From Patescibacteria group bacterium (GTDB lineage: Bacteria > Patescibacteriota > Patescibacteriia > CAIXNZ01): 64,000 nt of DNA. Shown in pieces: positions 1 through 64,000 of this stretch (positions are counted from its first letter, which is position 1; each line of letters starts with the position of its first letter). The notes beneath the pieces were generated by a model that had not been told where the DNA came from, searched no databases, and saw nothing but the letters and a program-made list of their open reading frames with translations. Both the position numbers and the translations under genes were made by a program. The stretch is taken from positions 102,047-166,046 of the forward strand of contig JAQTMG010000002.1 in assembly GCA_028714455.1 (NCBI GenBank), given 5' to 3'.

Positions 1-445
1 TTTTGAAAAAAATATTTATTGCGCAGATTCTGGAAAATACGGAACAACTATATTTTCTGCGAAAAAAATTAATAAAGGTGAAACTGTCTTCATTATTTGC
101 GGTCCAATTATAAAACAGCCATCAATTTATACGGTTCCGATTGATTTTAATTTATATATTGATCCGATTGCGCCTGGTAAATTTCTTAACCATTCCTGCG
201 AACCTAGTTGCGGTATAAAGAATAGGACAGAAATCGTCGCCATGAGAGATCTGGGCAAGGATGAAGAGATAACAATTGATTATGCCATGATTGTTTATAA
301 ATATGATGATCTAAAATTAAAACAGAAAATAGTGTGTAATTGTGGTTCGAAAATATGTAGAGGAAAATTTGGCAGTTTTGAAACTCTGCCAGAAAATTTG
401 CGTGAAAAATATAAAGGTTTTATCTCGGATTATATGATTCAATAA
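1..445 (+). CDS. SET-domain protein (lysine methyltransferase-like), 5' partial
   Basis: Frame is open from the window start. It contains NHSCEPSC (SET core motif) and a C-terminal post-SET Cys cluster CNCGSKICRGKF. Confidence 0.6.
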   Translation, partial: FEKNIYCADSGKYGTTIFSAKKINKGETVFIICGPIIKQPSIYTVPIDFNLYIDPIAPGKFLNHSCEPSCGIKNRTEIVAMRDLGKDEEITIDYAMIVYKYDDLKLKQKIVCNCGSKICRGKFGSFETLPENLREKYKGFISDYMIQ

Positions 446-526
446 ATTATGGATTTTAAAAAAGGCATTTTTCAAGTTCTTTTACAAATGTTTTTAGAAG
501 GAAAGTAAAAAAAGGAGGTCTAGCAA

Positions 527-844
527 ATGGCAACAATACCAATAACAAAGGTGACCAACGAATTTCCGGATTGGGTAAAAGAAGCGCTCATCGGCTTAGA
601 ATTCCCAGTAGTAGAAGTTCCCAATGACCAGCCCTTGCGCGCGCATAATTTTTGGGGACCCCCGATAAATTCACCCCTACTGTCTGAACTATCAGAATCA
701 GTTCATTGCGTGGATGGGGGCGTATTTTTGCAGATTCTGCACGAAAAAAATACGAAAGCCGCTGACTGGCTTGGGACAAAAACCCTTATGGGGTTGGCTC
801 ATTGGGTTGGTATCACCGGGGATAAACTTTTTTTGGTAGATTAA
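527..844 (+). CDS. hypothetical protein (GC-richer, SD-led orphan)
   Basis: Perfect SD AAAAAGGAGG 8 nt upstream of the ATG. Codon GC is higher than in neighbouring genes. A hairpin terminator follows. Confidence 0.5.
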   Translation: MATIPITKVTNEFPDWVKEALIGLEFPVVEVPNDQPLRAHNFWGPPINSPLLSELSESVHCVDGGVFLQILHEKNTKAADWLGTKTLMGLAHWVGITGDKLFLVD

Positions 845-856
845 GCCATTACAAAA

Positions 857-890
857 GGCGAGTTAGAATTCTTTCTACTCGCCTCTTTCT
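857..890 (+). terminator. intrinsic terminator hairpin
   Basis: AGGCGAGT...ACTCGCCT stem followed by a T-rich run. Confidence 0.5.
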
Positions 891-913
891 AAAAGCATTT
901 GTTGATAAATTAT

Positions 914-1831
914 ATGGATTTTAGAAATAACATCCCACTTTCCAAATACACAACCTTTAAAATTGGCGGGGACGCCAAGTATTTTTTTATTGCCAATAAT
1001 TCTGATGAATTAATTAAGGCGATTTCTGACGCGCAAAAAAAGAAAATAAATTACATTGTTTTGGGCGGGGGGAGTAATGTTTTGGTTTCTGATGCTGGCT
1101 TTGACGGTTTGGTTATCATCAATAAAAGTGACGCGATCAAGATTGAAAAAAACATTGTCAAAGCCGGCAGCGGGGTTTTGCTTTTTAATGTTGTCAATAA
1201 AAGCATTGAAAATAATTTGAGCGGACTGGAATGGGCAGCTGGGATTCCGGGCACCATTGGCGGGGCTGTGCGCGGTAACGCTGGCGCGTATAGGGGCCAG
1301 ATGTCAGACAGTATTATTAAAGTTGAAGTTTTAAGAGACGGAAAGATTATTTCTTTGGACAAAAAAGATTGCGGCTATGGTTATCGCCAGTCAATTTTTC
1401 AAAATAATAAAGATTTAATTTTGTCAGTTGAATTGCAGTTGCAAAAAGGGGACAGGGTTGAGAGCGAAAAAAAGATCAAAGAGATTTTGGCTGACAGAAA
1501 AAATAAACAGCCATTGGAATTTCCTTCGGCTGGCAGTGTTTTTAAAAATGTTATGATTGATGACACGATTGATTTAAGCAGGTTTATTAATTTACCCAAA
1601 GAATATTTGGAGTATAAAAAAATACCAGCCGCGTGGCTGATAGATTCATTAGATTTAAGAGGCAAAACAATCGGTGGGGCGCAGATTTCCACCAAACATG
1701 CCAATTTCATTATTAATACTGGCAAAGCCAATGCCAATGATGTAATTCAACTCATTAGTTTGGTTAAAATGAAAGTGCGCAATAAATATGAGATTGAGCT
1801 GCACGAAGAGGTTGAATACGTGGGATTTTAA
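914..1831 (+). CDS. murB: UDP-N-acetylenolpyruvoylglucosamine reductase MurB
   Basis: FAD-binding GGGSNVL motif and MurB-like C-terminus. The ATG at 914 is preferred over the upstream TTG at 899 used by the ORF track. Confidence 0.8.
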   Translation: MDFRNNIPLSKYTTFKIGGDAKYFFIANNSDELIKAISDAQKKKINYIVLGGGSNVLVSDAGFDGLVIINKSDAIKIEKNIVKAGSGVLLFNVVNKSIENNLSGLEWAAGIPGTIGGAVRGNAGAYRGQMSDSIIKVEVLRDGKIISLDKKDCGYGYRQSIFQNNKDLILSVELQLQKGDRVESEKKIKEILADRKNKQPLEFPSAGSVFKNVMIDDTIDLSRFINLPKEYLEYKKIPAAWLIDSLDLRGKTIGGAQISTKHANFIINTGKANANDVIQLISLVKMKVRNKYEIELHEEVEYVGF

Positions 1832-2083
1832 AAAAAATCGGGGATGAACTGGGCAAAAATTCATCCCCGCAGACAAGGAGGAGTGTTTCTCTATTTATTT
1901 TTTATATAGCCCGCTCCAAGAAAAAGGGGGGGCCAAATCGACGTGGTGGTTGGGCCGTTTCACGAGGGGAGCCCGAGGTACGCCGATTTGACCCCGTCCC
2001 AAAGGAGTATGATTAATTTACTACATGTGATATTTTCTGTCAAATGATTGAATTTTTTTATTTTTAGTGATAAATTATTATAT

Positions 2084-2368
2084 ATGAAACTGACAAAACA
2101 AGAAGTCGAAAAAATTGCCAAACTCTCGCGTTTGGAGTTAACAGAGGCAGAAAAAGAATTGTATGCCAATCAGCTGACAAAAGTTTTAGATTATGTGGAT
2201 AAATTAAAGGAAATTAATACTGAAAATGTGCCAATCACGGCGCAGGTGACTGGCTTGGAAAATGTTTATCGAGGGGATGAGATTGACCAATGCGATTTTC
2301 AAAAAGATCTAATAAATCAATCAACAGAACACGAGGATAATTTAATTAAGACAAAGAGTGTATTTTAA
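2084..2368 (+). CDS. gatC: Asp/Glu-tRNA amidotransferase subunit C
   Basis: MKLTKQEVEKIAKLSRLELTEAEKE is the typical GatC N-terminus. The ORF-track start at 2048 is probably too early. Confidence 0.8.
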   Translation: MKLTKQEVEKIAKLSRLELTEAEKELYANQLTKVLDYVDKLKEINTENVPITAQVTGLENVYRGDEIDQCDFQKDLINQSTEHEDNLIKTKSVF

Positions 2369-2370
2369 CC

Positions 2371-2455
2371 GCCCTTTGTCATTCCGAACCGCAGTGAGGA
2401 ATCCAGGACTTATGGATTCCACGCTACGCTCTGAATGACTATTGCGACAAAGGGC
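2371..2455. repeat. solo palindromic element related to the inverted repeats that flank the GIY-YIG gene at 59.7 kb
   Basis: GTCATTCCGAACCGCAGTGAGGAATCC and GGATTCCACGCTACGCTCTGAATGAC are nested inside CCCTTTGTC/GACAAAGGG arms. The arms match the repeats at 59694-59721 and 60075-60099. Confidence 0.6.
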
Positions 2456-2463
2456 ATTAATTT

Positions 2464-3921
2464 ATGGAACTTAACCAACTCACAATCAGAGAAGCTCACG
2501 AAAAGCTGCAAAACGGCGAGATTTCCAGTTTAGAATTGGTCAATGCTTGCATTGAGCGCATCAAAAAGACTGACAAAAAGTTGCACTGCTTTTTAGCCAC
2601 TGATTTTGATAACGCGATTAAACAAGCCAAGGAGGTTGATAAGAAAATCAAAAAAGGCGAGAAAATAAAAATGCTGGAAGGTATTCCTTGCGGCATTAAG
2701 GATTTGATTTTAACCAAAGGCATTACCACAACTGCTTCTTCAAAAATGCTGGAACATTATGTGCCCTTGTTTGACGCCACGGTCATTAAGCGACTAAAAG
2801 ATAACGGCGCCATTATTTTAGGCAAGCAAAATTGCGATGCCTGGGGTCATGGCGGTTCAACTGAAAATTCAGATTATGGACCAACGCATAACCCCTGGGA
2901 TTTAACTAGGGTACCAGGGGGTTCTTCTGGCGGCAGCGCAGCTGCTACTGTTTCTGACCAGGTTATTTATTCATTGGGTACAGATACTGGTGGTTCAATC
3001 CGCTGTCCGGGAGCGCATTGTGGCGTGGTTGGCTTTAAGCCCACTTATGGCCGAGTACCGCGTTTTGGCGCCGTGGCCATGGGTTCTTCTTTGGACACAA
3101 TCGGACCGCTCGCCAAATGCGTTGATGATGCAGCCATTGTTTTAAACGCCATTGCCGGCCTGGACGCTAATGATGGCACAACCCTACCTAAACCAGTGCC
3201 TGACTACACTAAAATGAAAGATAAAGGCGTGAAAGGCCTGACCATTGGTTTACCCAAAGAGGCGTTTGGCAAGGGCTTGCAACCAGAAGTTAAAGCGGCA
3301 ATTGACAAAGCAGTTGAAGATTTGAAAAAGCTGGGCGCGAAATTTAAAGAGGTCTCTTTGAAATATATTGATTATGGCTTGGCTTGTTATTACATTATTA
3401 TGCCTTCAGAGGTTTCTTCAAATTTGGGAAGATATGACGGCATTAGATATGGCCATCAATCAAAGGAAGCTGATAATTTGTTTGAAGTTTATACCAAATC
3501 ACGCGCCGAGGGTTTTGGCGCCGAAGCCAAGCGCAGAATCATGATCGGCACTTATGTTTTGTCAGCCGGTTATTATGACGCTTATTATAAAAAAGCCATG
3601 CAAGTGCGCACCCTGATTAAAGAGGATTTTGAAAAAGTTTTGAGCGAAGTTGATTTGATTTTAATGCCCACCTCGCCTCGGCCTGCTTTTAAACTCGGCG
3701 AAAATACCAGTGATCCACTGACAATGTATCTGGAAGATATTTATACCGTGACTATAAACATGGCTGGCGTACCAGCTGCTTCAATTCCATGCGGTTTTGT
3801 GAATAATCTGCCAGTTGGTATGCAGCTGATTGCAAAACAATTAGGCGAAGAAAAGATTTTTCAGGCGGCTTATGCTTATGAAGCGGTTAATGGCTGGAAC
3901 AAGGTTAAACCAAAACTTTAA
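2464..3921 (+). CDS. gatA: Asp/Glu-tRNA amidotransferase subunit A (amidase)
   Basis: Amidase signature GGSSGGSAAA with Ser-cisSer-Lys context. Confidence 0.9.
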   Translation: MELNQLTIREAHEKLQNGEISSLELVNACIERIKKTDKKLHCFLATDFDNAIKQAKEVDKKIKKGEKIKMLEGIPCGIKDLILTKGITTTASSKMLEHYVPLFDATVIKRLKDNGAIILGKQNCDAWGHGGSTENSDYGPTHNPWDLTRVPGGSSGGSAAATVSDQVIYSLGTDTGGSIRCPGAHCGVVGFKPTYGRVPRFGAVAMGSSLDTIGPLAKCVDDAAIVLNAIAGLDANDGTTLPKPVPDYTKMKDKGVKGLTIGLPKEAFGKGLQPEVKAAIDKAVEDLKKLGAKFKEVSLKYIDYGLACYYIIMPSEVSSNLGRYDGIRYGHQSKEADNLFEVYTKSRAEGFGAEAKRRIMIGTYVLSAGYYDAYYKKAMQVRTLIKEDFEKVLSEVDLILMPTSPRPAFKLGENTSDPLTMYLEDIYTVTINMAGVPAASIPCGFVNNLPVGMQLIAKQLGEEKIFQAAYAYEAVNGWNKVKPKL

Positions 3922-3938
3922 ACGAAAAAGGAGGGAAA

Positions 3939-4106
3939 ATGAAAAGGACGCTTGCTAATAGGGCAGCTGCTCTTCGACATACTGGAGATGAAGAGAAGAG
4001 GCTATCCCAAATGATTGAGGAGAATGAATACGGCAAAAGGAGAGAAAAATACCGGGAAGAAATTCAAGCTCGCAGGAGGATAATGGCGAAGCATGGCGCA
4101 AGGTAA
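3939..4106 (+). CDS. small hypothetical protein (55 aa, basic), SD-led, GC-richer
   Basis: SD AAAAAGGAGGGAAAATG. Not in the ORF track because it is under 60 aa. Confidence 0.35.
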   Translation: MKRTLANRAAALRHTGDEEKRLSQMIEENEYGKRREKYREEIQARRRIMAKHGAR

Positions 4107-4138
4107 AATAATCCTGACGACAAAAAAGGAGGAAAGAA

Positions 4139-4366
4139 ATGAGAGAAAAAGTAGATCGCAAGGCTAAATTAGCACCCCCAGGTTCAGAACGGGAAAAGTT
4201 TTTTGAGCGCCCTGGCCTGATATCTGTTAATCTGGGACCAGAAGGAATCGACGAGAAGACAGCGAAGAAGTTGAATCAACTCATGAAAGACATCGACGCA
4301 GGAAAAGTAAAGGAGGGTATTCCCGAAAAGGTGCTGGAAAGGGATAAAAGACTCAAGATGGTCTAG
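4139..4366 (+). CDS. small hypothetical protein (75 aa), SD-led, GC-richer
   Basis: SD AAAAAAGGAGGAAAGAAATG, followed by a hairpin terminator. Confidence 0.45.
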   Translation: MREKVDRKAKLAPPGSEREKFFERPGLISVNLGPEGIDEKTAKKLNQLMKDIDAGKVKEGIPEKVLERDKRLKMV

Positions 4367-4372
4367 TCGATC

Positions 4373-4401
4373 AAGAGGAAGCGCAAGCTTCCTCTTTTTT
4401 T
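4373..4401 (+). terminator. intrinsic terminator
   Basis: AGAGGAAG-CGCAAG-CTTCCTCT followed by T7. Confidence 0.6.
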
Positions 4402-4404
4402 ATC

Positions 4405-4513
4405 TTGACAAAATATTCTCCTTATGATAAGTTCTTTAAGTGCATATGGCCCTCCCAAGTCAGTATGCACGCTGACGCGCCGACCTGTCACCACCAGGTC
4501 GGCGCATTTTTTT
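4405..4513 (+). ncRNA. candidate small RNA transcription unit (promoter, two hairpins, terminator)
   Basis: TTGACA at 4405, then a plausible -10 TAAGTT at a 17-nt spacing. Hairpin GTGCATA...TATGCAC. Terminator GCGCCGACCTG...CAGGTCGGCGC followed by T7. No ORF. Confidence 0.3.
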
Positions 4514-4557
4514 ATTCTCTAAAATCGTATATTTTGCTAAAATAGAAACAGCGCGTT

Positions 4558-4642
4558 ATTAGGTGATTAGTAGAGTGTGATTAGTGACTAATATCCATTC
4601 ACTCTCCACCAAACCCTCCACGCTCCACACTCAACGCTAAAC
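4558..4642. repeat. MITE-like intergenic repeat, copy 1
   Basis: Shares GTGATTAGTGAC(T/C)AATATCCA(T/A)T(C/T)ACTCTCCAC and CTCCAC/CTCAAC-rich tails with the copies at 10198, 21026 and 34659. Confidence 0.6.
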
Positions 4643-4660
4643 CAGCGAAAAAATATATTT

Positions 4661-6862
4661 ATGATTAAAAAAACCTATCATGTCCAGGGCATGGATTGCG
4701 CGGCTTGCGCTGTCCAGATTGAAAAAAAATTAAGTAAAATGCCTGAAATAAAAAAAGTCGTGGTTAATTTGGCCACTGGCATGCTTAATATTGAATCAGA
4801 CAATGAGATTCCTTTTGAAGTTTTGCAAAAAGCTGTCGAGGATATTGGTGCTTATAAATTGCACAAAATGGAACCTGGCGCGGCCGGACACGAACACGGC
4901 GCGATGTTGAAAGAAGCGGAAATTAAGAAATTAAGAAATAAAACGATTTTTGGCGTGATTATTTCTGTCCTGGTGATGATTCTGTCTTATTCTCAATTTA
5001 TTCCAATTCTTAATCAGATTTCAAATAATGTTATAAACCTTTTACTTTTGGTTCTGGCCGCGGCCGTGCAGATCTGGTTGGGTTGGCAGTTTTACAAAAG
5101 CACCTGGGGTAGTTTAAAAAGCTTTAACTCGAACATGGATACCTTGATTGCTCTAGGCACGACAAGCGCTTTTGTTTATTCTTTAGCAGCCGTGATTTAT
5201 TCAATAATTAGTAATCAAAATGTTGGCACCTATTTTGACACGGCTGTTGTAATCTTAACTTTAATTATTTTGGGCAAATATCTGGAAGCCAGGGCCAAGG
5301 GCAAGGCCTCTGATGCTATTAAGAATTTAATTAAACTCCAGGCCAAAATTGCGCACCTCATGGTTAATGGGGTGGAAAAAGAAATTGAGCTTGATCAAGT
5401 TAAAATTGGCGATTTAATCATCGTCAGACCCGGTGAAAAAATTCCGGTTGACGGTGAAATTGTTGAGGGCGAATCCTCGATTGACGAAAGCATGATTACT
5501 GGCGAAAGTTTGCCGGTTGATAAAAAGATTGGCGATAAAGTAATTGGTTCAACAATAAATAAATCCGGCTCTTTTACTTTTAAAGCGGAAAAAGTCGGCG
5601 CTGACACTGTTTTGGCCCAGATCATTAAATTGGTTGGCGAAGCCCAGGGCACAAAAGCGCCCATTCAAAATCTGGCTGATATAATCTCCGGCTACTTTGT
5701 GCCGATCGTTTTGTTAATTGCCCTATTTACCTTTATTATCTGGCTTATTGCTGGCCAGGCCTTTGTTTTTTCTTTGGTCATGGGAATTTCCGTTTTAATT
5801 ATTGCCTGTCCGTGCGCACTTGGGTTAGCCACACCAACCGCGATTATTGTCGGCACTGGCAAGGGCGCGCAAGAGGGGATTTTAATTAAGAATGCCGAAG
5901 GCCTGGAAAAGGCCGAGAAAATCAACGTACTTTGTTTTGATAAAACAGGCACTCTGACCGAGGGCCAGCCAGAGGTTCTAAACTTTTCAGACGAGGATAC
6001 TTTAAAGATCGCTTATTCGCTGGAGTCAAAATCAGAACATCCTTTTGCCGCCGCCATCACTAAAAAAGCGCTGGAATATAAATTTGAGCCGCAAAAAATA
6101 ATTGGGTTTAAAGCAATCACTGGCCGAGGCATTTTGGCCAGCATTGAAAATGAAAAATATTATCTTGGCAATCAGGAATTTTTAGCCGAGCAGGGGATTG
6201 AGTTGCCGGCCGAGACCAAAGCAAAAATTTTGGCAGAAGAAAATTTGGCGCGCAGCGTTTTACTTTTGGCAGATGAAAAAAAATATCTGGGTTATATTTC
6301 ACTGGCTGATCCGATTAAGGAAAATGCCAAGAGTTCGATAGACTTATTAAAATCAATGAACATCAAGCCGGTTCTGATGACAGGCGACAATTCAAAGACG
6401 GCCGAGGTCGTGGCTGGTATTTTAGGCATCAATGAGTGGTATGCCAAGATCCTGCCAGATGAAAAGCAAAAGAAAATCTTGAGTCTGCAGGCTGATGGTA
6501 ATAAAGTTGGCATGGTTGGCGACGGTATAAATGACGCGCCAGCTTTAACCCAGTCGGACCTGGGCATTGCCATGGCCACCGGCACTGACGTGGCTATTGA
6601 ATCAGCGGACTTTGTTATTTTAAAAGGCGATTTGAATAAAGTTATCAAAGCCTTGGTTCTTTCCAAAAAAACCATGTCCACGATCAGGGGTAATTTGTTC
6701 TGGGCCTTTATCTATAATATTATCGGCATTCCCATCGCCGCCGGCATTTTATTTCCGTCAACTCATCTTTTGCTTTCCCCGACCATTTCAGCCGCGGCCA
6801 TGGCTTTTAGCTCTTTGTTCGTGGTTTTAAATTCCTTATTGCTAAAACGCGCCAGGATATAA
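4661..6862 (+). CDS. copA: copper-translocating P1B-type ATPase
   Basis: N-terminal HMA motif [11 protein letters not shown] transmembrane motif, DKTGTLT phosphorylation site and GDGINDAP hinge. Confidence 0.9.
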
Positions 6863-6866
6863 AAAA

Positions 6867-6893
6867 GCCCCGCAGGCACGGGGCTTCATTTTC
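6867..6893 (+). terminator. intrinsic terminator
   Basis: GCCCCG-CAGGCA-CGGGGC followed by a T-run. Confidence 0.6.
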
Positions 6894-7483
6894 TAACAAA
6901 GATCCAATTGGATTGGCAAAAACGCATCAATTATCTTTTTGATTTCGTAATACAGGTATTGGTCAGTTTCCTCGGCAATAGGCAGAATGTAAATTATCGT
7001 CTCCTTTATCTTACGGACCTGCTTCTCTCGGTCGCAAGAGCTTAAAGTCCGCAGATTGTGCAGGCGGTCAACCAGTTTCAGTATCCTGGTTTTATTGTTT
7101 GAGCGGCGGAGCTTTTGGAAATACTTCTGCAACGTTATGCCGTCGCTTAAATCAGTAGCGGATTTTTTAGTCAGAAATTGAACCGCCTTTTTCACCTCCT
7201 TGCCAAAAATGTGCTCAATGTCCCAGAAGTTCAAAATAAAACTGTCTTCGGGTAAATCATGCAGCAGCGCGCTGCAAAGCATTCTGGGGTCGTAGATTTT
7301 CAGCTCGTCAATCAAAATCAGAGCGCAGCTCTTGGGGTGTTCAAAGTACCTTTCGCCGCTTTCACGAGTTTGACCGCGATGGCCGTATTTCGCCAAGACG
7401 TAGGCCAGAATGACCAGATTGAGTTCGCTCGGCAATAACTTATCTTCCAGTTTTTCTATGAATTCTTCTCTGCCAATAGCCAT
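6893..7483 (-). CDS. RelA/SpoT-type HD-domain (p)ppGpp hydrolase (small alarmone hydrolase)
   Basis: HRGQTRESGERYFEHP, LLHDLPEDS and LVDRLHNLRTL match the SpoT HD-domain motifs. No synthetase domain is present. Confidence 0.7.
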   Translation of the reverse strand: MAIGREEFIEKLEDKLLPSELNLVILAYVLAKYGHRGQTRESGERYFEHPKSCALILIDELKIYDPRMLCSALLHDLPEDSFILNFWDIEHIFGKEVKKAVQFLTKKSATDLSDGITLQKYFQKLRRSNNKTRILKLVDRLHNLRTLSSCDREKQVRKIKETIIYILPIAEETDQYLYYEIKKIIDAFLPIQLDLC

Positions 7484-7529
7484 TTTAACCTCCTTTTTAA
7501 AAGAACCGCTGATATTGGAGTTTAATACT

Positions 7530-7548
7530 TGACAAGCTCCTTGTCAAC
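7530..7548. promoter_or_regulatory. perfect palindrome TTGACAAG-CTC-CTTGTCAA in a divergent intergenic region
   Basis: 8-bp arms, candidate operator. A -10 TATAAT lies at about 7575. Confidence 0.3.
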
Positions 7549-7617
7549 ACTTTACATGAAAATTTAAATATTGTATAATAGTGATAATTCGTTTTATTAA
7601 TAATTAATTAAGTTAAT

Positions 7618-8583
7618 ATGAACAAAAAATTTCTAATAGCTTCGCTTCTGGTACTAGTTTTGATATTGTCAGGTTGCGGCATCACAAGTCTGACCCGGGT
7701 TTTGAGCGCTGATGAAGCCAAAGCCAAGGCCGTTGATTTCATCAATAAGAATTTGGTGGCGGCAGGCACCACAGTGACCATAGATAAAGTAACTGAAGAA
7801 AGCGGACTTTACAAGCTGACAGTGACCGTGAACGGCCAGTCAGTCGATTCTTACATGACTAAAGACGGCACTAAATTTTTTACCCAGGCCATTGACATCG
7901 CCCAGGTAGAAAAAGATAACGCGCAAAATAGCGGTCAAGACACCAACACCGCCAAAGAAATACCGAAAAACGATAAGCCAGTCGTTGAACTCTTTGTCAT
8001 GAGCCAGTGTCCCTATGGCACGCAGATTGAAAAAGGCATTATACCGGTCGTTCAAGCCCTTGGTTCAAAAATAGATTTTCAAATAAAATTTGTTGATTAT
8101 GCCATGCATGGAGATGTAGAAATTAAAGAAGAAATGAACCAGGTTTGTATTGAAAAGGATTTCTCCAAAGATTATTTGACCTATCTGCAATGTTTCCTGA
8201 AGGCAGGGGACGGCGCTAGCTGTCTCAAAGAAGCCAAGATTGACACTGCTAAATTAAGTACTTGCGTCAGCGCTTTGGACAAACAATATAGCATCACGGC
8301 TAATGCCGCTGACAAGACAAAGTGGTCCAACGGCACTTATCCTCCCTTTGATGTTAATAAGGCAGATAACGTGAAGTATGGCGTTCAGGGCTCACCCACA
8401 CTGATAATCAACGGTGTTGAATCACAGAGTGCCAGAGATTCAGCCAGTTTATTGAGTGCGATCTGCTCGGGATTTAATACGGCTCCCAGCGGATGCAGCA
8501 CTAAGCTCTCCTCTGACACGCCGGCCGCGGGCTTTGGCACTGGCACTTCTGATACCGCCTCTTCCGCAAGTTGTGGAAATTAA
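7618..8583 (+). CDS. thioredoxin-fold (DsbA-like) lipoprotein with a Ser/Thr/Gly-rich C-terminal tail
   Basis: Signal peptide plus lipobox LSGC. SQCPYG active-site-like motif. VQGSPTLIINGV cis-Pro region typical of the DsbA/thioredoxin fold. Confidence 0.45.
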   Translation: MNKKFLIASLLVLVLILSGCGITSLTRVLSADEAKAKAVDFINKNLVAAGTTVTIDKVTEESGLYKLTVTVNGQSVDSYMTKDGTKFFTQAIDIAQVEKDNAQNSGQDTNTAKEIPKNDKPVVELFVMSQCPYGTQIEKGIIPVVQALGSKIDFQIKFVDYAMHGDVEIKEEMNQVCIEKDFSKDYLTYLQCFLKAGDGASCLKEAKIDTAKLSTCVSALDKQYSITANAADKTKWSNGTYPPFDVNKADNVKYGVQGSPTLIINGVESQSARDSASLLSAICSGFNTAPSGCSTKLSSDTPAAGFGTGTSDTASSASCGN

Positions 8584-8604
8584 AAAAAATCAAATAAATA
8601 AAAA

Positions 8605-8625
8605 GGGCTTAGACGCCCTTTTTAT
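8605..8625 (+). terminator. intrinsic terminator
   Basis: GGGCTTAGACGCCC followed by T5. Confidence 0.55.
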
Positions 8626-8662
8626 GTTTGACCAAAGTGTTGAAAAAATATAAAATTAATCT

Positions 8663-10195
8663 ATGTTTAAGGAAAATAATTACAAAAAATATCTTTATAT
8701 TCTCTCATTTTTTTGCGGCATGACTATCATGGCCGTGGAAATTTCGGCTTCGCGCCTTTTAGCGCCATATTTTGGCACTTCGACTTTTGTCTGGACCAAC
8801 ATCATCGGCGTGATTATGGTGGCTCTGGCCATTGGCTATTTTGTCGGCGGCAAGTTATCCGACAGGCGTCCAGATTTAAACGTTTTGCTCAAAATAATCC
8901 TGGTTTCCTGTATTTTTTTAATGACCATACCCTTTATTACTAGGCCGTTGGTGGAATTTATAACCGGCAGCATCTCAATCTGGCAATCGGCTACGAGTTT
9001 AATCTTTATCGGTTCTCTTCTGACCGTGGTCATCTTGTTTATTTTTCCGATAATCTTACTTGGTATTGTCAGTCCGTTTATAATCAAGCTGCTTTCTCTG
9101 AAAAATGGCAACGTAGGCAATGACGCTGGACTGGTTTTTTCCATCTCAACCGTTGGCAGTATTGCGGGAACTTTTTTGCCAGTGCTGGTTTTTATTCCCT
9201 ATCTCGGCACCAGGAAAACAATTTTAATTTTTTCCTTGTCTTTGCTGGTAATCGCGATTATTGGTTTGTTTCCCAAAAAAATTTCCTTGATTTTTCTTTT
9301 ACTTTTTATTCCTGTCATTGTTTTAAAAATGCCAGCGATCAAATCCGCCAATGCTGTGGCCGAGGGTGAGTCCGTCTATCAATATTATCAGGTGGCTGAC
9401 CAAAATAATTTTAGATATTTAAAAATCAATGAAGGTATGGGCGTTTTTTCCGTGCTTAACAAAAGTTCAGACAGCGTTTTAACTGATTCTTATTTTGATT
9501 ATTATAATATTTTGCCTTACATTGACGGCCAGAGTAAAAAGCAAGATGTCCTTATTTTGGGTTTAGCCGGCGGCACAGTCAGCACCCAGTTGAATCATTT
9601 TTTTGCCAACGACTTTGATCTGCATATTGACGGCGTGGAAATAGACAAAAAGTTAATTGAAACGGCCAAAAAGTATTTTAATTTGGAGAATCCCTCTCTG
9701 ACCATTTACAATTTAGACGGCCGAAATTTTTTAGATTATTACCAAAATAAATATAACGCAGTGGTGATTGATGTTTATTCCAACCAGCTGTATATTTCTT
9801 TCCACCTGACCACCAAAGAATTTTTTGATTTGGTAAAAAATCATCTGAAGCCTCAAGGTATCGTGGCCATGAATGTCAACGCTACAGGTAAAGATTCGGC
9901 GCTTTTAAAAAACATCACCAATACCATGCTTTTGAGTTTTAAAAATGTTTATACGGTCTGGACCAGTAATTACAGCTGGAACTATTTAGTGATCGCCTCT
10001 GATAGCGATTTAGATTTCAAAGATTTGAAAAATATCAAAGTTGATCCGCAGTTAAGATCAATTATTGATAATACCAGACAAAATGTTGAGAGGGTTGAAT
10101 ACGACAACAAATTTGGTTTCCTGACAGACGATAAAGCGCCAATTGAAAATTTGACTGACTGGATGATAATTGATTATGTATATAAGAATATGTGA
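8663..10195 (+). CDS. spermidine/spermine synthase family protein fused to an N-terminal polytopic membrane domain
   Basis: C-terminal LILGLAGG...IDGVEID...VVIDVY matches the aminopropyltransferase fold. About six transmembrane helices at the N-terminus. Confidence 0.6.
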   Translation: MFKENNYKKYLYILSFFCGMTIMAVEISASRLLAPYFGTSTFVWTNIIGVIMVALAIGYFVGGKLSDRRPDLNVLLKIILVSCIFLMTIPFITRPLVEFITGSISIWQSATSLIFIGSLLTVVILFIFPIILLGIVSPFIIKLLSLKNGNVGNDAGLVFSISTVGSIAGTFLPVLVFIPYLGTRKTILIFSLSLLVIAIIGLFPKKISLIFLLLFIPVIVLKMPAIKSANAVAEGESVYQYYQVADQNNFRYLKINEGMGVFSVLNKSSDSVLTDSYFDYYNILPYIDGQSKKQDVLILGLAGGTVSTQLNHFFANDFDLHIDGVEIDKKLIETAKKYFNLENPSLTIYNLDGRNFLDYYQNKYNAVVIDVYSNQLYISFHLTTKEFFDLVKNHLKPQGIVAMNVNATGKDSALLKNITNTMLLSFKNVYTVWTSNYSWNYLVIASDSDLDFKDLKNIKVDPQLRSIIDNTRQNVERVEYDNKFGFLTDDKAPIENLTDWMIIDYVYKNM

Positions 10196-10197
10196 GG

Positions 10198-10305
10198 AGT
10201 TGAGAGTAAGGAGTGGAGGGCTTAGTGGAGAGTAATTGGATGTTGGTCATTAATTACCCTCAACCAATTACCTAACGCTCAACTCTCCACTCTCCACTAT
10301 TTACC
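10198..10305. repeat. MITE-like intergenic repeat, copy 2 (palindromic version)
   Basis: GAGTTGAGAG...CTCAACTCTC arms. Contains AGTGGAGAGTAATTGGAT, the reverse complement of the core in copies 1 and 4. Confidence 0.6.
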
Positions 10306-10365
10306 AAATGGAAGGTTTGCATGGCGGTCTAGTGCGCACGCCTGCCCCGTACCAATATTTATCAA

Positions 10366-10404
10366 GGAAGGATGGCCGAGAGGCTGAAGGCATCCAGCAC
10401 CAAC
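10366..10404 (+). other. tRNA-Ser-like 5' half (acceptor plus D-arm), part of a nested RNA scaffold
   Basis: GGAAGGA-TG-GCC-GAGAGGCTGAA-GGC. It pairs with TCCTTCC at 10531-10537. The 11-bp helix ATCCAGCACCA/TGGTGCTGGAT brackets the inner tRNA. No T-arm. Confidence 0.35.
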
Positions 10405-10406
10405 GC

Positions 10407-10494
10407 GGAGGGATCGCATAGTGGTCTAGTGCGCTTGCTTGGAGAGCAAGTGTGTCGCAAGGCACCGCGAGTTCAAATCTCGCTCCCTCCGCCA
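10407..10494 (+). tRNA. tRNA-Ser(GGA), complete with encoded CCA, nested inside the interrupted outer tRNA
   Basis: Acceptor GGAGGGA/TCCCTCC. Anticodon stem CTTGC/GCAAG with loop TTGGAGA. Long variable arm. T-arm GCGAG-TTCAAAT-CTCGC. Discriminator G then CCA. Confidence 0.8.
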
Positions 10495-10630
10495 TGGTGC
10501 TGGATTAATAGCGGGGGATATTAATCTCATTCCTTCCGCACATTTTTAAAATATTGGTACGGGGCTTGGAAAGCGTGTTGGGCGCAAGCCCTCGTGGGTT
10601 CAAATCCCACACCTTCCGCCATTAATTTAC

Positions 10631-10659
10631 TTGACAAATATTATTTTTGTGCTATAATT
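10631..10659 (+). promoter_or_regulatory. consensus sigma-70-type promoter (TTGACA, 17 nt, TATAAT)
   Basis: Exact -35 and -10 hexamers at a 17-nt spacing. Confidence 0.6.
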
Positions 10660-10681
10660 ATTAAAGAATTTATCCTAAATT

Positions 10682-10705
10682 CTGCTGAACGTCAGCGGAT
10701 TTTTT
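10682..10705 (+). terminator. hairpin plus T-run between the promoter and typA (attenuator-like)
   Basis: CTGCTGA-ACG-TCAGCGG followed by ATTTTTT. Confidence 0.45.
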
Positions 10706-10759
10706 ATTTATGTTCCGCTAAGTTCTATATTCTCTATTCTGTATTCTAAATTCTAAGCT

Positions 10760-12562
10760 ATGAGCATAAGAAACGTCGCCATTATCGCACACGTTGACCA
10801 CGGCAAAACCACGCTCGTGGATGCTTTGCTGCGCCAATCAAAAACATATTTAGGCAAGGAAATGAATGAAAAGGATTTGATCATGGACAGCAATGATTTG
10901 GAAAGAGAGCGCGGCATCACCATTTTTTCTAAAAATGCTTCAGTGATCTGGAATGGCATAAAAATAAATATCATTGACACGCCTGGCCACGCCGATTTCG
11001 GCGGGGAAGTGGAGCGCGTTTTAAACATGGCTGACGGCGTGCTGCTTTTGGTTGACGCCAAAGAGGGACCAATGCCGCAGACGCGTTTTGTTTTAAAAAA
11101 AGCTCTAGAAATGGGTCACAGAGTGATTGTAGTTATCAATAAAATTGATAAGCCAGATGCTCGTCCTGATTATGTTCTAGACAAAACCTTTGATTTGTTC
11201 GTGGAACTGGGCGCTGATGATCAGGCTTTAAATTTTCCAGTTATTTATGCCGCGGCCAAACAAGGTAAGGCGGGACTAGAATCAGATTTAAGCAAAATGC
11301 AGGACATCACGCCGATTTTTGACGCCATCATCAATCATATTCCGGCTCCGATTTCTAATACTGAAAAACCGTTACAAATGTTAGTCACGACCGTGACCGC
11401 TGATAATTTCCGCGGCAGAATTGCCATTGGCAGAATTTATAATGGCAAAATTAAAGCCGGACAAGACGTGATGCACATAAATCGTGAAGGCCAAATGACA
11501 AAATTTCGTTTGGTTTCCTTGATGACTTTTGTGGGCTTGGGCCGTATTGATATTCAGGAAGCAGTAGCCGGCGATATCGTGGCTATTTCTGGCATACCCG
11601 AAGTAAATATCGGCGAAACAATTGCTGACGCTGAAAATCCCAACGCCTTGCCGCTTTTAAATATAGAAGAGCCGACAGTGAAAATGACTTTTATGATTAA
11701 TGATTCTCCTTTTGCCGGCAAAGAGGGCGAGTTTTCAACTTCACGCCAAATTCAGGAGCGCTTGCATAGAGAATTGGAAACTGACATGGCTTTGCGCGTG
11801 GAAAATAACGCCGCTGGCACCTGGACCGTTTCAGGACGCGGTGAATTGCACCTGGCGATTTTAATTGAAAGAATGAGACGTGAAGGTTATGAATTTCAAG
11901 TTTCCAGACCGCAAGTTATTAATAAAGAAAAAGATGGAAAAACCTTAACTCCATTTGAAAGAGTCTTTATTGAAGTGCCTGAACAATATTATGGTTCATG
12001 CATTCAAAAACTTGGCAGTAGAAAAGGTGAGTTAAAAGAAATGAGAACGCTTGATGGCATTACTTATTTAGAATTTGTAATCCCTACTCGTGGTCTTTTT
12101 GGCTATCGCAGTGAATTTTTAACAGACAGCCGCGGTCTTGGTATAATTAATACATCTTTTTATCAATACGATCTTGACCCCAATAACTGGGGTGAAAAAG
12201 AACAGGGCTCGTTAGTTGCTCATGAAACAGGCACCTCGCATTTGTATGGTTTGGTTAATGTGCAGGGCAGGGGAGTTTTATTCATTGGACCAGGCGTTTC
12301 TGTTTATGAAGGCCAAGTTGTCGGTCTAAATTCTCGACCAGGCGATATTCGTGTTAATGTCTGTAAGGAAAAACAACTCTCAAATATGCGCTCCAAGGGT
12401 GACGGCGGCGCTGAACACTTTAATAAACCAAAGGAAATGGATCTGGAAGATGCTTTGGAATTCATCGGCGACGATGAACTTGTTGAAGTTACGCCAAAAA
12501 ATGTCAGAATCAGAAAGGTTTATCTTGATGAAGTGTCTGCCAAGAGAATGGCCAGAAAATAA
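10760..12562 (+). CDS. typA: translational GTPase TypA/BipA
   Basis: AHVDHGKTT and DTPGH G-domain motifs, with EF-G-like domains. Confidence 0.9.
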
Positions 12563-12597
12563 AAAAGCCCTCCGTAGAGCGGAGAGCTTTAATGAGA

Positions 12598-12891
12598 TTA
12601 TTCGCCGTAGGAACAGGTGTAGGCCGCAAATCGAGTCGCTTCGAAAACGATTTCTTTTCCGGCCGGGATGATGAAGGTTGAAATGGCTTTACATTCTTGG
12701 CCATTTATCTTGATGCACCCGTAGACAACAACGATTCTTTCTTGCCTTTTGGCGATGCCAAATTCGTATCTTCCGGGAGAAACTACGCCGACCGTGTGGT
12801 CGCCGGATTCGCTCGTAAAACCGAGTGATTGAACCCTTCCCTTGAAATACACATTGTGCTTGATCCCTGGATCGGTTTTCTTCCTCGCCAT
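12598..12891 (-). CDS. ppnP: pyrimidine/purine nucleoside phosphorylase PpnP (DUF1255)-like
   Basis: NVYFKGRVQSLGF...YEFGIAKRQERIVVVYG...YTCSYGE parallels the YaiE/PpnP motifs. SD-led and GC-richer. Confidence 0.6.
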   Translation of the reverse strand: MARKKTDPGIKHNVYFKGRVQSLGFTSESGDHTVGVVSPGRYEFGIAKRQERIVVVYGCIKINGQECKAISTFIIPAGKEIVFEATRFAAYTCSYGE

Positions 12892-12980
12892 TTAATATCA
12901 CCTCCTTTATTTTTTTAAACCTTAGCATATAATAATTCACAAATCAAATCATCCAATTCCTAATTACTAATCACCGGCCT

Positions 12981-13070
12981 GGAGAGGTACCAAAGTGGTC
13001 GAATGGGCCGCACTCGAAATGCGGTAGATCAGCAATGGTCTCGCGAGTTCGAATCTCGCCCTCTCCGCCA
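12981..13070 (+). tRNA. tRNA-Ser(CGA)
   Basis: Acceptor GGAGAGG/CCTCTCC. Anticodon stem CCGCA/TGCGG with loop CTCGAAA. Long variable arm. T-arm GCGAG-TTCGAAT-CTCGC. CCA encoded. Confidence 0.85.
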
Positions 13071-13277
13071 AGTTTTACATTCAGCGAAATTGAAAGATGT
13101 TGTCTTGGCGCAAAGCGCCTCGGCATGATATTTTTCCGCTGCCGTCGAATTTCGTATTTCGATTTTCGAAATGCGCCGCCGAGAACCATTATTTACCTTT
13201 TTTGATTTTTGGTGTAGCATTATAGTAGTTGAAAAGGAATATTACTTATATTTTAATTCTACTACCACGATATTGGT

Positions 13278-13475
13278 ATGTCAAACATTACAAAAACACT
13301 TAGAAAACTTAGGGAAGCCAAGGGGTTATCCCAAGAAAAATTGGCGAGATTGGCTGATGTCGCCAATAATACCATTATTAAAATTGAAGCTGGTAAAAAC
13401 CAGAATCCAACGCTTGATACTCTCAAGAAAATTGCGAAAGCTCTTGGGGTTAGCGTTGATGAGTTGATAAGGTAA
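13278..13475 (+). CDS. XRE-family HTH transcriptional regulator
   Basis: KGLSQEKLARLADVANNTIIKIEAG helix-turn-helix. Confidence 0.75.
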   Translation: MSNITKTLRKLREAKGLSQEKLARLADVANNTIIKIEAGKNQNPTLDTLKKIAKALGVSVDELIR

Positions 13476-13479
13476 ATTT

Positions 13480-14379
13480 ATGAAACATAAATCGCTTATC
13501 GCATATCTTGTAATTATCACACTTTTAAGTGCAGTATTTATTGTATTAATGAAATTGTTAGGCCAAAAAGGAAATTATCTCGCTGCTTTTTATATGCTGG
13601 GGCCAGCGATTGCTGCTATTATTACCAGATTATTTTTCTACGATAAAAAGTTTAAGGATGCAAATTTGAGGTTTGGAAAAGTTAAAAATTATTTTAAATT
13701 TTGGGCGATTGCCTTGAGTATAACCGTTTTATCTCTCGTCATTTATACCCTATTAGGTTCAATAAGTTGGGATTTTTCCGGGCAGGTGTTTTTGGGTCAA
13801 TTGGCTAAACAATTTGCACTTACCGGCCAAAATATCAATAACCTTCCCGCTGGTCTTACGCCGCAATTGATGCTGATTATCTATTTTATCGGCGGGTTGA
13901 CCATTTTTAATATTTTGCCCGGGGTTATCACTGGTTTTGGTGAAGAGTTCGGCTGGAGAGGATTTATGTTTCCGCAAATGTACAAAATCAAGCCCTGGGT
14001 GGCTTTTATTGTTGGCGGCTTGATATGGTACGCTTGGCATATCCCACTGGTTCTTGTAATTGCTCAAACACAAACATTTACGATTGCTCAAACAATTCTG
14101 AATGTAGCGGTTCTCGCCATTGGTTCAATCTGCACCCACACTTTTTTGGCGTATGTGTATGTAAAGTCAAAAAATGTCTTTGTGGCTTCTGTGACCCACA
14201 TTACATTGGATAATGTCGCAAGATCGTTTGCCTATTTCATTATTATCCAAAATCAGATAACGGCAAATATCGGGCTGGCAATTACAATGTTAATTGTCGT
14301 GGCAGTTCTGTATTTTTCCAAAGAATGGAAAGTTTTTGAAAATTATTTTAATAAAAGGGAGATTGAAAATTATGAATAA
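13480..14379 (+). CDS. CPBP-family (CAAX/Abi) intramembrane metalloprotease
   Basis: GFGEEFGWRGF motif (EExxxR) and a downstream HxxxN/D-type motif in a polytopic membrane protein. Confidence 0.7.
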   Translation: MKHKSLIAYLVIITLLSAVFIVLMKLLGQKGNYLAAFYMLGPAIAAIITRLFFYDKKFKDANLRFGKVKNYFKFWAIALSITVLSLVIYTLLGSISWDFSGQVFLGQLAKQFALTGQNINNLPAGLTPQLMLIIYFIGGLTIFNILPGVITGFGEEFGWRGFMFPQMYKIKPWVAFIVGGLIWYAWHIPLVLVIAQTQTFTIAQTILNVAVLAIGSICTHTFLAYVYVKSKNVFVASVTHITLDNVARSFAYFIIIQNQITANIGLAITMLIVVAVLYFSKEWKVFENYFNKREIENYE

Positions 14380-14614
14380 ATTTTGGTTTCGAACAAGAAA
14401 AGGTATCAAAAGCAAAGATTTAGGTTGGGGTTTTATTCCTGTAAGTTGGGAAGGGATTGTGGCTTATTCTGTTCTACTCGTGTTGGTTATTTTATTTGGA
14501 GCATATTTTGACATTTTACATGCAAACACAGCGCAGGGTTTTTATTTTCTTTTTTCGATAGTTATATTATTTTTTGCCTTTAGTGTTTTGGCTAAAGTCA
14601 AAACGCAAAGATAA
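14373..14614 (+). CDS. small membrane protein
   Basis: ATG overlaps the stop of the upstream gene. Two transmembrane helices. The ORF-track start at 14294 is likely too early. Confidence 0.4.
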
Positions 14615-14641
14615 AATAGAGTAGGATCCGACAAAGAAAAA

Positions 14642-14680
14642 AGCCGATATTCTTACGAATACCGGCTTTTGATTTTTACT
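14642..14680. terminator. bidirectional terminator hairpin
   Basis: AGCCG-N16-CGGCT flanked by A-runs on one side and T-runs on the other. Confidence 0.55.
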
Positions 14681-15174
14681 GCGGAAAAATTTGGGCAGAG
14701 CTTGGGTTTTGTAAATCGCCAATAATCACCACGCGATTCTCGCCGTTTTGTGAGAATCTCTGAATCATTTGCTCCATGGGTGACTGCACCCTTAAAACCT
14801 GGCCAGGCGGCATCCAAAATCCCATCCGATCGGCTCCTGTGTCCGCGCACCTTACACGCAGACAACCAACAACCTGCAAGGGTTTTTTATTAAAAACAAC
14901 CGCGTAGTCAGGGACCCTGAAATTTTCACCCGCCGCGTATAAGGTTACGGGTTCTCCTGGAAAAATTGGCTTGCCGCACCAGGCGCACCTTATTGTCATG
15001 GCGCTAAAACACTTATGGCAATAAGGAAGTTGGCCATTTTGCGGAATCATTTTGATAATATGTTTTTCGCCCTGGGCGGCGCAGATATCCCAAATTTTGG
15101 TCTCATGACCGCATTGGGCCATGATTTTTCCGCAAAAAAGATTCAAAAAGAACATTCTGGCTTTTAAAAGCATT
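14676..15174 (-). CDS. Cys-rich (zinc-ribbon-like) hypothetical protein, SD-led and GC-richer
   Basis: SD AAAAAGGAGGGCAAAATG at the Met of MLLKARMFF, so the start is at 15174 rather than the track's 15221. Motifs CGHE...CHKC...CAWCGKP. Confidence 0.5.
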
Positions 15175-15298
15175 TTGCCCTCCTTTTTCCTATTTGTATC
15201 ATTCAAATCCAGGATAGTCAAATAGCATTTGAGTTGATTTTCAAAATTTAAATAATTGTTATATAATAAAACCAGTGCTAAAGATTAAATTTAAACCC

Positions 15299-15754
15299 AT
15301 GCAACTAAAAAAAGTGGCGATTATTTGCGGTCTGGCGGCCCTTGTCTTGGCTCTTAGCGGCTGTCTGCCTCAATTTTTCATGCCTTCGGCCAAGAATCAA
15401 AACCTCAATTTCGGCTTTAATCTCAACGAGGATTTGAATGAGAACACAAATGAGAACGCGAATGTGAACGAGCCAGCCGGCGACGGCGACACTCATGTTA
15501 CGAATCCAAACATGACCAGGGAGCGCTGTATTGAATTAATGGCTTATTCTCTCTACGGAGTAACTCTGATGCAACAAGGCAACACCGCGAAATTCATGCT
15601 AATTTCTCAAAAAGTCGCGAATCTGGAAAAGCAGTATAATGTTAACACAGATGATTATGACGAAGTATGCAATAATTTCCTCAACGAAGAACAGTTTATG
15701 ATAGACGTGGAAAAACGCATGCAGCAACTTGGCGCTGACATAACTACCGAATAA
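15299..15754 (+). CDS. lipoprotein with Asn/Glu-rich repeats
   Basis: Signal peptide MQLKKVAIICGLAALVLALSGC (lipobox). NENTNENANVNE repeats. Confidence 0.5.
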   Translation: MQLKKVAIICGLAALVLALSGCLPQFFMPSAKNQNLNFGFNLNEDLNENTNENANVNEPAGDGDTHVTNPNMTRERCIELMAYSLYGVTLMQQGNTAKFMLISQKVANLEKQYNVNTDDYDEVCNNFLNEEQFMIDVEKRMQQLGADITTE

Positions 15755-15799
15755 TCTTGAATCAAATAGTTTGCAAAAAAGCCGTTGATTACTCAACGG

Positions 15800-16210
15800 C
15801 TTTTGACTTTTTGCCTCATGTGTTATAATAATTTTATGGATAGGGGGACATGGCTAACCCAAGCCAGGAGGTGCTCTCATGAAAAAGTTTGTCGGAACCA
15901 TGTCTCGGTTGTCGGGTCTGTAACATGCGGAAGGCAAAGTAACAGGCCTGCGATCAAGGGCGTGTCCGCTAAACCAAGGCGAAAGAGGAGCCTGTTTTTC
16001 TTTCGCCACGCGGACACGCCCACGACAATAATCCCCGTCGGAAAGGGGATAAAAGGATATTAAAAAATCAAAGGAGGAGCTTGCATGGAAAAACTTTTTT
16101 CCAGGCTCGTGGTCGATCTGTAGACTCCTGATACGGAGGAAGCAGATCATCTTAATATTCACGGTCCAAAAAGGACCCCAAACCCCCGAACATAGGTTCG
16201 GGGTTTTTAT
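15800..16210 (+). ncRNA. GC-rich structured region with two tiny SD-led ORFs (candidate ncRNA or leader)
   Basis: 12-bp inverted repeat GGGCGTGTCCGC...GCGGACACGCCC. Hairpin CCCC-GTCGGAAA-GGGG. Terminal CCCCCGAAC-ATAG-GTTCGGGGG followed by T5. Mini-ORFs MKKFVGTMSRLSGL and MEKLFSRLVVDL after AGGAGG. Confidence 0.35.
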
Positions 16211-16270
16211 TTGTATATTTTTTAAAAGTCGAAGTATCGTGGTATAATACTTGTAAATAACCGCTTAACT

Positions 16271-17017
16271 ATGATTAACAAAATTATAAAATTTACTTTT
16301 TTAGGCCTGCTAATAGTGGGTGTTTTTTCACTAATCGCCTGGGTAATCTTTGAGTTCACCCTTGATGATCCAAAGGGTGAGGAAAATGCGGTTAAAAAGA
16401 TTTTTTACCAAGCCGCGAGTATCTTGCCTGTCTACCCGGCGGTTGATTTGACCGTGCCTTACCACCATCAACAGCACGCTCTCTCCTGTGAAGTTGCTTC
16501 CTTAACTATGGCCCTAAATTACAAAGGCGTAAAAGTAACTGAAAACGAGTTAATCGCCCAGCTGCCTTTTTCTTTTACCGGACCTCGCCAGACCGGCAAT
16601 ATCTGGGGCGATCCTAATTTAGGTTTTGTCGGCAACATTGATGGCACCATGCCCAATACTGGCTATGGCGTTTATGAGCAGCCGATTTATGATTTAGCTT
16701 CTAAATATCGCTCGGCTAAAATTATTACCAATGGCACTGTCGCTGATTTAATTACGGAATTAGTAAATGGCAATCCTATCGTTGTCTGGGGAGTGGTCGG
16801 TAGCGGCAAAGATATTTCCTGGAAGACACCTAACGGAAAAGTTATCAGCGCCAAGCTGGATGAGCACGCCAGGACTTTAATCGGCTTTACCGGTACGTCA
16901 GATAATCCCAAATTACTTATTTTGGACGACCCGATTTACGGCAAGATAAGAATGTCAGTCAGCAGCTTTCAAAAAAATTGGGGCATGCTGGATAATAGGG
17001 CAGTGGTAATTTATTAA
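16271..17017 (+). CDS. membrane-anchored papain-like (C39-like) cysteine peptidase domain protein
   Basis: N-terminal transmembrane helix. QQHALSCEVASLTMAL places a Cys nucleophile in a C39-like context. Confidence 0.4.
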   Translation: MINKIIKFTFLGLLIVGVFSLIAWVIFEFTLDDPKGEENAVKKIFYQAASILPVYPAVDLTVPYHHQQHALSCEVASLTMALNYKGVKVTENELIAQLPFSFTGPRQTGNIWGDPNLGFVGNIDGTMPNTGYGVYEQPIYDLASKYRSAKIITNGTVADLITELVNGNPIVVWGVVGSGKDISWKTPNGKVISAKLDEHARTLIGFTGTSDNPKLLILDDPIYGKIRMSVSSFQKNWGMLDNRAVVIY

Positions 17018-17038
17018 AATCAAATTTAACAAAAAAAA

Positions 17039-17068
17039 AGAGGGCCCTAGAACAGAGCCCTCTTTGGG
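17039..17068. terminator. bidirectional terminator
   Basis: AGAGGGC-N11-GCCCTCT flanked by A-runs on one side and T-runs on the other. Confidence 0.55.
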
Positions 17069-17078
17069 TTTCAGATGA

Positions 17079-17453
17079 TTACGCAGTGATGATTGATGGT
17101 TCTCCCATCAAGGCCTCACGAGAAAACTGCTTTTTCTCGGCGGAGACCTGCTCCACTTCCCTGACGAATTCGGGGAACTCGGCGAAAACGACAGCCGCCA
17201 CTTCAGGGATCTTATCATAGAAGTAGTTTCTTGCGATGCCGCGCAGAGAACATCTCCTGATACTTTTTTCGTGGTCGGCGATGCATTCCTCTGCCAGGTC
17301 GTAGAATTCTTCGGTGGTGATAGTCTGCCGGGTCAGTCTGCCCGCGATCAGTTTGCACCAACCATAGGCGTCCGGCAGCATGAACGCAATTTTCTGCTTA
17401 TTCATTCTCAACAGCCGTTCCTTTGCCTCTGCCACAAAAGCAACCTTTGCCAT
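17079..17453 (-). CDS. hypothetical protein, SD-led and GC-richer
   Basis: SD AAAGGAGGGG upstream. No recognised motifs. Confidence 0.5.
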   Translation of the reverse strand: MAKVAFVAEAKERLLRMNKQKIAFMLPDAYGWCKLIAGRLTRQTITTEEFYDLAEECIADHEKSIRRCSLRGIARNYFYDKIPEVAAVVFAEFPEFVREVEQVSAEKKQFSREALMGEPSIITA

Positions 17454-17615
17454 ATTACCCCTCCTTTGGGTTTGGGTTGGAATATTGTATGCGTTAATGT
17501 ACGTTTTTAATCATTAATAATACCACAAAAAAATAGTCTTGTCAAGAGCTAGGCTGATTGACTCGTTATTTTTTGGCTAAAATAAAAGAAAAACCCCGTC
17601 AATTGACGAGGTTTT

Positions 17616-18104
17616 TTAATGAAGCACTCTTGCTTTATGATCTTGCTTTTTGGAGTTGTGTTTCTCTGCCTTGTCGATTTCTCCGGCTATTTTACTAAGC
17701 AAAGATTCCACGCAGTCCTTGGCCTTAGAAAGAGCGATTTCGTCCATTTTACTCGAATGCGATTCCAGATAAGCATGGAAGGCGCTCAAAATTAGCGAGG
17801 CGGTCAGCCACTGTTCACGAGTGAGAACAATGAGCTGCGGCTGATCATAGTCAAGTTTTTGATCACTGATGGCTGCTTCCAGCTTCTGGAGATAATCTTC
17901 AGGAGTAAGACAGCCCGTTAAAAGAACAAACTGATTAAAAGATTTCTCTTTAAGCTTAATCAGATCAGCTAGATATGAACTCTTGATCTGGGAAAGAAGC
18001 ATATCAATTTCAAAGATGTTCAGATTAATCTTTATGGTCAGGTCTTGCAAAAATGGATTGGCCGTATCGGATTGATCCGTATTCCGCCTACTTTGCTCCG
18101 GCAT
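17616..18104 (-). CDS. hypothetical protein
   Basis: SD GGGAGG upstream. A palindromic terminator follows at 17592-17620. Confidence 0.5.
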   Translation of the reverse strand: MPEQSRRNTDQSDTANPFLQDLTIKINLNIFEIDMLLSQIKSSYLADLIKLKEKSFNQFVLLTGCLTPEDYLQKLEAAISDQKLDYDQPQLIVLTREQWLTASLILSAFHAYLESHSSKMDEIALSKAKDCVESLLSKIAGEIDKAEKHNSKKQDHKARVLH

Positions 18105-18258
18105 GATTATTTCTACCTCCCTTCGCCCTCCATAGCTTTTTACGGAGGAAGACTTTGTTTGATGCTTGACCTTACTACAAATTTTATTTTATGTCAAGGA
18201 CTGATTTGAGTATATCACGTTTTTTTAGTATGATTAAGACATAATTTATTAAAAATTT

Positions 18259-19977
18259 ATGAAAAAATATCTATCAATTTTCGTGATTCTAGGCGGCCTG
18301 CTTCTGGCCTGGCCGGTCTTGGCCCAGGAACAAATTGATAATTATGACGTGACGATTCAAATGAATAAAGACGCGACCATCAATGTTTCAGAAAGGATAC
18401 AATATGATTTCGGCGCAGAGCAAAAGCACGGCATTTTCAGATACATACCGATCAAATATAAGGCGCGCGGCGGTAACTTTAACCTAAGAATTTCCGACAT
18501 AAGCGTAATTGATGGTAACGGCTTTTTTTACAACACCGAAATTACTTACCCGGGCAACGATGTAAGTATCAAAATCGGCGAGGCTGATGTTTTGGTTAGT
18601 GGCAAAAAAACTTACATTATTGACTATACTATCAGGCGAGCCATTAACTACTTCGAAGACCATGACGAATTGTATTGGAACGTGACTGGCAATGAATGGC
18701 CGGTGCCGATTGTCAAATCTAGTGCCGCGGTTATTTTGCCTGTTAGTTTTGACGCTTCTCAAATCATGAAGTCATGCTTTAGCGGACCATTTGGCAGCAC
18801 TGCTTCTTGCGCCAAAACCGATTTGATTAAAAATAATGAAAACGGTTTGGTCAAGTTCATACTCTTTAGCCAAAATGAATTGAAAGCGGGCGAGGGCTTA
18901 ACAATTGTGGCGGGCTTGCCAGTTGGCAGCATCGCCAAACCCACTTGGCAGCAAAACATTACTGATTTTTTAAGTGATAATAAGGCCTTATTTTTGCCGC
19001 TTCTGGTTTTACTGGCCTGTTTTATTTATTGGTATTGGAAGGGCCGAGATCCCAAGGGCAGAGTCACGATAATTGCCGAGTACGAAGCGCCCGATGATTT
19101 AACGCCATCTGAAGTAGGCACGATTATCGATGAAATGGTTAATAAAAAAGATGTTTCCGCGGAAATAATTAATCTGGCCGTGCTGGGCTATTTGAAAATT
19201 AAAAGGGAAATCAGCGGCACTATAATCAAAAAACCTGTTTACACTTTGCTAAAATTAAAGTCCTCTGACGGGCTTTTGCCGCACCAAAAGAAACTGATGG
19301 ACGCGCTCTTTTCAAGCGACAAGCAAGAAGTCGCTCTTTCTAATTTATCGGAAAACTTTTATAAAAAGTACGAAGAGCTGGTTAAAGATATTTACGCTCT
19401 AACCGTTAGCAAAGGTTATTTCCCCGCAAGTCCACAAAAAGTCAGACAAAGGGCCGCCATGGTCTTGGCTCTTATTTTGGGCGCTGTTTATTTATTCACG
19501 GGCTTATTTTCTGATACCCTGGGTTTTGTTGGTTTTATCATCTCCATTATAATTGTGGAAATTTTCGCTTTTAGAATGCCCAGAAAAACCCTCAAGGGCG
19601 TTTTGACCAAAGAAAAAATATTGGGGCTTAAAGAATTTTTAATGGTCACTGAAAAAGATAGGATAAAATTTCACAACGCGCCAGAAAAAAGTCCTGAACT
19701 TTTTGAAAAGTTTTTACCTTATGCCATGGTTTTGGGCGTGGAAACGCAGTGGGCCAAGCAGTTTGAATCAATTTATAAAACTCCACCGTCTTGGTATCAG
19801 GGCACGGAAGGCGCCAATTTTAATAGCATTTTATTTGTCTCTAGTCTGCATAACTTTCAAGCGCAAACAAATTCTGCTTTATTTACCGCGCCCTCAAGCG
19901 CTGCCGGCGGCGCTAGCGGTTTTTCCGGCGGTGGCTCTGGCGGGGGATTTGGCGGCGGTGGAGGAGGGTCTTGGTAA
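18259..19977 (+). CDS. DUF2207-family membrane protein with a Gly-rich C-terminal tail
   Basis: Signal peptide, extracytoplasmic domain, transmembrane helices, and a C-terminal GGGSGGGFGGGGGGSW tail typical of DUF2207. Confidence 0.6.
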   Translation: MKKYLSIFVILGGLLLAWPVLAQEQIDNYDVTIQMNKDATINVSERIQYDFGAEQKHGIFRYIPIKYKARGGNFNLRISDISVIDGNGFFYNTEITYPGNDVSIKIGEADVLVSGKKTYIIDYTIRRAINYFEDHDELYWNVTGNEWPVPIVKSSAAVILPVSFDASQIMKSCFSGPFGSTASCAKTDLIKNNENGLVKFILFSQNELKAGEGLTIVAGLPVGSIAKPTWQQNITDFLSDNKALFLPLLVLLACFIYWYWKGRDPKGRVTIIAEYEAPDDLTPSEVGTIIDEMVNKKDVSAEIINLAVLGYLKIKREISGTIIKKPVYTLLKLKSSDGLLPHQKKLMDALFSSDKQEVALSNLSENFYKKYEELVKDIYALTVSKGYFPASPQKVRQRAAMVLALILGAVYLFTGLFSDTLGFVGFIISIIIVEIFAFRMPRKTLKGVLTKEKILGLKEFLMVTEKDRIKFHNAPEKSPELFEKFLPYAMVLGVETQWAKQFESIYKTPPSWYQGTEGANFNSILFVSSLHNFQAQTNSALFTAPSSAAGGASGFSGGGSGGGFGGGGGGSW

Positions 19978-20024
19978 TTTCTAAATCCTAAATTCTAAAT
20001 CCTAGAAAATAGGAATATATTTTC

Positions 20025-21026
20025 ATGAACAAATTCTATACTCAATTTAATGACATTTTAAAAGATCAGCCTGCTTACAGAGTTAAGCAAATTAAGCAGG
20101 CTATTTTTGTTGAGCTAATTGATAATTGGGACAAGGCCATGACTTTGCCCAAGAAACTTAGAGCTGAACTGGCAAAAAAAGTTCCATTGGAAGTTAAAGC
20201 GCAAATTTTTGAATCAAAAGATGAGGACGCGATCAAAGCTTTGATTACTTTAGGTGATGGTTTAAAAATTGAAACTGTTTTAATGAAACACAATCGTAGA
20301 AATACTGTTTGCGTTTCCTCTCAAGTCGGCTGCCCTTTGGGCTGTAAATTTTGTGCCACAGGCGCCATGGGATTTAAAAGAAATCTGGAAACCTGGGAAA
20401 TTGTCAGTCAGGTTTTATTCTTTGCCAGAAAATTAAAAATCACCGGCGAAAGAATTGATAACGTGGTTTTCATGGGCATGGGCGAGCCATTTTTAAATTA
20501 CAATAACGTTATGGAGGCCATTAGAATTTTAAATGACGCGCATGGCCTGGCTATTGGTATTCGCCATTTTTCAATTTCAACCATTGGCATAATCGAGGGC
20601 ATTGAAAAATTTGCTGATGAAAAAATGCAAGTCAACCTGGCCATCTCCTTGCACGCGCCAGATGATAAGACCAGAATCAGCATCATTCCTTGCGGCAAAA
20701 AATATACAATTCACAAAATTCTTGAGGCGGTTGACGATTATATTGCCAAAACCAATCGCAAAGTTATGTTTGAATATCTTTTAATAAAAGGGGTTAATGA
20801 TTCTGATGATTTTGCTTTAAAATTAGCGAAATTGATGAAAAAGCCGCTTTATTTTGTCAACCTAATCACGTATAATAAGACTGGAGCCTATCAACCGCCT
20901 TCCACAGATAAAATTAAACATTTCAAAGATATTTTGGAAAAGAACAGAGTTTTTACCACACTGCGCTACAGATTTGGCGCTGATATTGAAGCGGCGTGCG
21001 GACAGCTTGCAGCTGGCAATAAGTAG
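20025..21026 (+). CDS. rlmN: 23S rRNA/tRNA (adenine-C2)-methyltransferase RlmN (radical SAM)
   Basis: CPLGCKFCATG is the CxxxCxxC radical-SAM cluster, set in an RlmN/Cfr-like context. Confidence 0.85.
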   Translation: MNKFYTQFNDILKDQPAYRVKQIKQAIFVELIDNWDKAMTLPKKLRAELAKKVPLEVKAQIFESKDEDAIKALITLGDGLKIETVLMKHNRRNTVCVSSQVGCPLGCKFCATGAMGFKRNLETWEIVSQVLFFARKLKITGERIDNVVFMGMGEPFLNYNNVMEAIRILNDAHGLAIGIRHFSISTIGIIEGIEKFADEKMQVNLAISLHAPDDKTRISIIPCGKKYTIHKILEAVDDYIAKTNRKVMFEYLLIKGVNDSDDFALKLAKLMKKPLYFVNLITYNKTGAYQPPSTDKIKHFKDILEKNRVFTTLRYRFGADIEAACGQLAAGNK

Positions 21027-21125
21027 AGAGTTGAGCGTGGAGAGTTTGGATATTAGGAATTGGTAAATAGTGTATTAATTTCCCTCCACCAATTACTTAT
21101 CACTCCACTCTTTACCCTTTACCCC
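21026..21125. repeat. MITE-like intergenic repeat, copy 3
   Basis: GAGAGTTGAGCGTGGAGAG...CCACCAATTACTTATCACTCCACTC. Confidence 0.55.
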
Positions 21126-21138
21126 AAACCGTTCAATT

Positions 21139-21606
21139 ATGAAACCAAATTACATCATCATTCCACTCATTACTCTTGCCATTGCTCTTACTGGCAGTTT
21201 ATTGACCAGCGCTGGCATGGATTGGTATAACACGCTGACTCTGCCAGCTTCGGCTCCTGCGGGAATAGTAATCGGTACTGTCTGGACAATAATTTTCATA
21301 CTTTCAACGATTTCAGCGCTGATTATTTGGAATAACTTCAAGGAGGATAAATTATTTCGGTGGATAATCGGCATCTTTATAGCCAACGCGATTTTAAACG
21401 TGCTCTGGAGTTATGTCTTCTTCTATTCTCATCAAATCGGTGCTTCCATAGTTGAAATGATTATTTTAGAACTCTCGGTTCTCTCACTCTGCGTTCTTAT
21501 TTGGCCAAAATCAAAATGGGCTTCGATTTTACTCTGGCCATACGTCGCTTGGGTGATTTTTGCCACGTATTTGACTGTTAACATCTGGCAATTAAATTTA
21601 ATATAG
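21139..21606 (+). CDS. TspO/MBR tryptophan-rich sensory protein
   Basis: Five transmembrane helices. WYNTL...WN...LNVLWSYVFF are TspO motifs. Confidence 0.75.
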   Translation: MKPNYIIIPLITLAIALTGSLLTSAGMDWYNTLTLPASAPAGIVIGTVWTIIFILSTISALIIWNNFKEDKLFRWIIGIFIANAILNVLWSYVFFYSHQIGASIVEMIILELSVLSLCVLIWPKSKWASILLWPYVAWVIFATYLTVNIWQLNLI

Positions 21607-21647
21607 GGTCAAGTCGGCCCAAAAATTTAATAATTAACGTAAAAAAA

Positions 21648-21854
21648 ATGAAAAAACTCAATGTACTGGACATTATTGCTCTTATTTTAGTTGAAATTGG
21701 CGGCATTAATTGGGGCTTGGTCGGATTATTCAAATTCGATCTGGTTCAATGGCTCTTTGGCACAATGCCAACTTTGGCCATGATCGTCTACATCCTAATC
21801 GGACTTTCTGGCCTTTACACCATTTACCTGGCTATGAATGTAACAAAGAAATAG
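21648..21854 (+). CDS. DUF378 small membrane protein
   Basis: ALILVEIGGINWGLVG motif. Confidence 0.6.
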   Translation: MKKLNVLDIIALILVEIGGINWGLVGLFKFDLVQWLFGTMPTLAMIVYILIGLSGLYTIYLAMNVTKK

Positions 21855-21870
21855 TTATTTTTTATCAAAA

Positions 21871-21899
21871 CCCTCTCGTTTTGCGCGCGAGGGTTTTGA
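21871..21899 (+). terminator. intrinsic terminator
   Basis: CCCTC...GAGGG followed by TTTT. Confidence 0.45.
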
Positions 21900-21935
21900 A
21901 TTGAATAAATGCTGTAATTATGATAAATTAGCCCT

Positions 21936-23738
21936 ATGCTGAATTCTCAAACCGAAGAAATAAAATCAAAGGTTGACATTGTCGATCTGATTTCCGAATA
22001 CGTCGTCCTGAAACCAGCCGGCACAAACTGGCGCGCTCGCTGCCCGTTTCACAACGAGAAAACGCCGTCTTTCATGGTTTCGCGCGACAAACAAATCTGG
22101 CACTGCTTTGGCTGCGGTGAAGGCGGTGATATTTTTGAGTTTGTGCAAAAAATGGAAGGCGTGGAATTTCCCGAAGCTTTGCATATTCTGGCTGATAAAG
22201 CCGGCGTCAAATTGAGAAGGACCGACCCCAAACAAATCTCGCAGAAAACCAGAATGCTGGATGTGCTAAAAATGGCGGCTGAATATTTCCATCTGTCTCT
22301 TTTAAAAACCACTGAAGGCAAAATCGCCAGAGATTATCTGGAAAAGAGAAAAATCGAGCCTGAAACAATCGAGGAATTCAAGCTCGGCTACGCGCCTTCG
22401 TCCTGGGAAAATCTTTTCAATTTTTTAATAAAAAAGGGGTTTAAGCAGGACGAGATAATCGCGGCCGGTTTGGCTTTAAAAAGCGAACGCGGCCAAGTTC
22501 ATGACCGTTTTCGCTTGCGTTTAATGTTTCCTATCAATGACCATCATGGCAATGTGGTTGGCTTCACGGGCAGAATTTTGGATGAAACAAAGCAGGATCA
22601 GGGCGGTAAATACGTGAACACGCCACAAACCATGGCTTATAATAAAAGTTTGGTAATTTATGGCCTGGACAAAGCCAAAATTGAAATTAAAAATAAAAAT
22701 CTGGCCGTGATTGTCGAGGGCAACATGGATGTTATTGCTTCGCATCAGGCTGGCGTCAACAACGTGGTCGCTTCATCAGGCACCGCTCTGACAATTGAGC
22801 AATTAAATCTTTTAAAGAGATACACAAATAACGTCGCGCTCTCCTTTGATTCCGATTTAGCCGGTCAGAGCGCGGCTGAACGGGGGATTGATACGGCGCT
22901 GGCGCTTGGCTTTAACATAAAAGTAATCCAGCTGCCGGCGGAAATTAACGGGGTCAAAATTAAAGACCCAGACGATTGTATTAAAGCGGACATCAAGGTC
23001 TGGCAAAAAGCCATTGACGAATCAATTTCTATTATGGATTTTTATTTTAATAAAACCCTGGCCAAATTCGACCTCAAAAAGCCGCAGGACAGAAAAGAAA
23101 TAACCAATCGGCTGATTAAGCAGATTGCCAAACTACCTGACCGCGTGGAAAGCGACTACTGGTTGACTAATCTGGCCCAGCGTCTGGACGTGCCTGATAA
23201 TATTTTGCGGGAAACGTTTATGGCTTTCTCTGATTCGAAAAAAAGGAGCCGGCACGAAGCCGCGGTTGAAAAAATCACCGGCGACAGCCGCGAAGACATG
23301 CTGGCCCGCCAGCTTTTGGCCATTGCCCTGAAATTTCCCCAAAATCTTGATTACGTTATAAAGCACCTGGAGCCCGAAATGATTCCGCAGGATGAGCTGA
23401 AACAAATTTACAAGGAAATCGTATTATATTATAATAATGACAAAGAGTTTCATCGCGAAGAATTTGAAAAAATATTGGCAGAAAAAGAAAAAAAGTCGTT
23501 AGACACGATAACCACCTTGTTGCTTTTGGCCGATAAGGACTTTTTTGATTATGACGGCGAAAGGATTGAGAAAGAGCTGCTGGACATAATCGCTTTTATG
23601 AAAAAAAATTACATCAATAAAAAGATAAAACAGGTCCAGATGCTCATTTTCCAGGCGGAAAAGGAAAAAAATCAGCAGCAGATTCAGGAGCTTTCCAGGG
23701 AATTTTCCGCTCTGACCGAAAAATTAAACAACGCCTAA
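21936..23738 (+). CDS. dnaG: DNA primase DnaG
   Basis: Zinc finger CPFHNEKTPSF...CFGCG. TOPRIM motif EGNMDVIA. Confidence 0.9.
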   Translation: MLNSQTEEIKSKVDIVDLISEYVVLKPAGTNWRARCPFHNEKTPSFMVSRDKQIWHCFGCGEGGDIFEFVQKMEGVEFPEALHILADKAGVKLRRTDPKQISQKTRMLDVLKMAAEYFHLSLLKTTEGKIARDYLEKRKIEPETIEEFKLGYAPSSWENLFNFLIKKGFKQDEIIAAGLALKSERGQVHDRFRLRLMFPINDHHGNVVGFTGRILDETKQDQGGKYVNTPQTMAYNKSLVIYGLDKAKIEIKNKNLAVIVEGNMDVIASHQAGVNNVVASSGTALTIEQLNLLKRYTNNVALSFDSDLAGQSAAERGIDTALALGFNIKVIQLPAEINGVKIKDPDDCIKADIKVWQKAIDESISIMDFYFNKTLAKFDLKKPQDRKEITNRLIKQIAKLPDRVESDYWLTNLAQRLDVPDNILRETFMAFSDSKKRSRHEAAVEKITGDSREDMLARQLLAIALKFPQNLDYVIKHLEPEMIPQDELKQIYKEIVLYYNNDKEFHREEFEKILAEKEKKSLDTITTLLLLADKDFFDYDGERIEKELLDIIAFMKKNYINKKIKQVQMLIFQAEKEKNQQQIQELSREFSALTEKLNNA

Positions 23739-23747
23739 CCTTAAAAT

Positions 23748-24953
23748 ATGGCAAAAAAATCAAAGAAAAAAACAAAAAAGTCATTCAAGAAAAGAAAGAT
23801 TGTTAAAAGAGCTCGCAAAAAACACGGCAAAAAAGTCGTTCGGCGCTCAAGAAAGGAAGCCAAGTTGCCGTCCGAAGCGCAAATGAATCAACTGCTGGTC
23901 AAAGGCCGAGGACGCGGTTTTGTGACCGAACAAGAACTTTTAATGACTTTTCCCGAAGTTGAGGAGTATCTTGATTTGTACGACAAATTTTTAGATCAGC
24001 TTGATCATAACAGCATCCAAATAGTGGCGCTCAAAGGCGGCATGCTTATGAAGGGCAAGGAAAAAGATGAGATGCTGGGCAAGATCAGCACGGGCAAGGA
24101 AAGAAAGAGGATTGATCTGGCTGATATAACCAGTGAAGATTCGATTCAAATGTATTTACGCGAAATTGGTAAGGTTCCCTTGCTAAAAGGTGAAGAGGAA
24201 ATGTCTTTGGCCAGAAGAAAGGACAAGGGCGATAAAGAAGCCATTAAAAAATTAATCGAGGCCAACTTGCGCTTGGTTGTTTCCATTGCCAAGAAATTCG
24301 TGGGCAAAAATATGTCTTTGCTCGACTTAATTCAGGAAGGCAATATGGGTTTGTTTAAAGCCGTGGAAAAATTTGATGCCAGCAAGGGTTATAAATTTTC
24401 AACTTACGCCACCTGGTGGATTAGACAAGCCATCACCAGATCTTTGGCTGATCAATCGAGAACAATCAGAATTCCGGTCCACATGGTTGAAACTATCAAT
24501 AAATTTCAGCAGGTTCAGAGACGATTAATCCAGGATTTGGGTAGGGAACCGCTACCAGAAGAAATCGCGGCTGAAATGAGCGAAGATATTGAAAAAGTCA
24601 GACACATTATTAATATTTCGCAGGAAACTGTTTCTTTGGAAACTTCTGTGGGTGAAGACGAAGACGATTCAACTCTGGAGGACTTTATTGAGGATGTGAA
24701 AAACATGGCGCCTGACCGAGCCGCCGCTCTTCAGCTTCTGCGCGATTATGTCAAAAGTATCATAACCGAGCTTTCGCCCAGAGAACAAAAAATTCTGGAA
24801 ATGCGTTTCGGCATTGGCGACGGCGTGGCTCATACTTTGGAGGAAGTCGGAAAGGAATTTGATGTGACGCGCGAACGCATCAGACAAATTGAAGCAAAGT
24901 CATTGGAAAAAATAAAACAACACCATCAAGTAGAAAAATTAAGAGATTTTTAA
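23748..24953 (+). CDS. rpoD: RNA polymerase sigma-70 factor RpoD with a basic N-terminal extension
   Basis: Regions 2-4 ([31 protein letters not shown]). The N-terminus is Lys/Arg-rich rather than carrying an acidic region 1.1. Confidence 0.9.
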
Positions 24954-24955
24954 AG

Positions 24956-24990
24956 AAAAACTCCTCTCCGCGTTGCGGAGGGGAGTTTTA
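24956..24990. terminator. bidirectional terminator
   Basis: CTCCTCTCCGC-GTT-GCGGAGGGGAG flanked by A-runs on one side and T-runs on the other. Confidence 0.6.
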
Positions 24991-24999
24991 TTAATGTTA

Positions 25000-25461
25000 C
25001 TAGTCGGTCTTGACGAGACAAAGTTCGGGATAGTGACAGATCGAAATCGTGGGATGTTCTTCGCCGATTTTTTCAATGACTTCCTTGGTCTTGACGAGCC
25101 AGCGCGGATCGCAGGGCTTGAGGTCCGGTTCCTCGAAACAGCATCTGGCCTCTTGCTCGTTTAAAAACAGAGCAACGATTTTTGAAGTGCCACCTCGCCA
25201 CCAGCCGGTGTTAACGTATTCAAGCCGCCGCTCGAAAGATGTTTGCGGAGATAGAAGGCCACGGCCCTCATTGATGTAAAATTGCAGATTTGTGGCAATG
25301 GCCAGCATCGTGCCGCCATTTACTCTTTCGCCCTTCTGAACCTTACTCTCGCCCTTCAGCTCGATTTTCACTGCATAGGGATGACCATTTTCATCTTTCG
25401 CGTACACCTCGTAAATTGAGGTTCCGGTCACGGCATAGAATTTTTCAAATATTTCCGGCAT
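25000..25461 (-). CDS. hypothetical protein, SD-led and GC-richer
   Basis: SD AAAAAGGAGGGTCACATG. No recognised motifs. Confidence 0.5.
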   Translation of the reverse strand: MPEIFEKFYAVTGTSIYEVYAKDENGHPYAVKIELKGESKVQKGERVNGGTMLAIATNLQFYINEGRGLLSPQTSFERRLEYVNTGWWRGGTSKIVALFLNEQEARCCFEEPDLKPCDPRWLVKTKEVIEKIGEEHPTISICHYPELCLVKTD

Positions 25462-25544
25462 GTGACCCTCCTTTTTGTTTTATATTAACTTTTTATCAAT
25501 TATCGTTGAATCTGTCAATTTTCAAAAAACACATCAGGGGCAAG

Positions 25545-25979
25545 CTAGTTCATTAAAACTTTCCCGCCCAAATCAACAATAAAATCAGAAATATCATCAA
25601 TTTTCTTGGCTTGAACTGGACTAATAATATCTTCAGCCAGAATTTCAATTCTTTCAAGCGCCTCTGTTAACTTTTGTTTACCCCCAGCACCCAAAATAAC
25701 ACTGCGCACCCTGGCGTCATCTTCTTGCGGCCCATTTTTGATCAAATGGACCTTTTCCATGGGCAAGAGTAGGCGAGTGACACCTGAAGCGGTTAAACCA
25801 ATCTTATCAGCCAGATCAACTCGTCGCATCTTTTGATCCTCGGCTTGACTTAAATGATAGAGAATTAAAAATTCGCTAAAACCTAAACCACCCAAGCCGC
25901 GATCTAATCGGGCATTTAAAATGGCCTGGGTTTTGGCCATGTTTATTAATAGTTTTACTGCTGAACTGACTTTTTCCAT
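25545..25979 (-). CDS. MarR-family winged-helix transcriptional regulator
   Basis: Winged-HTH-like core LILYHLSQAEDQKMRRVDLADKIGLTASGVTRLL. Confidence 0.6.
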   Translation of the reverse strand: MEKVSSAVKLLINMAKTQAILNARLDRGLGGLGFSEFLILYHLSQAEDQKMRRVDLADKIGLTASGVTRLLLPMEKVHLIKNGPQEDDARVRSVILGAGGKQKLTEALERIEILAEDIISPVQAKKIDDISDFIVDLGGKVLMN

Positions 25980-26029
25980 AAAAATTGTAGTTAATAAATA
26001 CTTGATAAGTCAAGTATATACCAACTAAT

Positions 26030-26430
26030 TATAATGTCAAATAAAAAAGCACACCATTTTGAATGTCTGGTGTGCTTGAGGTACCAACACGGAATGTTTC
26101 ATCCTTCCTCTGGGGCAGTTGGCGTGCCCGTGGCTTATGCCACCTGTTGTTTTCCACTTTCGTGGGCGTTCGGCTTGTACATCCGCAGGGGGAACAACAG
26201 CTATTCCCCAAGAAACAACACCATTGTCCTACTAGGTGCAGCTAGTCCCGACTCGTTTACGGGAGTGCCTCCTAAGGATGTTATCTCTCTGCGGATATGT
26301 CCACCATCACCCCGTAGCCTTGCTCTGATTGTTTTTGGCCTGTCAGAGTAGGTTTTGGTGGCCGGTCCATTACGGAAACGAGATTTGTCAGGCCGTTATG
26401 AAATTCAGGTTCTTGTACATTAACACCTCC
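26030..26430 (-). ncRNA. GC-rich structured RNA candidate with a 10-codon SD-led mini-ORF at its 5' end
   Basis: On the minus strand: SD AAAGGAGGTG then ATG (MYKNLNFITA), followed by about 330 nt of GC-rich paired sequence ending in GCACACC...GGTGTGC plus T6. The 105-aa ORF on the plus strand lacks a SD and is unlikely to be coding. Confidence 0.35.
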
Positions 26431-26495
26431 TTTGTTTTTTATAATATCAAAAAATCGCCAGAAAGGCGATTTTTTTAGATCTTCAATATTATTTT

Positions 26496-26654
26496 TTACT
26501 TTTTGAACGCAAAAGACAAGAGCATGATGGTTAAAGCATTAAGAATCACCAATATTAGCGCTGTTTGCCATTTCTCCGCAAAGGGATTTCTTAAAATATA
26601 AACCGTGTAGATTATTGCAATAATTGCCGCGCCGATAAAATTTCCTTTTACCAT
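26496..26654 (-). CDS. small hydrophobic peptide (52 aa)
   Basis: Two predicted transmembrane segments. No SD. Confidence 0.25.
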   Translation of the reverse strand: MVKGNFIGAAIIAIIYTVYILRNPFAEKWQTALILVILNALTIMLLSFAFKK

Positions 26655-26806
26655 AATTTTATATTTATTTAGTTATACTATTGTAAAAGCGCCTGGGCTC
26701 GCTGTGCCTGCGGCACATCGCTCGCCCTTCGAATCCCAACGCAAACAAAGCAGTTTGTTTGCTCCCCCTCGGTTGAAGGGTTAAATTACTTAAAAATTTA
26801 TCGATG

Positions 26807-26881
26807 TGGCTCCGGGGGTGGGATTCGAACCCACGACCAAAGGATTAACAGTCCTCTGCGCTACCACTGCGCTACCCCGGA
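26807..26881 (-). tRNA. tRNA-Asn(GUU)
   Basis: On the minus strand: UCCGGGG acceptor, D-arm GCGC-AGTGGTA-GCGC, anticodon stem GAGGA/TCCTT with loop CTGTTAA, T-arm GTGGG-TTCGAAT-CCCAC, CCA encoded. Confidence 0.85.
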
Positions 26882-27084
26882 AAATTTTGAATTTACTTCA
26901 CAACCACTACTTGCCCTTGCACCTTTGTGGTGCTGGGCGCTACCCCGGAATGGTATTAATAAAAAAACGAAATAGATTCGTTTTTTTACATTTGGAATAT
27001 AACATGTTTTTGAAAGAACGTCAATTTTGATCTTGATTTAAAATCGCCATATCAGCGATTTTTTGATATAGTTATAATATTCAA

Positions 27085-28182
27085 ATGAATAAAGCAATTA
27101 CATACAATATTATTGGGGTGTTGGTGGTTTTGGCCATAATCATTTTTAAGATACCGCTGATTTGGGTAATTCTTGGGATATTGATCCTTTTAATTTTTAT
27201 AATCTTTAATCCCTTTATACCCTCCGTGGAAAGCATTCCTAAGGGATTTACTGAAAAAAAATTCAATACCGGAAAAATAATTTTGAATTATATTGAAGGG
27301 CCGGATAATGGTCCTCCATTATTATTCATCCCGGGACAAATGGAATTCTGGCAGGGATATAAATTGGTAATTCCAAACTTTTCAAAAAATTATCATGTTT
27401 TTGTCGTTGACGTCCGGGGGCACGGAAAATCTACCAGAACTCCGGGCGAATATTCTTACAATATAATCGGAGAGGACCTTAAAGAATTTTTGGAAAAGGT
27501 TATTAAGAAGCCAGCGATTGTATCCGGACTTTCTTCCGGGGCTGTTCTTTCGCTTTGGTTGGCAGCCAACGCGCCCGAATTTGTTTCCATCGCAATCAGC
27601 GAAGACCCGCCATTCTTTTCTTCTATGTGGCCAAGAATTAAAGAAGAAAAATATATGTATCGTCTGTTTGAGGTCGCGGTTGATTGTCTTGGGAAACCGG
27701 AAAGAGATATATTGGGTTATTTTATGGCGCAGGGAATTCCAAAAGAGGGCCACGAGAAACTCTTTCTTATTCCTCCCTGGATAGCCAAATTTATAGTTGG
27801 GCTTTATGAACTTAATAAAAAAATCAGACCATCAAAACAATATGATATTCCTTTAGCGCCGTTCAGCGGACGGGTGGGATTCAAATTTTTGAATGAATAC
27901 GATGTTGATTTTTCAAAGGCAACGATTGACGGACGGTTAACTGAAGGATTTGATCCGGAAAACACTTTAAAAAAAATCAAATGCCCTGTCTTATTGATTC
28001 AGGCGCGCTGGTCCAGGCATAAAACCTGGGGATTGCTTGGAGCATTAGACGATAATGACGTTGAAAAAATTCGCTCAATCGTAAAGGATATTAAGGTGGC
28101 AAAAGTGAACGCTATTCATGACGTTCATTTGGCAAAACCAAAGATATTTATTAAAGTGGTGAATGATTATTTGGAAGGCTAG
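27085..28182 (+). CDS. membrane-anchored alpha/beta hydrolase
   Basis: N-terminal transmembrane helix. HGxGxS region GHGKS and nucleophile elbow GLSSG. Confidence 0.65.
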   Translation: MNKAITYNIIGVLVVLAIIIFKIPLIWVILGILILLIFIIFNPFIPSVESIPKGFTEKKFNTGKIILNYIEGPDNGPPLLFIPGQMEFWQGYKLVIPNFSKNYHVFVVDVRGHGKSTRTPGEYSYNIIGEDLKEFLEKVIKKPAIVSGLSSGAVLSLWLAANAPEFVSIAISEDPPFFSSMWPRIKEEKYMYRLFEVAVDCLGKPERDILGYFMAQGIPKEGHEKLFLIPPWIAKFIVGLYELNKKIRPSKQYDIPLAPFSGRVGFKFLNEYDVDFSKATIDGRLTEGFDPENTLKKIKCPVLLIQARWSRHKTWGLLGALDDNDVEKIRSIVKDIKVAKVNAIHDVHLAKPKIFIKVVNDYLEG

Positions 28183-28209
28183 AGCAATATTAAAATCTCC
28201 AAAAATATT

Positions 28210-29127
28210 ATGTATATATATTGTCCCCCCAAACCAATTGAATTAGAACTCACCGACGAGTGGGGTTTTAGAATTAGACAAAAAGCAGCCGAGTACATCG
28301 CCGCTAATCAAAACCGAACTGGCGCGGAACGAGGAAGCTCCGAAGAACAGGGATTTGGCGCACTTGCTGAAATGGTTATCCGCAATAAGTTGGGTATGCC
28401 AGAAATTAATCCGGAAAGCCATCCCCTTGGTTATGACCTTTTACTTCCTTCTGGCGTTAAAGTTGACGTAAAGTGTCGTGGCGGCTCACTCCCATTTAAA
28501 GAAGAATATGAAAGTGACGATGGAATTAAGAGGGAAGCAAAACACAATTTTTTTGCCCGCCAAATTCATGATGAAAATTTAGATACGGATATTTATGTAA
28601 TGACCCATCTTGAAACGCCAAAGAATAGAGTACTGCCCGGCACTACGCGACAAAAAAAATGGATACTATATATTTGTGGCTGGGTATCAAAAGAACGCGT
28701 ATATAAAGAGGGGGTTTATTTGCCGCGTGGTTCGCTGACAGAGCAAGGGAGAACCTGGTTCACTTATCGTGGCCAAGAGATTGAATTTTATAATCGTAAT
28801 CTTAATGGTCTCAATAACATTAATGACCTTATGAGTATTGAGTTAGCAGATGTGGAAAAGGACAAAGTCCGTGGAGGAGACTTAAATTTAACATCCGTCG
28901 ATGCTGTAAGAATCACCCATGACCTTATAGGGCGTGGCGTTTTGACAAAAGAACATCTGGCCTTTATCCAAAGGGATACTGGTCTGGAAAAAAACACAAA
29001 GCCCATCTTACATGCTAATCAATATTTCCATTTATTGAAATATCTTAAGAAAAAAGGTGCTGTCACGGACACGGAAATTGAAAAGGCGCGCCAGATCCTT
29101 CAAGAAGAACCATACGCGGGAATCTGA
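28210..29127 (+). CDS. putative Type II restriction endonuclease (PD-(D/E)xK fold)
   Basis: GYDLLL...VKVDVKCRG matches the PD...(D/E)xK pattern. It converges on and overlaps an adjacent DNA methyltransferase gene. Confidence 0.5.
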   Translation: MYIYCPPKPIELELTDEWGFRIRQKAAEYIAANQNRTGAERGSSEEQGFGALAEMVIRNKLGMPEINPESHPLGYDLLLPSGVKVDVKCRGGSLPFKEEYESDDGIKREAKHNFFARQIHDENLDTDIYVMTHLETPKNRVLPGTTRQKKWILYICGWVSKERVYKEGVYLPRGSLTEQGRTWFTYRGQEIEFYNRNLNGLNNINDLMSIELADVEKDKVRGGDLNLTSVDAVRITHDLIGRGVLTKEHLAFIQRDTGLEKNTKPILHANQYFHLLKYLKKKGAVTDTEIEKARQILQEEPYAGI

Positions 29128-30221
29128 AATAGCTTCAGTTTATTATTTTCTATTTTTTTATATAGCGTCTCGGCTTCTTTGATGCGCTGTTTAGAGACTG
29201 CCACGTAATCCGTTCGATATTTTTTAAACAAATAGACCTCTTGATTTTTTTCAATCCCAATATATTTTCTATTTTCCAAAACCGCTGCCACAAGAAAACT
29301 GCCACTTCCGCAAGTGTTATCTAGAACTATATCACCTTCTTTAGTGAATGTACGAATAAGATATCGACCAAGCTCTACCGGTTTTTGTGTAGGATGATAG
29401 ACTCTTCCCTCGCTCTCGGCGGTCTTGAAATAAACCACGTCAGTTGGATATCTTTCGCCATTACTTTTTACCTCAACTGCTTTAAAATCACCATAAGACC
29501 CAGTTAGCTGATCTTTTCTAAATCCTTTATTGTATGGCTCCCCAGGAGTCATTTGTGGATTATATATAGGCTGATTTTTATAAAAAATACATACATCTTC
29601 ATGTCTGCGAAGTGGCTGTCTTCTTGAGTTTAAAAAATTCGTTGGCTTTGACTTAACCCAGGCTATCTTGTATTTAAACAGTTTGGGTCTGGATAACATT
29701 AAATTTGCGGTAAATAATCCCTGGCTCGTCAAAGCAATAACGCCATTGTCTCGAATAACTCGTTCATAATGTTTCCACAATTGATCAAGAGGAATGACGC
29801 TATCCCAGTGATTTTGTGTTGTACCATACGGCAGATCGCACAAAATCATATCTATTGATTTGGGCGGAATATCATTCATTACTTTCAGGCAATCACCTTC
29901 AATCACGCGATTTTCGAAATATGATATTTCCTTTTCGGTTCTATTAACTTTAATTTCAGGCTCCTCAAAATTAAAATTTTTTCTTAAATACCAGTGACAA
30001 TAAGTATTTATCGGCAATCCTTCCTGTCGTGCACGACATTTAAGCTCGAGATAAGAATTCGTTCCAAGCAAATTACGCAGTTCGCTACTTCCAAGGTCGG
30101 CGATATTTTTATATAAATCTTTATTCCTTTTACCAAAAGCTAAAATAAGTCCTTTCGCTTTTGAGCTGATCTCTTTGCGATCGGAAAAATAGACAGCTTT
30201 GAAAATTTGGTTATCTCCCAT
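29100..30221 (-). CDS. DNA methyltransferase, beta class (N4-cytosine or N6-adenine)
   Basis: Motif IV DLPYG precedes motif I VLDNTCGSGSF, the order found in the beta group. Confidence 0.75.
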   Translation of the reverse strand: MGDNQIFKAVYFSDRKEISSKAKGLILAFGKRNKDLYKNIADLGSSELRNLLGTNSYLELKCRARQEGLPINTYCHWYLRKNFNFEEPEIKVNRTEKEISYFENRVIEGDCLKVMNDIPPKSIDMILCDLPYGTTQNHWDSVIPLDQLWKHYERVIRDNGVIALTSQGLFTANLMLSRPKLFKYKIAWVKSKPTNFLNSRRQPLRRHEDVCIFYKNQPIYNPQMTPGEPYNKGFRKDQLTGSYGDFKAVEVKSNGERYPTDVVYFKTAESEGRVYHPTQKPVELGRYLIRTFTKEGDIVLDNTCGSGSFLVAAVLENRKYIGIEKNQEVYLFKKYRTDYVAVSKQRIKEAETLYKKIENNKLKLFQIPAYGSS

Positions 30222-30359
30222 GCATATATTATAGTATGATACCTAAGTAAAATCTATAGTAAAATTTATAGATTTTATCCACAACTAGCCTTGACAACAA
30301 TGTTATATTATTCTAACATTAAGATAGTTAGAAATAATTAACATAATTAAACAAAACGT

Positions 30360-30746
30360 ATGACTAAAAAAACATTTTTAATTTACAAAATCATCGCGGT
30401 TATTGTCGTAGGTATCGCTTTTGGCGCCTCTGTCAATTTCGGCAACTGGTATCTGCCCCTGGCCATTCTTATCGCGGCCTGGGTTTTTCTGTATATTTTG
30501 AGGACCAGAGTTAAAGAAGTAATAGCAGACGAGCGCGACTATAACCTAGCCGGCAAGGCCTCGGCCTTGTCATTGAGAATTTTTGCCTCATTGGCAGTTA
30601 TCGCCGGCTTTATTCTTTATGTCGCCGAAAAGCAGAACGAAACTATGTTTGCGATCGGCAGTGTTCTTATGTATTCAGCCGGTTTTCTAATGCTGCTTTA
30701 CGCTATTATTTTTAAAATTTACGAAAAAAAAGATGAACGCAATTAA
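30360..30746 (+). CDS. DUF2178-like membrane protein
   Basis: Four transmembrane helices. Overlaps the downstream XRE regulator gene, a known gene pair. Confidence 0.5.
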
Positions 30747-30933
30747 AGTAAGGGTAAAAGAATTTCGGCTTAAAAAAGGCCTGACCCAAGAAGAATTAGC
30801 CAGACGAGTTGGTGTGCGTAGAGAAACTATTGTTTTTCTTGAACAAGGGAAATATAATCCGTCTCTAAAACTGGCACTTAACATAGCCAAAGAATTAAAA
30901 ATACCAGTTGATGAATTATTTTCTTTAGCATAA
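30733..30933 (+). CDS. XRE-family HTH transcriptional regulator (YozG-like)
   Basis: [30 protein letters not shown]. Confidence 0.75.
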
Positions 30934-30982
30934 ATAACGTAATTCAAAAAAGACCCAAGGAGGGCCTTTTTTGAGTATTTGA

Positions 30983-31597
30983 CTATTTATTTCTATTTTT
31001 CAGATGTCTCCAAATATATAGAACGATGAGTAAGAGCAGAAGCAACAGCATGAGTAAATCAAAGTTATGTAATTTTTGCTGGATTAGTTCCCAATTATTG
31101 CCCAATTTCACGCCCAGCCAGGTGAATAAGATGGTCCAGGGGATCACACCAAGAAAAGTAAATAAGGAGAATTTTTTAAAGTTCATTTCAGCTATGCCAG
31201 CCGGAAAGGAAATATAAGTTCTGATGACAGGCAAAAGCCGGCCAAAAAATACTGCCCAGTCACCATATTTATTAAACCATCTATCCGCCAAATTTAAATC
31301 ATGATGAGAAATTAAAATATATTTGCCATATTTTTCTATCAAAGTTCTGCCTCCATATCTGCCAATCAGATAGGCCAGACATGAGCCGACTAGATTGCCC
31401 AAGACACCGAAAATTACCACCAGCCAGAATAACAATCTGCCGTTGACAATTAAAAAACCAGAGAATGACATGATAATTTCCGAGGGGATAGGCAAACCGC
31501 AACTTTCCAAAAGCATCAGTATAAAAACTCCGGCATAACCGGTCTTGTCGATTATGGCAATAATGATTTGTATAAAAAAGTTTATCAGGGCTGTCAT
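30983..31597 (-). CDS. DedA/TVP38-family membrane protein
   Basis: DedA core GRLLPVIRTYISFPAGIAEM. Confidence 0.7.
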   Translation of the reverse strand: MTALINFFIQIIIAIIDKTGYAGVFILMLLESCGLPIPSEIIMSFSGFLIVNGRLLFWLVVIFGVLGNLVGSCLAYLIGRYGGRTLIEKYGKYILISHHDLNLADRWFNKYGDWAVFFGRLLPVIRTYISFPAGIAEMNFKKFSLFTFLGVIPWTILFTWLGVKLGNNWELIQQKLHNFDLLMLLLLLLLIVLYIWRHLKNRNK

Positions 31598-31699
31598 ATG
31601 CTTTTCATTATATTATTTTGAGCGCGTTTGGACAAGGCGGCGCTCTTTTATTTTTCTTCAAAAAGAGCTAAGATTGAATTAAGAAATTAACAAAAAATC

Positions 31700-32290
31700 A
31701 TGAAAAAAATCATTATCGGTTTTGTCAGCGCGTTGGTCATTATTGGTCTTGGTACCATTATTTATTATTTTGTGATGCCGCGCGAGCTTGGCTCGCTGCA
31801 GAATATTGATTTAAAATCGTCTGGTCCCACTGCTTCAAATCAGCCAATCAATAAAACCCAAGAATCAAACGACTATAAAATTTTAAAAACGACTGACTTT
31901 GAAGTCAAATATCCCAATTGGCAAAACATTGACGTTTCAACCATCCCTGACGCGAAATATGTGAAAGTGGCCGTCTCTAACCAAAGATGTGTTTTAATAA
32001 TCAAAGGTACTCCTTTACCCGCCAACACTAGCTACAAAGATTATATCGAGGGGATTATTAAGCAATCGGGCGCAGCTTTAAAAATAAATTCGCAACAAAT
32101 AAATAGCGCTTCGGCTTATCTGGATGGAGATGTCACTTCTGGACAAACCATTTTAAGAAACATTTCTTATAGCTATTTAGCCAAGAGCAACGTTGTCTAT
32201 GGCCTGGCCTTTGTTTCGGAAAAAAGCGTGTTTGAAAATTATTGCCGTGAGACGATTGAGAACGTAATTAATAGCGTGATTGTAAAATAA
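31700..32290 (+). CDS. secreted or membrane-anchored hypothetical protein
   Basis: N-terminal signal or transmembrane segment. Confidence 0.5.
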   Translation: MKKIIIGFVSALVIIGLGTIIYYFVMPRELGSLQNIDLKSSGPTASNQPINKTQESNDYKILKTTDFEVKYPNWQNIDVSTIPDAKYVKVAVSNQRCVLIIKGTPLPANTSYKDYIEGIIKQSGAALKINSQQINSASAYLDGDVTSGQTILRNISYSYLAKSNVVYGLAFVSEKSVFENYCRETIENVINSVIVK

Positions 32291-32291
32291 T

Positions 32292-33062
32292 ATGAAAGAA
32301 TCCATTCTAAATATAACCAAACCAAAAGAGTCAATTCCATCTTTTGAAAAATTTTCCGGCCTCTGGGAAAAAGGTTTTGAGGACATTAAAATATTTAACG
32401 GCAAAAGCGGCCGGATTGTCATGGGCACTGACAAGGGGTTGCGTGAACAGAATGAAGATATTATTGCCGTTGATTTTGGAAACGACGCCTTTGCCGTGAT
32501 TGATGGCATGGGCGGCTATGCGCATGGCCAAGAGGCGGCCCAAATAGTTGGCCTGCAATTTTTAAAAGCAGTCAAAGAAAAATTGAGCCCGCGCGAGATG
32601 CATAAAAATGCCCACATCGTGATGCAATGTACCGGTTTCAAAGAAAGCGGCGCCGTTTATCTGGCTGGCCAAATTGAAAAGAAAAAATTAAAAATCTGGT
32701 CTGCCGGCGATGCGCATTTAGTTGTTGTGGACAGTAAGGGTGAGATTAAATTCTCATCGAAATATACAACCTTGCAAGACGCGCCAAGCGGTCATGGACT
32801 TGGTGAAGCCAAAACCGATTTTACTTTACTAGAAAATTATGACAGAATTTTTGTTGGAAGTGATGGCTTGTTTAATAATATTAAAGATGAAGAGCTTAAA
32901 AATCTGAAAGGCGTGCCAATAGAAAAAGCCATGCAAGAATTGGTTAAATCCGCTAAAAATGCCATGAAAAACGGTCTTGATGAAAATACCGGCGGCAGTC
33001 CTGACAATCTTACGATTTTAATTTATGAAATTTTGCCCACGCCGTTACGTGGAAAAAATTAA
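32292..33062 (+). CDS. PP2C-family Ser/Thr phosphatase
   Basis: AVIDGMGGYAHG...SDGLF metal-binding motifs. Confidence 0.65.
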   Translation: MKESILNITKPKESIPSFEKFSGLWEKGFEDIKIFNGKSGRIVMGTDKGLREQNEDIIAVDFGNDAFAVIDGMGGYAHGQEAAQIVGLQFLKAVKEKLSPREMHKNAHIVMQCTGFKESGAVYLAGQIEKKKLKIWSAGDAHLVVVDSKGEIKFSSKYTTLQDAPSGHGLGEAKTDFTLLENYDRIFVGSDGLFNNIKDEELKNLKGVPIEKAMQELVKSAKNAMKNGLDENTGGSPDNLTILIYEILPTPLRGKN

Positions 33063-33127
33063 TATATTATTTTTCATTAAAATCAAGCAAATTCTAATCA
33101 AATGAAAAAAGCCGCCTGATTCTCAAA

Positions 33128-33160
33128 AGACCCCGAGATAGCATTAAGGGGTCTTTTTTA
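33128..33160 (+). terminator. terminator hairpin, 5' copy of a near-duplicate pair
   Basis: AGACCCCGAGATAGCATTAAGGGGTCT followed by T6. It closely matches the hairpin at 34613-34647. Confidence 0.55.
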
Positions 33161-33242
33161 TTATATATGACTTGATTTTTTTATTTTTATCTGTTAAGGT
33201 TATCCATCGGAACATTGAAAAAATAAAATTAAGGAGGAAAAA

Positions 33243-34604
33243 ATGGAAAAAGCGTTTACGATGGATCAAACGTGGCTACAATGCATGAATTGCGGACACA
33301 GAGCCGACTTGCTGGAGGAAAGAAAATTCAGGTGCCCAGAGTGCGGAGGACTCTATGATATTGAGCACAATTTTAAAAGATTGCCCGTTGATCTTGGGGA
33401 TGATTCGTCGGGAAGAAAATGGAGTTTTAAATCGTTGTCGTCCCGTTATTTTCGCGAGCTTTTTCAGGCCAGAGCTGGGGGCGCTTTCAATTCTTTTAAG
33501 CCGGAATGTGTTTCAGGCATCTGGCGCTACAAGGAATGGATTATGCCGTACTTGCCCGAAGGTCAGATTGTCACTTTGCACGAAGGCAACGTGCCAATCG
33601 TGCCAGCCGGTAAAAATCTTCAGGCCTGGGTCGGCGATGTTGAGCTTTATATCATAATGGAAGGCATGACTCCGACCGGTTCATTCAAGGATTTCGGCGG
33701 CACGGTCATGATGTCCATTGCCAAAGCCGCTGGCATCAAAGCCGTTTGTTGCGCCTCAACCGGCGACACTTCGGCCATGGCCGCGGCTTATGCGGCGGCG
33801 GCCGGCCTTGCCTGTGTGGTCATTTTGCCCCGCGGCAAAGTCACGCCAGTTCAATTGGCTCAACCGCTTGTTCACGGCGCCAGAGTCATCACTTTGCCCG
33901 GCAGCTTTGACGATTGCATGCGCGTCATGCAGGAACTCGTTAGAGAATACGGCATCTACCCGGCCAACAGTCTTAATCCTTCGAGGATCGAGGGCCATCA
34001 GGCCACGGTTTTTCAAATCGCCCAGCGCTTTAACTGGAATTTACCCGATTGGATTTCGGTGCCAGTGGGCAACGGCAGTAATTGTTCATCGGTTGGCAAA
34101 GCTCTGCGTCTTATGAAAAAATTCGGCTTTCAAGCGCCGACCAAAATTTTGGGCTGCCAATCAACGGCCGCCGATCCGCTTTCTTTTCCCTGGTTCGGCG
34201 GAATCACCCTGGAAAAGTGGAAAGCAGATTACTCGCCGATTAAAGTAGGCGAAACTTCTGCCACGGCCGCCAGAATCGGCGACCCTGTCTCTCGCGACAA
34301 AGTCATGAGAGAAATTCTGGCCTCGCATGGCGCCATGCAAACCGCGGCTGAAAGAGAATTGAACGAAGCCGTGGCCATTTGTGGTAAAGACGGCCATAAT
34401 GTCTGCCCGCAAACTGGCATGGCTCTGGCTGGCGTAAGAAATGCCTTGAAGTGCGGCCAAATTAAGGCGGGGGAGCGAGTTATTGTCGTTTCCACCGCAA
34501 CCGGCCTGAAGTTTGGCGAATCTGCCGCCGCCAACCTCAAATCAAACATTATTAATGCCACCGATTGTAAAATAAGCACGGTGGCCAAAATTATGGAACT
34601 GTAA
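33243..34604 (+). CDS. thrC: threonine synthase-family PLP enzyme with an N-terminal zinc ribbon, GC-rich and SD-led
   Basis: TPTGSFKDFGG matches PTLAFKDFGG. STGDTSAMAAA present. Zinc ribbon C-x2-C...C-x2-C. SD AAGGAGGAAAAAATG. Confidence 0.65.
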   Translation: MEKAFTMDQTWLQCMNCGHRADLLEERKFRCPECGGLYDIEHNFKRLPVDLGDDSSGRKWSFKSLSSRYFRELFQARAGGAFNSFKPECVSGIWRYKEWIMPYLPEGQIVTLHEGNVPIVPAGKNLQAWVGDVELYIIMEGMTPTGSFKDFGGTVMMSIAKAAGIKAVCCASTGDTSAMAAAYAAAAGLACVVILPRGKVTPVQLAQPLVHGARVITLPGSFDDCMRVMQELVREYGIYPANSLNPSRIEGHQATVFQIAQRFNWNLPDWISVPVGNGSNCSSVGKALRLMKKFGFQAPTKILGCQSTAADPLSFPWFGGITLEKWKADYSPIKVGETSATAARIGDPVSRDKVMREILASHGAMQTAAERELNEAVAICGKDGHNVCPQTGMALAGVRNALKCGQIKAGERVIVVSTATGLKFGESAAANLKSNIINATDCKISTVAKIMEL

Positions 34605-34612
34605 ATAACCCA

Positions 34613-34647
34613 AGACCCCGAGATTACATCAAGGGGTCTTTTTTTAT
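34613..34647 (+). terminator. terminator hairpin, 3' copy of a near-duplicate pair
   Basis: AGACCCCGAGATTACATCAAGGGGTCT followed by T7. Confidence 0.6.
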
Positions 34648-34658
34648 TGGTTTTTGAT

Positions 34659-34752
34659 GGAGAGTGGGTTAAGTAATCAGTTAAACGTGATTAGTGACCA
34701 ATATCCAATTACTCTCCACTAAATCCTCCACTCTCTACTCTCAACTCTAAAC
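34659..34752. repeat. MITE-like intergenic repeat, copy 4
   Basis: GTGATTAGTGACCAATATCCAATTACTCTCCACT is near-identical to copy 1. Confidence 0.6.
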
Positions 34753-34806
34753 AAGTACATGGTGGTCTTTTTCTTTTTTAAAAAATTGTGCTAAAATAAA
34801 TTCAAT

Positions 34807-35778
34807 ATGCAAATTATCAAAACAGAAAACTTGACCAAAAAATTCAATGGTTTTACGGCCGTTGATAATCTTAATCTTGAAGTTCAGGAAGGCGAAATTT
34901 TTGGTTTGCTGGGGCCTAATGGCGCTGGCAAAACCACTTCTATAATGATGCTGACTACTTTACTTAAACCAAGTTCGGGCACGGCCAAGGTTAATAATTT
35001 TGACATTGTCAACCAGCCAGACGCGGTCAGAAAATCAATTGGCGTGGTTTTTCAAGACCCTAGTTCAGACGACACCTTAACCGGTTATGAAAATTTAAAA
35101 CTTCACGGACTGCTTTATGGCATGCCGGCTGACTTGCGCGAACAAAGGATTAAAGAGGTTTTGAAACTCGTTGATTTGACTGACAGAAGAAATGATTTGG
35201 TGAAAAAATATTCAGGCGGCATGAGAAGACGATTAGAATTAGCCAGGGGATTAATGCACCACCCCAAAGTATTATTTTTAGATGAACCAACGCTTGGTCT
35301 TGACCCTCAATCACGCACAACAATTTGGGCTTATGTCCAGGAGTTGGCCAAAAAAGAAAAAATATCAATCATTTTAACAACTCATTACATGGATGAAGCA
35401 GATCAGCTCTGTAATCGATTGGCCATCATTGATCATGGCAAAATTTCAGCCCTTGATTCACCGTCAAATTTGAAAAAAGTAATTGGCGGCGATGTGGTCT
35501 TGGTAAAAGTTGAAAATCCCAATCTGGATGAAATAAAAAAACTGGACTTTGTTAAAAAAACTCAAGTTCATGATGGCTACGTGACATTAACAGTTGCCAA
35601 TGCCAGTGAGAATTTAGCCCGCATTCTACAAACAATCGGCAAGGTTGAATCAGTTGATGTCCATTTGCCAACTCTAAATGATGTTTTTCTTCATTACACG
35701 GGCAAAGAAATCAGAGAAGGTTCAGCCGAGGGTGGCTGGGGCGAGAGAGTAATGAGCTTTAGATCCAGAAAAAATTAG
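34807..35778 (+). CDS. ABC transporter ATP-binding protein
   Basis: Walker A GPNGAGKTT, signature LSGGMRRR, Walker B LFLDEP. Confidence 0.85.
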   Translation: MQIIKTENLTKKFNGFTAVDNLNLEVQEGEIFGLLGPNGAGKTTSIMMLTTLLKPSSGTAKVNNFDIVNQPDAVRKSIGVVFQDPSSDDTLTGYENLKLHGLLYGMPADLREQRIKEVLKLVDLTDRRNDLVKKYSGGMRRRLELARGLMHHPKVLFLDEPTLGLDPQSRTTIWAYVQELAKKEKISIILTTHYMDEADQLCNRLAIIDHGKISALDSPSNLKKVIGGDVVLVKVENPNLDEIKKLDFVKKTQVHDGYVTLTVANASENLARILQTIGKVESVDVHLPTLNDVFLHYTGKEIREGSAEGGWGERVMSFRSRKN

Positions 35779-35789
35779 TATTATTACTT

Positions 35790-36581
35790 ATGTATCAAAT
35801 GAGCCAAACAAAAAATGAAATAGTCGGCATCTATGCTGTCTGGTATCGAGAATTCAAGGTTTTTTTAAGAGAAAAATCCAGAATTGTTTCTTCGGTTATT
35901 AACCCAATTTTGTGGCTTTTTATATTCGGCGCCGGTTTGGGTTCCAGCATCAACATCTCGGGCTTAAATTATCAGGCCTTTATTTTTCCTGGCATCCTGG
36001 CCCAAGTCGTGCTTTTCTCTTCAGTTTTTTACGGTGTCTATATTGTCTGGGACAGAAAAATTGATTTTTTAAAAGAAGTTTTGGTCGCGCCGATTTCTCG
36101 CACCTCAATTTTTATTGGCAAGGTTTTGGGCGGCGCCACCGATGCCATGATTCAAATAATTATTTTATTAATCTTTGGCTGGATTTTTGGTCTGGTCGGA
36201 TTAATTCCGGGGCTGCACATCACTTTATTTACGGGTATTGGCGCTCTCTTTGTTTTATTTTTTACCACTGTATCCTTAACCAGCGTTGGCTTAATTCTAG
36301 GTTCACAAATGGAAAGCCCCGAGGGTTTTCAATTGATCTCCAGCTTTCTTTTGTTTCCGATATTTTTCTTGTCAGGCGCGCTTTTCCCACTCAATAATTT
36401 GCCGGTCTGGCTTGGCTCTCTTACAAAATTAGACCCCATGACTTACACGGTTGACGCGGCCAGACATATTATCTTAGGCACCTCTCAATATGGCTTAGGC
36501 CTTGATCTGATCGTAATTATCGCTTTCATGCTAGTCATGATCTGGCTTGGCACCTATGCTTTTGAAAAAATGAAATTATAA
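35790..36581 (+). CDS. ABC-2 type transporter permease
   Basis: Six transmembrane helices immediately downstream of the ATPase gene. Confidence 0.7.
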   Translation: MYQMSQTKNEIVGIYAVWYREFKVFLREKSRIVSSVINPILWLFIFGAGLGSSINISGLNYQAFIFPGILAQVVLFSSVFYGVYIVWDRKIDFLKEVLVAPISRTSIFIGKVLGGATDAMIQIIILLIFGWIFGLVGLIPGLHITLFTGIGALFVLFFTTVSLTSVGLILGSQMESPEGFQLISSFLLFPIFFLSGALFPLNNLPVWLGSLTKLDPMTYTVDAARHIILGTSQYGLGLDLIVIIAFMLVMIWLGTYAFEKMKL

Positions 36582-36625
36582 AGCATGCGGCAAATAGTAC
36601 CGATGTCTGGCTTTTTAAAACCGAG

Positions 36626-36650
36626 ACCGTCACGCCAGTGGCGGTTTTTT
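36626..36650 (+). terminator. terminator hairpin, 5' copy of a near-duplicate pair
   Basis: ACCGTCAC-GCCA-GTGGCGGT followed by T6. Matches 37747-37775. Confidence 0.5.
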
Positions 36651-36751
36651 CTTTATTTACTTTAGTCGAGCTTTATGCTACTTTTTTAAGAGGCACCTTA
36701 AAATAAGTCTGAAATTTACCAAATTAAACCAGGAGGCAAAGGAGGTAAGCC

Positions 36752-37732
36752 ATGGATAAAATCGTTTTTTCAAAACCGCTTTCAAGAACCGCGCTGGTTG
36801 ATGCAATTCGGAGGAGACAACCCGTGTCGCAAAGAGCGGCCAAGAAACTGGCGCTTCATCTGGCCAAAAAATTCGGCACGGAGATCAGAAGAGCAGTGGA
36901 AAAAGCGCTTAAAAAACAGGGTGCGTACTCAATCATGGCCATAAGCAAATTAAAACCCCGGATTTCCAATGAGGACGGCTGGAGAGTGAGCTGGCCTTCT
37001 TACCGATGGTATTGCCGGATCGCGGGCGGATTTTACGAAGTAACTACGTCCCTTGCCATTGTCGTTTGCCACGGACAGATGAGTTCGAAACTTTGGGTAA
37101 CCAATCAGCTGAACGCTCTTTGCGTCAGAAAAAGAAAAAGTTTCCGGGTTCAACAGTCGGGATTCGAAGTTATCGCGATAAAAACATTTCTAGAGCGAAT
37201 GAAACCGGTTACGCAAGAAATCTGCGGCTTAATTTGGCCGTATTACAAACGATCCGTCAGAGACGTTCTGCGCCAGAATACCGTTCATTATTGTTGGTTT
37301 GTTTGCGAGGGCGCCGAGACAGACCAATTACTGATAACGCCGCTATTATCTCGAAAAGAATTTCTAGAAACGATTAAACATTGCGACGGCTACAAATTCT
37401 TCATCGAGAACTTCTATCTGCCGTTGTCAAAAGCTCAATCTAATAGATCGCTTGTTGGCGAGGGGATAAAAGAATTAGAGAAAAGGGGTTATCCTTGTAT
37501 CTGGATTTTGCACAGTGATAGTTCTTTTTTCTTCCCCGAGTCGGTTATAAAGGACGCTTATAGTTCAGTCGACAACAAAAAAATGCGTCCCGCCTACCGC
37601 TTGATTGGTTTGGCCTCTAATCTTTACCCCCATCTTGAAGGACCAGCCTATCAGCCGTTTTGGGAAATTTCCTATTACGCGGTAAATCATTTTGCTGATG
37701 CCTTTAAAAATCCGCGACCCAAAAGAAGGTGA
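36752..37732 (+). CDS. hypothetical protein, GC-rich and SD-led
   Basis: SD AGGAGGCAAAGGAGGT. Basic N-terminus. No recognised motifs. Confidence 0.5.
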   Translation: MDKIVFSKPLSRTALVDAIRRRQPVSQRAAKKLALHLAKKFGTEIRRAVEKALKKQGAYSIMAISKLKPRISNEDGWRVSWPSYRWYCRIAGGFYEVTTSLAIVVCHGQMSSKLWVTNQLNALCVRKRKSFRVQQSGFEVIAIKTFLERMKPVTQEICGLIWPYYKRSVRDVLRQNTVHYCWFVCEGAETDQLLITPLLSRKEFLETIKHCDGYKFFIENFYLPLSKAQSNRSLVGEGIKELEKRGYPCIWILHSDSSFFFPESVIKDAYSSVDNKKMRPAYRLIGLASNLYPHLEGPAYQPFWEISYYAVNHFADAFKNPRPKRR

Positions 37733-37746
37733 GCTTTTAGCAACGA

Positions 37747-37775
37747 GGCCGTCACGCCAGTGACGGCCTTTTTTA
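37747..37775 (+). terminator. terminator hairpin, 3' copy
   Basis: GGCCGTCAC-GCCA-GTGACGGCC followed by T6. Confidence 0.6.
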
Positions 37776-37820
37776 TTAATACAAAAACCACCCCGCGACG
37801 CGGAGTGGTTTTTGGTTTAC

Positions 37821-38000
37821 TTAGTAGCGATTTCTTTGTGGTCGTCTTGCCCTGTGGCAGTCCCTGCAGAGTAGTTGATCTAATCTGGCTGGATCTGGTT
37901 CAAAGGGAAGCTCGGTGATGTCAGCGCCGCAGGAAGAACACTTCCAGTTGCCCTGAAACATCTTTCTAGGTTGAAAACCGCCTTGATTTCCGAAAGCCAT
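37821..38000 (-). CDS. CxxC-x17-CxxC zinc-ribbon small protein (59 aa)
   Basis: MAFGNQGGFQPRKMFQGNWKCSSCGADITELPFEPDPARLDQLLCRDCHR. Under 60 aa, so absent from the ORF track. Confidence 0.5.
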   Translation of the reverse strand: MAFGNQGGFQPRKMFQGNWKCSSCGADITELPFEPDPARLDQLLCRDCHRARRPQRNRY

Positions 38001-38165
38001 TTTGCTTTGACTTAATAATTAACTCGAAACAAAATGGCACTTATGTTATAAAACGAATTTTATATTTATACTGCCGATTTGCTCGATTGATAACAGTATA
38101 GCACGTCTGGAGTATTTTGTCAACGATACATTGACCAAAAGCCATTTTTTAGCTAAAATTAACTA

Positions 38166-39431
38166 ATGAAAATACAAATCGAAAAATTAGTCTTTGGCGG
38201 TCAGGGCATAGGCAGGTTCGAAGGCAAAACCGCCTTTGTCTGGAATGCTCTGCCAGGCGAAGAAGTGGAAGCACTCTTGATAAAGAAACACAAAAACATC
38301 ATTGAGGCTATCGCTACCGAGATAATCAAACCGTCGCCGGACAGGATTAAAAAAATCGAAGAGCATTTTTTGGCTTGCAGTCCCTGGCAGATTTTGTCAT
38401 ACGCGAAAGAAAATATTTGGAAAAAAGAAATCGCCAAAGAAACTTATAAAAAGTTTGCTGACTTAAAAATGTCCGAACTTGAGATTGAAAGTGATGAAAA
38501 AGAATTTGGCTACCGCAATAAAATCGAATATAGTTTCACTCTGGATAACGCCGGAAAAATAACCCTGGCTTTTTTCATCAGAGGTAAACATAAACTCTCG
38601 GCTATTAACGACTGCCAACTGGCCACGGAGCCAATAAATAAAATCGCGCATAAAATAGTTGATTGGCTTAATTTAAACGAGGTGCCAATTCGCAGCTGCA
38701 AATCATTGATTGTCAGATCAAATCAGGCAGGGGAGACAATCGCCGCCCTTTTCATTAAAGATGTCTTGAGTTTTGAAGAATACCCGGAACTTGACGAAAA
38801 ATTTTTGGGTTTTACTTTATATTTTTCAGACCCTCATTGCCCGGCCTCAATCCCAACCCAAACTCTATATTCTGTCGGCCAGGATTTTCTGATTGAAGAA
38901 ATTAATGGAATTAAATTGCGCTACGGCGTTTCAAGTTTTTTCCAGGTTAATGTGCCAATTTTTGAAAAAGCGCTCGCTGATATTGAAAAATTTTTGGATA
39001 AGAAAAAAGAAGTGCTGGATTTTTACTCTGGCGTGGGGGCGATAAGTTTAGCTCTGCATAATAAATTTAAATCAGCTGTTTTGGTTGATAATAATGAAGA
39101 AGCGATTAGCTTTGCCAAAGTAAATATTGAATTAAATAAAATTAAAAATTGTGAAGCGCAAGCTAGTGAAGCTGAAAAAATCGCTGAATTAATAACCAAA
39201 GATAAAATTTTAATTGTTGATCCGCCTCGGGTCGGCTTGCATTACAAAGTGATTGATAAAATTCTTGAAGTCAAGCCTCGGCGGATAATTTATTTATCCT
39301 GCAATCTAGCCACCCAAGCGCGCGACCTTAAAATGTTAAAAGGGGAGTATGAAGTCAAATTTTCCAAACTTTATAATTTCTTTCCCAGGACGCCGCACAT
39401 CGAGGGTTTGTGCGTTTTAGAAAGAAAATAA
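38166..39431 (+). CDS. RNA (uracil-C5)-methyltransferase, RlmD/TrmA family (TRAM plus SAM methyltransferase)
   Basis: N-terminal TRAM domain. FFQVN and DPPRVGL motifs. Catalytic Cys near the C-terminus. Confidence 0.7.
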   Translation: MKIQIEKLVFGGQGIGRFEGKTAFVWNALPGEEVEALLIKKHKNIIEAIATEIIKPSPDRIKKIEEHFLACSPWQILSYAKENIWKKEIAKETYKKFADLKMSELEIESDEKEFGYRNKIEYSFTLDNAGKITLAFFIRGKHKLSAINDCQLATEPINKIAHKIVDWLNLNEVPIRSCKSLIVRSNQAGETIAALFIKDVLSFEEYPELDEKFLGFTLYFSDPHCPASIPTQTLYSVGQDFLIEEINGIKLRYGVSSFFQVNVPIFEKALADIEKFLDKKKEVLDFYSGVGAISLALHNKFKSAVLVDNNEEAISFAKVNIELNKIKNCEAQASEAEKIAELITKDKILIVDPPRVGLHYKVIDKILEVKPRRIIYLSCNLATQARDLKMLKGEYEVKFSKLYNFFPRTPHIEGLCVLERK

Positions 39432-39433
39432 TT

Positions 39434-39739
39434 ATGCAGACCAAGAAATTCCAAAGAAAAATAGAAGATTTTGTCTGTGAAAACTGCGGACAAAAAATTG
39501 AAGGCAGCGGCTACACTGATCACTGCCCCAATTGTTTATATTCAAAACATGTTGATATTAATCCCGGTGATCGGCTTTGCCCTTGCCAAGGACTTATGGA
39601 ACCAATGTGCGTACAGCTCAAACACGGTGAAAAAATAATTTTTTACCGGTGCCAAAAGTGCGGCCACGAACATCAAGTTAAATCGCTGCCTCAAGATAAT
39701 CAGAAAGAACTCATTAAATTAAGCGCCAACCCCGTTTAG
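39434..39739 (+). CDS. RNHCP-domain zinc-ribbon protein
   Basis: CENCGQ...TDHCPNCLYSKHVD...PGDRLCPC...CQKCGHEH. Confidence 0.55.
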   Translation: MQTKKFQRKIEDFVCENCGQKIEGSGYTDHCPNCLYSKHVDINPGDRLCPCQGLMEPMCVQLKHGEKIIFYRCQKCGHEHQVKSLPQDNQKELIKLSANPV

Positions 39740-39755
39740 TGGTATAATATATTTA

Positions 39756-41900
39756 ATGACCGAGCAGATCTTAAATTTTCTCACCGAGCTATTGCCCAAA
39801 ATCGGACATTTGGGCATTTTTGGTTATTGGCTGCTTTTGCTGATAACTTTCTTGGAATCAATCGCTTTTATCGGCGTCTTAATCCCTGGAGCAATCATAA
39901 TCGCGCTTTTTGGCATATTGGCTTCACAAAACTATTTTGATTTCAAGGACTTGATTTGGTATGCGGCAATTGGCGCTGTTTTGGGAGACATTTTAAGTTT
40001 TTATCTTGGTAGATACGCCAACAAAATATTCAAGCCAAATAACCGAATTTTCAGATCAAACTACATAAAAAAGGGCGAGGTATTTTTCAAAAATCACGGA
40101 CCCAAAAGTATTTTTCTGGGCAGATTTATCGCTTTTGTCCGACCAAACATCTCGTTCGTGGCCGGACTTTTCAAAATGGACGCCAAGAAATTTTATTTTT
40201 ACAACATCACCAGCGCTTTTTTGTGGGCGATATTATATCTGGCCATCGGCTACGCGCTGGCTGAAACAGCCACCACCATCGCTTTCTGGTCAACCCGTGT
40301 CAGCGTCTTGATTTTGGTTATCTTGGCTTTTTTGATAATTATCGATCTGCTCCGTTATCTAATAATAAAAAGGGGCAGGGTCTTTTTCCAATTCTTAAAA
40401 TCAATTTTAATTTCTTTGAAAGAAGCCGTGCTGCAAAATCCGGATGTGAGAAAAATGATAAAAGCGCACCCGGCCTTCTTTGGTTTTCTCAAAAAAAGAT
40501 TTGAAACCAAGAAGTTCACTGGTTTTGCCCTGACCGTTTTAATCTTAATTTTTGTTTATTTCTTGTATCTGTACCTGGCTTTGATTTTTGACGTTCTATA
40601 TTCGCGCACGATTGTCGGAGCCGATTTGCGCATCGATGAGCTCATTCTGGTCTTTAGGCACGGCACCTTAATCGGCCCGTTTTCTTGGATTACTTTGCTG
40701 GGCGAATGGCAGTTTGTGGCGGCGGCTTCGGTCGTTTTTGCCGCATTCTTGTGGCTGTGGCAGAAAAAAAATTATGTCTATTCGTTTTTCGTTACCATAG
40801 TCGGCAGTGTTGCTTTTGGCGCTCTAAGTAAAATCGCGATTCATCGACCCAGACCGACTTCTGGCCTGATTTTCGAAAGCTCCTATTCGTTTCCAAGCAA
40901 CCACGCCGTCATTGCCCTGGCCTTTTTCGGCTTCATCGCTTACTTCTTCTGGCGCGACTTAAAAACCTTAAGAAATAAATTAAACGTATTTTTCGGCTGT
41001 CTCACTCTAATCATTCTGATTGGTTTTAGCCGGCTCTATCTGGGCGTTCATTTTTTAAGCGACGTTTTGGGCGGCTATCTGCTGGGTCTGCTCTGGCTAC
41101 TTATCGGCATAATCATCTGTGAATATCTGAATTACAAGACGGTGAGGTTGTGGCTGCCAACGCCAAAACTTAAGAAAAGAACGCTGACGATTTTAAGCGG
41201 TATGCTGCTTGCTCTCATTGTGATTTTTTATGTTTTATTCGGTATTTATTTTAAACCCGAGATTAACCCGCAGACGGAAAAAAATGAAAACCAGCTCGTT
41301 ATTTCCAGCGTTGAAAATATCAGCCAGATTTTCGAAGCGGCCAAGCTGCCAAAATATTCCGAAACTCTGACCGGGGCCAAGCAAGAGCCGCTTAGCTTTA
41401 TAATAATTTCAAGCAGTGAAAGTAGGTTGATAGACGCCTTTGCGGCGGCGGATTGGTACCTGGCTGACACACCCAACCTGACGACCGTCTCAAAAATCGT
41501 ACAGAGCGGCTTATTTAACATCAGCTATCCGAACGCGCCCATGACGCCATCGTTTTGGAATGCGGAAATCCACGACTTGGGTTTTGAAAAGCCGATTGAC
41601 CTGAACAGCGTCAGACAGCGGCACCACGCCAGATTCTGGAAAACAAATATCACGACCAGTGGCGGCCAAAGCGTTTTTGTCGGTACGGCCAGCCTGGACA
41701 TCAGTTTAAAATGGCTCGTTGTCCATAAAATCGATCCGGGCATCGACACGGAGAGGGAAACCGTTTTCCGAGATTTATTTAATACGGGTGCGATTCTAAA
41801 ATTCCAAAAAGAACAATTTGTCCAACCGCTTTTGGGCAAAAATTTCGCCGGTGACCAGTTTTTCACTGACGGCGAGATTTATGTCATTGAATTAAAATAA
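39756..41900 (+). CDS. fusion membrane protein: DedA domain, PAP2 phosphatase domain and a C-terminal uncharacterised domain
   Basis: DedA-like N-terminus. PAP2 motifs KIAIHRPRP, SFPSNHA and SRLYLGVHFLSDV. Confidence 0.6.
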   Translation: MTEQILNFLTELLPKIGHLGIFGYWLLLLITFLESIAFIGVLIPGAIIIALFGILASQNYFDFKDLIWYAAIGAVLGDILSFYLGRYANKIFKPNNRIFRSNYIKKGEVFFKNHGPKSIFLGRFIAFVRPNISFVAGLFKMDAKKFYFYNITSAFLWAILYLAIGYALAETATTIAFWSTRVSVLILVILAFLIIIDLLRYLIIKRGRVFFQFLKSILISLKEAVLQNPDVRKMIKAHPAFFGFLKKRFETKKFTGFALTVLILIFVYFLYLYLALIFDVLYSRTIVGADLRIDELILVFRHGTLIGPFSWITLLGEWQFVAAASVVFAAFLWLWQKKNYVYSFFVTIVGSVAFGALSKIAIHRPRPTSGLIFESSYSFPSNHAVIALAFFGFIAYFFWRDLKTLRNKLNVFFGCLTLIILIGFSRLYLGVHFLSDVLGGYLLGLLWLLIGIIICEYLNYKTVRLWLPTPKLKKRTLTILSGMLLALIVIFYVLFGIYFKPEINPQTEKNENQLVISSVENISQIFEAAKLPKYSETLTGAKQEPLSFIIISSSESRLIDAFAAADWYLADTPNLTTVSKIVQSGLFNISYPNAPMTPSFWNAEIHDLGFEKPIDLNSVRQRHHARFWKTNITTSGGQSVFVGTASLDISLKWLVVHKIDPGIDTERETVFRDLFNTGAILKFQKEQFVQPLLGKNFAGDQFFTDGEIYVIELK

Positions 41901-41913
41901 TTTTGGAATAAAA

Positions 41914-41945
41914 AACCCCGCGCTTTATAACGCGAGGTTTTGTGT
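41914..41945. terminator. bidirectional terminator
   Basis: CCCCGCGC-TTTATAA-CGCGAGG with A- and T-runs. Seven-bp stem on the minus-strand transcript. Confidence 0.55.
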
Positions 41946-41953
41946 TTGGTCTT

Positions 41954-42241
41954 TTATAGCAACACGCATCTGGGTCTGCGAGCCAGAACTTCTATGCTCG
42001 TGACCATGGAAACCCTTGCGGTCTTGGACAAGATAAATTGATCTTTTGATCCTTCGATCAACTTTGTGCCGACAAAGATGAATTCGTTCGAATCGGGATT
42101 AAGGCCCATCAGCTTGCCCTTGCAATCAAAAGCTTTGTCCGTGGTTTTAACTTTTACCCACTGGCCAGACAGTCCCAGGATGACTTTTTTCTTTTTCGCG
42201 TCAGACATCTCCTTCGGGAAACCGTAAACCTTCTTCCTCAT
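41954..42241 (-). CDS. hypothetical protein, SD-led
   Basis: SD AAGGAGGGG upstream. Confidence 0.45.
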   Translation of the reverse strand: MRKKVYGFPKEMSDAKKKKVILGLSGQWVKVKTTDKAFDCKGKLMGLNPDSNEFIFVGTKLIEGSKDQFILSKTARVSMVTSIEVLARRPRCVLL

Positions 42242-42383
42242 TTACCCCTCCTTGGTTTTGCTGCTTAGATTTTAAGAACGTGGCGCATCGCAAAAGTCGT
42301 TTTGACCGATTTAATCCAGATTAAGCCAAAAGTCATTCTTTGTCAAGTTGATTTATGCTATAATGTCCAAGAATTAACAACGT

Positions 42384-42890
42384 ATGATAAACATCGTCAT
42401 AATAATTTTTTTGGTTTTGTTAATCTCGGTCGCCATTGCCAGTTCTTCATTCGCCCCCTGGATACCCAGCCGGAAAAAAGACCTGGAAAGAATCTTTAGG
42501 CTGGCTAATTTAAAACCAGGCGAATTATTTTATGACCTGGGCTCTGGCAGCGGGCAGGTGGTCATTCACGCGGCAAAGTACAAAGCCAAGGCCATCGGCC
42601 TGGAAATAGCTTTACCGCTTTATCTGATCAGCAAAATCAGGCAGCCATTTTATCGCGGAACTTTATTCAAGTATAAAAATCTGTTTTCCGAAGACCTTTC
42701 GAAAGCCGACGTCATTTATTTTTTCGGCACGCCCAGGACAATTAATTCGAAACTGAAGCAAAAACTGGAAAGGGAAGCCAAGCCAGGCGCCAGAATAATT
42801 TCCTACACTTTTATTATCGAGGGCTGGCAGCCGGTTTTGATTGATAAGCCTGATAAAAGCAGGCTGCCGATCTATCTGTATATCCGCTAA
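42384..42890 (+). CDS. small class I SAM-dependent methyltransferase with an N-terminal transmembrane helix
   Basis: Motif I FYDLGSGSGQVV. Confidence 0.6.
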   Translation: MINIVIIIFLVLLISVAIASSSFAPWIPSRKKDLERIFRLANLKPGELFYDLGSGSGQVVIHAAKYKAKAIGLEIALPLYLISKIRQPFYRGTLFKYKNLFSEDLSKADVIYFFGTPRTINSKLKQKLEREAKPGARIISYTFIIEGWQPVLIDKPDKSRLPIYLYIR

Positions 42891-42912
42891 AAATGCCTGT
42901 TAATTATTTCCT

Positions 42913-42941
42913 TGACAACGATTTTATTTTACAATATCATT
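42913..42941 (+). promoter_or_regulatory. sigma-70-type promoter (TTGACA, 17 nt, TATCAT)
   Basis: Consensus -35, a 17-nt spacer, then a near-consensus -10. Confidence 0.5.
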
Positions 42942-42985
42942 TTAATATCCTAACTAGGATTTAATTATTAAACCCAAGTTAAATT

Positions 42986-43177
42986 ATGTCACAGGTTCTC
43001 TCACTGCTCAACGAGCAGATTCTCAATTTTGCTTTATTAATGGAGGATGAGGGCGAAGAAGAAGCCGAGGAAGAAGCTGAAGAAGAGACTGAAGAGGAGG
43101 AGGATGAAGATGAAGAAGGCGACGAAACCAAAAAAGAAGACGAAGAAGAAGACGAAGACGAAGAAGAAGGATTTTAA
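42986..43177 (+). CDS. small protein with a 43-residue polyacidic (Glu/Asp) tail
   Basis: Own promoter and terminator. N-terminal amphipathic segment then EEEAEEEAEEETEEEEDEDEEGDE... Confidence 0.45.
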   Translation: MSQVLSLLNEQILNFALLMEDEGEEEAEEEAEEETEEEEDEDEEGDETKKEDEEEDEDEEEGF

Positions 43178-43283
43178 TAAAAAAGGGGAGCGAGCAATCG
43201 TTCTCCTTTTGTTTTTGTTAAAATGATTTACAGGGCGCGGGATTTTTGCTAAACTATCTTTAAGTTATTTATTATCTAAATAT

Positions 43284-43886
43284 ATGAAAAAATTCCTCAA
43301 AATATTCTTTATGGCCATTGGCTCGTTGGCGGCCGTGGCAATCTTAGCCATGGCGATTTTGCAAATCAGCAAATTAAATTCCAGCTATCAATTGGACAGA
43401 GCGCGAGAACAAGTCGCTAACTATTCTCAATACCAATTCACTAACGGCGAGTACAATAAGCTTAAAAAAAGTGAAAAAAATGACGTTTATTACTATGCCG
43501 CCGACGGAAAAAGGTATGTCTTTCCGACAGTTGAAACCTATTATTCCTGGTTTAGACAGATACAAGTCAGCGATGTAAATACTTTTAGCTTGGTGCAATT
43601 ATACGAAACGCCACTGGGCGGTAATGTCACTTGCCGGCCAGGTACGCTAATCCAGACGCCAACTGACAACAACGTCTATATCGTGATTAAAAATGGCCAC
43701 ATCCGCGCGCTAAGCCAAGATCTGCTTAACCTGGTCTACAATTATAATTGGAAAAGATACGTCATTAGCGTGCCTAATTTTTTCTTTATTAATTACATCG
43801 TGGATAAACCGATCAACGATTTATCGGATTTTCCCGAGATACCCAAGAGCATAACAATTGACCAGGACAAGGGCCTGAACAAATGA
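43284..43886 (+). CDS. membrane-anchored or secreted hypothetical protein
   Basis: Signal or transmembrane N-terminus. Confidence 0.5.
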   Translation: MKKFLKIFFMAIGSLAAVAILAMAILQISKLNSSYQLDRAREQVANYSQYQFTNGEYNKLKKSEKNDVYYYAADGKRYVFPTVETYYSWFRQIQVSDVNTFSLVQLYETPLGGNVTCRPGTLIQTPTDNNVYIVIKNGHIRALSQDLLNLVYNYNWKRYVISVPNFFFINYIVDKPINDLSDFPEIPKSITIDQDKGLNK

Positions 43887-45037
43887 TAAAAAAAATTTCT
43901 CAAATCTGCCTTAACGTAGTCTTACTCGGCTGCATCGCGGTCACGGTTTTTTATTTATTCACGCAAAGAACTACGATTCTGGCGCAAGCGGACCAGCTTA
44001 TTTTTAATAATAATAGAGAATCTTCTTTAAACGTAGAGATCAAAAAAGTCAAAAGAGAAAAACCAGCCGAAAGGGAAGTGCGAGCTCTTTATTTAACTGC
44101 CAACACGGCTAGCCAGGATAATAGAATTGCTAAAATTATTGAGTTTATGAAAGGCAGCGCCCTTAACGCCGTAGTCATAGATATTAAAAGCTATAGCGGT
44201 AAAATTGTTTATGACAGCCAGGTGCCGCAGGTTATTCAGCTGCAAACAAAGCAAGTCATAATCAAAGACATACCAGCTTTGATTCAAAAACTCCACGATA
44301 ATGATATCTATGTTATAGCCAGACAAACGGTTTTCCAGGATCTGGAGCTTTCCGGCAAAAAACCGAGTTGGGCCGTCCAAAATAAAGTGACTGGCGGCGT
44401 TTGGCATGACAAGAACGGACTTGGCTGGATGGACCCATCAGTCGAAGAGGTCTGGCAATATAATTCTGAAATTGCCAGAGAAGCGATTTTGCTTGGCTTT
44501 GACGAAGTAAATTTTGACTACATCAGATTTCCTTCTGACGGCGATCTAACAACTATGGCCTTCCATAATTTAGCGGGCAGGACAAAAAGGGGGGTGATGA
44601 AATCATTTTTTGAATATCTGTCGGGTGAATTAAAAGATCAGCCCGGCTATATGTCAGTTGACCTCTTTGGCCTAACCAGCGTTCGGCTTGATGATATGAA
44701 TATCGGTCAAAATATAGAGGATGCGGGTCCAAACTTCGATTACATCTGCCCCATGGTCTATCCCTCTCATTATCCAACCAAATACATGGGTTTTGTGAAT
44801 CCCGCGGATCATCCGTATGAAATCATCAACCACGATTTAACCATAGCCAACGAGCGCCTGGCTCACGTAGCCAATAACCGAGCCAAAATCAGGCCCTGGC
44901 TTCAGGACTTTAATATGGGCGCTGTCTACACGCCGGCTATGCTTGATTTGGAAATCAAAGCGCAAAAAGACAGCGGCAGTTTCGGCTATCTGCTTTGGAA
45001 CGCGGGCAATGTCTATACTTACGCGCCAAAATTATAA
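43883..45037 (+). CDS. putative glycoside-hydrolase-like TIM-barrel protein (DUF4015/GHL10-like)
   Basis: N-terminal transmembrane helix. GFDEVNFDYIRFPSDGD motif. Confidence 0.4.
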   Translation: MIKKISQICLNVVLLGCIAVTVFYLFTQRTTILAQADQLIFNNNRESSLNVEIKKVKREKPAEREVRALYLTANTASQDNRIAKIIEFMKGSALNAVVIDIKSYSGKIVYDSQVPQVIQLQTKQVIIKDIPALIQKLHDNDIYVIARQTVFQDLELSGKKPSWAVQNKVTGGVWHDKNGLGWMDPSVEEVWQYNSEIAREAILLGFDEVNFDYIRFPSDGDLTTMAFHNLAGRTKRGVMKSFFEYLSGELKDQPGYMSVDLFGLTSVRLDDMNIGQNIEDAGPNFDYICPMVYPSHYPTKYMGFVNPADHPYEIINHDLTIANERLAHVANNRAKIRPWLQDFNMGAVYTPAMLDLEIKAQKDSGSFGYLLWNAGNVYTYAPKL

Positions 45038-45098
45038 ATTTGATATTTTTCCCGATTAAAATAAGTTCAAACCAGGTTCCTTAAAAAAGGAGGCAATA

Positions 45099-45323
45099 AT
45101 GGAAATCATTTTTGACGTAGCGGTTATTTTGACCGTGATTTATCTTGTTATCGGCACACTCTTTTTTATGGTGAGTTTCTTGTTCACGATCGAGTATACT
45201 TATCGTCTGGCCGCTGGTAAAATTATTCCCAGAACCAGAAGTTGGAAGGTGATTGAAGAATTTTTTTATTGCCTGACTCATGACATTCTTTGGGCCATTC
45301 TCTGGCCGATCACGTGGATTTAA
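45099..45323 (+). CDS. small membrane protein, SD-led
   Basis: SD AAAAAAGGAGGCAATAATG. Two transmembrane helices. Confidence 0.4.
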   Translation: MEIIFDVAVILTVIYLVIGTLFFMVSFLFTIEYTYRLAAGKIIPRTRSWKVIEEFFYCLTHDILWAILWPITWI

Positions 45324-45420
45324 AAAAAAGAGAAGCATGTTAATCCCACTCTAAAAGGGTGGGATTTTTTTATTTAAAAATGGTATAATTAAACCATAAT
45401 CTCAACTTTAAATTATCAAT

Positions 45421-46146
45421 ATGACCAAAGTAAAAAGAACAATAAAAAGAATAGTTAAAATTCCGGCCCTACCCGGACCCGGACCAGAGAAAAAAATTTC
45501 TCTGCAAAAGATGTCGGATATCACCTGGCGCATTTTTAGAATCATGTCCGAATTTGTGGACGGCTTTGAATTTCTTTCAAAGCTTAAAAAAGAAGTCACG
45601 ATTTTTGGTTCAGCTCGTTTGGACCATCAAAACCATTGGTGCAAGGAAGCGGAAAAACTGGGACATATTTTAGTCAGGCACGGATTTACAGTAATCACGG
45701 GAGGCGGTCCTGGCATCATGGAAGCCGCCAATAAGGGCGCTTATGGCGTTAATCCCGACAAATCAGTTGGCATTAATATCCAATTACCTACCGAGCAGAG
45801 AGTGAATCCTTATGTTAAAAAAGCCGCGGGCTTCTACTATTTTTTCACGAGAAAAGTCATGCTGGCCGCTTCGGCCCAATCCTATATTTTCTTTCCGGGC
45901 GGTTATGGCACGGCCGATGAATTTCTGGAAATCCTTGAATTAGTACAGACTGGCAAAATGCAAAAAACGCCAATAATTTTAATGGGCAAAGACTTTTGGC
46001 TGCCTCTGATAAGTTGGTTTGAAAAAACCATGGCGAAAAAATATAAAACCATTAACCCAAAGGATATAAAACTTTTCCATGTCGTTGATACCGCCGAACA
46101 AGCTTTTAAATATATAAAAGGCTCTCACGAAAGAACTATATTTTAG
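45421..46146 (+). CDS. LOG-family (TIGR00730) nucleotide 5'-monophosphate nucleosidase
   Basis: VTIFGSARL...GGGPGIMEAANKGA...PGGYGTADE. Confidence 0.8.
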   Translation: MTKVKRTIKRIVKIPALPGPGPEKKISLQKMSDITWRIFRIMSEFVDGFEFLSKLKKEVTIFGSARLDHQNHWCKEAEKLGHILVRHGFTVITGGGPGIMEAANKGAYGVNPDKSVGINIQLPTEQRVNPYVKKAAGFYYFFTRKVMLAASAQSYIFFPGGYGTADEFLEILELVQTGKMQKTPIILMGKDFWLPLISWFEKTMAKKYKTINPKDIKLFHVVDTAEQAFKYIKGSHERTIF

Positions 46147-46295
46147 AGATTAGAGATTGGAGATTAGAAATTAGGGAAATGAATTAATCAAAAAGGGCAA
46201 ATCAAAATTGCTCTTTTTGTCATTGACAAAATTTAAAAAATATGCTAAGATAAAACAATTGGTTCATTTAAAATAAACGCAGAGGAGGATAAAAA

Positions 46296-46874
46296 TTGAA
46301 TATTCACGAAATATTCGGTGAAATTTCTGGATTTTTTTCGGCTCTGGCATATTTGCCTTACATTTATGCAATTCTGAAGGGCAAGGCCAAGCCCAACCGC
46401 GCTACTTGGATCATTTGGGCAACAATGAATTATATCATCTTTGCCAGCTCTTATTTTGCGGGCGCACGCACAACCCTCTGGCTGCCGATTGCTTATGCAC
46501 TGGGTTCCAGTATAACCGCACTTTTGTCAATAAAATATGGCGAAGGCGGTTGGTCAGGGTTTGATAAGTTTTGCTTAACTGGATCGGCTCTCGGCCTTGT
46601 CCTTTGGGCAATCACCAGACAACCCATAGTCGCCCTGGTCATTACCATCTTCATCGATTTTCTAGGCGCTTTGCCGACCATGAAAAAATCATGGCACGAT
46701 CCCAAGAGCGAGAATAAACTGACCTGGCTCATTTTCTCCATTGGAACATTATTCAGCGTACTTGCCATCAACAAGATTAATTTTGCCATCATGATTCTTC
46801 CCATTTATATGTTTCTCTGCTGCAACACAATCACCTTGCTTGTTGCTTGCCCCAGAAAGAAAAGTAATGTCTAA
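46296..46874 (+). CDS. polytopic membrane protein
   Basis: TTG start after SD GAGGAGG. Five to six transmembrane helices. Confidence 0.45.
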   Translation: MNIHEIFGEISGFFSALAYLPYIYAILKGKAKPNRATWIIWATMNYIIFASSYFAGARTTLWLPIAYALGSSITALLSIKYGEGGWSGFDKFCLTGSALGLVLWAITRQPIVALVITIFIDFLGALPTMKKSWHDPKSENKLTWLIFSIGTLFSVLAINKINFAIMILPIYMFLCCNTITLLVACPRKKSNV

Positions 46875-47026
46875 CACTCAAACTGAAGTAATTCAAAGTC
46901 GACGACCCGCCAAAGTCAAAAGTGACTCGGCGGGTTTTTTCTTCGACGCCAAAATTTTAAACCCTATGGCCATTATTGACAATAAACCTACTTTATGTTA
47001 AGTTAAAATCAAAAAGGAGGGAAAAA

Positions 47027-47296
47027 ATGTCGCTAATACTATGTCAAGGAACAAAGCCAACAAATCTGTCAATCAAGACGTTTGGGTGCTGCGACGACAA
47101 ATTTGTTCATTTGGGTAAGTATAAAATTACCATGAACGATTTCGTTGCCGCAGCAATGTATGTGCTGACGAACACTGACCTCGAGGAAAATGATCCGCGG
47201 CTGGAATTCGTCAAGGCAGTACAACGGCTAAAACCCGTAAAAGGTTTTAATCGTGGCTCCAAGAGACTAACCATACCGAAAGGCAAAAAGAAGTAA
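47027..47296 (+). CDS. hypothetical protein, GC-richer and SD-led, flanked by CCCGCC/GGCGGG hairpins
   Basis: SD AAAAAGGAGGGAAAAAATG. Hairpin-plus-T-run terminators at about 46903-46945 and 47300-47340. Confidence 0.5.
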   Translation: MSLILCQGTKPTNLSIKTFGCCDDKFVHLGKYKITMNDFVAAAMYVLTNTDLEENDPRLEFVKAVQRLKPVKGFNRGSKRLTIPKGKKK

Positions 47297-47366
47297 CGTC
47301 TCAAACCCGCCGATGCACAAGCAAAGGCGGGTTTTTTCTTTTACGAAATTTTGCTAAAATTAGCTT

Positions 47367-48446
47367 ATGATAAAAAATAAACAAAAAGTCGCGATTGCCA
47401 TGAGCGGGGGAGTTGATTCATCAGTGGCCGCTGCTCTGCTAAAAAAACAGGGCTACCAAGTCATTGGTATTTTTATGCATTTCTGGTCAGATCCGCATTA
47501 CGCACAAAAACAAACCATGGCCAATAAATGCTGCTCTGTTGACGCTAAAAATGACGCCCGCCGAGTTGCCGAAAAGTTGGACATACCCTTATACACAATT
47601 AACCTTGATCAAGATTTCAAAAAATACATCGTGGACAATTTCTTGGATCAATATAAAAAAGGTTTTACGCCAAATCCTTGCGTGCGCTGCAATGAATTTA
47701 TTAAATTCGGATTATTTTGGAAAAAAGCCCAATCGCTTGGCTGTGATTTTATCTCAACTGGCCATTATGCCAAAATCAAAAAAGATAAAAATGGTTTTCA
47801 CTTACTTGAAGCCAAAGATAAATCAAAAGATCAATCATATTTCCTATATCGCCTAAATCAAGAGGTTTTAGCGCATTGTTTATTTCCGCTCGGTGATTTA
47901 GAAAAAACAGAAGTCAGAAAAATCGCCCAAAAAATGAAATTACCGGTCTTTGCCAAAAAGGATTCACAAGAGATTTGTTTTATACAAGAAAAAAACCCGA
48001 CTGAATTTTTAAAACGCTATTTAAAACCAAGGGCAGGGGATATTGTTTCAACCGAGGGGAAAAAAATGGGCCAACACCTGGGTTTGCCATTTTATACCAT
48101 TGGCCAAAGAAAAGGGCTGGGTTTAAGCGGCGGCCCCTGGTATGTCGTTGGGATGAACGCCAAAAAAAATCAAATCATTATCACTGCCAATCCGAGACAT
48201 CCTCGACTTTATAATGATATAATGAAAGTAACTAAAATCAGCTGGACAAATAAGCAGCCGAAATTACCGCTTCGTGTTTTTGTCAAAATCCGTTCCATGA
48301 ACAAAAAACAAGCCGGTGTTTTAAAAAAAGCAGGCAAATATTTTCAAATCAAATTTAAAAATAAACAAAGAGCCATCACGCCTGGCCAATCAGCCGTTTT
48401 TTATTTAAAAAATGAGGCGCTCGGCGGCGGCCTAATTTCAAAATAA
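47367..48446 (+). CDS. mnmA: tRNA-specific 2-thiouridylase MnmA
   Basis: PP-loop SGGVDSS and conserved Cys residues. Confidence 0.85.
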   Translation: MIKNKQKVAIAMSGGVDSSVAAALLKKQGYQVIGIFMHFWSDPHYAQKQTMANKCCSVDAKNDARRVAEKLDIPLYTINLDQDFKKYIVDNFLDQYKKGFTPNPCVRCNEFIKFGLFWKKAQSLGCDFISTGHYAKIKKDKNGFHLLEAKDKSKDQSYFLYRLNQEVLAHCLFPLGDLEKTEVRKIAQKMKLPVFAKKDSQEICFIQEKNPTEFLKRYLKPRAGDIVSTEGKKMGQHLGLPFYTIGQRKGLGLSGGPWYVVGMNAKKNQIIITANPRHPRLYNDIMKVTKISWTNKQPKLPLRVFVKIRSMNKKQAGVLKKAGKYFQIKFKNKQRAITPGQSAVFYLKNEALGGGLISK

Positions 48447-49609
48447 TGAATTCTATCAAAACCAAAAAAATTATCGGACTTTTACTGGCCACGCTGTTCA
48501 TGGCCGTCAGCCTGGCCCAGCTCGCCTATATCCAGTCAACATTTTTAAACCAATATTTCACCCTGGAATTTGTGGGTATAGTTTTTTTTATTTCATATCT
48601 GCTGACGTTTTTTGCCATCAACGGCTACCCGAATTTGATAGCAAAACTGGGTAACCTCAAAACTGTAATCATCGCCATTGTTTTAGAAATATTGAGCTTG
48701 GCGATGTTTATTTATCTGCCAAGGCCAGAGTGGATTTTTATTGGGACAATAATTTACGTGATAGCTATAAATTTAATCGGAATTAACTACGATATTTTTC
48801 TTGAGGCTTACACCGCCAATACTAAAACTGGCAAAATTCGCGGGCTTTATTATACAATTTACAATTTAGGCTGGCTGGCCTCTCCCTTTTTCACTAGTTT
48901 AATTTTCGAAAAATACGGCTTTAACCTGATTTTTGGCATTATAATTTTTCTTTCCGTAATTTTCCTGGCGATTTTATCATTCAGTTTTTTTAATTTTAAA
49001 ATTAATTATCCAAAAAACTATTTTAACTTCAGAAAAACATTTGCCGCTCTCGGAAAAAACAAGGACATGCAGAGAATTTTTTTCATCGCCCTTCTGCTGC
49101 AAATTTTTTATGCCATTATGGTCGTCTACGCTCCTTTGTATTTGAGCGAATACATGGGGCTGTCCTGGACGCAGATAGGCATTATTTTTACTGTCATGCT
49201 TTTGCCCTTTGTATTTTTACAATATCCGGCTGGCTATCTGGCCGATAAATATTGGGGCGAAAAAGAGATGATGACGGCTGGCCTGGTGATTATGGCGATT
49301 TTTTCCATTGCCATATTCTTTATTGATACGCCGACTCTGTGGGTCTGGGCCCTGATATTGTTTTTGGGCAGAGTGGGGGCGAGTCTGACTGAAATAATGA
49401 GAGATACTTATTTTTTTAAAAAAGTTGATTCGACAAATATCGACATGATAAACGCCTTTCGTTCAACCACGCCGCTGGCTTATTTAATCGCGCCAATCGG
49501 CGCCAGCCTGACTTTATACCTGCTGCCGTTTAATTATCTATTTCTGATCCTAGGCCTGTTTTTGACAAGCGGCCTGACAGTATCCCTAATGATTCGGGAT
49601 ACAAAATAA
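48446..49609 (+). CDS. MFS-type transporter
   Basis: About twelve transmembrane helices. Confidence 0.6.
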   Translation: MNSIKTKKIIGLLLATLFMAVSLAQLAYIQSTFLNQYFTLEFVGIVFFISYLLTFFAINGYPNLIAKLGNLKTVIIAIVLEILSLAMFIYLPRPEWIFIGTIIYVIAINLIGINYDIFLEAYTANTKTGKIRGLYYTIYNLGWLASPFFTSLIFEKYGFNLIFGIIIFLSVIFLAILSFSFFNFKINYPKNYFNFRKTFAALGKNKDMQRIFFIALLLQIFYAIMVVYAPLYLSEYMGLSWTQIGIIFTVMLLPFVFLQYPAGYLADKYWGEKEMMTAGLVIMAIFSIAIFFIDTPTLWVWALILFLGRVGASLTEIMRDTYFFKKVDSTNIDMINAFRSTTPLAYLIAPIGASLTLYLLPFNYLFLILGLFLTSGLTVSLMIRDTK

Positions 49610-49689
49610 TACATAAAAAAATATTATAAACTATAAACCTTCGAGAAATCGCAGGTTTATTTATAAATTCAATGCTCAAGCCGTGCTTA

Positions 49690-49790
49690 CTGTTCACTGG
49701 GGTTTGGGGGCGCAACTAACCTACGTTAGCCGTAACTAACTTCGGTTAGCGAAGGCTAAGCGTCTATTTGCATTTGCGACCCCAAAACTT
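49690..49790 (+). other. GC-rich tandem-hairpin element upstream of alaS
   Basis: CTAAC-CTAC-GTTAG and CTAAC-TTCG-GTTAG hairpins nested within outer pairing GGGGTTTGGGG...CCCCAAAAC. Confidence 0.35.
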
Positions 49791-49866
49791 TTTGGTTCTT
49801 TTTGGTTACAAAAAGAACGAAGGTTAAATTCTTGCTAAAATTGCTAAAATTCTATACAATTTGAAT

Positions 49867-51681
49867 ATGACAGCTAAAGAATTGCGTGAAAAATACATCA
49901 ATTTTTTTCTCTCTAAAGGGCATAAGCACATACCCAGCGCTTCTTTAATTCCGGAAAATGATCCTTCGGTTTTGTTCACCACGGCTGGCATGCATCCGCT
50001 GGTACCATATTTAATGGGTGAAATTCACCCGGGCGGTAAAAAAGTCGTTGATATTCAAAAATGCATCAGAACCTCTGATATTGACGAGGTGGGCGATAAT
50101 CGTCACTTAACTTTTTTTGAAATGATGGGCAATTGGTCCTTTGGCGATTATTTTAAAAAAGAGGCGATTGAATGGAGCTGGGAATTTTTAACTGGCTCAA
50201 AATGGCTCGGCCTTGATCCGCAAAGAATTTATGTCACGGTTTTCAAAGGCGAAGAGGGAATTCCAAAAGATGACGAATCATTAAAAATCTGGCAGAATAT
50301 TTTTAAAAAAGAGGGAATAACTCACGAAATTGCCAAAAATGAAAAAATTGATGACACAACCAGAATCATTCCGTTAGGCAAAGAAGATAATTTTTGGATT
50401 GCTGGCGCAACCGGACCCTGCGGCGCAGACACTGAAATGTTTTACGATATAAATCCACAAGCAGGTCCTCTTGATGGCAAATTCAACGAATTAGTGAAAT
50501 CAGGCCGCTTGATTGAAATCTGGAATGATGTGTTCATGGAATTTGATAAGACGGCCGAGGGCAAATATGTGCCGCTCAAACAACAAAATGTGGATACTGG
50601 CATGGGCCTGGAACGAACAATAACTGTGCTCAATGGCTTTGACAATGTTTTTCAAACAGAATTTTTCCAGCCGCTCTTTAAGGAGATTGAAAAACTTTCG
50701 GGAAAAAAATATGCTGATGATGAAAATACCCGCGCTTTTAGGATAATTGCCGACCACATTAAAGCCGCTGCCTTCATTTTAGCCGACCCCAAAGGCATTA
50801 CGCCATCAAATGTTGATCGTGGCTATGTTCTCCGCCGTTTAATCCGCCGCGCTGTCAGATACGGAAAATTGCTTGGCATCAAAGATATTTTTACTTTCAA
50901 AATTGCCGAGCATGTCATTAAAATGTACCAGGATACTTATCCCGAACTTCATGAAAATAAAAATTTCATAATAAACCAATTAACTCTGGAGGAAGAAAAA
51001 TTTGATAAGACCATAAATAATGGCATGAAAGAATTCGAAAAAATAAGCCATGACAAAAACATTTCAGGCAAAGAAGCTTTTGTTCTTTTTTCCACCTATG
51101 GCTTTCCATTTGAAATGACAAAGGAAATAGCGCAGGAGAAAGGCATTAAAATAAATGAAAAAGAATTTGATGACGAGTTTAAAAAGCATCAAGAACTTTC
51201 CCGCACGGCTTCGGCTGGCATGTTTAAGGGCGGTTTGGCCGATACTTCAGATGAAACCAAAAAACTACACACGGCCGCTCATTTGATGTTGGCAGCGCTA
51301 AGAAAGGTGTTGGGGCCCGATGTTTATCAAAAGGGAAGTAATATCACAGCCGAGCGCTTAAGGTTTGATTTTAGCTATGATAAGAAGATGACACCCGAAC
51401 AAATTAAGGAAGTTGAAGATCTTGTTAATGAAAAAATAAAGGAAAAAATACCGGTTAAAATGGAAGAAATGGATACGGAAAAAGCCAAAAAAGAAGGCGC
51501 CACGGGTGTTTTTGGCCATAAATACGGCGATAGGGTAAAAGTGTATACAATAGGTAACTTTAGCCAAGAAATATGCGGCGGTCCGCATGCTGAAAATACC
51601 TCGGAATTGGGTCATTTTCACATTCAAAAGGAGGAGAGCTCCTCGGCTGGCGTTCGCCGAATCAAGGCAATCCTTGGCTAA
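49867..51681 (+). CDS. alaS: alanyl-tRNA synthetase, short form lacking the C-Ala domain
   Basis: Class II catalytic core. Editing motifs HTAAHLM and CGGPH near the C-terminus. About 604 aa. Confidence 0.8.
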   Translation: MTAKELREKYINFFLSKGHKHIPSASLIPENDPSVLFTTAGMHPLVPYLMGEIHPGGKKVVDIQKCIRTSDIDEVGDNRHLTFFEMMGNWSFGDYFKKEAIEWSWEFLTGSKWLGLDPQRIYVTVFKGEEGIPKDDESLKIWQNIFKKEGITHEIAKNEKIDDTTRIIPLGKEDNFWIAGATGPCGADTEMFYDINPQAGPLDGKFNELVKSGRLIEIWNDVFMEFDKTAEGKYVPLKQQNVDTGMGLERTITVLNGFDNVFQTEFFQPLFKEIEKLSGKKYADDENTRAFRIIADHIKAAAFILADPKGITPSNVDRGYVLRRLIRRAVRYGKLLGIKDIFTFKIAEHVIKMYQDTYPELHENKNFIINQLTLEEEKFDKTINNGMKEFEKISHDKNISGKEAFVLFSTYGFPFEMTKEIAQEKGIKINEKEFDDEFKKHQELSRTASAGMFKGGLADTSDETKKLHTAAHLMLAALRKVLGPDVYQKGSNITAERLRFDFSYDKKMTPEQIKEVEDLVNEKIKEKIPVKMEEMDTEKAKKEGATGVFGHKYGDRVKVYTIGNFSQEICGGPHAENTSELGHFHIQKEESSSAGVRRIKAILG

Positions 51682-51835
51682 AACTTGACATTTTATTTAA
51701 TTCCTATATAATTCAGTTATATAATTTTTAATCAAAATTATAGGTATACAAATTAACAAATCGATTTTTTGCAAAAGATTCTTGCAAAGAATCCTTTTTT
51801 TTGTTATTATCTAAAAACGCCAAAAAAAACAAACT

Positions 51836-52072
51836 ATGGCTGAAAACGAAAACACTAAGGCCAGCAAAAATTTTATCGAAATGAGGGGTAGGGTTGAAGA
51901 ACTCTTGCCAGCGGGCAGCTTTAAGATAAAATTGGAAAATGGCCAGGAAATTCTGGGTTTTCTTTCCGGCAAGATGAGAATGAACAAGATCAGAATTTTG
52001 CCGGGCGACGAGGTAAGAGTTGAGATGACGCCCTACGATTTATCCAAGGGAAGAGTTGTCTATAGATATTAA
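51836..52072 (+). CDS. infA: translation initiation factor IF-1
   Basis: S1-like OB fold, ending GRVVYRY. Confidence 0.85.
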
Positions 52073-52112
52073 ATAATTAAGGAAAATATTTTTAAAATAT
52101 TTTTTTATTTTT

Positions 52113-52229
52113 ATGAAAGTTAGAGCATCGGTCAGACCAAGATGCAGAGATTGCAAAGTCATCAGACGAAAAAAACGCGTCTGGGTAATTTGCAAAAGTC
52201 ACCCTAAGCACAAACAGCGCCAGGGCTAA
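52113..52229 (+). CDS. rpmJ: ribosomal protein L36
   Basis: [38 protein letters not shown]. Not in the ORF track because it is under 60 aa. Confidence 0.85.
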
Positions 52230-52283
52230 CTTTTTATATTCCAATCCCTAATTTACTAATTACCAATTACTAATAACCAAGAT

Positions 52284-52676
52284 ATGCCAATCCGTATCGC
52301 TGGCGTCACAATTCCACAAGATAAAAGAATAGTTATTGCTTTAACCTATATTTATGGTATTGGCGATTCTTCTGCCGAAAAAATACTTAAAGCTCTTAAA
52401 ATTAACCCGGATACAAAAGCCAAAGACGTCACGGCCGACGAAGAGAGTAGGATTCGTGAGTATCTTAAGGATAATTTTAAATTAGAGGGTGATTTGAGAA
52501 GAGAGGTTTTGACCAACATTAAACGATTAAAAGAAATCAAAAGTTATAGAGGTAACAGACACGAAAGACATTTACCTTCTCGCGGACAAAGAACTAAAAC
52601 AAACTCCAGAACGGTTCGCGGCAACAAAAGAGTTACTCTGGGCAGCGGCAGAAAACCGTCAGCGCAGAAAACATAA
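52284..52676 (+). CDS. rpsM: ribosomal protein S13
   Basis: [11 protein letters not shown]...YIYGIG. Confidence 0.9.
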
Positions 52677-52685
52677 TTTTCCAAT

Positions 52686-53222
52686 ATGGCAGAAACTACA
52701 AAAAAAGATAAGAAAGAAAAAGAAGTTGTCAAAGAAGTTGCTAAAGAAGAAAAGGTTGAAAAACAGCCCGAGATTAAAATTGAAAAAAAAATCGAAGAGC
52801 CGTCTTTATCGGCAGAACCAAAGGATGAAAAGGAAAAAACCGGCAAGGTTTTCAGAAAAAAGAAAAATATCAGGCAGATAACTCATGGCCGAGCTTATAT
52901 TCAGGCGACATATAATAACACAATCATTACTTTGACCGATTTAAACGGCAATGTTTTATCATGGTCAAGCGCCGGCCAAAACGGCTTCAAGGGCCCAAAA
53001 AAATCGACTCCTTATGCCGCTTCGGTGATTGTTAAAGACGCCGTTGATAAAGCCAGCGTTTATGGATTAAAAAATGTTAACGCTTTTGTTAAGGGTGTCG
53101 GTTCTGGTCGCGAAGCAGCTGTCAGAGCTTTGAATACTTATGGCATAAATGTAATTTCCATTAAAGATATTACGCCGATTCCGCATAACGGCTGCCGCGC
53201 TAGAAAACCGCGCCGAATCTAA
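52686..53222 (+). CDS. rpsK: ribosomal protein S11 with a roughly 50-aa Lys/Glu-rich N-terminal extension
   Basis: S11 core GRAYIQATYNNTIITLTD. N-terminal KE-rich extension. Confidence 0.85.
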   Translation: MAETTKKDKKEKEVVKEVAKEEKVEKQPEIKIEKKIEEPSLSAEPKDEKEKTGKVFRKKKNIRQITHGRAYIQATYNNTIITLTDLNGNVLSWSSAGQNGFKGPKKSTPYAASVIVKDAVDKASVYGLKNVNAFVKGVGSGREAAVRALNTYGINVISIKDITPIPHNGCRARKPRRI

Positions 53223-53244
53223 TTCAAATTCTGAATCAAATAAA

Positions 53245-53871
53245 ATGGCAAGAAATCTAAATCCAAAATGTAAGCAATGCCGAAGAGAGGGTGTCAAGCT
53301 TTTTCTCAAAGGTGATCGTTGTTCAACCCCCAAATGCGCCATGGTTAAAAGAAATTTTCCACCGGGCGTTCATGGCGGCAAGGGTTATCCGAGAAGCACT
53401 TCTTATGGTTTAGAATTGCGAGAAAAACAAAAAGCCAAGAGGATCTACAGAATTTTAGAAGCCCAATTCAGCAAATATTTCGTGCAGGCCACGAAGTCAA
53501 AAGGCAATACCGAGGAGGTGATGTTCCAGCTATTAGAAATGCGCTTTGATAATGTCGTCTACCGAGCCGGCTTGGCTAAGTCAAGGGATCTGGCCAGACA
53601 GCTGATTTCTCATAAACATTTTACAATCAATGGCAAAAGGGTAAATATCCCTTCTTATAAGGTTAAAGTTGGCGATGTTATCGGCATTAAAGAAAATAGC
53701 AAAAGTTCCAAAGTTTTTGACAGTATCAAGGAACAGATCAAAAAAATAGAAGGTGTCTCCTGGCTTTCGATTGACCCGGAAAAGCTTGAGATCAAGGTGG
53801 TCGACAAACCAAAACTCGCGGAGCTGAAGGAATTTAATCCCAAACTAATAGTCGAATTTTATTCAAAATAA
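53245..53871 (+). CDS. rpsD: ribosomal protein S4
   Basis: N-terminal zinc-ribbon-like C-x2-C...C and an S4 domain. Confidence 0.9.
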   Translation: MARNLNPKCKQCRREGVKLFLKGDRCSTPKCAMVKRNFPPGVHGGKGYPRSTSYGLELREKQKAKRIYRILEAQFSKYFVQATKSKGNTEEVMFQLLEMRFDNVVYRAGLAKSRDLARQLISHKHFTINGKRVNIPSYKVKVGDVIGIKENSKSSKVFDSIKEQIKKIEGVSWLSIDPEKLEIKVVDKPKLAELKEFNPKLIVEFYSK

Positions 53872-53901
53872 AAATAAATTTTAAGATTAAATTATTTTTT
53901 T

Positions 53902-54684
53902 ATGGAAAATCTCTTCTTACCGACCAAAATTGAGTTAAAAAAGGGCGAAGGAGCCAACGAGGGCATTTTGGTTATTGAGCCGCTATTTCATGGTTATGGC
54001 ACAACCATCGGCAATGCTTTGAGAAGAGTTTTATTGTCGTCACTGCCAGGCGCCGCCGTCACTTCATTTAAAATCAAAGGGGCTACGCACGAATTTTCAG
54101 CCGTTAAGGGAATATACGAGGATGTTCTTGAAATTGTATTAAACTTAAAACAGCTTCGCTTAAAGATGTACGTTGATGAACCGGTTGTCTTAAAACTTGT
54201 TAAAAAGGGCGAAGGTGAAGTAACCGGAGCCGATATTGAAAAAAATTCTAGCGTGGAAATTTTTAATCCAGAAATGAAAATCGCGACCATTACGGAAAAG
54301 GGCGCGGAATTAAACATGGAAATTACCGTTGAAAAAGGACTTGGCTTTGAACCAACCGAAAACAGAGATAAGACAAAACTGCCGGTCGGAGCCATCGCCA
54401 TTGATGCCATTTATACGCCGCTAAAGGACATCGGCTTTAAAGTCGAAGATACTCGCGTGGGCCAAATCACCAACTTTGACAAATTGACCATGGATATCAA
54501 GACCGACGGCACTATCACCCCGTCATACGCGATCAACTATGCCGCCAAACTGCTAATCGATCATTTTACTTTATTAACTAAGGAAGAAAATATTCCAGTT
54601 GAGACAGCCGTCAAAGAATCGGCCGAAGAAAAACCGGCCAAAAAGGCTAAGAAAGCGCCCAAGGCCAAAAAGGCTAAGAAATAA
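53902..54684 (+). CDS. rpoA: RNA polymerase alpha subunit, N-terminal domain only, with a Lys-rich tail
   Basis: Alpha NTD motifs. Ends KPAKKAKKAPKAKKAKK with no alpha-CTD. Confidence 0.8.
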   Translation: MENLFLPTKIELKKGEGANEGILVIEPLFHGYGTTIGNALRRVLLSSLPGAAVTSFKIKGATHEFSAVKGIYEDVLEIVLNLKQLRLKMYVDEPVVLKLVKKGEGEVTGADIEKNSSVEIFNPEMKIATITEKGAELNMEITVEKGLGFEPTENRDKTKLPVGAIAIDAIYTPLKDIGFKVEDTRVGQITNFDKLTMDIKTDGTITPSYAINYAAKLLIDHFTLLTKEENIPVETAVKESAEEKPAKKAKKAPKAKKAKK

Positions 54685-54686
54685 AT

Positions 54687-55037
54687 ATGAGACACAGGAA
54701 TAAGACAAAAATTTTGGATCGCAAAAAAGCAGCCAGAAAAGCGCTCATGAGAGGACTGGCGACGAATTTTATTTTACACGAAAAAATCAAAACGACTATG
54801 GCTAAGGCTAAAGCTCTGCGGCCATACGTTGAAAAACTTATTACCAAAGGCCGAAAGAACGATTTGAATACCAGAAGACAGCTCCTAAAGGTTTTATACA
54901 AAGAAAACGCAGTTAAAAAGGTTCTGGAAGTCCTTAGCCCGCGTTATAAAGAAAGAAATGGCGGCTATACCAGGATTATCAAGCTTGGCAGTAGGCAAGG
55001 GGATTCAGCCAAAATGGCAATTATTGAATTTGTTTAA
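54687..55037 (+). CDS. rplQ: ribosomal protein L17
   Basis: MRHRNKTKILDRKKAARKAL. Confidence 0.9.
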   Translation: MRHRNKTKILDRKKAARKALMRGLATNFILHEKIKTTMAKAKALRPYVEKLITKGRKNDLNTRRQLLKVLYKENAVKKVLEVLSPRYKERNGGYTRIIKLGSRQGDSAKMAIIEFV

Positions 55038-55038
55038 T

Positions 55039-55413
55039 ATGAAAACTACTAATTTGAACGTAAAAACTGAAAGAAAAATTCAGACCATAGATGCGACCAA
55101 CCAGTCCGTAGGCAGATTAGCCTCGCAGATTGCCAGATTACTAATTGGCAAACATAAGGTTGGCTATACGGCGCACATTGATGATGGTGATTTTGTCGTA
55201 GTCACTAACGCTGGCAAACTACTTTTTACGGGCAATAAACTGCAACAAAAAACATACAAACATCACTCTGGCTATCCAGGCGGACTTAAGGAAACTAAAA
55301 TGAAAAAAGTCTACGGTGAAAATCCTGGTCAGGTAATAAAAAAAGCCGTGGATAATATGTTACCTAAAAACAGGCACCGCAAAGAGTTGTTAAAAAGATT
55401 GACAATCAAATAA
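55039..55413 (+). CDS. rplM: ribosomal protein L13
   Basis: L13 core. Start taken at MKTTNL rather than the longer ORF-track start. Confidence 0.8.
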   Translation: MKTTNLNVKTERKIQTIDATNQSVGRLASQIARLLIGKHKVGYTAHIDDGDFVVVTNAGKLLFTGNKLQQKTYKHHSGYPGGLKETKMKKVYGENPGQVIKKAVDNMLPKNRHRKELLKRLTIK

Positions 55414-55415
55414 TT

Positions 55416-55847
55416 ATGGAAAAAACAGCAACTAAAAATAAAGAGAACACCAAAGAATCTGGAAAATACTTTTTCGCCATCGGCCGAAGAAAATGCTCTA
55501 TCGCCAGAGTTAAATTGTTTTTGAAAGGCAAGGGTGAAATAATGATTAACGGCAAAAAATCAACTGATTATTTACCCGATTACGTGCTTCAAGAAATAAT
55601 TCACGCTCCGCTCAAGCTTGCTAATTTAGAGAAAGCTGATATTATCGTCTCTACTAATGGTGGCGGCAAGACTGGCCAGGCAGAAGCGATAAGATTGGGC
55701 ATTTCCCGCGCCCTGGTTTTACTTGATAAAGAACTTCGCAAAACCCTGAAGGTCGCTGGCTTTTTAAAACGCGATCCCCGAATCAAAGAAAGAAAGAAGC
55801 CGGGCCTTAAGAGAGCAAGAAGAGCACCCCAATGGCAAAAAAGGTAG
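55416..55847 (+). CDS. rpsI: ribosomal protein S9
   Basis: S9 core, C-terminus ends in KR. Confidence 0.9.
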   Translation: MEKTATKNKENTKESGKYFFAIGRRKCSIARVKLFLKGKGEIMINGKKSTDYLPDYVLQEIIHAPLKLANLEKADIIVSTNGGGKTGQAEAIRLGISRALVLLDKELRKTLKVAGFLKRDPRIKERKKPGLKRARRAPQWQKR

Positions 55848-55881
55848 GGTTATACAAGCAAAAGATAAAACCTGCAATATA

Positions 55882-55905
55882 TTATTCAAAAGCCCCCGCA
55901 ATCGC
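55882..55905 (+). terminator. intrinsic terminator
   Basis: CCCCCGC-AAT-CGCGAGGG followed by T5. Confidence 0.55.
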
Positions 55906-55959
55906 GAGGGTTTTTGAATTCCATAAATACCTGAAATATGCTAAAATTAGTTTAACGAT

Positions 55960-57435
55960 ATGGTAGAAAAACCCCAAAATATAGCTAAAAATACGACGCT
56001 TTTGACTTCGGCCTATATCTTTCAAAAGATATTTGCCTTTGTTTATTTTACACTCATTGCCAGATGGTTAGGCGCTAGTAATATCGGCGTTTACACCTTT
56101 GCAGTATCTTTTACCACCATTTTAGCTATCTTTATTGATTTCGGCCTTGCCAATGTTTTAATACGCGAGGCAGCCAAATATAAAGAGAGAGCCAACAAGT
56201 ATTTGAATAATATTATTTCCATCAAGCTAATTTTCTCTGTTATAACTTATTTAGCCGCGGTTTTAATAATAAATTTTCTTAACAAGGGAGAACTGACCCT
56301 AACCATGGTCTATTTAGCCGGCATTGCCATGGTCTTGGATTCGTTCACGCTTTGTTTTTGGGCCATTTTCCGCGCTTATCAAAATTTGAAATATGAGGCG
56401 ATTAGCATTGTCATAAACCAGGTATTAATTTTAATCGTGGGTTTGGCCGGCATACTTCTAAAATTTCCTCTTTATATTTTAATCCTGGCGCTTATCACGG
56501 GCAGCGCCTTTAGCTTTTTATATTCGCTGATACTGCTGAAAGTAAAATTACATTTTAAATTTAAGATTGAATTTGACAAACAAATTCTAAAACTGCTTTT
56601 GATTATTGCTGTGCCTTTTGCGCTGGCTGGAATTTTCACCAGAGTTTACGGTTACATTGACCAGGTTCTGCTTTCAATCATGGTGGGGGATAAATATCTG
56701 GGCTGGTATGCCATTGGTTACAAAATAACCTATGCTTTTCAATTTTTGCCAGCTGCTTTTGCGGCCGCCATTTATCCGGCCATGAGCCATGCTTTTGAAT
56801 ACAATAAAGAACGTCTCAAAATAATTTTTGAAAAAGCGCTCTTCCTTTTGATTATTTCCTCGATTCCGGTAGCGACTGGCATCGCTCTTTTGGCCGATAA
56901 AATCATCCTGCACCTTTATACCGTCCAATTCGAACCCTCGATTCTGGCTTTGCAAATTATGATTTTCGGCATTATACCGATCTTTTTAAATTACCCGGTT
57001 GGTTCGCTTTTAAACGCCTGCAACAAACAGACAATCAACACGATCAACTGGGCGATCATAATGGTTATCAATGTCATTCTAAATTTAATCTTGATTCCCA
57101 TGTATCAACATGTCGGAGCTTCGATCGCGGCTCTTTCCACTTTATTTTTATTATTTTTAATGAACCTGCTCTGGGTACCCAAAATTATAAAATATGATTA
57201 CAAATATCTCGGCCTTAAATTATTAAAAACAATAATCTCCGTGGCGATCATGTCTTTATTCGTGCTTTATCTCAAAAATCAGTTAAACTATATTATCGTT
57301 ATTGCTATCGGCGCTATCATTTATATCGCCGCCATGTATCTAATGCGCGGCTTTACCAAGGATGATATAAAATATTTAATCCAAGCGGTTTTCAAAAAAA
57401 CACCATATGAAAAAGAGCTTATTGATAACGAATGA
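55960..57435 (+). CDS. Wzx-like polysaccharide flippase (MOP superfamily)
   Basis: About fourteen transmembrane helices at the head of a glycosyltransferase cluster. Confidence 0.6.
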   Translation: MVEKPQNIAKNTTLLTSAYIFQKIFAFVYFTLIARWLGASNIGVYTFAVSFTTILAIFIDFGLANVLIREAAKYKERANKYLNNIISIKLIFSVITYLAAVLIINFLNKGELTLTMVYLAGIAMVLDSFTLCFWAIFRAYQNLKYEAISIVINQVLILIVGLAGILLKFPLYILILALITGSAFSFLYSLILLKVKLHFKFKIEFDKQILKLLLIIAVPFALAGIFTRVYGYIDQVLLSIMVGDKYLGWYAIGYKITYAFQFLPAAFAAAIYPAMSHAFEYNKERLKIIFEKALFLLIISSIPVATGIALLADKIILHLYTVQFEPSILALQIMIFGIIPIFLNYPVGSLLNACNKQTINTINWAIIMVINVILNLILIPMYQHVGASIAALSTLFLLFLMNLLWVPKIIKYDYKYLGLKLLKTIISVAIMSLFVLYLKNQLNYIIVIAIGAIIYIAAMYLMRGFTKDDIKYLIQAVFKKTPYEKELIDNE

Positions 57436-58519
57436 TTTTCCGCCAAAGACAGGCGGCGTGGCCAATTATTTATCTAATCTAAGCGAAAATCTGCCTCATG
57501 ACAAAATTGTTGTTTTGGCTGACAAAAGCGTGGGGCAAACACACCATCATGAAATCAAATACCGATTAATCAAAGAGGATTTATTTTACAGATTCTTCTG
57601 GCCGCGCTGGTTAAAAACTTGCTTTGTCGCGAAGAAAATTATTGATCAAGAAAAAATAGAGCAGGTTATCATCAGCCACGTTTTACCCATGGGCTATGTG
57701 GCTATGTTGCTTGGCTTGCCATATTTTGTAATTTTACACGGACTTGACATTGTCTTGGCCAAGAAATCCATCTGGAAAAGATATTGGCTTAAAAAAATAT
57801 TAAATAGAGCAAAGCACGTTATCATCAATAGTAATTTTACTAAAAAAGAAGTATTGGATATTGGGATTTCTGAAGATAAAATTACTATTGTTAATCCTTG
57901 TCCCAATTTTCAAAAAATGATCATTAACGAAACTGAAAAACAAATTATCAAAAATGAACTGGACTTGCATCATAAAAAAATTCTTTTGTCAGTGGGCCGT
58001 CTTATTCCAAGGAAGGGTTTTGATAAAGTGATTGAAACCTTACCTCAAGTTTTAAAACAGGTTCCCAGCCTAGTTTATCTGATTGTCGGCAGGGGACCAG
58101 ACCGAGAACGCCTGGAAAAACTGGCAGAAAAACTAAGCGTTCTGGGCAACATCACGATTGTTGAGGACGTGCCAGATTCAAATCTGCCGGTTTATTATGA
58201 TTTAGCCGATGTTTTTATTATGCCATCAAGAATTGTAAATAAAACCGATGTTGAGGGCTTTGGCATTGTTTATCTGGAAGCCAATCTTTTGGGCAAGCCG
58301 GTTATTGCTGGCAAAAGCGGAGGAGTAGAAGACGCAGTTATTGATAACCAGACGGGCATTTTAGTAAATCCCGAGGACGCCAATGCCATCGCCATTGCCA
58401 TTATTAAACTTTTTTCCGATGAAAATCTGGCGAACACATTAGGTGTTCAGGGCAAAGCAAGGGTCTTAAATGAATTTTGCTGGTCAAAACAAATTGCCAA
58501 GATTGAAAATATTTTATGA
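57407..58519 (+). CDS. glycosyltransferase family 4 (GT-B)
   Basis: EGFGIVYLEANLLGKPVIAGKSGG. Confidence 0.75.
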   Translation: MKKSLLITNDFPPKTGGVANYLSNLSENLPHDKIVVLADKSVGQTHHHEIKYRLIKEDLFYRFFWPRWLKTCFVAKKIIDQEKIEQVIISHVLPMGYVAMLLGLPYFVILHGLDIVLAKKSIWKRYWLKKILNRAKHVIINSNFTKKEVLDIGISEDKITIVNPCPNFQKMIINETEKQIIKNELDLHHKKILLSVGRLIPRKGFDKVIETLPQVLKQVPSLVYLIVGRGPDRERLEKLAEKLSVLGNITIVEDVPDSNLPVYYDLADVFIMPSRIVNKTDVEGFGIVYLEANLLGKPVIAGKSGGVEDAVIDNQTGILVNPEDANAIAIAIIKLFSDENLANTLGVQGKARVLNEFCWSKQIAKIENIL

Positions 58520-59694
58520 ACCAAAATCAAAAACTAAACATTTTAATGTTTAACATGTCCAAATATAGCGATTGGCAAAAAGGTGTAGTCAATCGCAATT
58601 TTCATATTTTACATAATTTAGCTAAGCGTGATGAAATTAATAAAATAATTGCGGTTGATTTTTTACCTTTTAATTGGAAAAGAGCAATAAAAACTTTTAT
58701 CTACGACCAGATTTTAAAAGACACAAGAGGCACAATTTGTTTTGGGGATTTAACTTCTCAATGCTGGCAAATCTCCAGCAAAATTTTAGTCTATTCAACT
58801 ATTGATTCTATTTTAAATAAAAAAAGAATTATTACGGAATTAAAAAGAATTTTAGACAAAGAGGGGATGAATAATAATTTGATCGTCTGGAACTACAATC
58901 CAATGTATATTGATTATTTTAACCAATTCAAGCAAAGGCTAAATATCTTTGACACGGTCGACAATTGGCTTGAACATTCAAGCTATCAAGAATATAAAAA
59001 TTTACTTCAGAAAAATTACGACACAATTAAGGATGGCAGTGATCTGATTTTTACCGTTTCAGAAAACTTGAAACAAAATCTTTTTAACAACCAGGAAAGC
59101 GCTCACTGGATTCCGAATGCCGTTGATTTGGATTATTTCCAAAACCAGACAAACATCTCGCCAAAATTACAGAATATTCCCAAACCGATTATCGGTTTTC
59201 TGGGAATTTTACAAGACAGAATTGATCTTGAAATTCTGCTAAATTTAGCCAAAAATAACCCTGAAAAATCTTTAATTTTAGCCGGTCCTGTTTGGAAAAA
59301 TTTTCCCAGAGAAAAATTTAACGGCTTAAAAAATGTTTATTTTCTTGGCCCAATAGGTTACTCGGAAATTCCGTCGCTTTATAACGGCTTTGACGTCGGC
59401 ATTATTCCATACAAAATCAACGCCTTCATCAAATCAACTGATCCCATGAAATATTATGAATATCTGGCGGCCAATTTGCCGGTGGTTTCAACTCCGGCGC
59501 CGGGCATTGAAAGATTTGGCAATTTAATTAAAGTTGCCAAAACACCCGAAGAATTTAATGTAATGGTTAATCAAGCCTTGAGTGAAGGAAAAGATAGGCA
59601 AAGAGAAGAAAGAATAAAGATTCTTCAAAATAATACGTGGGGCGACAGAATTGAAGAAATGTTAAAATTAATAAACGCAAGGTGGTCCACATAG
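58516..59694 (+). CDS. GT-B-fold glycosyltransferase
   Basis: C-terminal GT1-like nucleotide-sugar binding region. Confidence 0.55.
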   Translation: MNQNQKLNILMFNMSKYSDWQKGVVNRNFHILHNLAKRDEINKIIAVDFLPFNWKRAIKTFIYDQILKDTRGTICFGDLTSQCWQISSKILVYSTIDSILNKKRIITELKRILDKEGMNNNLIVWNYNPMYIDYFNQFKQRLNIFDTVDNWLEHSSYQEYKNLLQKNYDTIKDGSDLIFTVSENLKQNLFNNQESAHWIPNAVDLDYFQNQTNISPKLQNIPKPIIGFLGILQDRIDLEILLNLAKNNPEKSLILAGPVWKNFPREKFNGLKNVYFLGPIGYSEIPSLYNGFDVGIIPYKINAFIKSTDPMKYYEYLAANLPVVSTPAPGIERFGNLIKVAKTPEEFNVMVNQALSEGKDRQREERIKILQNNTWGDRIEEMLKLINARWST

Positions 59695-60099
59695 TCATTC
59701 CGAGCGTAGCGCGAGGAATCCATAACATCGATTAATATGAAACAATATTGCGTTTACATAATGACTAACAAAAGTGACTCCGTGGATTATACCGGCATAA
59801 CGAATAATTTATTTCGAAGAGTATACGAGCATAAAACCCATTTTAATGAGAAGAGTTTTACTTCAAAATATAATATCAATAAATTAGTTTATTTTGAGGA
59901 ATATAATAATCCCGATCAAGCCATATACAGAGAAAAGCAAATAAAGGGCTTGAGTAGAGAAAAAAAATTTAATTTAATAAAAACTATCAATCCTGATTTT
60001 AATGATTTGGCCAGAGATTGGTATAAAGATAGCCAGGCCGAGCGCAAAGAACAACCGACTCAACCTAAATCATAGATTCCACGCTGCGCTCTGAATGAC
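59694..60099 (+). mobile_element. GIY-YIG nuclease cassette bracketed by about 27-bp imperfect inverted repeats
   Basis: Left repeat GTCATTCCGAGCGTAGCGCGAGGAATCC at 59694-59721. Right repeat GGATTCCACGCTGCGCTCTGAATGAC at 60075-60099. A gene-less copy of the same repeats lies at 2371-2455. Confidence 0.55.
59737..60075 (+). CDS. GIY-YIG family nuclease (COG2827-like)
   Basis: YCVYIMTN...DYTGITNNLFRRVYEHK GIY...YIG motifs. Confidence 0.75.
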   Translation: MKQYCVYIMTNKSDSVDYTGITNNLFRRVYEHKTHFNEKSFTSKYNINKLVYFEEYNNPDQAIYREKQIKGLSREKKFNLIKTINPDFNDLARDWYKDSQAERKEQPTQPKS

Positions 60100-60125
60100 A
60101 GTTGTGGCTCGGCTTTTGCAAAAAT

Positions 60126-60995
60126 ATGGATTTATCAATAATAATTGTAAATTGGAACGTCAAAGACTTGCTACGAAAATGTCTGCAATCAATCTATAAA
60201 AAAACTCAAGGCCTTGAATTTGAAGTTTTTGTAGTTGATAACGCCTCAAAAGATAATTCAATTCAAATGGTTTTAAAAGAATTTCCTCAAGCAACTTTAA
60301 TCGCTTCAAATGTAAATCTGGGTTTCGCCAGAGCCAATAATCTAGCGCTCGAACAGGCCAGAGGAAAATATATTTTATTCATGAATCCAGATATGGAGCT
60401 GGTTGAAAATTCTTTTCCTAAATTAATTGAACTAATGGATAAGGATCCAAAAATCGCTTTGTCCACTTGCCAATTAATTTATCCTGACAGCTCCAGGCAA
60501 AATAATGTTAAAAATAACCCTGGATTTTGCGACCAATTTTTAATCCTCTTAAAACTCCATCATCTTTTTCAACCACGATGCTTAAAGAGATATTTGGCCA
60601 AGGATTTTGATTATTCCAAAGAACAAGAAGTTCGGCAAATAATGGGCGCTTTTATTTTTGCCAATGGCGAGATAATAAAAAAACTTGGCGGCTGGGATAC
60701 TGAATATTTTCTTTGGTGGGAAGATTTGGATTTATGCAAAAGAGTACAGGATACCGGTTATAAAATTGTTTACACGCCAAGCACAAAAGTTATACATTAT
60801 GAAGCCAAGGCCTTTGAGCAGCAACCTAGTTTGGAAAAACAAAAAAGATTTAATAGGGGAATGAGAATATATTTTAAAAAACATTTTGGTTTATTGGTTT
60901 ATTGGTTTATTGGTTTATTGGGGTTTATAAGCTTGGGTCTAGCCTGGTTGAGTCAGATCTTTAAAATCAAGCCAAAAACGCAATCAAAGTTATAG
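60126..60995 (+). CDS. glycosyltransferase family 2
   Basis: LSIIIVNWNVKDLL, DNASKDNS and a DxD-type FMNPD motif. ATG at 60126 preferred over 60102. Confidence 0.75.
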   Translation: MDLSIIIVNWNVKDLLRKCLQSIYKKTQGLEFEVFVVDNASKDNSIQMVLKEFPQATLIASNVNLGFARANNLALEQARGKYILFMNPDMELVENSFPKLIELMDKDPKIALSTCQLIYPDSSRQNNVKNNPGFCDQFLILLKLHHLFQPRCLKRYLAKDFDYSKEQEVRQIMGAFIFANGEIIKKLGGWDTEYFLWWEDLDLCKRVQDTGYKIVYTPSTKVIHYEAKAFEQQPSLEKQKRFNRGMRIYFKKHFGLLVYWFIGLLGFISLGLAWLSQIFKIKPKTQSKL

Positions 60996-61101
60996 AAAAA
61001 CTGAAACACTAAAAATAATCACGAATAGCACGAATTTATAAAAAAATTTCGTGTTATTGGTGAATAAAAATTCGTGGTTCAGTTATCACTGAAAAATAAA
61101 A

Positions 61102-61127
61102 AGCCCCACATTTCTGCGGGGCTTGAA
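61102..61127 (-). terminator. intrinsic terminator for the minus-strand gene
   Basis: AGCCCC-N10-GGGGCT, with a T-run on the minus strand. Confidence 0.5.
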
Positions 61128-61130
61128 AAA

Positions 61131-61409
61131 CTAACGATAACAAAGGATGAGCACGATAATTGATGCGCTGATACAGGCGCTTAAACCAAGGCAGGCCTGG
61201 AGCATGCGAATTCTCTTAAAATAACCTTCCAGCGCCATACACACCTGAACAACCAGGTAGATTGTGAACATGCTGATTGAAAGCCCCTGGACGTTGTGGG
61301 TCTTGATGATTTGATAAAGCTGAGGCAACATTGCCGTAACGTTGATAAAACCAATAACCCAAATAATAACTGACCAATGGATCTTCTCGGCGAATTCATC
61401 GCGTGTCAT
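61131..61409 (-). CDS. SemiSWEET/PQ-loop-like small membrane transporter
   Basis: Three transmembrane helices. MLPQLYQIIKT PQ motif. Start at MTRDEF, about 92 aa. Confidence 0.5.
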   Translation of the reverse strand: MTRDEFAEKIHWSVIIWVIGFINVTAMLPQLYQIIKTHNVQGLSISMFTIYLVVQVCMALEGYFKRIRMLQACLGLSACISASIIVLILCYR

Positions 61410-61501
61410 CTTATCCCTCCTTATTTTATTGTTAGGTACTTTAATTAAATATAATAGCAAAATTTTATATAATTGTCAAATGTTAACAAAATAATAAAAG
61501 C

Positions 61502-62962
61502 ATGTCAGATATAACAAATCTCTTAAAAAATAATAAAATCCAAATATTTTTGGCTATTTTAATCATTGAAATACTTTCTTTAATTAGTTTTAAAATTACC
61601 TGGCTTTCAGGAATATTTTTTGTCTTAATCTGTCTAGGCGTTTTAATTTTAACCTGGCGCAAATTAGAAAATGGCGTCTTGATTGCCTTGGCTGAATTGA
61701 TAATTGGCTCACAAGGATATTTATTTTATCTGATGTTACCCGGATTTAAGGTCTCAATTCGTCTGGGAATTTTTCTGATTGTATTTTTTGTCTGGTTATT
61801 TAAATATTTCAACTTCAGGAATTTCCTCAATTTATTGAGGAAGGATAGGCTAGTTCAAAATTTCATTTTACTTTTAGTTTTTATTGCTTTTGGCGCAATC
61901 AATGGTTTAATTCACAAAAATGGCGCTAGCAATGTTTTTTTTGATCTAAACGGTTATTTATATTTCGGACTCTTTTTTGTCTTTCTGGATGCTTTCAAGG
62001 ATAAAGAATTACCCAATAAATTTATTAATGTTTTACTTGCCGCTTTAACCTATGTTTCTCTGGAAATATTTTTTACTCTTTATATTTTCTCACATTCAAT
62101 TCCATATTTGCCTGATTTATTTTACCACTGGATTCGCGATACCAGGGTAGGGGAGATTACTTATGCCGGCGCTAATTTTTTCCGCGTTTTTTTCCAGTCG
62201 CAAATCTGGACGCTGGAAAGTATATTTATTATTCTATGCATTCTGTTATTAAATAAAAAGTCCAAGTGGCTATATATTCTCTTAATCTTTCTTCAAACTT
62301 CCATTCTAATCAGTTTTGCCCGCAGTTTCTGGCTTGGCGGCGCCGTGGCTATGGCGTTTTTATTCGGTTATTTAATTTACACTCGAATAAAAGAATGGCA
62401 GAAATTATTAAAAAATATTGGCTTAATGATTAGCGCTGCTATTCTAAGTGTTGTCTTGATTTTCGCGATTGCCAATTTTCCATTACCCAAACCCACGGCT
62501 TATTTTACGGCTGATATGTTAGTTGGCAGATTTACTCTGTTTAGCGATGCCGCTGCTTCTAGCCGCTGGCAAGAGCTGCCAGTGATTTTGGAAAAAATAA
62601 AAACCAGCCCCATTTTTGGCGCTGGCTTTGGTTCCACTATTACTTATAAAACCGAGGATCCGCGAATCAAAAATACCGATAATCCAGAAGGCTGGTATAC
62701 CACCTACACTTTTGAATGGGGTTTTTTAGATACGATTACGGAAATTGGTATTATTGGTTTATTGGTTTATTTAGTTTTTATCGGCCAGATCTTTTATCTG
62801 GGGCTTAAGGGCAGGGGAGAGAATTGGCTAAAAATTGGTTTGTTACTCGGTTTGATTGCTTTAGTAATAACTAATATCTCCAGTCCATATTTGAATCATC
62901 CACTGGGTATTGGCTATTTGCTTCTCTGTGCTGGAATATTTGAATCAAGATTGTCCGATTAA
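61502..62962 (+). CDS. O-antigen ligase/polymerase-like (Wzy_C-like) membrane protein
   Basis: About twelve transmembrane helices with a periplasmic loop. Located in the polysaccharide cluster. Confidence 0.5.
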   Translation: MSDITNLLKNNKIQIFLAILIIEILSLISFKITWLSGIFFVLICLGVLILTWRKLENGVLIALAELIIGSQGYLFYLMLPGFKVSIRLGIFLIVFFVWLFKYFNFRNFLNLLRKDRLVQNFILLLVFIAFGAINGLIHKNGASNVFFDLNGYLYFGLFFVFLDAFKDKELPNKFINVLLAALTYVSLEIFFTLYIFSHSIPYLPDLFYHWIRDTRVGEITYAGANFFRVFFQSQIWTLESIFIILCILLLNKKSKWLYILLIFLQTSILISFARSFWLGGAVAMAFLFGYLIYTRIKEWQKLLKNIGLMISAAILSVVLIFAIANFPLPKPTAYFTADMLVGRFTLFSDAAASSRWQELPVILEKIKTSPIFGAGFGSTITYKTEDPRIKNTDNPEGWYTTYTFEWGFLDTITEIGIIGLLVYLVFIGQIFYLGLKGRGENWLKIGLLLGLIALVITNISSPYLNHPLGIGYLLLCAGIFESRLSD

Positions 62963-63099
62963 TTGCCAACAAGTTGGCAAAATCCACAACGATTATCCCA
63001 ATTTATTGGGATTTATTATTTTGTAAATTTGTAAATATGAGCTAACCTGGTTGACAAAGAAATAAAAATTTGCTTAAATTTAGGAAAAGGAGGGAAAAA

Positions 63100-63444
63100 A
63101 TGACCAAACCAGTTGGTAAAGAAGTGCTAAGCCAGTGCGGAATCACGGGAAAGAAATGGAAAAAACTGCCAAATGGCCTGCGCAAACACCGCCGCTGGCA
63201 AAAGGCCCAGGAACGCAAACTGTTTCTCAAGCGCGAGCAGGAATGCAAGCGGCGCGCAGACGAACTGGCCAAGCTGCCGAATTATGAGGACTTTCCGAAA
63301 TCCGTACGACGCGACTACCACGGCGATTGTTGCCCCCACTGCTTCACGTCAAGAAGATTCGCGAGCGCTCAAGTCAAGATACAAACAAAGCAGGGCACAA
63401 AGACCCTCCACAAATGCGAGAGGTGCGGAAAATTATATCGGTAA
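63100..63444 (+). CDS. basic zinc-finger-like hypothetical protein, SD-led and GC-richer
   Basis: SD AAAAGGAGGGAAAAAATG. CCPHC...CERCG. A hairpin terminator follows at 63448-63485. Confidence 0.5.
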   Translation: MTKPVGKEVLSQCGITGKKWKKLPNGLRKHRRWQKAQERKLFLKREQECKRRADELAKLPNYEDFPKSVRRDYHGDCCPHCFTSRRFASAQVKIQTKQGTKTLHKCERCGKLYR

Positions 63445-63496
63445 AGAAAAAACCGCTCCAACAACTGGGGCGGTTTTAATTTTTCAGGACTCATCT

Positions 63497-63766
63497 TTAT
63501 TCGCCGTAATAAATATCACAAGCGAATCCTTTGGGATTTTGCTCGTGCCGGCAGAACGTAAACGCGACCTTGGCTGGCGGCATTTCAGCCGACAAAGATT
63601 CGGGATGGGTAACTGACATTAAAATAAAGAAAGCAATAAGAATATCAATACCCAGGAGCAACACATCTGAAAAAGCGTCCAAATACTTCCGATCCGCAAT
63701 ATCCCCAAATATAGCCTGTACGCCAAACGCAATCATACCGATCAAAAAACCAGCAAAAAATTCCAT
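63497..63766 (-). CDS. small membrane protein, SD-led
   Basis: SD AAAAAAGGAGGGAAAATG on the minus strand. Two to three transmembrane helices. Confidence 0.45.
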   Translation of the reverse strand: MEFFAGFLIGMIAFGVQAIFGDIADRKYLDAFSDVLLLGIDILIAFFILMSVTHPESLSAEMPPAKVAFTFCRHEQNPKGFACDIYYGE

Positions 63767-63822
63767 TTTCCCTCCTTTTTTGTTTAAGAACTTTTATGTT
63801 TTATTTTAACATTTTTGGAAAA

Positions 63823-64000
63823 TCATGTCAAGATCGTACCAATAATTTTCGCGTAACCATTTAAAAATTCCTTGGCAGACATTTTATTTTTGCCTTCAAG
63901 TTGCAATTCAATTAATTCCAGCTGACCACGGCCGCATTGAACTTTCAAAACATTATTAACCTCATAAACCTCGCCAACAACCCTGCTAACCTGCTCGAGC
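63823..64000 (-). CDS. fmt: methionyl-tRNA formyltransferase, C-terminal end (3' partial at the window edge)
   Basis: LEQVSRVVGEVYEVNNVLKVQCGRGQLELIELQLEGKNKMSAKEFLNGY resembles the Fmt C-terminal domain. Confidence 0.5.
   Translation of the reverse strand, partial: LEQVSRVVGEVYEVNNVLKVQCGRGQLELIELQLEGKNKMSAKEFLNGYAKIIGTILT

Follow-up and report, generated by a model that had tools for sequence, protein, structure and literature searches.

Strong SD sequences mark a class of scattered genes among SD-less core genes in a Patescibacteria genome segment

The genes of the window, a 64,000-nt stretch of contig JAQTMG010000002.1 from a Patescibacteria group bacterium, fall into two populations. 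About one quarter are led by a strong SD sequence and are richer in GC, and the other three quarters, including all housekeeping genes, lack such a signal. Class membership is kept between orthologues, the slots occupied by SD-led genes turn over between relatives, and three of these genes lie between duplicated terminators. The pattern probably reflects two initiation regimes partitioned by gene class, with the SD modules as the plug-and-play fraction of the genes. The existence of two populations, noted in a first-pass annotation of the sequence, is confirmed and is more pronounced than stated there.

Start signals, coding signal and composition

Pairing energies were predicted between the 22 nt upstream of each start and an assumed 16S 3' tail, ACCUCCUUU, as the window contains no 16S gene. 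Their distribution across the window genes is bimodal, with 18 SD-led genes at about -10.3 to -13.1 kcal/mol and each of the 53 remaining genes at -6.4 kcal/mol or weaker. The weak group includes murB, gatA, copA, dnaG, rpoD, infA, rpsM, rpsK, rpsD, rpoA, rplQ, rplM and rpsI, which bears out the claim that the housekeeping genes are SD-less. The SD consensus of the SD-led genes is AAAGGAGG(G/T) at a spacing of 4-9 nt to the start, and AAGGAGG-N4-9-ATG was observed 18 times versus 0.67 +/- 0.88 in shuffles (27-fold enrichment). Calculated gene by gene, SD:anti-SD energies therefore separate two classes, and the motif is not equally common before core genes. All 14 genes for which a stereotyped SD had been listed carry (A)AGGAGG 4-9 nt upstream of ATG. 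Their membership stands, but the coordinate 14676-15174 is corrected to 14676-15173 and four members had been missed: 6893-7483 (-), 17616-18104 (-), 46296-46874 (+) and 61131-61409 (-). The SD had also been reported before mini-ORFs in GC-rich, RNA-like regions, and three such SD-led mini-ORFs were found. The SD-led features are as follows (dG, predicted duplex energy):

527..844 (+): 105 aa, no Pfam family match; SD AAGGAGG at 512-518, dG -12.5; GC 0.456
3939..4106 (+): 55 aa, basic, no family match; SD at 3928-3934, dG -12.3
4139..4366 (+): 75 aa, no family match; SD at 4126-4132, dG -11.8; hairpin terminator downstream
6893..7483 (-): 196 aa, SpoT/RelA-type HD hydrolase domain (PF13328 match; N-terminal part of TIGR00691); dG -12.5; promoter 7547-7519
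12598..12891 (-): 97 aa, Ppnp-like nucleoside phosphorylase (PF06865 match); dG -13.0; a single further relative found, at 60% identity
14676..15173 (-): 165 aa, Cys-rich, no family match; dG -12.3
17079..17453 (-): 124 aa, no family match; GC 0.515; promoter 17545-17517
17616..18104 (-): 162 aa, no family match; GGGAGG with 11-nt spacer, dG -12.9; promoter 18197-18169
25000..25461 (-): 153 aa, SD-led; family with all named members in Patescibacteria
33243..34604 (+): threonine synthase (thrC), 453 aa, N-terminal zinc ribbon (TIGR00260 at 185 bits, above its cut-off); dG -11.1; GC 0.519
36752..37732 (+): 326 aa, no family match; double SD at 36731 and 36740, dG -13.1; only 4 remote, unannotated relatives among 1.84 billion representatives
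41954..42241 (-): 95 aa, singleton ORFan with no match except itself among 5.8 billion proteins searched; dG -11.7; promoter 42346-42318
45099..45323 (+): 74 aa, hydrophobic, no family match; dG -11.8
46296..46874 (+): 192 aa, membrane protein, TTG start; dG -11.9; promoter 46223-46251
47027..47296 (+): 89 aa, no family match; dG -12.3; promoter 46976-47004
61131..61409 (-): 92 aa, PQ-loop/SemiSWEET-like (PF04193 match; NCBIfam SemiSWEET matches weak, under cut-off); promoter 61479-61451
63100..63444 (+): 114 aa, CxxC...CxxC; dG -12.3; GC 0.522; promoter 63051-63080
63497..63766 (-): 89 aa, no family match; dG -12.3; promoter 63831-63803
15879..15923 (+): SD-led mini-ORF (14 codons), located at the 5' end of a structured, GC-rich region (15900-16075, fold z = -7.6; no Rfam match)
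16085..16123 (+): SD-led mini-ORF (12 codons), also in this GC-rich region
26388..26420 (-): SD-led mini-ORF (10 codons); downstream come about 330 nt of GC-rich sequence (no frame with a coding signal, fold z = -2.4, no Rfam match) and a terminator

GC-rich stretches in AT-rich genomes yield long chance ORFs and the source is a metagenome assembly, so that wrongly placed starts, spurious ORFs or chimerism in the assembly could in principle create such a pattern. This reading is effectively refuted. The annotated frame is the best-scoring one in 18/18 SD-led ORFs, the motif lies at a fixed distance from ATG, and at least five SD-led genes show protein-level conservation. In-frame alternative starts with even a weak SD exist in only 4/53 non-SD genes, all of them weak TTG or GTG codons 57-228 nt inside the ORF, and the one in mnmA falls within the nucleotide-binding motif; wrong start calls therefore do not account for the SD-less class. 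Furthermore, the window sequence is present in independent Logan assemblies and the same interleaving of classes recurs in an independent MAG.

The higher codon GC proposed for the SD-led genes is upheld for both GC (0.459 versus 0.392, AUC 0.935, p = 4e-8) and GC3 (0.516 versus 0.411, p = 2e-6). SD-led genes are shorter than non-SD genes, and the separation holds among genes of up to 200 aa (GC AUC 0.944, p = 7e-6) as well as against immediate neighbours (+0.062 GC, Wilcoxon p = 1e-4). Cysteine is 3.3-fold enriched in their proteins. Most were described as function-unknown, and indeed 14/18 have no Pfam or NCBIfam match; family matches were obtained for 4/18 SD-led (threonine synthase, the SpoT-type HD hydrolase, the Ppnp-like protein and the SemiSWEET/PQ-loop protein) versus 42/53 non-SD genes (p = 2.5e-5). 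The SD-led proteins are mostly lineage-restricted or ORFan and faster evolving.

Synonymous codons of the SD-led genes are shifted to G/C endings, with C-ending codons favoured for Phe, Tyr, Ile and Asp and AAG for Lys. Together with the strong SDs and strong -35/-10 promoters, this preference would fit highly expressed genes whose GC3 shift is due to translational codon selection, a reading that we consider unlikely. The ribosomal protein genes, infA, rpoA and bipA have neither an SD nor the codon shift, and many SD-led genes are fast-evolving ORFans. Half of the SD-led genes run against the core-gene orientation (9/18 on the minus strand versus 4/53 non-SD genes, p = 3e-4), an arrangement that highly expressed genes seldom show. 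The suggestion of a dedicated high-translation class is thus unsupported, as these genes are oriented at random relative to the core and the ribosomal protein genes lack their codon shift.

Promoters, leaders and terminators

Most SD-led genes have a TTGACA-N17-TAnnnT-type promoter, an A-rich leader some 15-70 nt long and a hairpin terminator. TTGACA-N16-18-TAnnnT occurs 19 times versus 1.9 expected, with 9 of the 19 occurrences upstream of SD-led genes, and the exact promoter is found in 9/18 modules. As previously claimed, these genes have hairpin terminators of their own: T-runs lie downstream of 16/18 SD-led versus 21/53 non-SD genes, and mean downstream hairpin energies are -18.1 versus -9.0 kcal/mol. 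The modules are autonomous and usually monocistronic, with two exceptions: 3939-4106 lies behind gatA with no recognisable promoter, 4139-4366 coming directly after it, and 63100-63444 and 63497-63766 have a bidirectional terminator in common. Beyond promoter and SD, no shared motif was found upstream of the SD-led genes.

The first 40 nt of non-SD genes are very AT-rich and unstructured, whereas SD-led coding starts show no AT enrichment and fold more strongly (start-region GC 0.41 in SD-led versus 0.30 in non-SD genes; MFE -4.8 versus -1.75 kcal/mol, p = 8e-5). A -10 box, frequently an extended one (TGnTAnAAT), precedes most promoter-proximal non-SD genes, and in about 8 to 14 of them the box ends roughly 5-12 nt upstream of ATG. 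TAnAAT lies 5-9 nt upstream of the start in 8/49 non-SD genes versus a background of 1.6% (p = 1e-6). By promoter geometry, core genes with a -10 box just upstream of ATG are predicted to produce leaderless or near-leaderless mRNAs. Other promoter-proximal non-SD genes have short leaders without an SD, and operon-internal ones start 2-30 nt past the preceding stop codon. A leader alone does not require an SD: several leadered genes (bipA, infA, the marR-like gene, 30360-30746 and 37821-38000) lack one behind good -35/-10 promoters.

Inheritance, slot turnover and insertion scars

The closest relative found, a Candidatus Falkowbacteria MAG of 34% GC, shows the same dichotomy, with 12 genes at duplex energies of -10 or lower, the main mass near 0 and 3 genes between -10 and -6. 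Its SD-led genes are likewise GC-richer (0.385 versus 0.343, p = 0.004). Between the window and this MAG, class is kept in 4/4 SD and 14/14 non-SD orthologue pairs. The SD-led orthologues include those of 17079-17453 (43% identical), 17616-18104 (28%) and thrC (67%, in a different genomic context). Stable inheritance of four SD-led genes, thrC among them, together with SD and GC offset is more in keeping with a functional class of long standing than with a transient mobile pool. Failure to ameliorate is rejected as the source of the GC3 offset because the offset is kept across orthologues.

The family of 25000-25461 comprises 17 homologues, carries an SD in 6/7 genomes and exceeds its locus in GC in all of them; its GC follows that of the host genome from 0.37 to 0.63, and it occupies at least five different genomic contexts. 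These data bear on a recent, unameliorated horizontal gain of the SD-led genes from a higher-GC partner or host that uses SD sequences. Firmicutes and other SD-rich bacteria typically have strong canonical SDs, and the canonical, strong SDs seen here, the raised GC and GC3, the random orientation and the scars at three modules would all agree with such an origin. It is nevertheless quite improbable: the homologues found are patescibacterial or metagenomic proteins without a taxon name, none being assigned to another phylum, a native codon model scores positive in the annotated frame of 17/18 SD-led genes, the offset recurs in the 34% GC relative, where orthologues keep both SD and offset, and the 25000-25461 family tracks its hosts. 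The earlier proposal of acquisition from a higher-GC partner is accordingly without support.

Turnover is evident in the collinear stretch at 39.4-49.6 kb, where the relative has an orthologue for every core gene and for 0/4 SD genes, the matching slots holding other, unrelated SD-led genes. Small SD-led genes also lie directly upstream of a LOG-family gene in the loci L004 and L005, as does 45099-45323 here. Duplicated terminators, seen as 30-46-nt direct repeats that copy the neighbouring terminator, flank 3/18 SD-led genes and 0/53 others in the window:

33127..33162 (+): left terminator copy of the thrC module; z = 16, family D14, 91% identity
34612..34648 (+): right terminator copy of the thrC module, counterpart of 33127-33162
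36613..36656 (+): left terminator copy of 36752-37732; z = 14, family D13
37735..37780 (+): right terminator copy of 36752-37732, counterpart of 36613-36656
46929-46958 and 47326-47352: terminator repeats flanking 47027-47296; z = 6.7

In the Falkowbacteria MAG, the mnmA-proximal slot matching 47027-47296 holds a different SD gene between terminators identical at 36/37 positions. Similar repeats surround 7/379 non-SD versus 0/30 SD genes in more distant CPR loci, and the scar thus marks gene insertion generally and is not specific to SD modules.

A cassette-type mobile gene pool, as suggested in the first-pass annotation, is therefore partly supported: slot turnover, the varied contexts of the 25000-25461 family and the three scarred modules speak for it, whereas no integrase, attC-like site or array was found and orthologue retention in the 34-kb region of the relative is not significantly lower for SD-led than for non-SD genes (4/11 versus 16/30, p = 0.48). 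What is left of a phage, plasmid, toxin-antitoxin or defence island could likewise appear as small orphans with atypical composition, and some SD-led genes do form adjacent pairs (3939/4139 and 63100/63497), yet this origin is very improbable. The genes are scattered singly and form no islands, PHROGs gave no match except one marginal one, PADLOC gave none, scans of viral contigs revealed no relatives, and the window proteins scanned against Pfam contain no integrase, transposase or recombinase domain. The AF2 model of 25000-25461 (pLDDT 89) has no structural analogue in the PDB or among viral proteins.

Initiation regimes and known systems

The separate expression regime proposed earlier is supported: the classes are set apart by their initiation signals, the placement of their promoters, the architecture of their transcripts, the structure of their start regions, codon usage and orientation, and class labels are conserved between orthologues. 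Under two regimes partitioned by gene class, core genes would initiate in a leaderless or 70S-type manner and, inside operons, by re-initiation or structure-free entry, and SD-led genes would depend on SD:anti-SD pairing. A module that brings its own promoter, SD and terminator would be expressed wherever it is inserted. The old core may have been streamlined to SD-independent initiation, and some modules may have been swapped between relatives or moved to other positions in them.

A different regime, in which the SD is more than an aid to expression and serves as the regulatory address of a translational regulon, is conceivable though rather unlikely. A ribosome subpopulation or state with a free anti-SD would read the SD-led genes, and bulk ribosomes would be adapted to mRNAs that are SD-less or leaderless, comparable to the bS21-lacking ribosomes of Bacteroidia. 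Sharp bimodality, SDs as strong as -11 to -13 kcal/mol, conserved class membership and retention of the SD in 6/7 genomes for the 25000-25461 family agree with this, and Flavobacterium provides a precedent (PMC7797042, PMC9976891, PMC13000453); bS21 presence is also variable in Parcubacteria (PMC9297842). However, no ribosomal protein is encoded by the SD-led genes, and the set (thrC, the SpoT-like hydrolase, SemiSWEET and orphans) is heterogeneous, without a common function or, apart from promoter and SD, a common upstream motif.

The partition into two regimes can be placed beside what is described for Parcubacteria, which often lack bS21, have a shortened bS1 and show a detected anti-SD motif in just 48% of 16S genes, an indication that SD usage is in flux within the group (PMC9297842). 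Mixed initiation regimes are already known, and the partition by gene class seen here is a new form of them.

Start signals and gene content

Family searches identified murB, gatCA, copA, bipA, dnaG, rpoD, mnmA, alaS and infA in the window (~40% GC), together with the rpsM-rpsK-rpsD-rpoA-rplQ and rplM-rpsI clusters and a polysaccharide gene cluster. Rfam at the gathering threshold detected three tRNAs only and no rRNA gene across the whole window. For each of the 71 called genes, the 22 nt upstream of the start were scored for predicted pairing with the 16S tail ACCUCCUUU. The resulting dG values are bimodal: 18 genes with a strong Shine-Dalgarno (SD genes) lie between -10.3 and -13.1 kcal/mol, and the rest (non-SD or core genes) at -6.4 kcal/mol or weaker, mostly near 0. 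The consensus consists of an A-rich run, AAAGGAGG(G/T) and a spacer of 4-9 nt. GGAGG is invariant (20/20 sites), an AAA 5' extension is present in 17-19 of the 20, and the distance to the start codon is 4-9 nt in 19/20 (mode 5-6). AAGGAGG-N4-9-ATG occurs 18 times against 0.67 expected. These sites show two features of a canonical SD, a core (GGAGG) complementary to the 16S 3' tail and a constrained spacing of ~4-9 nt; CCUCCUUU at the 16S 3' tail of the source genome would support functional SDs. An anti-SD motif is detected in just 48% of Parcubacteria 16S genes (PMC9297842).

The first-pass annotation had contrasted 14 SD-led, GC-richer genes with SD-less, AT-rich housekeeping genes. All 14 SD loci were recovered, a single end coordinate being wrong by one, and the class gains four genes (6893-7483, 17616-18104, 46296-46874 and 61131-61409). 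Misannotated starts are ruled out as the source of the SD-less core, since the only alternatives are four weak TTG/GTG starts located 57-228 nt inside the ORF. That the SD genes are mostly of unknown function also holds: 14/18 have no Pfam or NCBIfam match, as opposed to 11/53 non-SD genes (p = 2.5e-5). Named products of SD-led genes are:

33243-34604 (+), threonine synthase (thrC), TIGR00260 above cut-off
SpoT-type HD hydrolase, 196 aa
Ppnp-like protein, divergent
PQ-loop/SemiSWEET-like protein, 92 aa

None of the 18 matches a ribosomal protein family, and all-against-all BLAST of the SD proteins revealed no paralogous family within the window. The named homologues of those SD genes that were searched are all patescibacterial. 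The 153-aa product of 25000-25461 (minus strand) belongs to a family of 17 members, the named ones all Patescibacteria, and has a confident AF2 model for which no PDB or viral analogue was found. The search with 41954-42241 returned only the protein itself out of 5.8 billion, that with 36752-37732 found four remote relatives among 1.84 billion representatives, and a protein search with the Ppnp-like gene gave one relative. Ten orphans yielded nothing in PHROGs apart from one marginal match and no match in PADLOC; three single-protein scans of viral contigs, which reach close relatives only, found no relatives.

Three SD-led mini-ORFs lie in two GC-rich regions, for which the codon model gives no coding signal:

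15823-16210 (+), promoter, two SD-led mini-ORFs (15879-15923 and 16085-16123; 14 and 12 codons) around a structured segment, then a terminator
26432-26060 (-), SD-led 10-codon ORF (26388-26420; MYKNLNFITA), then ~330 nt of 50% GC sequence, then a terminator

The structured segment of the first region (15900-16075) has an MFE of -77.9 kcal/mol (z = -7.6); no gene lies downstream on this transcript, and no nucleotide match was found in the fetched relatives. The second region (fold z -2.4), whose ~330 nt have no coding signal and no Rfam match, may represent a new RNA gene, and the overlapping plus-strand ORF 26034-26351 looks spurious. Rfam at E <= 1 returned chance-level matches only for both regions and the copA leader.

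Several further features of the window were recorded. RpoA (53902-54684) comprises 260 aa and its C-terminal domain has no match; a more distant CPR relative (L091) has that domain. AlaRS (49861-51681) is short at 606 aa, and uS11 (52686-53222; 178 aa) bears an N-terminal extension of ~65 aa. About 100 nt upstream of tRNA-Ser(GGA), a 35-nt stretch (10310-10344) shares 77% identity with the 5' part of the tRNA (10407-10441) and may be a degenerate copy of a tRNA. A small ORF that follows a TTGACA promoter at 42912 contains a GAA/GAG-rich tandem repeat with a period of 9-12 nt (43049-43169), which codes for an acidic Glu/Asp run. Two copies of a 33-nt repeat (88% identical) are located between gatC and gatA (2412-2444) and at the 3' end of a GIY-YIG gene (59737-60075), where the copy (60072-60104) reaches the start of the next gene; the repeat may be the remnant of a mobile GIY-YIG element. 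Some 1.2 kb left of the window start, the same genome carries a cyclodipeptide synthase (CDPS) gene and a SET-domain gene (L095, 996-1682).

Architecture and composition of the two classes

The promoter motif TTGACA-N16-18-TAnnnT was observed 19 times against 1.9 expected, nine of the occurrences lying upstream of SD genes, for which we infer leaders of ~15-70 nt. A hairpin with a T-run follows within 80 nt in 16/18 SD genes vs 21/53 others. Half of the SD genes (9/18) but only 4/53 non-SD genes are on the minus strand (p = 3e-4); the core genes are co-oriented on the plus strand, where the cumulative GC skew climbs. The earlier suggestion of a dedicated high-translation class fails on this orientation and on the ribosomal protein genes, which are without the signals. 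Comparison of module junctions revealed no common sequence.

First genes of the non-SD class mostly have a -10 box, often the extended TGnTAnAAT, without a good -35. TAnAAT ends 5-9 nt before the ATG in 8/49 non-SD starts, the background being 1.6% of ATGs (p = 1e-6), and relaxed hexamers give ~14 non-SD starts with a -10 box close to the ATG. This predicted -10-to-ATG geometry matches the definition of leaderless mRNAs used for GeneMarkS-2 group C (bioRxiv 10.1101/193490). Operon-internal non-SD genes start 2-30 nt past the preceding stop codon and have no SD; dG is above -4 for rpsM, rpsK, rpsD, rpoA, rplQ, rplM, rpsI, rpoD and other internal genes, and likewise for the leadered, SD-less bipA and infA. 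The first 40 nt of non-SD genes have 30% GC and a fold of -1.75 kcal/mol, as opposed to 41% and -4.8 kcal/mol in SD genes (p = 8e-5). It is an established idea that SD-independent initiation needs an unstructured start, and the AT-rich, weakly folded non-SD starts fit it.

The claimed difference in base composition was borne out by GC (0.459 in SD vs 0.392 in non-SD genes) and GC3 (0.516 vs 0.411), with AUC values of 0.935 (p = 4e-8) and 0.876, respectively. The GC separation is also found among genes of <=200 aa, and SD genes exceed their immediate neighbours by +0.062 (p = 1e-4). SD genes favour G/C-ending synonymous codons (share in SD vs non-SD genes: Lys 0.41 vs 0.23, Tyr 0.47 vs 0.25, Phe 0.38 vs 0.22, Pro 0.71 vs 0.51), and their proteins are 3.3-fold enriched in cysteine, with Arg, Trp, His and Pro up and Asn and Ile down. 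Under a codon model trained on non-SD genes only, the annotated frame is the best-scoring one in 18/18 SD ORFs and its score is positive in 17; the ORFs are therefore real genes of broadly native codon usage. GC-biased recombination in often exchanged genes and selection tied to leadered mRNAs are candidate causes of the persistent GC3 offset. Composition and SD are imperfectly coupled, since a 59-aa zinc-ribbon protein (37821-38000, minus strand; CxxC-x17-CxxC), Cys-rich and by eye G+C-rich, comes with a TTGACA promoter (38123-38095) and a terminator of its own yet lacks an SD.

The best-supported reading is that two initiation regimes, split by gene class, coexist in one genome. One would serve a streamlined, co-oriented, SD-independent core, probably leaderless to judge from promoter geometry. 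The other would serve autonomous SD-led modules, which may account for a large part of the genes that are lineage-specific, evolve faster and are partly mobile.

Two further features were noted. An 87-nt intergenic repeat is present at 4559-4645 and 34669-34755 (80% identity between the copies); it is rich in C, with CCUCC-like runs. One copy immediately precedes copA and the other an ABC transporter ATPase gene, and each is found just 3' of an SD-module terminator; one copy would fall within a 5' leader, the other upstream of a promoter, and the repeat has no Rfam match. CTGAA...GATGACAG-like motifs recur upstream of genes in two loci from relatives (L013 and L006).

Inheritance, turnover and insertion scars

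The closest relative in the genome collection is a Candidatus Falkowbacteria MAG (JAFGMD010000021.1), syntenic with the window and compared over 34 kb of reconstructed sequence (34% GC), in which core orthologues are 51-93% identical. The same SD/non-SD dichotomy is found there, with the GC offset in the same direction (0.385 vs 0.343, p = 0.004). Class is inherited, in that orthologues of 17079-17453, 17616-18104, 25000-25461 and thrC are SD-led in this relative too and 14/14 orthologues of non-SD genes lack an SD. Divergence is greater for SD orthologues (28-67% identity) than for the others (51-93%; p = 0.03). In the collinear stretch at 39.4-49.6 kb, every core gene but 0/4 SD genes has an orthologue, and the matching slots of the relative, one following the LssY-family gene and two preceding the LOG-family gene and mnmA, respectively, carry unrelated SD-led genes. 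Two more relatives likewise have an SD-led small gene adjoining mnmA or the LOG-family gene. When all of the comparable region is counted, the classes do not differ significantly in orthologue retention (4/11 SD vs 16/30 non-SD), and lower retention was therefore dropped as proof of accessory status. Logan contigs extended the window ends by only ~4 kb, with 0 new SD genes.

The family of 25000-25461 retains promoter, SD and terminator in 6/7 genomes, and its GC exceeds that of the locus in all seven while following host GC (0.37-0.63). Its members occupy at least five contexts, among them after rpoD, between rpsJ and rplC in the S10 operon, and between alaS and infA. An origin from a higher-GC partner organism, as once proposed for the SD genes, fails on the taxonomy of homologues, on the offset kept in orthologues and on its scaling with host GC. 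Two loci of relatives are of separate interest. In a 48% GC CPR genome (metagenome contig Ga0255338_1000422; L089, 9431-12739), four genes split the S10 operon between rpsJ and rplC, one of them the family member and two on the opposite strand; the operon is broken a second time between rplB and rpsS. In the Falkowbacteria MAG, a ~6-kb block (L085, 3647-9800) with no counterpart at the matching place in the window codes for a recombinase zinc-ribbon protein, an Imm_superinfect protein, a DUF5659 protein and a GIY-YIG protein. It is placed beyond the rpoD-adjacent SD gene, away from rpoD and towards the thrC region, and looks like an integrated element.

Three SD modules are bracketed by direct repeats of 30-46 nt that are copies of a neighbouring terminator:

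33127-33162 and 34612-34648, repeats flanking thrC, z = 16
36613-36656 and 37735-37780, repeats flanking 36752-37732, z = 14
46929-46958 and 47326-47352, repeats flanking 47027-47296, z = 6.7

Flanking repeats with z >2 occur at these three and at 0/53 non-SD genes (Fisher p = 0.014). In the relative, an unrelated 465-aa SD gene occupies the same mnmA-proximal slot (L004, ~18150-19740), and its terminators are 36/37 identical. Because thrC is 67% identical to the relative's orthologue, which is located elsewhere, while its flanking repeats are ~91% identical, a comparison of these sequences suggests that thrC relocated or was re-acquired well after the split of the two lineages. In distant CPR loci, repeats of 27-53 nt flank 7/379 non-SD genes and 0/30 SD genes, and duplicated terminators as a rule specific to SD modules were therefore rejected. 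Repeat-flanked non-SD genes include:

L006, 4375-4986
L087, 2699-3088
L087, 11295-12038
L089, 2892-5903

Since these distant repeats flank non-SD rather than SD genes, the scar appears to mark gene insertion generally in these genomes. No integrase was found near the repeat-flanked genes. The duplicated-terminator scars point to a CPR insertion process of which no description was found in the literature searched.

A bolder reading, to which we assign a low probability, would be a lineage-wide pool of self-expressing SD modules that move within and between Patescibacteria and integrate after terminators or at gene junctions by an unrecognised route duplicating 27-53 nt of target, the SD acting as a portable translation licence where the core abandoned SD-dependent initiation. 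Classical transposase target duplications are far shorter than 27-53 nt. Taken together, the window and an independent relative suggest an SD-independent, probably leaderless core alongside a distinct, partly mobile class of mostly uncharacterised small proteins that keeps a perfect SD. If genome-wide, this would provide a sequence rule dividing the stable core from flexible lineage-specific genes in CPR metagenome bins, better calling of start codons and small genes in CPR genomes, and a natural system to ask whether SD-dependent and SD-independent initiation regulates in reduced ribosomes.

Relation to known systems

Genomes mixing leaderless and SD initiation, as well as SD-poor genomes with few strong SDs, are already known. 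A sharp SD/leaderless split in Patescibacteria/CPR, with the SD marking a distinct module-like class, was not described in the literature searched. The Patescibacteria are a large, barely cultivated share of bacterial diversity with reduced ribosomes, and the reported lack of anti-SD motifs and of bS21 raises the question of how they start translation.

Integron cassettes resemble the SD modules in being small, mostly function-unknown ORFs of atypical composition, bounded by hairpin repeats and turning over between relatives. However, neither intI nor attI was found, nor any recombinase domain among the scanned window proteins, which cover all but a few small ORFs. The bounding hairpins are GC-stem and T-run terminators that vary between modules and do not look like attC sites, and the modules have their own -35/-10 promoters and are scattered singly in both orientations, unlike promoterless tandem cassettes in an array. 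Compositionally atypical genes or islets that are read as horizontal transfers share the deviant GC and codon usage (GC AUC 0.935 here), random orientation, occasional insertion scars and few family matches. The deviation of the SD genes, in contrast, is upward in GC, conserved in orthologues and scaled to host GC, with no detectable donor lineage. Absence from relatives gives a mixed picture, as 4/11 have SD-led orthologues and for 7/11 none was found.

Firmicutes combine a strong SD with 5' SD stabilisers, and nearly all of their genes use such an SD. The AAAGGAGG consensus, the extended pairing, the spacing of 5-9 nt and the short A-rich leaders are alike, whereas the SD is found here in one compositional class only. 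The bS1 of this organism is probably reduced (PMC9297842).

The SD-blind Bacteroidia share a mostly SD-less genome, A-rich upstream regions and a minority of genes with very strong conserved SDs (PMC7797042, PMC9976891, PMC13000453). In Flavobacterium johnsoniae, one gene, rpsU, is described as having a strong SD that serves autoregulation (PMC13000453). The SD is not limited to rpsU or a few regulatory genes in the present case: 18 diverse genes in 64 kb (~25%) are strongly SD-led, functionally mixed and none a ribosomal protein gene. It is possible that the SD genes form a regulon translated by ribosomes in a state that leaves the anti-SD free. Bacteroidia offer a precedent (PMC7797042, PMC9976891, PMC13000453), and Parcubacteria vary in both bS21 and the anti-SD motif (PMC9297842). 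The Bacteroidia-type anti-SD is sequestered by bS21, bS18 and bS6, whose genes lie outside the window.

For two initiation regimes split by gene class, a further comparison is GeneMarkS-2 group C, described in the available text of bioRxiv 10.1101/193490 as mixing leaderless and SD initiation in Actinobacteria and Deinococcus-Thermus; the taxa named there do not include Patescibacteria. As in that description, the predicted promoters place a Pribnow box ~6-10 nt before the start of operon-first genes, and other genes have an SD at equal distance. In group C as so described, however, an SD is general among operon-internal and leadered genes, whereas internal genes of the window, including the ribosomal protein cluster, are SD-less, and only a class of distinct composition, that of the autonomous and mostly orphan modules, has the SD.

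Follow-up and report, generated by a model that had tools for sequence, protein, structure and literature searches.

A nested tRNA-Ser(GGA) locus in a Patescibacteria genome, probably built by serial insertion of a mobile replacement cassette

Three tRNA-Ser shells at one locus

The window, the whole stretch of 64,000 nucleotides analysed here, comes from a Patescibacteria (CPR) MAG and holds three nested tRNA-Ser shells at positions 10310-10621: an outer shell (O), a middle shell (M) and an inner tRNA (I; Table 1). Every element that a first-pass annotation had listed for this locus is present in the sequence. The nest is flanked by genes for a fused MFS/spermidine synthase (spdS) and for BipA/TypA, and the protein upstream of it is MDD5341122.1 at NCBI. 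A Pfam scan of 62 ORFs across the 64 kb identified housekeeping genes only, including MurB, GatA, a P-type ATPase, DnaG, RpoD, AlaRS, ribosomal proteins and glycosyltransferases. No transposase, integrase or recombinase, homing endonuclease or GIY-YIG protein was found among these 62 ORFs, and the same scan of the 64 kb returned neither an EndA splicing endonuclease nor an RtcB-type ligase. The insert that splits O has no credible ORF. In a consensus scan, a strong promoter-like site at 10631-10658 belongs to BipA and no promoter-like site was found inside the insert; judged by its sequence, the candidate promoter upstream of O could drive the whole nest.

Table 1. Features of the nested locus and its flanks (window positions)
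Feature	Positions	Strand	Remarks
Fused MFS/spermidine synthase gene (spdS)	8663-10195		flanks the nest on its 5' side
Candidate promoter	10143-10170	+	TTGAAA-16-GATAAT; consensus scan only
O, 5' half	10310-10344	+	acceptor GGAAGGT, anticodon stem CACGC, loop C32 U33 G34
Stem A, left arm	10344-10360	+	GCCCCGTACCAATATTT; terminal inverted repeat, starts at G34 of O
Cassette A with cargo (the insert)	10345-10565	+	221 nt between G34 and the second TTG copy
M, 5' part	10366-10391	+	acceptor GGAAGGA and canonical class-II D arm TGGCCGAGAGGCTGAAGGC
Stem B, left arm	10392-10402	+	ATCCAGCACCA; pairs with 10495-10505
Inner tRNA-Ser(GGA), I	10407-10494	+	ARAGORN; Rfam RF00005, 57.4 bits; encodes CCA
Stem B, right arm	10495-10505	+	TGGTGCTGGAT; begins directly 3' of the inner CCA
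M, 3' remnant	10506-10541	+	degenerate loop and stem TAATAGCG; GCAC where GCCA is expected
Stem A, right arm	10549-10565	+	AAATATTGGTACGGGGC; 17/17 complementary to 10344-10360
O, 3' half	10566-10621	+	full 7-nt loop UUGGAAA, stem GCGTG, variable and T arms, ACCTTCC-G-CCA
BipA/TypA gene	10760-12562		flanks the nest on its downstream side

The outer shell is split after G34, that is, the insert lies between G34 and G35, within the anticodon loop. O retains all five helices and its CCA, with a D arm of the form GCA-TGGCGGTCTAG-TGC, a variable arm GGGC-GCAA-GCCC and a T arm GTGGG-TTCAAAT-CCCAC. Joining 10344 to 10569 in silico yields 88 nt that ARAGORN calls a tRNA-Ser(GGA), as expected from the earlier proposal that removal of the insert would restore a tRNA with this anticodon. 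The D arms of O and I, previously described as identical, turned out to differ (GCATGGCGGTCTAGTGC in O and GCATAGTGGTCTAGTGC in I, including a change from A14 to G), even if they have an identical stretch of 12 nt in common. Position 14 is an invariant A in tRNAs. O has a G there, and all six intact or formerly intact relatives have an A.

The insert is bounded by stem A, a terminal inverted repeat. The first-pass annotation had rightly called this basal helix perfect and had given it 16 bp, one fewer than the 17 bp that we count. The right flank of the insert (TTG, 10566-10568) and its left flank (CTG, 10342-10344) form an imperfect repeat. In sequence, this YTG/TTG pair resembles a 3-bp target duplication, with one mismatch and as seen in one complete element. 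Cassette B, the inner of the two cassettes, is flanked on its left by TTG, as seen in a related contig (L085, see below), and on its right, as seen in the window, by a degenerate TTA. We found no further copies of the arms of stems A or B in the 64 kb.

The middle shell is far less complete. Its acceptor strand GGAAGGA (10366-10372) pairs with TCCTTCC (10531-10537), so that this helix and the 11-bp helix of stem B, both described earlier, are indeed there. Aligned to the 3' halves of O and I, M lacks the 5' strand of the anticodon stem, the variable arm and the T-loop invariants; its T arm is degenerate (GGGGG-ATATTAAT-CTCAT) and its 3' remnant is a member of the direct-repeat family D3. By its sequence M is clearly a decayed pseudogene. 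Ordinary tRNA-Ser(UGA/GCU) genes elsewhere begin with exactly the same 26 nt as M: a metagenome scan with this 26-mer returned three such genes in unrelated organisms, and no nests, which identifies the 5' half of M as a canonical tRNA-Ser 5' half.

The inverted repeats of cassette B are shorter (10-11 bp) and homologous to those of cassette A, the left arm of stem B reading CCCAGCACCAA and the start of stem A CCCCGTACCAA. Over the first 11 nt, the arms of A and B in the window (CCCCGTACCAA vs TCCAGCACCAA) match at 8/11 positions, and the copy in L085 (CCCAG) restores the C at position 1 of the arm. Seven of the stem pairs are invariant between A and B and three are changed on both sides. This covariation is weak, with two sequences and an observed score that was reached by 49/500 shuffles. 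The two-sided changes are suggestive of homologous stems, as far as two sequences can be.

The innermost gene is a normal tRNA. The intact, CCA-encoding tRNA-Ser(GGA) reported in the first-pass annotation is recovered by both ARAGORN and Rfam, which detect solely I in the unspliced nest. Its anticodon arm is CTTGC-UUGGAGA-GCAAG, and it is 86% identical to the stand-alone tRNA of a related contig (L086). We presume that I is the working gene, and only this innermost of the three nested tRNAs probably works.

The minimum of folding energy for 10310-10621 (312 nt) is -149.9 kcal/mol (z = -7.3), and none of 100 shuffled sequences was as stable. This MFE structure, whose computation had been suggested as a check, reproduces the whole nest: cloverleaves form its outermost and innermost levels, and between them lie, from the outside inwards, a long basal helix, a tRNA-like middle shell and another helix. 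The group I intron core (RF00028) gave no match at the gathering score in the window, none at E <= 10 in 10150-10760, and none in four related contigs (L082, L084, L085 and L086). Other Rfam families were considered for the insert and rejected, as none matched even at E <= 10. In the archaeal bulge-helix-bulge (BHB), a 4-bp helix lies between two bulges of 3 nt each, which are on opposite strands. At the junction predicted here, bulges of 3 nt and 2 nt both fall on the 3' strand, adjoining the 17-bp helix, and a BHB was rejected for this reason. The earlier observation that the insert has neither a group I core nor a BHB motif therefore holds.

The locus in related genomes

Relatives of the locus were defined as contigs encoding homologues of the two flanking proteins, spdS and BipA. 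The comparison covers seven related contigs, among which the locus is arranged in six different ways, and a single complete element for which both ends could be examined. We also found a contig of a Logan assembly (L081, run SRR22315509) that equals the window from the upstream gene through position 10440, and thus covers the left 131 nt of the nest. This identity implies that at least the left half of the nest is not peculiar to one assembly. The Logan contig from the same organism and the contigs of relatives break inside the locus.

Two contigs, L116 and L115, carry an uninterrupted tRNA-Ser(GGA) at the orthologous position, which is the empty site that the first-pass annotation had recommended looking for. 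Their BipA is 95% and their spdS 69% identical in amino acids to those of the window. The tRNA is of the O type (GGAAGGT...CACGC-TTGGAAA-GCGTG...ACCTTCC-G-CCA) and immediately precedes a BipA promoter and leader hairpin that are the same as in the window. The similarity between the window and L116 (84.7% DNA identity) starts at 10564, at the beginning of the 3' half of O. This half is 96.6% identical to that of the L116/L115 tRNA, both differences forming one compensatory pair in the variable arm, and the 5' half of O also aligns with the uninterrupted L116 tRNA. At the junction L116 reads CACGC TTG GAAAGCGTG, and the window reads CACGC CTG, the insert, then TTG GAAAGCGTG. On this alignment L116/L115 is the empty site, and the window is L116 plus 221 nt and a second copy of YTG.

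The closest relative by spdS (L085; 73% amino acid and 71% DNA identity) shows a second, differently built nest. Directly after the spdS stop codon it has only 13 nt of the 5' half of O (GTAAGGTTTGCAT) and a degenerate arm of stem A, followed by M, the B arm and the 5' half of I, which are 94% identical to the window. Its I-type tRNA is itself interrupted, after CTTGC-TTG, by an A arm, a spacer and the 5' half of another M (M'; 47/48 nt). M' keeps CACGC-TTG and is again interrupted after TTG (CCCAG...), at which point the contig ends inside the nest, leaving the right side unseen. Since M' is less decayed than the resident M and has retained its stem, it is not a copy of the latter, from which that part is deleted. 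The 5' half of M and the B arm are identical at 39/41 nt between L085 and the window, compared with only 71% in the flanking spdS, which implies that either the unit has recently spread by horizontal transfer or the "dead" shell is under selection.

Other arrangements also combine broken shells with complete tRNAs. In L084, a 30-nt hairpin and GAAAGC come after an orphan 5' half (GGAGAGT...CACGC-TTG); next are a GIY-YIG ORF of 98 aa and then a complete O-type tRNA. L120 has a 5' remnant, a hairpin of the L084 type, an orthologous GIY-YIG (68% amino acid identity), a complete tRNA and then a 3' shell with that hairpin exactly between TTG and GAAA. We considered this L120 hairpin as a degenerate D arm and rejected the idea, the alignment score being within the range of shuffles. 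Downstream of its complete I-type tRNA, L086 has an unrelated hairpin and the decayed 3' shell of an L082-type tRNA (alignment score of 44, for a shuffle maximum of 30), and L082/L083 have a clean tRNA. The GIY-YIG protein of L084 and L120 is a single-domain, UPF0213-type protein of 98 aa without a DNA-binding domain, has PDB relatives 1zg2 and 1ywl, and reaches only 17 bits with the model for endonucleases of group I introns. To judge from this domain make-up, it is not a classical homing endonuclease.

The shells are broken at nearly the same place throughout. Five of the break points are at 34/35 and that of L086 is at about 35/36, with junctions after the YTG of the anticodon loop in O of the window, in I and M' of L085, and in the shells of L084 and L120. 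The hairpins at 34/35 occur in three unrelated sequence forms. Every interrupted shell adjoins an uninterrupted tRNA with the same anticodon, the exception being the L085 contig that ends in its nest. In total, at least four acceptor-stem types of tRNA-Ser(GGA) occur at this one conserved locus in the clade. These types appear, from their sequences, to have replaced one another at the locus, leaving broken shells behind.

Wider searches returned little. The BipA loci of GTDB species representatives include 20 Patescibacteria-like loci (L001-L019, L024), all without an adjacent tRNA-Ser. The contigs of the BipA relatives P0122 and P0124 begin at BipA or lack the tRNA, that of P0128 (L117) has a different gene context and no tRNA, and that of P0003 is syntenic with a 290-nt spacer. 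Searches of viral contigs with the A/M junction, the right arm, the L084/L120 hairpin, the 5' half of I, a degenerate junction and the GIY-YIG protein gave nothing or chance matches of 15-mers, and phage genomes gave no blastn match. The literature searched contained no account of bacterial tRNA genes nested in one another, and nothing relevant on split or disrupted bacterial tRNAs, MITEs in anticodon loops or UPF0213/YhbQ.

Origin of the nest

We consider it likely that the locus arose when a mobile replacement cassette was inserted, twice in succession and as DNA, into the anticodon-loop sequence of tRNA-Ser(GGA), and that it is not an RNA intron. On the evidence of the sequences, the resident tRNA gene, O, was split after G34 by the 221-nt cassette A. 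Perfect 17-bp inverted repeats bound this cassette, and its cargo was a tRNA-Ser, M, which in turn had been interrupted at that position by cassette B, a homologous cassette with shorter stems and with the tRNA-Ser(GGA) I as cargo. The cassette seems to lack a promoter, so it would be expressed from the gene it disrupts, presumably by read-through from the promoter of the resident tRNA. As leader-trailer stems, A and B would isolate the fold of the cargo, which could then be released by RNase P together with trimming of its 3' end; RNase III might also cut the stems. In this mechanism the element targets the same gene that it carries, so its cargo would be open to invasion by the next copy, leading to nesting in the manner of Russian dolls. 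The mobility enzyme would act in trans. It might be a transposase acting on the terminal repeats, in a MITE-like manner with a 3-bp TTG duplication, or mobility might result from endonuclease-stimulated homing and recombination.

What the comparison of sequences establishes is a set of independent site-specific insertions after G34, terminal inverted repeats, an empty site, arms and cargo that travel together, and self-nesting. Several results weigh against a mobile cassette: neither a mobility gene nor another copy of the arms was found in the 64 kb, the flanking repeat of the one complete element is imperfect, the 5' half of M and the B arm are nearly unchanged between the window and L085, O keeps all its helices and differs from L116 in the variable arm by a compensatory pair, and the GIY-YIG protein of the relatives is not of the classical homing type. 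Of the two origins raised in the first-pass annotation, a miniature mobile insertion carrying a replacement tRNA is the one favored by the L116/L115 empty site, the second junction in L085, the terminal inverted repeats, the YTG/TTG flanks and the broken shells. The other was a new bacterial tRNA intervening sequence. If a protein-dependent class of this kind existed, the insert with its hairpin at 34/35 would be excised and the halves ligated, O and I would both be functional, two tRNA-Ser(GGA) species would arise from one precursor, and one tRNA gene would reside inside the intron of another tRNA. Such an intron would account for the five helices and CCA retained by O, for the acceptance of the spliced sequence by ARAGORN, for the perfect basal helix that juxtaposes the halves of O, and for the hairpins found exactly at 34/35 in three unrelated sequence forms; moreover, tRNAs of Patescibacteria often contain group I introns, and the phylum thus tolerates interrupted tRNAs (PMC13011429). 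Yet the insert has no group I core and no BHB, both bulges being on one strand, and a complete tRNA with the same anticodon lies beside each interrupted shell, except where the L085 contig ends in the nest. Bacteria, moreover, are not known to possess the splicing endonuclease. Finally, M and the outer shell of L085 are decayed, and O has the A14G change. These observations, together with the complete tRNAs alongside the interrupted shells, are the reasons to read O as dead. We infer that it is a recently inactivated shell that still resembles a tRNA, and regard excision as very unlikely.

Serial insertion of a cassette must also be weighed against explanations that do not involve mobility, or in which mobility is secondary. 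The three shells are related tRNA-Ser sequences, the 12-nt D-arm identity of O and I could mediate recombination, and no mobility gene is nearby, all of which would fit a one-off local rearrangement of paralogous tRNA-Ser genes (by duplication or hairpin template switching) followed by decay. However, a tandem duplication cannot order the 5' halves one way and the 3' halves in reverse. L085 has the same cassette end joined to a different tRNA at the identical nucleotide and next to an I-type stem, which implies that the junction did not result from a homologous crossover. The lesser decay of M' relative to the resident M, the clean empty site of L116 and the independent breaks in anticodon loops (at 34/35 in L084 and L120, about 35/36 in L086) further make a single rearrangement improbable. 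Alternatively, shells and stems might be kept as a scaffold for RNA processing, a designed precursor with leader-trailer stalks like those of rRNA operons that controls the maturation or the level of the inner tRNA, with mobility being secondary or ancient. This would fit the near identity of the 5' half of M and the B arm between the window and L085 while the outer arm decayed, the pairing that stems A and B keep through three two-sided changes, and the very stable fold. But L116, L082 and L086 express the same tRNA free of any scaffold, the parts of M have been lost irregularly, and the covariation is weak (two sequences, 49/500 shuffles reaching the score), which leaves a maintained scaffold an unlikely explanation. 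An assembly artefact, in the form of a chimeric join of several tRNA-Ser genes, is suggested by the contigs of relatives and of the same organism that break within the locus. We find it scarcely credible, because the left 131 nt of the nest are reproduced by an independent assembly, the flanks are collinear with those of relatives, and each shell has two halves that complement each other, in three different sequences, a pattern that a chimera would not give.

If the locus did arise by insertion of a replacement cassette, it would represent a selfish element that knocks out a tRNA at its anticodon and makes itself indispensable by supplying the replacement. Such an element would probably borrow the promoter of its victim and, because it carries its own target, would invade itself. 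It would also be a hidden source of turnover of tRNA alleles in this Patescibacteria clade, and the nest would be a natural precursor, akin to a tRNA scaffold, for processing by RNase P and RNase III. The locus poses a problem for annotation and assembly, since the inner gene alone is called and contigs break inside the nest. It might also offer a lead on a possible role of the widespread small UPF0213 GIY-YIG proteins.

Relation to known systems

In its behavior the locus comes closest, among known systems, to a MITE that carries cargo or to a homing cassette without an ORF. The likeness to MITEs and other small non-autonomous insertion elements of bacteria lies in the small size (221 nt), the lack of an ORF, the perfect terminal inverted repeats, the short flanking repeat, the empty site and the existence of two diverged members, A and B. 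In contrast to MITEs, the element of the window carries a complete tRNA and inserts at one nucleotide position of the same gene, its copies are nested and not dispersed, and no cognate transposase is known. In fungal mitochondria, endonuclease cassettes (GIY-YIG) bring a replacement gene end and the displaced end is left as a pseudogene. As in these homing cassettes, the incoming DNA would supply a working replacement while the broken remnant stays, there is one defined target (after YTG) in independent events, and a GIY-YIG gene lies within the broken locus of L084 and L120. The difference is that the element of the window has no endonuclease gene and that the GIY-YIG of its relatives is of the single-domain, UPF0213 type. 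A free-standing GIY-YIG homing endonuclease gene, SegB of phage T4, is found in a phage tRNA gene cluster (for recent work on SegB, see PMC13096335).

Other insertions into genes of stable RNAs resemble the nest in part. In Patescibacteria, tRNA-Asn and tRNA-Asp have group I introns at 35/36 in the anticodon loop (Nakagawa et al. 2026, PMC13011429). The phylum and the insertion in the anticodon loop are the same and the size is similar (about 200-250 nt), but the insert studied here has no Rfam core, has an interior made of tRNA shells and a complete tRNA with the same anticodon, and its shells decay. The BHB introns and split tRNAs of archaea (Nanoarchaeum, Caldivirga) also have a long helix that brings the tRNA halves together; the window differs from them by its lack of BHB geometry, its bacterial host and an insert at 34/35 instead of 37/38. 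Fragmenting intervening sequences of rRNA are removed by RNase III and are common in CPR. They too are helix-based inserts in a gene for a stable RNA, with a long perfect basal stem, but a tRNA cut at its anticodon cannot decode, and in the nest it is the cargo tRNA that would supply the function.

Prophages and islands with tyrosine integrases target tRNA genes, often in the anticodon or T loop, and restore their function with their own sequence. The specific target in a tRNA gene and the restoration of function by the sequence of the element are thus common to both systems. Yet these elements duplicate only the 3' part of the gene (attL/attR) and encode an integrase, whereas the element of the window supplies a whole tRNA, leaves two complementary halves and has neither a direct repeat of the 3' part nor an integrase. 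Overall, the locus departs from SegB, mitochondrial cassettes and integrases in three respects: the element brings a complete tRNA, it breaks the old gene into two complementary halves, and its target is the very gene that it carries as cargo.

Gene content and sequence ends around the tRNA locus

The tRNA locus is a hotspot for variable cargo, because the genes adjoining it differ from relative to relative, with immunity-type proteins (SMI1_KNR4, Imm5-like) and Peptidase_C39_2 among their products. Turnover of the tRNA alleles could be selectively driven by tRNA-targeting toxins. In an independent Logan assembly of the same organism, the contig (L081) ends at window position 10440, 1 nt short of the recurrent insertion point in the anticodon loop of the inner tRNA, and among close relatives, too, several contigs are short or terminate in the locus. 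Such ends could mean that the population contains both filled and unfilled variants, or could simply be breaks induced by repeats.

Positions of features at and around the tRNA locus and of related hairpin copies
Feature	Sequence	Position	Strand	Remark
Related hairpin copy	window	~4559-4621	(-)	
Related hairpin copy	window	~21026-21096	(+)	
Related hairpin copy	window	~34690-34747	(-)	
Variable neighbouring genes	L116	1760-2368		
Variable neighbouring genes	L084	6004-6573		
Variable neighbouring genes	L120	1268-2017		
Variable neighbouring genes	window	16271-17017		
Sigma-70 promoter	window	10631-10710 region		perfect consensus TTGACA-16-TATAAT, with TG; upstream of BipA
Terminator-like hairpin and T-run	window	10681-10699		~23 nt downstream of the promoter, before the BipA start at 10760
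Conserved 30-nt hairpin, TTCYGCG.AGCGGAATGCCGCT..G.GGCA	L084	5629-5655		
Conserved 30-nt hairpin, TTCYGCG.AGCGGAATGCCGCT..G.GGCA	L120	714-740, 1169-1195		

Anticodon arms and broken tRNA shells

The intact inner tRNA-Ser(GGA) (window 10407-10494) and the tRNA of a relative, L082 (6729-6816), carry G37, in anticodon loops UUGGAGA and UUGGAGU respectively, where A36-A37-A38 is usual in tRNAs reading UCN. Compensatory changes set the anticodon stem of the inner tRNA, CUUGC/GCAAG, apart from the CACGC/GCGUG stem common to the outer tRNA, the second copy of the middle shell in L085, and the relatives L084, L086 and L116.

In the relatives L084 and L120, broken tRNA-Ser(GGA) shells contain a conserved 30-nt hairpin placed precisely where TTG would otherwise meet GAAA, with a UPF0213-type GIY-YIG ORF just downstream. 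This hairpin occupies the same position as the inverted-repeat stems of the window, but its sequence is unrelated to theirs. Separately, in an unrelated metagenome contig (L114, ~1480-1780), a tRNA-Ser(UGA) is followed downstream by a tandem repeat of ~120 nt, whose units all end in the tRNA 3'-end-like CTCTCTCCGCCA.

Intergenic elements flanking the locus

On the BipA side, the promoter and terminator-like hairpin (window 10631-10710) may constitute a leader or attenuator for this gene; their arrangement is kept in L116 (2470-2550), a relative with an uninterrupted outer-type tRNA. On the other side, an imperfect hairpin of ~105 nt (window 10196-10309) separates the spdS stop codon from the outer tRNA. 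L085 lacks it, and there the tRNA remnant starts 2 nt past the spdS stop codon. The hairpin belongs to a family of dispersed intergenic hairpin repeats, and this dispersal, with four copies in 64 kb, marks the family as REP- or MITE-like.

Follow-up and report, generated by a model that had tools for sequence, protein, structure and literature searches.

The cry3A STAB-SD, the aprE leader and the ermC leader are ribosome-binding 5′ stabilisers of Gram-positive bacteria, for which the translated sequence is irrelevant. Tandem small-peptide operons and minimal genes are also known, such as the psm-alpha operon and mccA, a 7-codon gene followed by a hairpin; these have conserved peptides and dedicated export or modification genes. 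In type III toxin-antitoxin systems, ToxI repeats of ~36 nt are followed by a terminator and then by the gene of the endoribonuclease toxin. To our knowledge, the regulatory RNAs that Patescibacteria (CPR) possess have hardly been charted, and we found no description in the literature of arrays such as the one analysed here.

This array lies in a 64,000-nt stretch of patescibacterial DNA, called the window below. We infer that it is a stand-alone structured RNA locus, a predicted ~375-nt plus-strand transcription unit with its own promoter and intrinsic terminator. Its two modules share that promoter and that terminator, and are laid out with their neighbours as follows.

15275-15754: upstream lipoprotein gene, an orphan
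15777-15804, plus strand: intrinsic terminator of the lipoprotein gene (12-bp stem and T run), the 5′ boundary of the unit
15803-15832, plus strand: predicted array promoter, with -35 TTGACT (15803-15808) and extended -10 TGTTATAAT (15821-15829)
15836-15865, plus strand: 5′ leader of module 1, conserved, with the motifs GGGGGA and AACCCAAGCC
15845-15906, plus strand: hairpin A, a prediction only, pairing GGGACATGG (15845-15853) with CCATGTCTC (15898-15906)
15866-15873, plus strand: Shine-Dalgarno sequence (SD) 1, AGGAGGTG, with AGGAGG at 15866-15871, within a GGAGGTGCTC motif
15879-15923, plus strand: mini-ORF 1, MKKFVGTMSRLSGL, 14 codons and TAA
15907-15955, plus strand: hairpin B of module 1, base helix GGGTCTGT/ACAGGCCT, with compensatory changes across five modules
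15958-16021, plus strand: hairpin C, a 12-bp perfect inverted repeat with an inner hairpin inserted
15958-15969 and 16010-16021, plus strand: outer 12-bp perfect repeat of hairpin C, GGGCGTGTCCGC and GCGGACACGCCC
15978-15989 and 15996-16007, plus strand: inner 12-bp hairpin of hairpin C, GGCGAAAGAGGA and TTTTCTTTCGCC
16031-16050, plus strand: hairpin D, ATCCCC-GTCGGAAA-GGGGAT, at the start of module 2
16051-16071, plus strand: leader of module 2, AAAAGGATATTAAAAAATCAA, kept in unit b of relative L008
16072-16077, plus strand: SD 2, AGGAGG
16085-16123, plus strand: mini-ORF 2, MEKLFSRLVVDL, 12 codons and TAG, with its CTG and stop within hairpin B2
16111-16151, plus strand: hairpin B2, in module 2, GGTCGATCTG...CAGATCATC around a CTCC/GGAG inner stem
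16163-16177, plus strand: small hairpin GGTCC-AAAAA-GGACC
16184-16210, plus strand: intrinsic terminator of the array, CCCCGAAC-ATAG-GTTCGGGG and T run, with the stem at 16184-16203
16221-16248, plus strand: separate promoter of the C39-like peptidase gene, TTTAAA-N16-TGGTATAAT, outside the array
16271-17017, plus strand: C39-like peptidase gene (Peptidase_C39_2), the conserved neighbour 3′ of the array

The array promoter lies directly 3′ of the lipoprotein gene's terminator, and transcription is predicted to start at ~15836; no minus-strand promoter was detected within the array. Transcription, translation and the RNA ends are all read from the sequence. The original prediction of a structured RNA locus is borne out by the promoter and terminator and by the strength of the fold (z = -8.06), as are the perfect inverted repeat enclosing another hairpin, the strong terminal terminator and the two 12-14-codon ORFs behind perfect AGGAGG sequences, whose SD, start and stop are kept in homologues. 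A CCCC/GGGG hairpin described as GAAA-capped does exist (hairpin D), but its loop is 8 nt long (GUCGGAAA) and there is no GAAA tetraloop. That first description lacked the promoter and missed that the region is a tandem array of homologous modules, of which the hairpins, including the 12-bp inverted repeat, are conserved parts.

The predicted fold of the array region is stronger than expected by chance, because the plus strand has a minimum free energy (MFE) of -156.5 kcal/mol against -110.6 +/- 5.7 for shuffled sequences. The minus strand of the same region has a z of -5.9, and the homologous arrays described below also fold strongly (z = -7.24 in L008 and -6.28 in L138). In a scan of 319 non-overlapping 200-nt segments, the lowest MFE (-86.5) belongs to 15836-16035, which is fifth by z; the adjacent segment is twelfth by z. 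The region had also been called a GC-rich island, which holds relative to its AT-rich intergenic flanks (GC 0.475-0.49 vs 0.30-0.37) but not relative to the coding regions of the window, where GC reaches 0.40-0.53.

In both mini-ORFs the spacer between AGGAGG and ATG is exactly 7 nt. Hairpin A would enclose SD 1 and the start of mini-ORF 1, and SD 1 is partly paired in the predicted fold (mean unpaired probability 0.33). The final CTG codon and the stop of mini-ORF 1 lie inside the 5′ strand of hairpin B. Ordinary genes of this genome also carry AGGAGG-type SDs, and therefore those of the mini-ORFs should be read by ribosomes. Two longer ORFs across the array (92 aa, plus strand; 102 aa, minus strand) have no counterpart in L008 or L138, and we rejected a protein-coding reading of them.

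In the two nearest relatives, L008 and L138, the place between tRNA-Ser(CGA) and the C39-like peptidase gene is likewise taken by a homologous array that is free of genes. The order in L008 is tRNA-Ser(GGA), BipA (95% identical), tRNA-Ser(CGA), a 540-nt gene-free array, C39 (76%) and, further on, DUF2207; in L138 a 475-nt gene-free stretch lies 5′ of C39. The module count differs, with two in the window, three in L008 and one plus one degenerate in L138, and the modules are mosaic in make-up. A single copy of the GGAGGTGCTC motif is present in the window, L008 has three at spacings of 176 and 183 nt, and six GTDB relatives have none. In L138 the second segment is degraded and its SD is lost (GAGAGACCCCATGG), which suggests that ribosome loading is dispensable in some modules. 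Our comparative set covers three independent loci with six or seven modules, from a single narrow clade.

Outside these loci, blastn and nhmmer searches with the array against the window, the six GTDB relatives (L002-L007), phages and plasmids returned self matches only. Six GTDB C39 loci (67-75% identity) show neither an array nor conserved neighbours, and the upstream lipoprotein, tried as a synteny anchor, has no homologues save itself. Among nine further C39 homologues examined for context, the contigs of P0004 have ~520-nt gene-free gaps, and the others either have genes or tRNAs directly upstream or are cut off by a contig edge. A scan for GGAGGTGCTC followed after 0-2 nt by ATGAARAAG matched seven viral stretches and at least 120 metagenome stretches, essentially all of them ordinary gene starts (for example of signal peptides) without array features, and we discarded them as further arrays. 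The 12-bp inverted repeat had no match in the viral scan, and the idea that hairpin C is a dispersed REP-like or CRISPR-like repeat was rejected, as no other copies occur in the window or in any locus. Gene callers leave the array region empty or fill it with spurious ORFs, such as a '94-aa gene' over the L008 tRNA, and in the assemblies of several relatives a contig ends inside or just 3′ of the region.

Aligning the copies shows which parts are conserved: the -10 box, the 5′ leader, the region from SD through spacer to start, hairpin B and the GTCCCGC...GCGGGAC hairpin. The -10 box TATAATAATTT and the ensuing leader are kept in L008, in L008 (units a and c) and L138 (unit 1) the two leader motifs of module 1 likewise stand 5′ of the SD, and hairpin D has the L008 counterpart ACCCCTGA...TCAGGGAT. 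Homologous modules have an SD, a 7-8-nt spacer, an AUG or GUG start and an in-frame stop 12-15 codons on. The start codon is AUG four times and GUG twice, never a non-start codon, and is followed by AAR-AAG-YUN in these six modules. Pairwise identity in the start region is 0.68, compared to 0.53 +/- 0.05 in shuffles, whereas the ORF interiors are at chance (0.48 vs 0.43 +/- 0.09), even in positional orthologues with about 80% identity in the flanking leader. In four modules, each with a different ORF length, CUG and a following UAA, UAG or UGA are in frame with the start, at offsets of 39, 33, 42 and 30 nt. The predicted peptides are 12-15 aa long, apart from a basic one of 25 aa; an initial MKK(L/F) recurs among them, as does a Leu close to the C-terminus.

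The original prediction had named covariation and an Rfam search as checks, and compensatory changes are indeed present in hairpins B and C across the homologous modules. In hairpin B, 92.5% of cells are paired (74.8% in shuffles) and five of eight pairs have changed on both sides, a count reached by 2 of 500 shuffles; in hairpin C, 97.7% are paired and two pairs have changed on both sides. The stems were extracted by hand, which biases these covariation counts towards the structure. At the penultimate codon (GGU, GAU or GUU) the second position alters the amino acid (G, D or V) while the base pair is retained. In L008 and L138, the homologues of hairpin C are the GTCCCGC...GCGGGAC hairpins and terminators; this hairpin is the terminator itself in terminal modules, and in module 1 of the window it has no U tract.

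As for the Rfam search, no known family explains the locus. At the gathering threshold of Rfam 15, only three tRNAs were matched in the window; at E <= 10, 15600-16400 gave only terminator-like chance matches far below gathering, and the L008 and L138 arrays likewise matched no family. ARAGORN found no tmRNA in the window and there was no Rfam match to one, RNase P, SRP and 6S RNAs gave no Rfam match at E <= 10 either, and inspection of the array by eye revealed neither the CR-I motif GAGGAAAGUCC nor the SRP domain IV motifs. A type I toxin-antitoxin locus, which would call for a small hydrophobic toxin of about 18-60 aa and an antisense RNA that overlaps or adjoins it, was rejected, as the peptides are 12-15 aa long (one is 25 aa and basic) and have no hydrophobic helix, and no minus-strand promoter was detected. 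Because there are a promoter and a terminator, a z of -8.06, and an SD, start and frame kept in six modules of three genomes, the array would be classed as a small-ORF-bearing (dual-function) sRNA, by kind and not as a homology family.

Taken together, these observations lead us to favour, tentatively, a model in which the locus is a clade-restricted, independently transcribed, modular and translated structured RNA, and in which ribosome loading, not the peptide, matters. A module of ~180-200 nt has four parts: a short conserved leader, a ribosome-binding site (RBS), a mini-ORF and a GC-rich hairpin. Its near-consensus RBS consists of AGGAGG(UG), a 7-8-nt spacer and AUG or GUG, then AAR-AAG-YUN; the 12-15-codon frame ends, with CUG and a stop, in the 5′ strand of conserved hairpin B; and the GC-rich part is hairpin C (core GUCCCGC...GCGGGAC), the intrinsic terminator in terminal modules. 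Ribosomes would load on every module and translate its mini-cistron, and selection would act on ribosome engagement and on prompt termination at the hairpin foot rather than on peptide sequence. By analogy with Bacillus systems, the RBS and mini-ORF would most likely serve as a ribosome-dependent 5′ protector of the downstream structured RNA, similar to STAB-SD or ermC/aprE, with the in-frame stop sparing hairpins B-D from ribosomes ploughing through. The sequence prerequisites of a STAB-SD are present: a strong SD lies 30 nt from the predicted 5′ end, and the peptide is unconstrained. If the pattern of conserved RBS, frame and hairpins holds, the array would be a clean natural instance of a small structured RNA selected for being translated, and this in an organism whose regulatory repertoire is minimal. 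It is a concrete candidate regulatory RNA that can be tested by comparison, with no known bacterial sRNA family detected here.

The conservation of MKK(L/F) and of the C-terminal Leu would also fit a peptide product. On that reading, very small, fast-evolving peptides (12-25 aa), encoded by the array as a polycistronic operon, would themselves be the functional products, and the hairpins would only stabilise and terminate the mRNA; we consider this unlikely. In its favour, SD, spacer and start codon are optimal in every module, AUG and GUG interchange, and four different ORF lengths all preserve the frame. Diversifying secreted peptides show just such a conserved N-terminus before a hypervariable remainder, and the products could be secreted or act in signalling, possibly linked to the adjacent C39-like peptidase, whose gene adjoins all three array-bearing loci. 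That peptidase is a membrane or secreted protein. Counting against a functional peptide are the chance-level interiors of positional orthologues and a penultimate residue whose changes go along with the RNA pairing. A double-glycine leader, a signal peptide and a hydrophobic helix are all missing from the peptides, the second segment of L138 has no SD, and C39 homologues at 70-85% identity exist without any array. Array neighbours are the orphan lipoprotein, Peptidase_C39_2 and DUF2207; no maturase or transporter gene adjoins the array, and the radical-SAM gene ~4 kb downstream (20025-21026) is RlmN (TIGR00048, 365 bits). A RiPP-like locus, as originally suggested, is thus contradicted by RlmN, the missing maturase and the 12-14-aa peptides with unconserved interiors. 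We also rejected a double-glycine (class II) bacteriocin or pheromone locus, since none of six peptides has a GG leader and the C39-like protein, a stand-alone Peptidase_C39_2 of 248 aa, has no ABC transporter domain. If functional peptides were nevertheless made, the mini-ORFs would be among the shortest bacterial genes known.

A bolder form of the ribosome-loading model, to which we assign little probability, is that Patescibacteria have a class of modular 'ribosome-engaging' RNAs not described before, to which the array would belong, with ribosome loading as the selected function and an irrelevant peptide. Such an RNA might be a sensor or buffer of translational capacity, or a self-protecting scaffold for structured regulatory RNA. 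The window has a second structured locus, unrelated to the array, on the minus strand (26445-26040), with a strong SD and a 10-codon ORF at its start. This locus fits a general 'RBS cap' on structured RNAs of this genome, which speaks for the ribosome-loading model favoured above, and under the class proposal it would be another instance of the same design.

An alternative that we regard as improbable is that the array is a cis leader of the C39-like peptidase gene, in which mini-ORF translation modulates read-through of the terminator hairpins and thereby regulates transcription into that gene (leader-peptide attenuation). Array, terminator and C39 follow each other in this order, within about 65 nt, in all three loci, and the stop codon lies inside a hairpin directly 5′ of terminator-type hairpins. 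Classical leader peptides are of similar length, such as the 14-aa trpL. Against this, the C39 gene has its own promoter after the strong terminator, and the surroundings of that promoter's -10 box show good conservation in the L008 and L138 alignment; both points also count against the earlier suggestion that the array is a classical leader of the gene 3′ of it. Regulatory codons do not occur in runs, inspection showed no alternative (antiterminator) pairing of hairpin B, by its 3′ strand, with the 5′ strand of hairpin C, hairpin C of module 1 lacks a U tract, and most C39 orthologues have no array. On these grounds a leader-peptide attenuator was rejected.

A further improbable reading takes the array as non-functional: the 5′ end and the terminator of a small gene, duplicated in tandem and now decaying, in a variable intergenic region beside a tRNA integration site. 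The array adjoins tRNA-Ser(CGA), and in the window a 2.7-kb orphan-gene insertion lies beside that tRNA gene. Decay would be in keeping with the variable number of mosaic modules, with the degraded second segment of L138 and with the finding of no homologue outside one narrow clade. It seems a poor account, however, of a promoter, start regions, in-frame stops, compensated hairpins and a terminator that were all kept while C39 is only 76% identical and the ORF interiors were randomised.

Finally, the array might be a purely non-coding sponge or decoy with incidental ORFs, in which SD/GGA repeats titrate CsrA, as CsrB and RsmZ do, or 30S subunits. CsrB is of similar length to ~375 nt. The window array holds 16 GGA in 348 nt (9.1 +/- 2.1 in shuffles, P = 0.0015; 3.8 +/- 2.3 genome-wide), and GGAUA-type motifs recur 15-40 nt 5′ of each SD. 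In addition, csrA is reported among the highly expressed genes of ultra-small groundwater prokaryotes (PMC9938205). We nevertheless downgraded the CsrA-sponge reading to very improbable, and rejected a CsrB/Rsm-type RNA, because the enrichment fails to replicate in the homologues (13 vs 11.7, P = 0.37, in L008; 9 vs 6.0, P = 0.09, in L138). GGA was chosen post hoc from the sequence, which creates a multiple-testing problem, the predicted fold leaves only 3-5 of the 16 unpaired, a search of the 64-kb window gave no csrA gene motif, and this reading does not explain why start codon and reading frame are maintained.

Returning to the known systems, the array resembles ToxI arrays in being a tandem direct-repeat RNA followed by a terminator and a conserved protein gene. 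Unlike ToxI, its unit is ~180 nt long and carries an RBS and an ORF, and the downstream gene encodes a C39-like peptidase with its own promoter and no endoribonuclease. With psm-alpha and mccA it shares several very short SD-led cistrons on one short, hairpin-stabilised transcript, as predicted here, but its ORF interiors are randomised and no partner genes are evident. CsrB and RsmZ are matched in length, in repeated purine-rich GGA motifs and in the terminal intrinsic terminator; the GGA density, however, is absent from the homologues, most GGA are paired and there is no Rfam match, and CsrB-type RNAs, in contrast to the array, keep no start codons or reading frames. The attenuators trpL, pheL and ermCL likewise combine 12-15-codon ORFs and a strong RBS with hairpins and an intrinsic terminator upstream of a gene, whereas the array has repeated modules and an independent conserved promoter, and neither regulatory codon runs nor an evident antiterminator.

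The dual-function sRNAs S. aureus RNAIII/hld, B. subtilis SR1/SR1P and E. coli SgrS/SgrT are also promoter-to-terminator units of a few hundred nt with hairpins and SD-led small ORFs. They have no sequence or Rfam relationship to the array, whose ORFs are much shorter (12-15 codons), tandem and without peptide conservation. The cry3A STAB-SD, aprE and ermC stabilisers belong to 5′ UTRs of long coding mRNAs, whereas the downstream 'cargo' in the array is only hairpins and further modules. Like them, the array has a strong SD near the predicted 5′ end of a structured RNA and a predicted 5′ stem-loop, and this likeness would explain how a conserved RBS can go together with an unconstrained peptide.

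Positions 15800-16210, flanked by an orphan lipoprotein gene (15275-15754) on one side and a Peptidase_C39_2 gene (16271-17017; here C39) on the other, hold an array of two modules with its own predicted promoter and terminator.

Elements of the array locus (array on the plus strand)
15777-15804, the upstream lipoprotein gene's own terminator, overlapping the array promoter
15803-15808 and 15821-15829, array promoter, -35 TTGACT and extended -10 TGTTATAAT
15866 and 16072, AGGAGG sites, with an ATG exactly 7 nt after each
15879-15923, ORF1
15958-15969 / 16010-16021, 12-bp perfect inverted repeat, enclosing an inner 12-bp hairpin
16031-16050, CCCC/GGGG hairpin with an 8-nt loop, GUCGGAAA
16085-16123, ORF2
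16184-16203, stem of the strong intrinsic terminator, plus T run, ~375 nt past the promoter and ending the unit
16221-16248, separate second promoter, for the C39 gene, TTTAAA-N16-TGGTATAAT

The original prediction had described the inverted repeat around a second hairpin, the strong terminal terminator and two mini-ORFs behind perfect AGGAGG sites, and all of these are present. The CCCC/GGGG hairpin also stands, but the GAAA tetraloop said to cap it does not. That the region is structured is borne out by folding: the plus strand has a minimum free energy of -156.5 kcal/mol versus -110.6 ± 5.7 for dinucleotide shuffles (z = -8.06), and the minus strand folds less strongly (z = -5.9). Among 319 non-overlapping 200-nt stretches of the window, the first half of the array has the lowest free energy and the fifth-best z, and the second half ranks twelfth; the remaining top-scoring stretches hold a tRNA, terminators or intergenic regions. 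As modeled, the structure of the array exceeds chance. No known family explains it: there was no match in Rfam 15 at gathering thresholds, only terminator look-alikes, none meaningful, at E ≤ 10, and no tmRNA by ARAGORN. The suggestion of a RiPP-like locus fails, since the radical-SAM gene 4 kb downstream encodes RlmN and the other neighbors are orphans or DUF2207, leaving no RiPP context.

The genome is a Patescibacteria MAG, and an identical copy of the locus occurs in the Logan assembly L001. Among 5.8 billion proteins, the nearest relative of the C39-like protein is no closer than 76%, and six GTDB loci with C39 at 67-75% identity show neither synteny nor similarity to the array. The decisive find on array homology is L008, a JGI contig whose proteins share 95% (BipA), 76% (C39) and 58% (DUF2207) identity with those of the window. 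Its order is tRNA-Ser(GGA), BipA, tRNA-Ser(CGA), terminator, promoter, a 540-nt stretch without genes, and C39, which is also that of the window except for ~2.7 kb of extra genes between tRNA and array. The gene-free stretch (fold z = -7.2) consists of three tandem units, each starting GGAGGTGCTC, at 4437, 4613 and 4796. A further homologous array (fold z = -6.3) lies upstream of C39 in L138, from Logan run SRR22315506, an accession near that of L001. Contigs of a fourth relative, P0004, have ~520-nt gaps without genes at the same place, a putative array. C39 proteins of L008, L138 and P0004 share 86-90% identity with one another, and P0003 and P0007, somewhat more distant, have no array upstream of C39. 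From this distribution, the array is an old feature of a narrow clade, and some members have since lost or moved it.

Several features of these loci are recorded here as separate observations. The ~2.7-kb insert relative to L008 (13100-15800) follows tRNA-Ser(CGA) (12981-13070) and resembles a tRNA-site island; no integrase was seen.

Genes of the insert
13278-13475, XRE-type HTH regulator
13480-14379, CPBP/Rce1-like protease
106-aa ORF
14676-15221, minus strand, Cys-rich 181-aa orphan
15275-15754, orphan lipoprotein, no homologue among 5.8 billion proteins

In L008, the 5' half of the tRNA-Ser(CGA) of the window is duplicated as GGAGAGGTACCAAAGTGGTCGAATGGGCCGCACTCG at 4168-4205, just upstream of the contig's own tRNA-Ser(CGA) (4260-4348), which differs in sequence from the window's; the half copy may have been left behind when a tRNA was replaced or an element integrated. 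A 94-aa gene called in L008 overlies tRNA and was rejected as spurious. The second array segment of L138 (213-410) keeps hairpins, terminator and a CATGGA start-like site and has lost its SD (GAGAGACCCCATGG), and so appears to be a degenerate module. Three relatives have contig ends at the array region (L138 starts within the array, and the edge cuts the 5' end of C39 in L145 and L146), which could be assembly breaks from tandem repeats or population heterogeneity. A metagenome motif scan gave, among the matches listed, mostly ordinary gene starts, and by chance a conserved family of 28-32-aa ORFs (MKKERQDETQFTTKIGGKTSLGPSYFAL; contigs L057, L098, L101 and L068, GC 0.35-0.38) unrelated to the array.

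Each module runs leader, RBS, reading frame, hairpin B, A-rich spacer and hairpin C. One leader type, GGGGGA...AACCCAARCC, is found in window unit 1, L008 units a and c and L138 unit 1; the other, a CCCC/GGGG hairpin followed by GGGAUAAMAGGAUA...AUUAAAAUCA, in window unit 2 and L008 unit b. The RBS, (A)GGAGG(UG), is followed after 7-8 nt by the start codon (AUG in four modules, GUG in two) and AAR-AAG-YUN, and the reading frames span 12-15 codons, with a single exception of 25. The 5' strand of hairpin B includes the final CUG codon and the stop. Hairpin C has the core GUCCCGC...GCGGGAC; in window module 1 it takes the form of the 12-bp inverted repeat, its loop carrying a 40-nt hairpin as an insertion. 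A U tract, absent from internal modules, follows hairpin C in L008 unit c and L138 unit 1, where the hairpin thus acts as a terminator.

Comparison across three independent array loci, all from one narrow clade, revealed conservation in the L008 and L138 arrays. Between window and L008, the -10 box and first ~45 nucleotides of the predicted transcript have 79% mean column identity. Mean pairwise identity in the start region (-40 to +12) is 0.68 versus 0.53 ± 0.05 in shuffled controls, whereas ORF interiors are at chance (0.48 versus 0.43 ± 0.09), even among positional orthologues, and no long ORF is common to all three loci on either strand. The frame is kept all the same: in four modules a conserved CUG-UAA/UAG/UGA motif comes 39, 33, 42 and 30 nt past the start, each distance divisible by three. 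L008 unit b has UAC in place of this stop, and its ORF runs two codons further; in L138 unit 1 the CUG-stop region is offset by 1 nt, yet an ORF of 14 codons is retained. With five sequences and stems extracted by hand, 92.5% of hairpin B cells are paired versus 74.8% in shuffles (equaled by 0 of 500), both sides have changed in five of its eight pairs (reached by 2 of 500), and hairpin C is largely invariant with two pairs differing on both sides, counts that are suggestive but fall short of statistical proof. In the penultimate codon, the second base pairs in hairpin B as G-C, A-U, U-A or G-U across modules, and these swaps alter the amino acid (Gly, Asp, Val) yet preserve the helix.

Taken together, the RBS and start, frame, stop position and hairpins are conserved and the peptide varies freely. 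This pattern fits selection for ribosome loading and prompt termination on a structured RNA, and accords less well with a peptide operon under purifying selection. Functional peptides that evolve fast, and may be linked to the adjoining C39-like peptidase, are favored by that gene's position and by the conserved MKK(L/F) start; we consider them unlikely, given the randomized ORF interiors, a penultimate residue that varies as RNA pairing dictates, the absence of leader, export and maturation features, and the many C39 orthologues without an array. A role as cis leader for C39 is disfavored as improbable, because a strong terminator lies between array and gene, C39 has its own conserved promoter, and no alternative pairings were found by inspection. 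Equally improbable is decaying junk, since promoter, start sites, frame, pairing and terminator were kept through the same divergence that randomized the ORF interiors. Least probable is a CsrA sponge: the window array has 16 GGA motifs (P = 0.0015) and csrA is reported as highly expressed in ultra-small groundwater prokaryotes (PMC9938205), but the enrichment is not present in L008 or L138 and the majority of the motifs are predicted to be paired.

Elsewhere in the window, a second candidate structured RNA (26445-26040, minus strand) comes after the terminator that ends the gene for a 52-aa membrane protein. It consists of promoter-like TTGATATTATAAA, AAAGGAGGTG, a 10-codon ORF (MYKNLNFITA), GC-rich structure spanning ~350 nt and, as a strong terminator, GCACACC...GGTGTGC with a T run, with fold z = -4.2, no Rfam match at E ≤ 5 and no credible ORF on either strand. 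Likeness to the array is confined to the opening (promoter, SD, short ORF), where its leader matches that of array module 2 over 23 nt at 91%; this shared opening hints that the genome employs the same design in more than one place. A promoter-to-terminator unit of ~70-100 nt at 4405-4510 (plus strand; TTGACA...TATGATAAG, hairpin GCGCCGACCTG...CAGGTCGGCGC and a T run) is a possible sRNA or leader. It lies between a heavy-metal P-type ATPase gene (4661-6862) and two SD-led, highly charged and basic small proteins of 55 and 75 aa (Lys, Arg and Glu rich; 3939-4366, plus strand) directly after a 485-aa gene.

For the array as a ribosome-loaded structured RNA, the SD sites should be recognized by ribosomes, because this genome also uses AGGAGG(TG) on ordinary genes. 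We tentatively propose that the RBS and mini-cistron near the 5' end of each module would protect the structured RNA downstream, and that the in-frame stop at the foot of hairpin B would keep ribosomes from unfolding it. The analogy is to the Bacillus STAB-SD, aprE and ermC leaders, which the array would resemble in the proposed protection of downstream RNA by an RBS near the 5' end. The array belongs to no described family. It is alike in kind to small-ORF-bearing sRNAs, but differs from them in its unusual tandem modular design and in conservation that is independent of the peptide.
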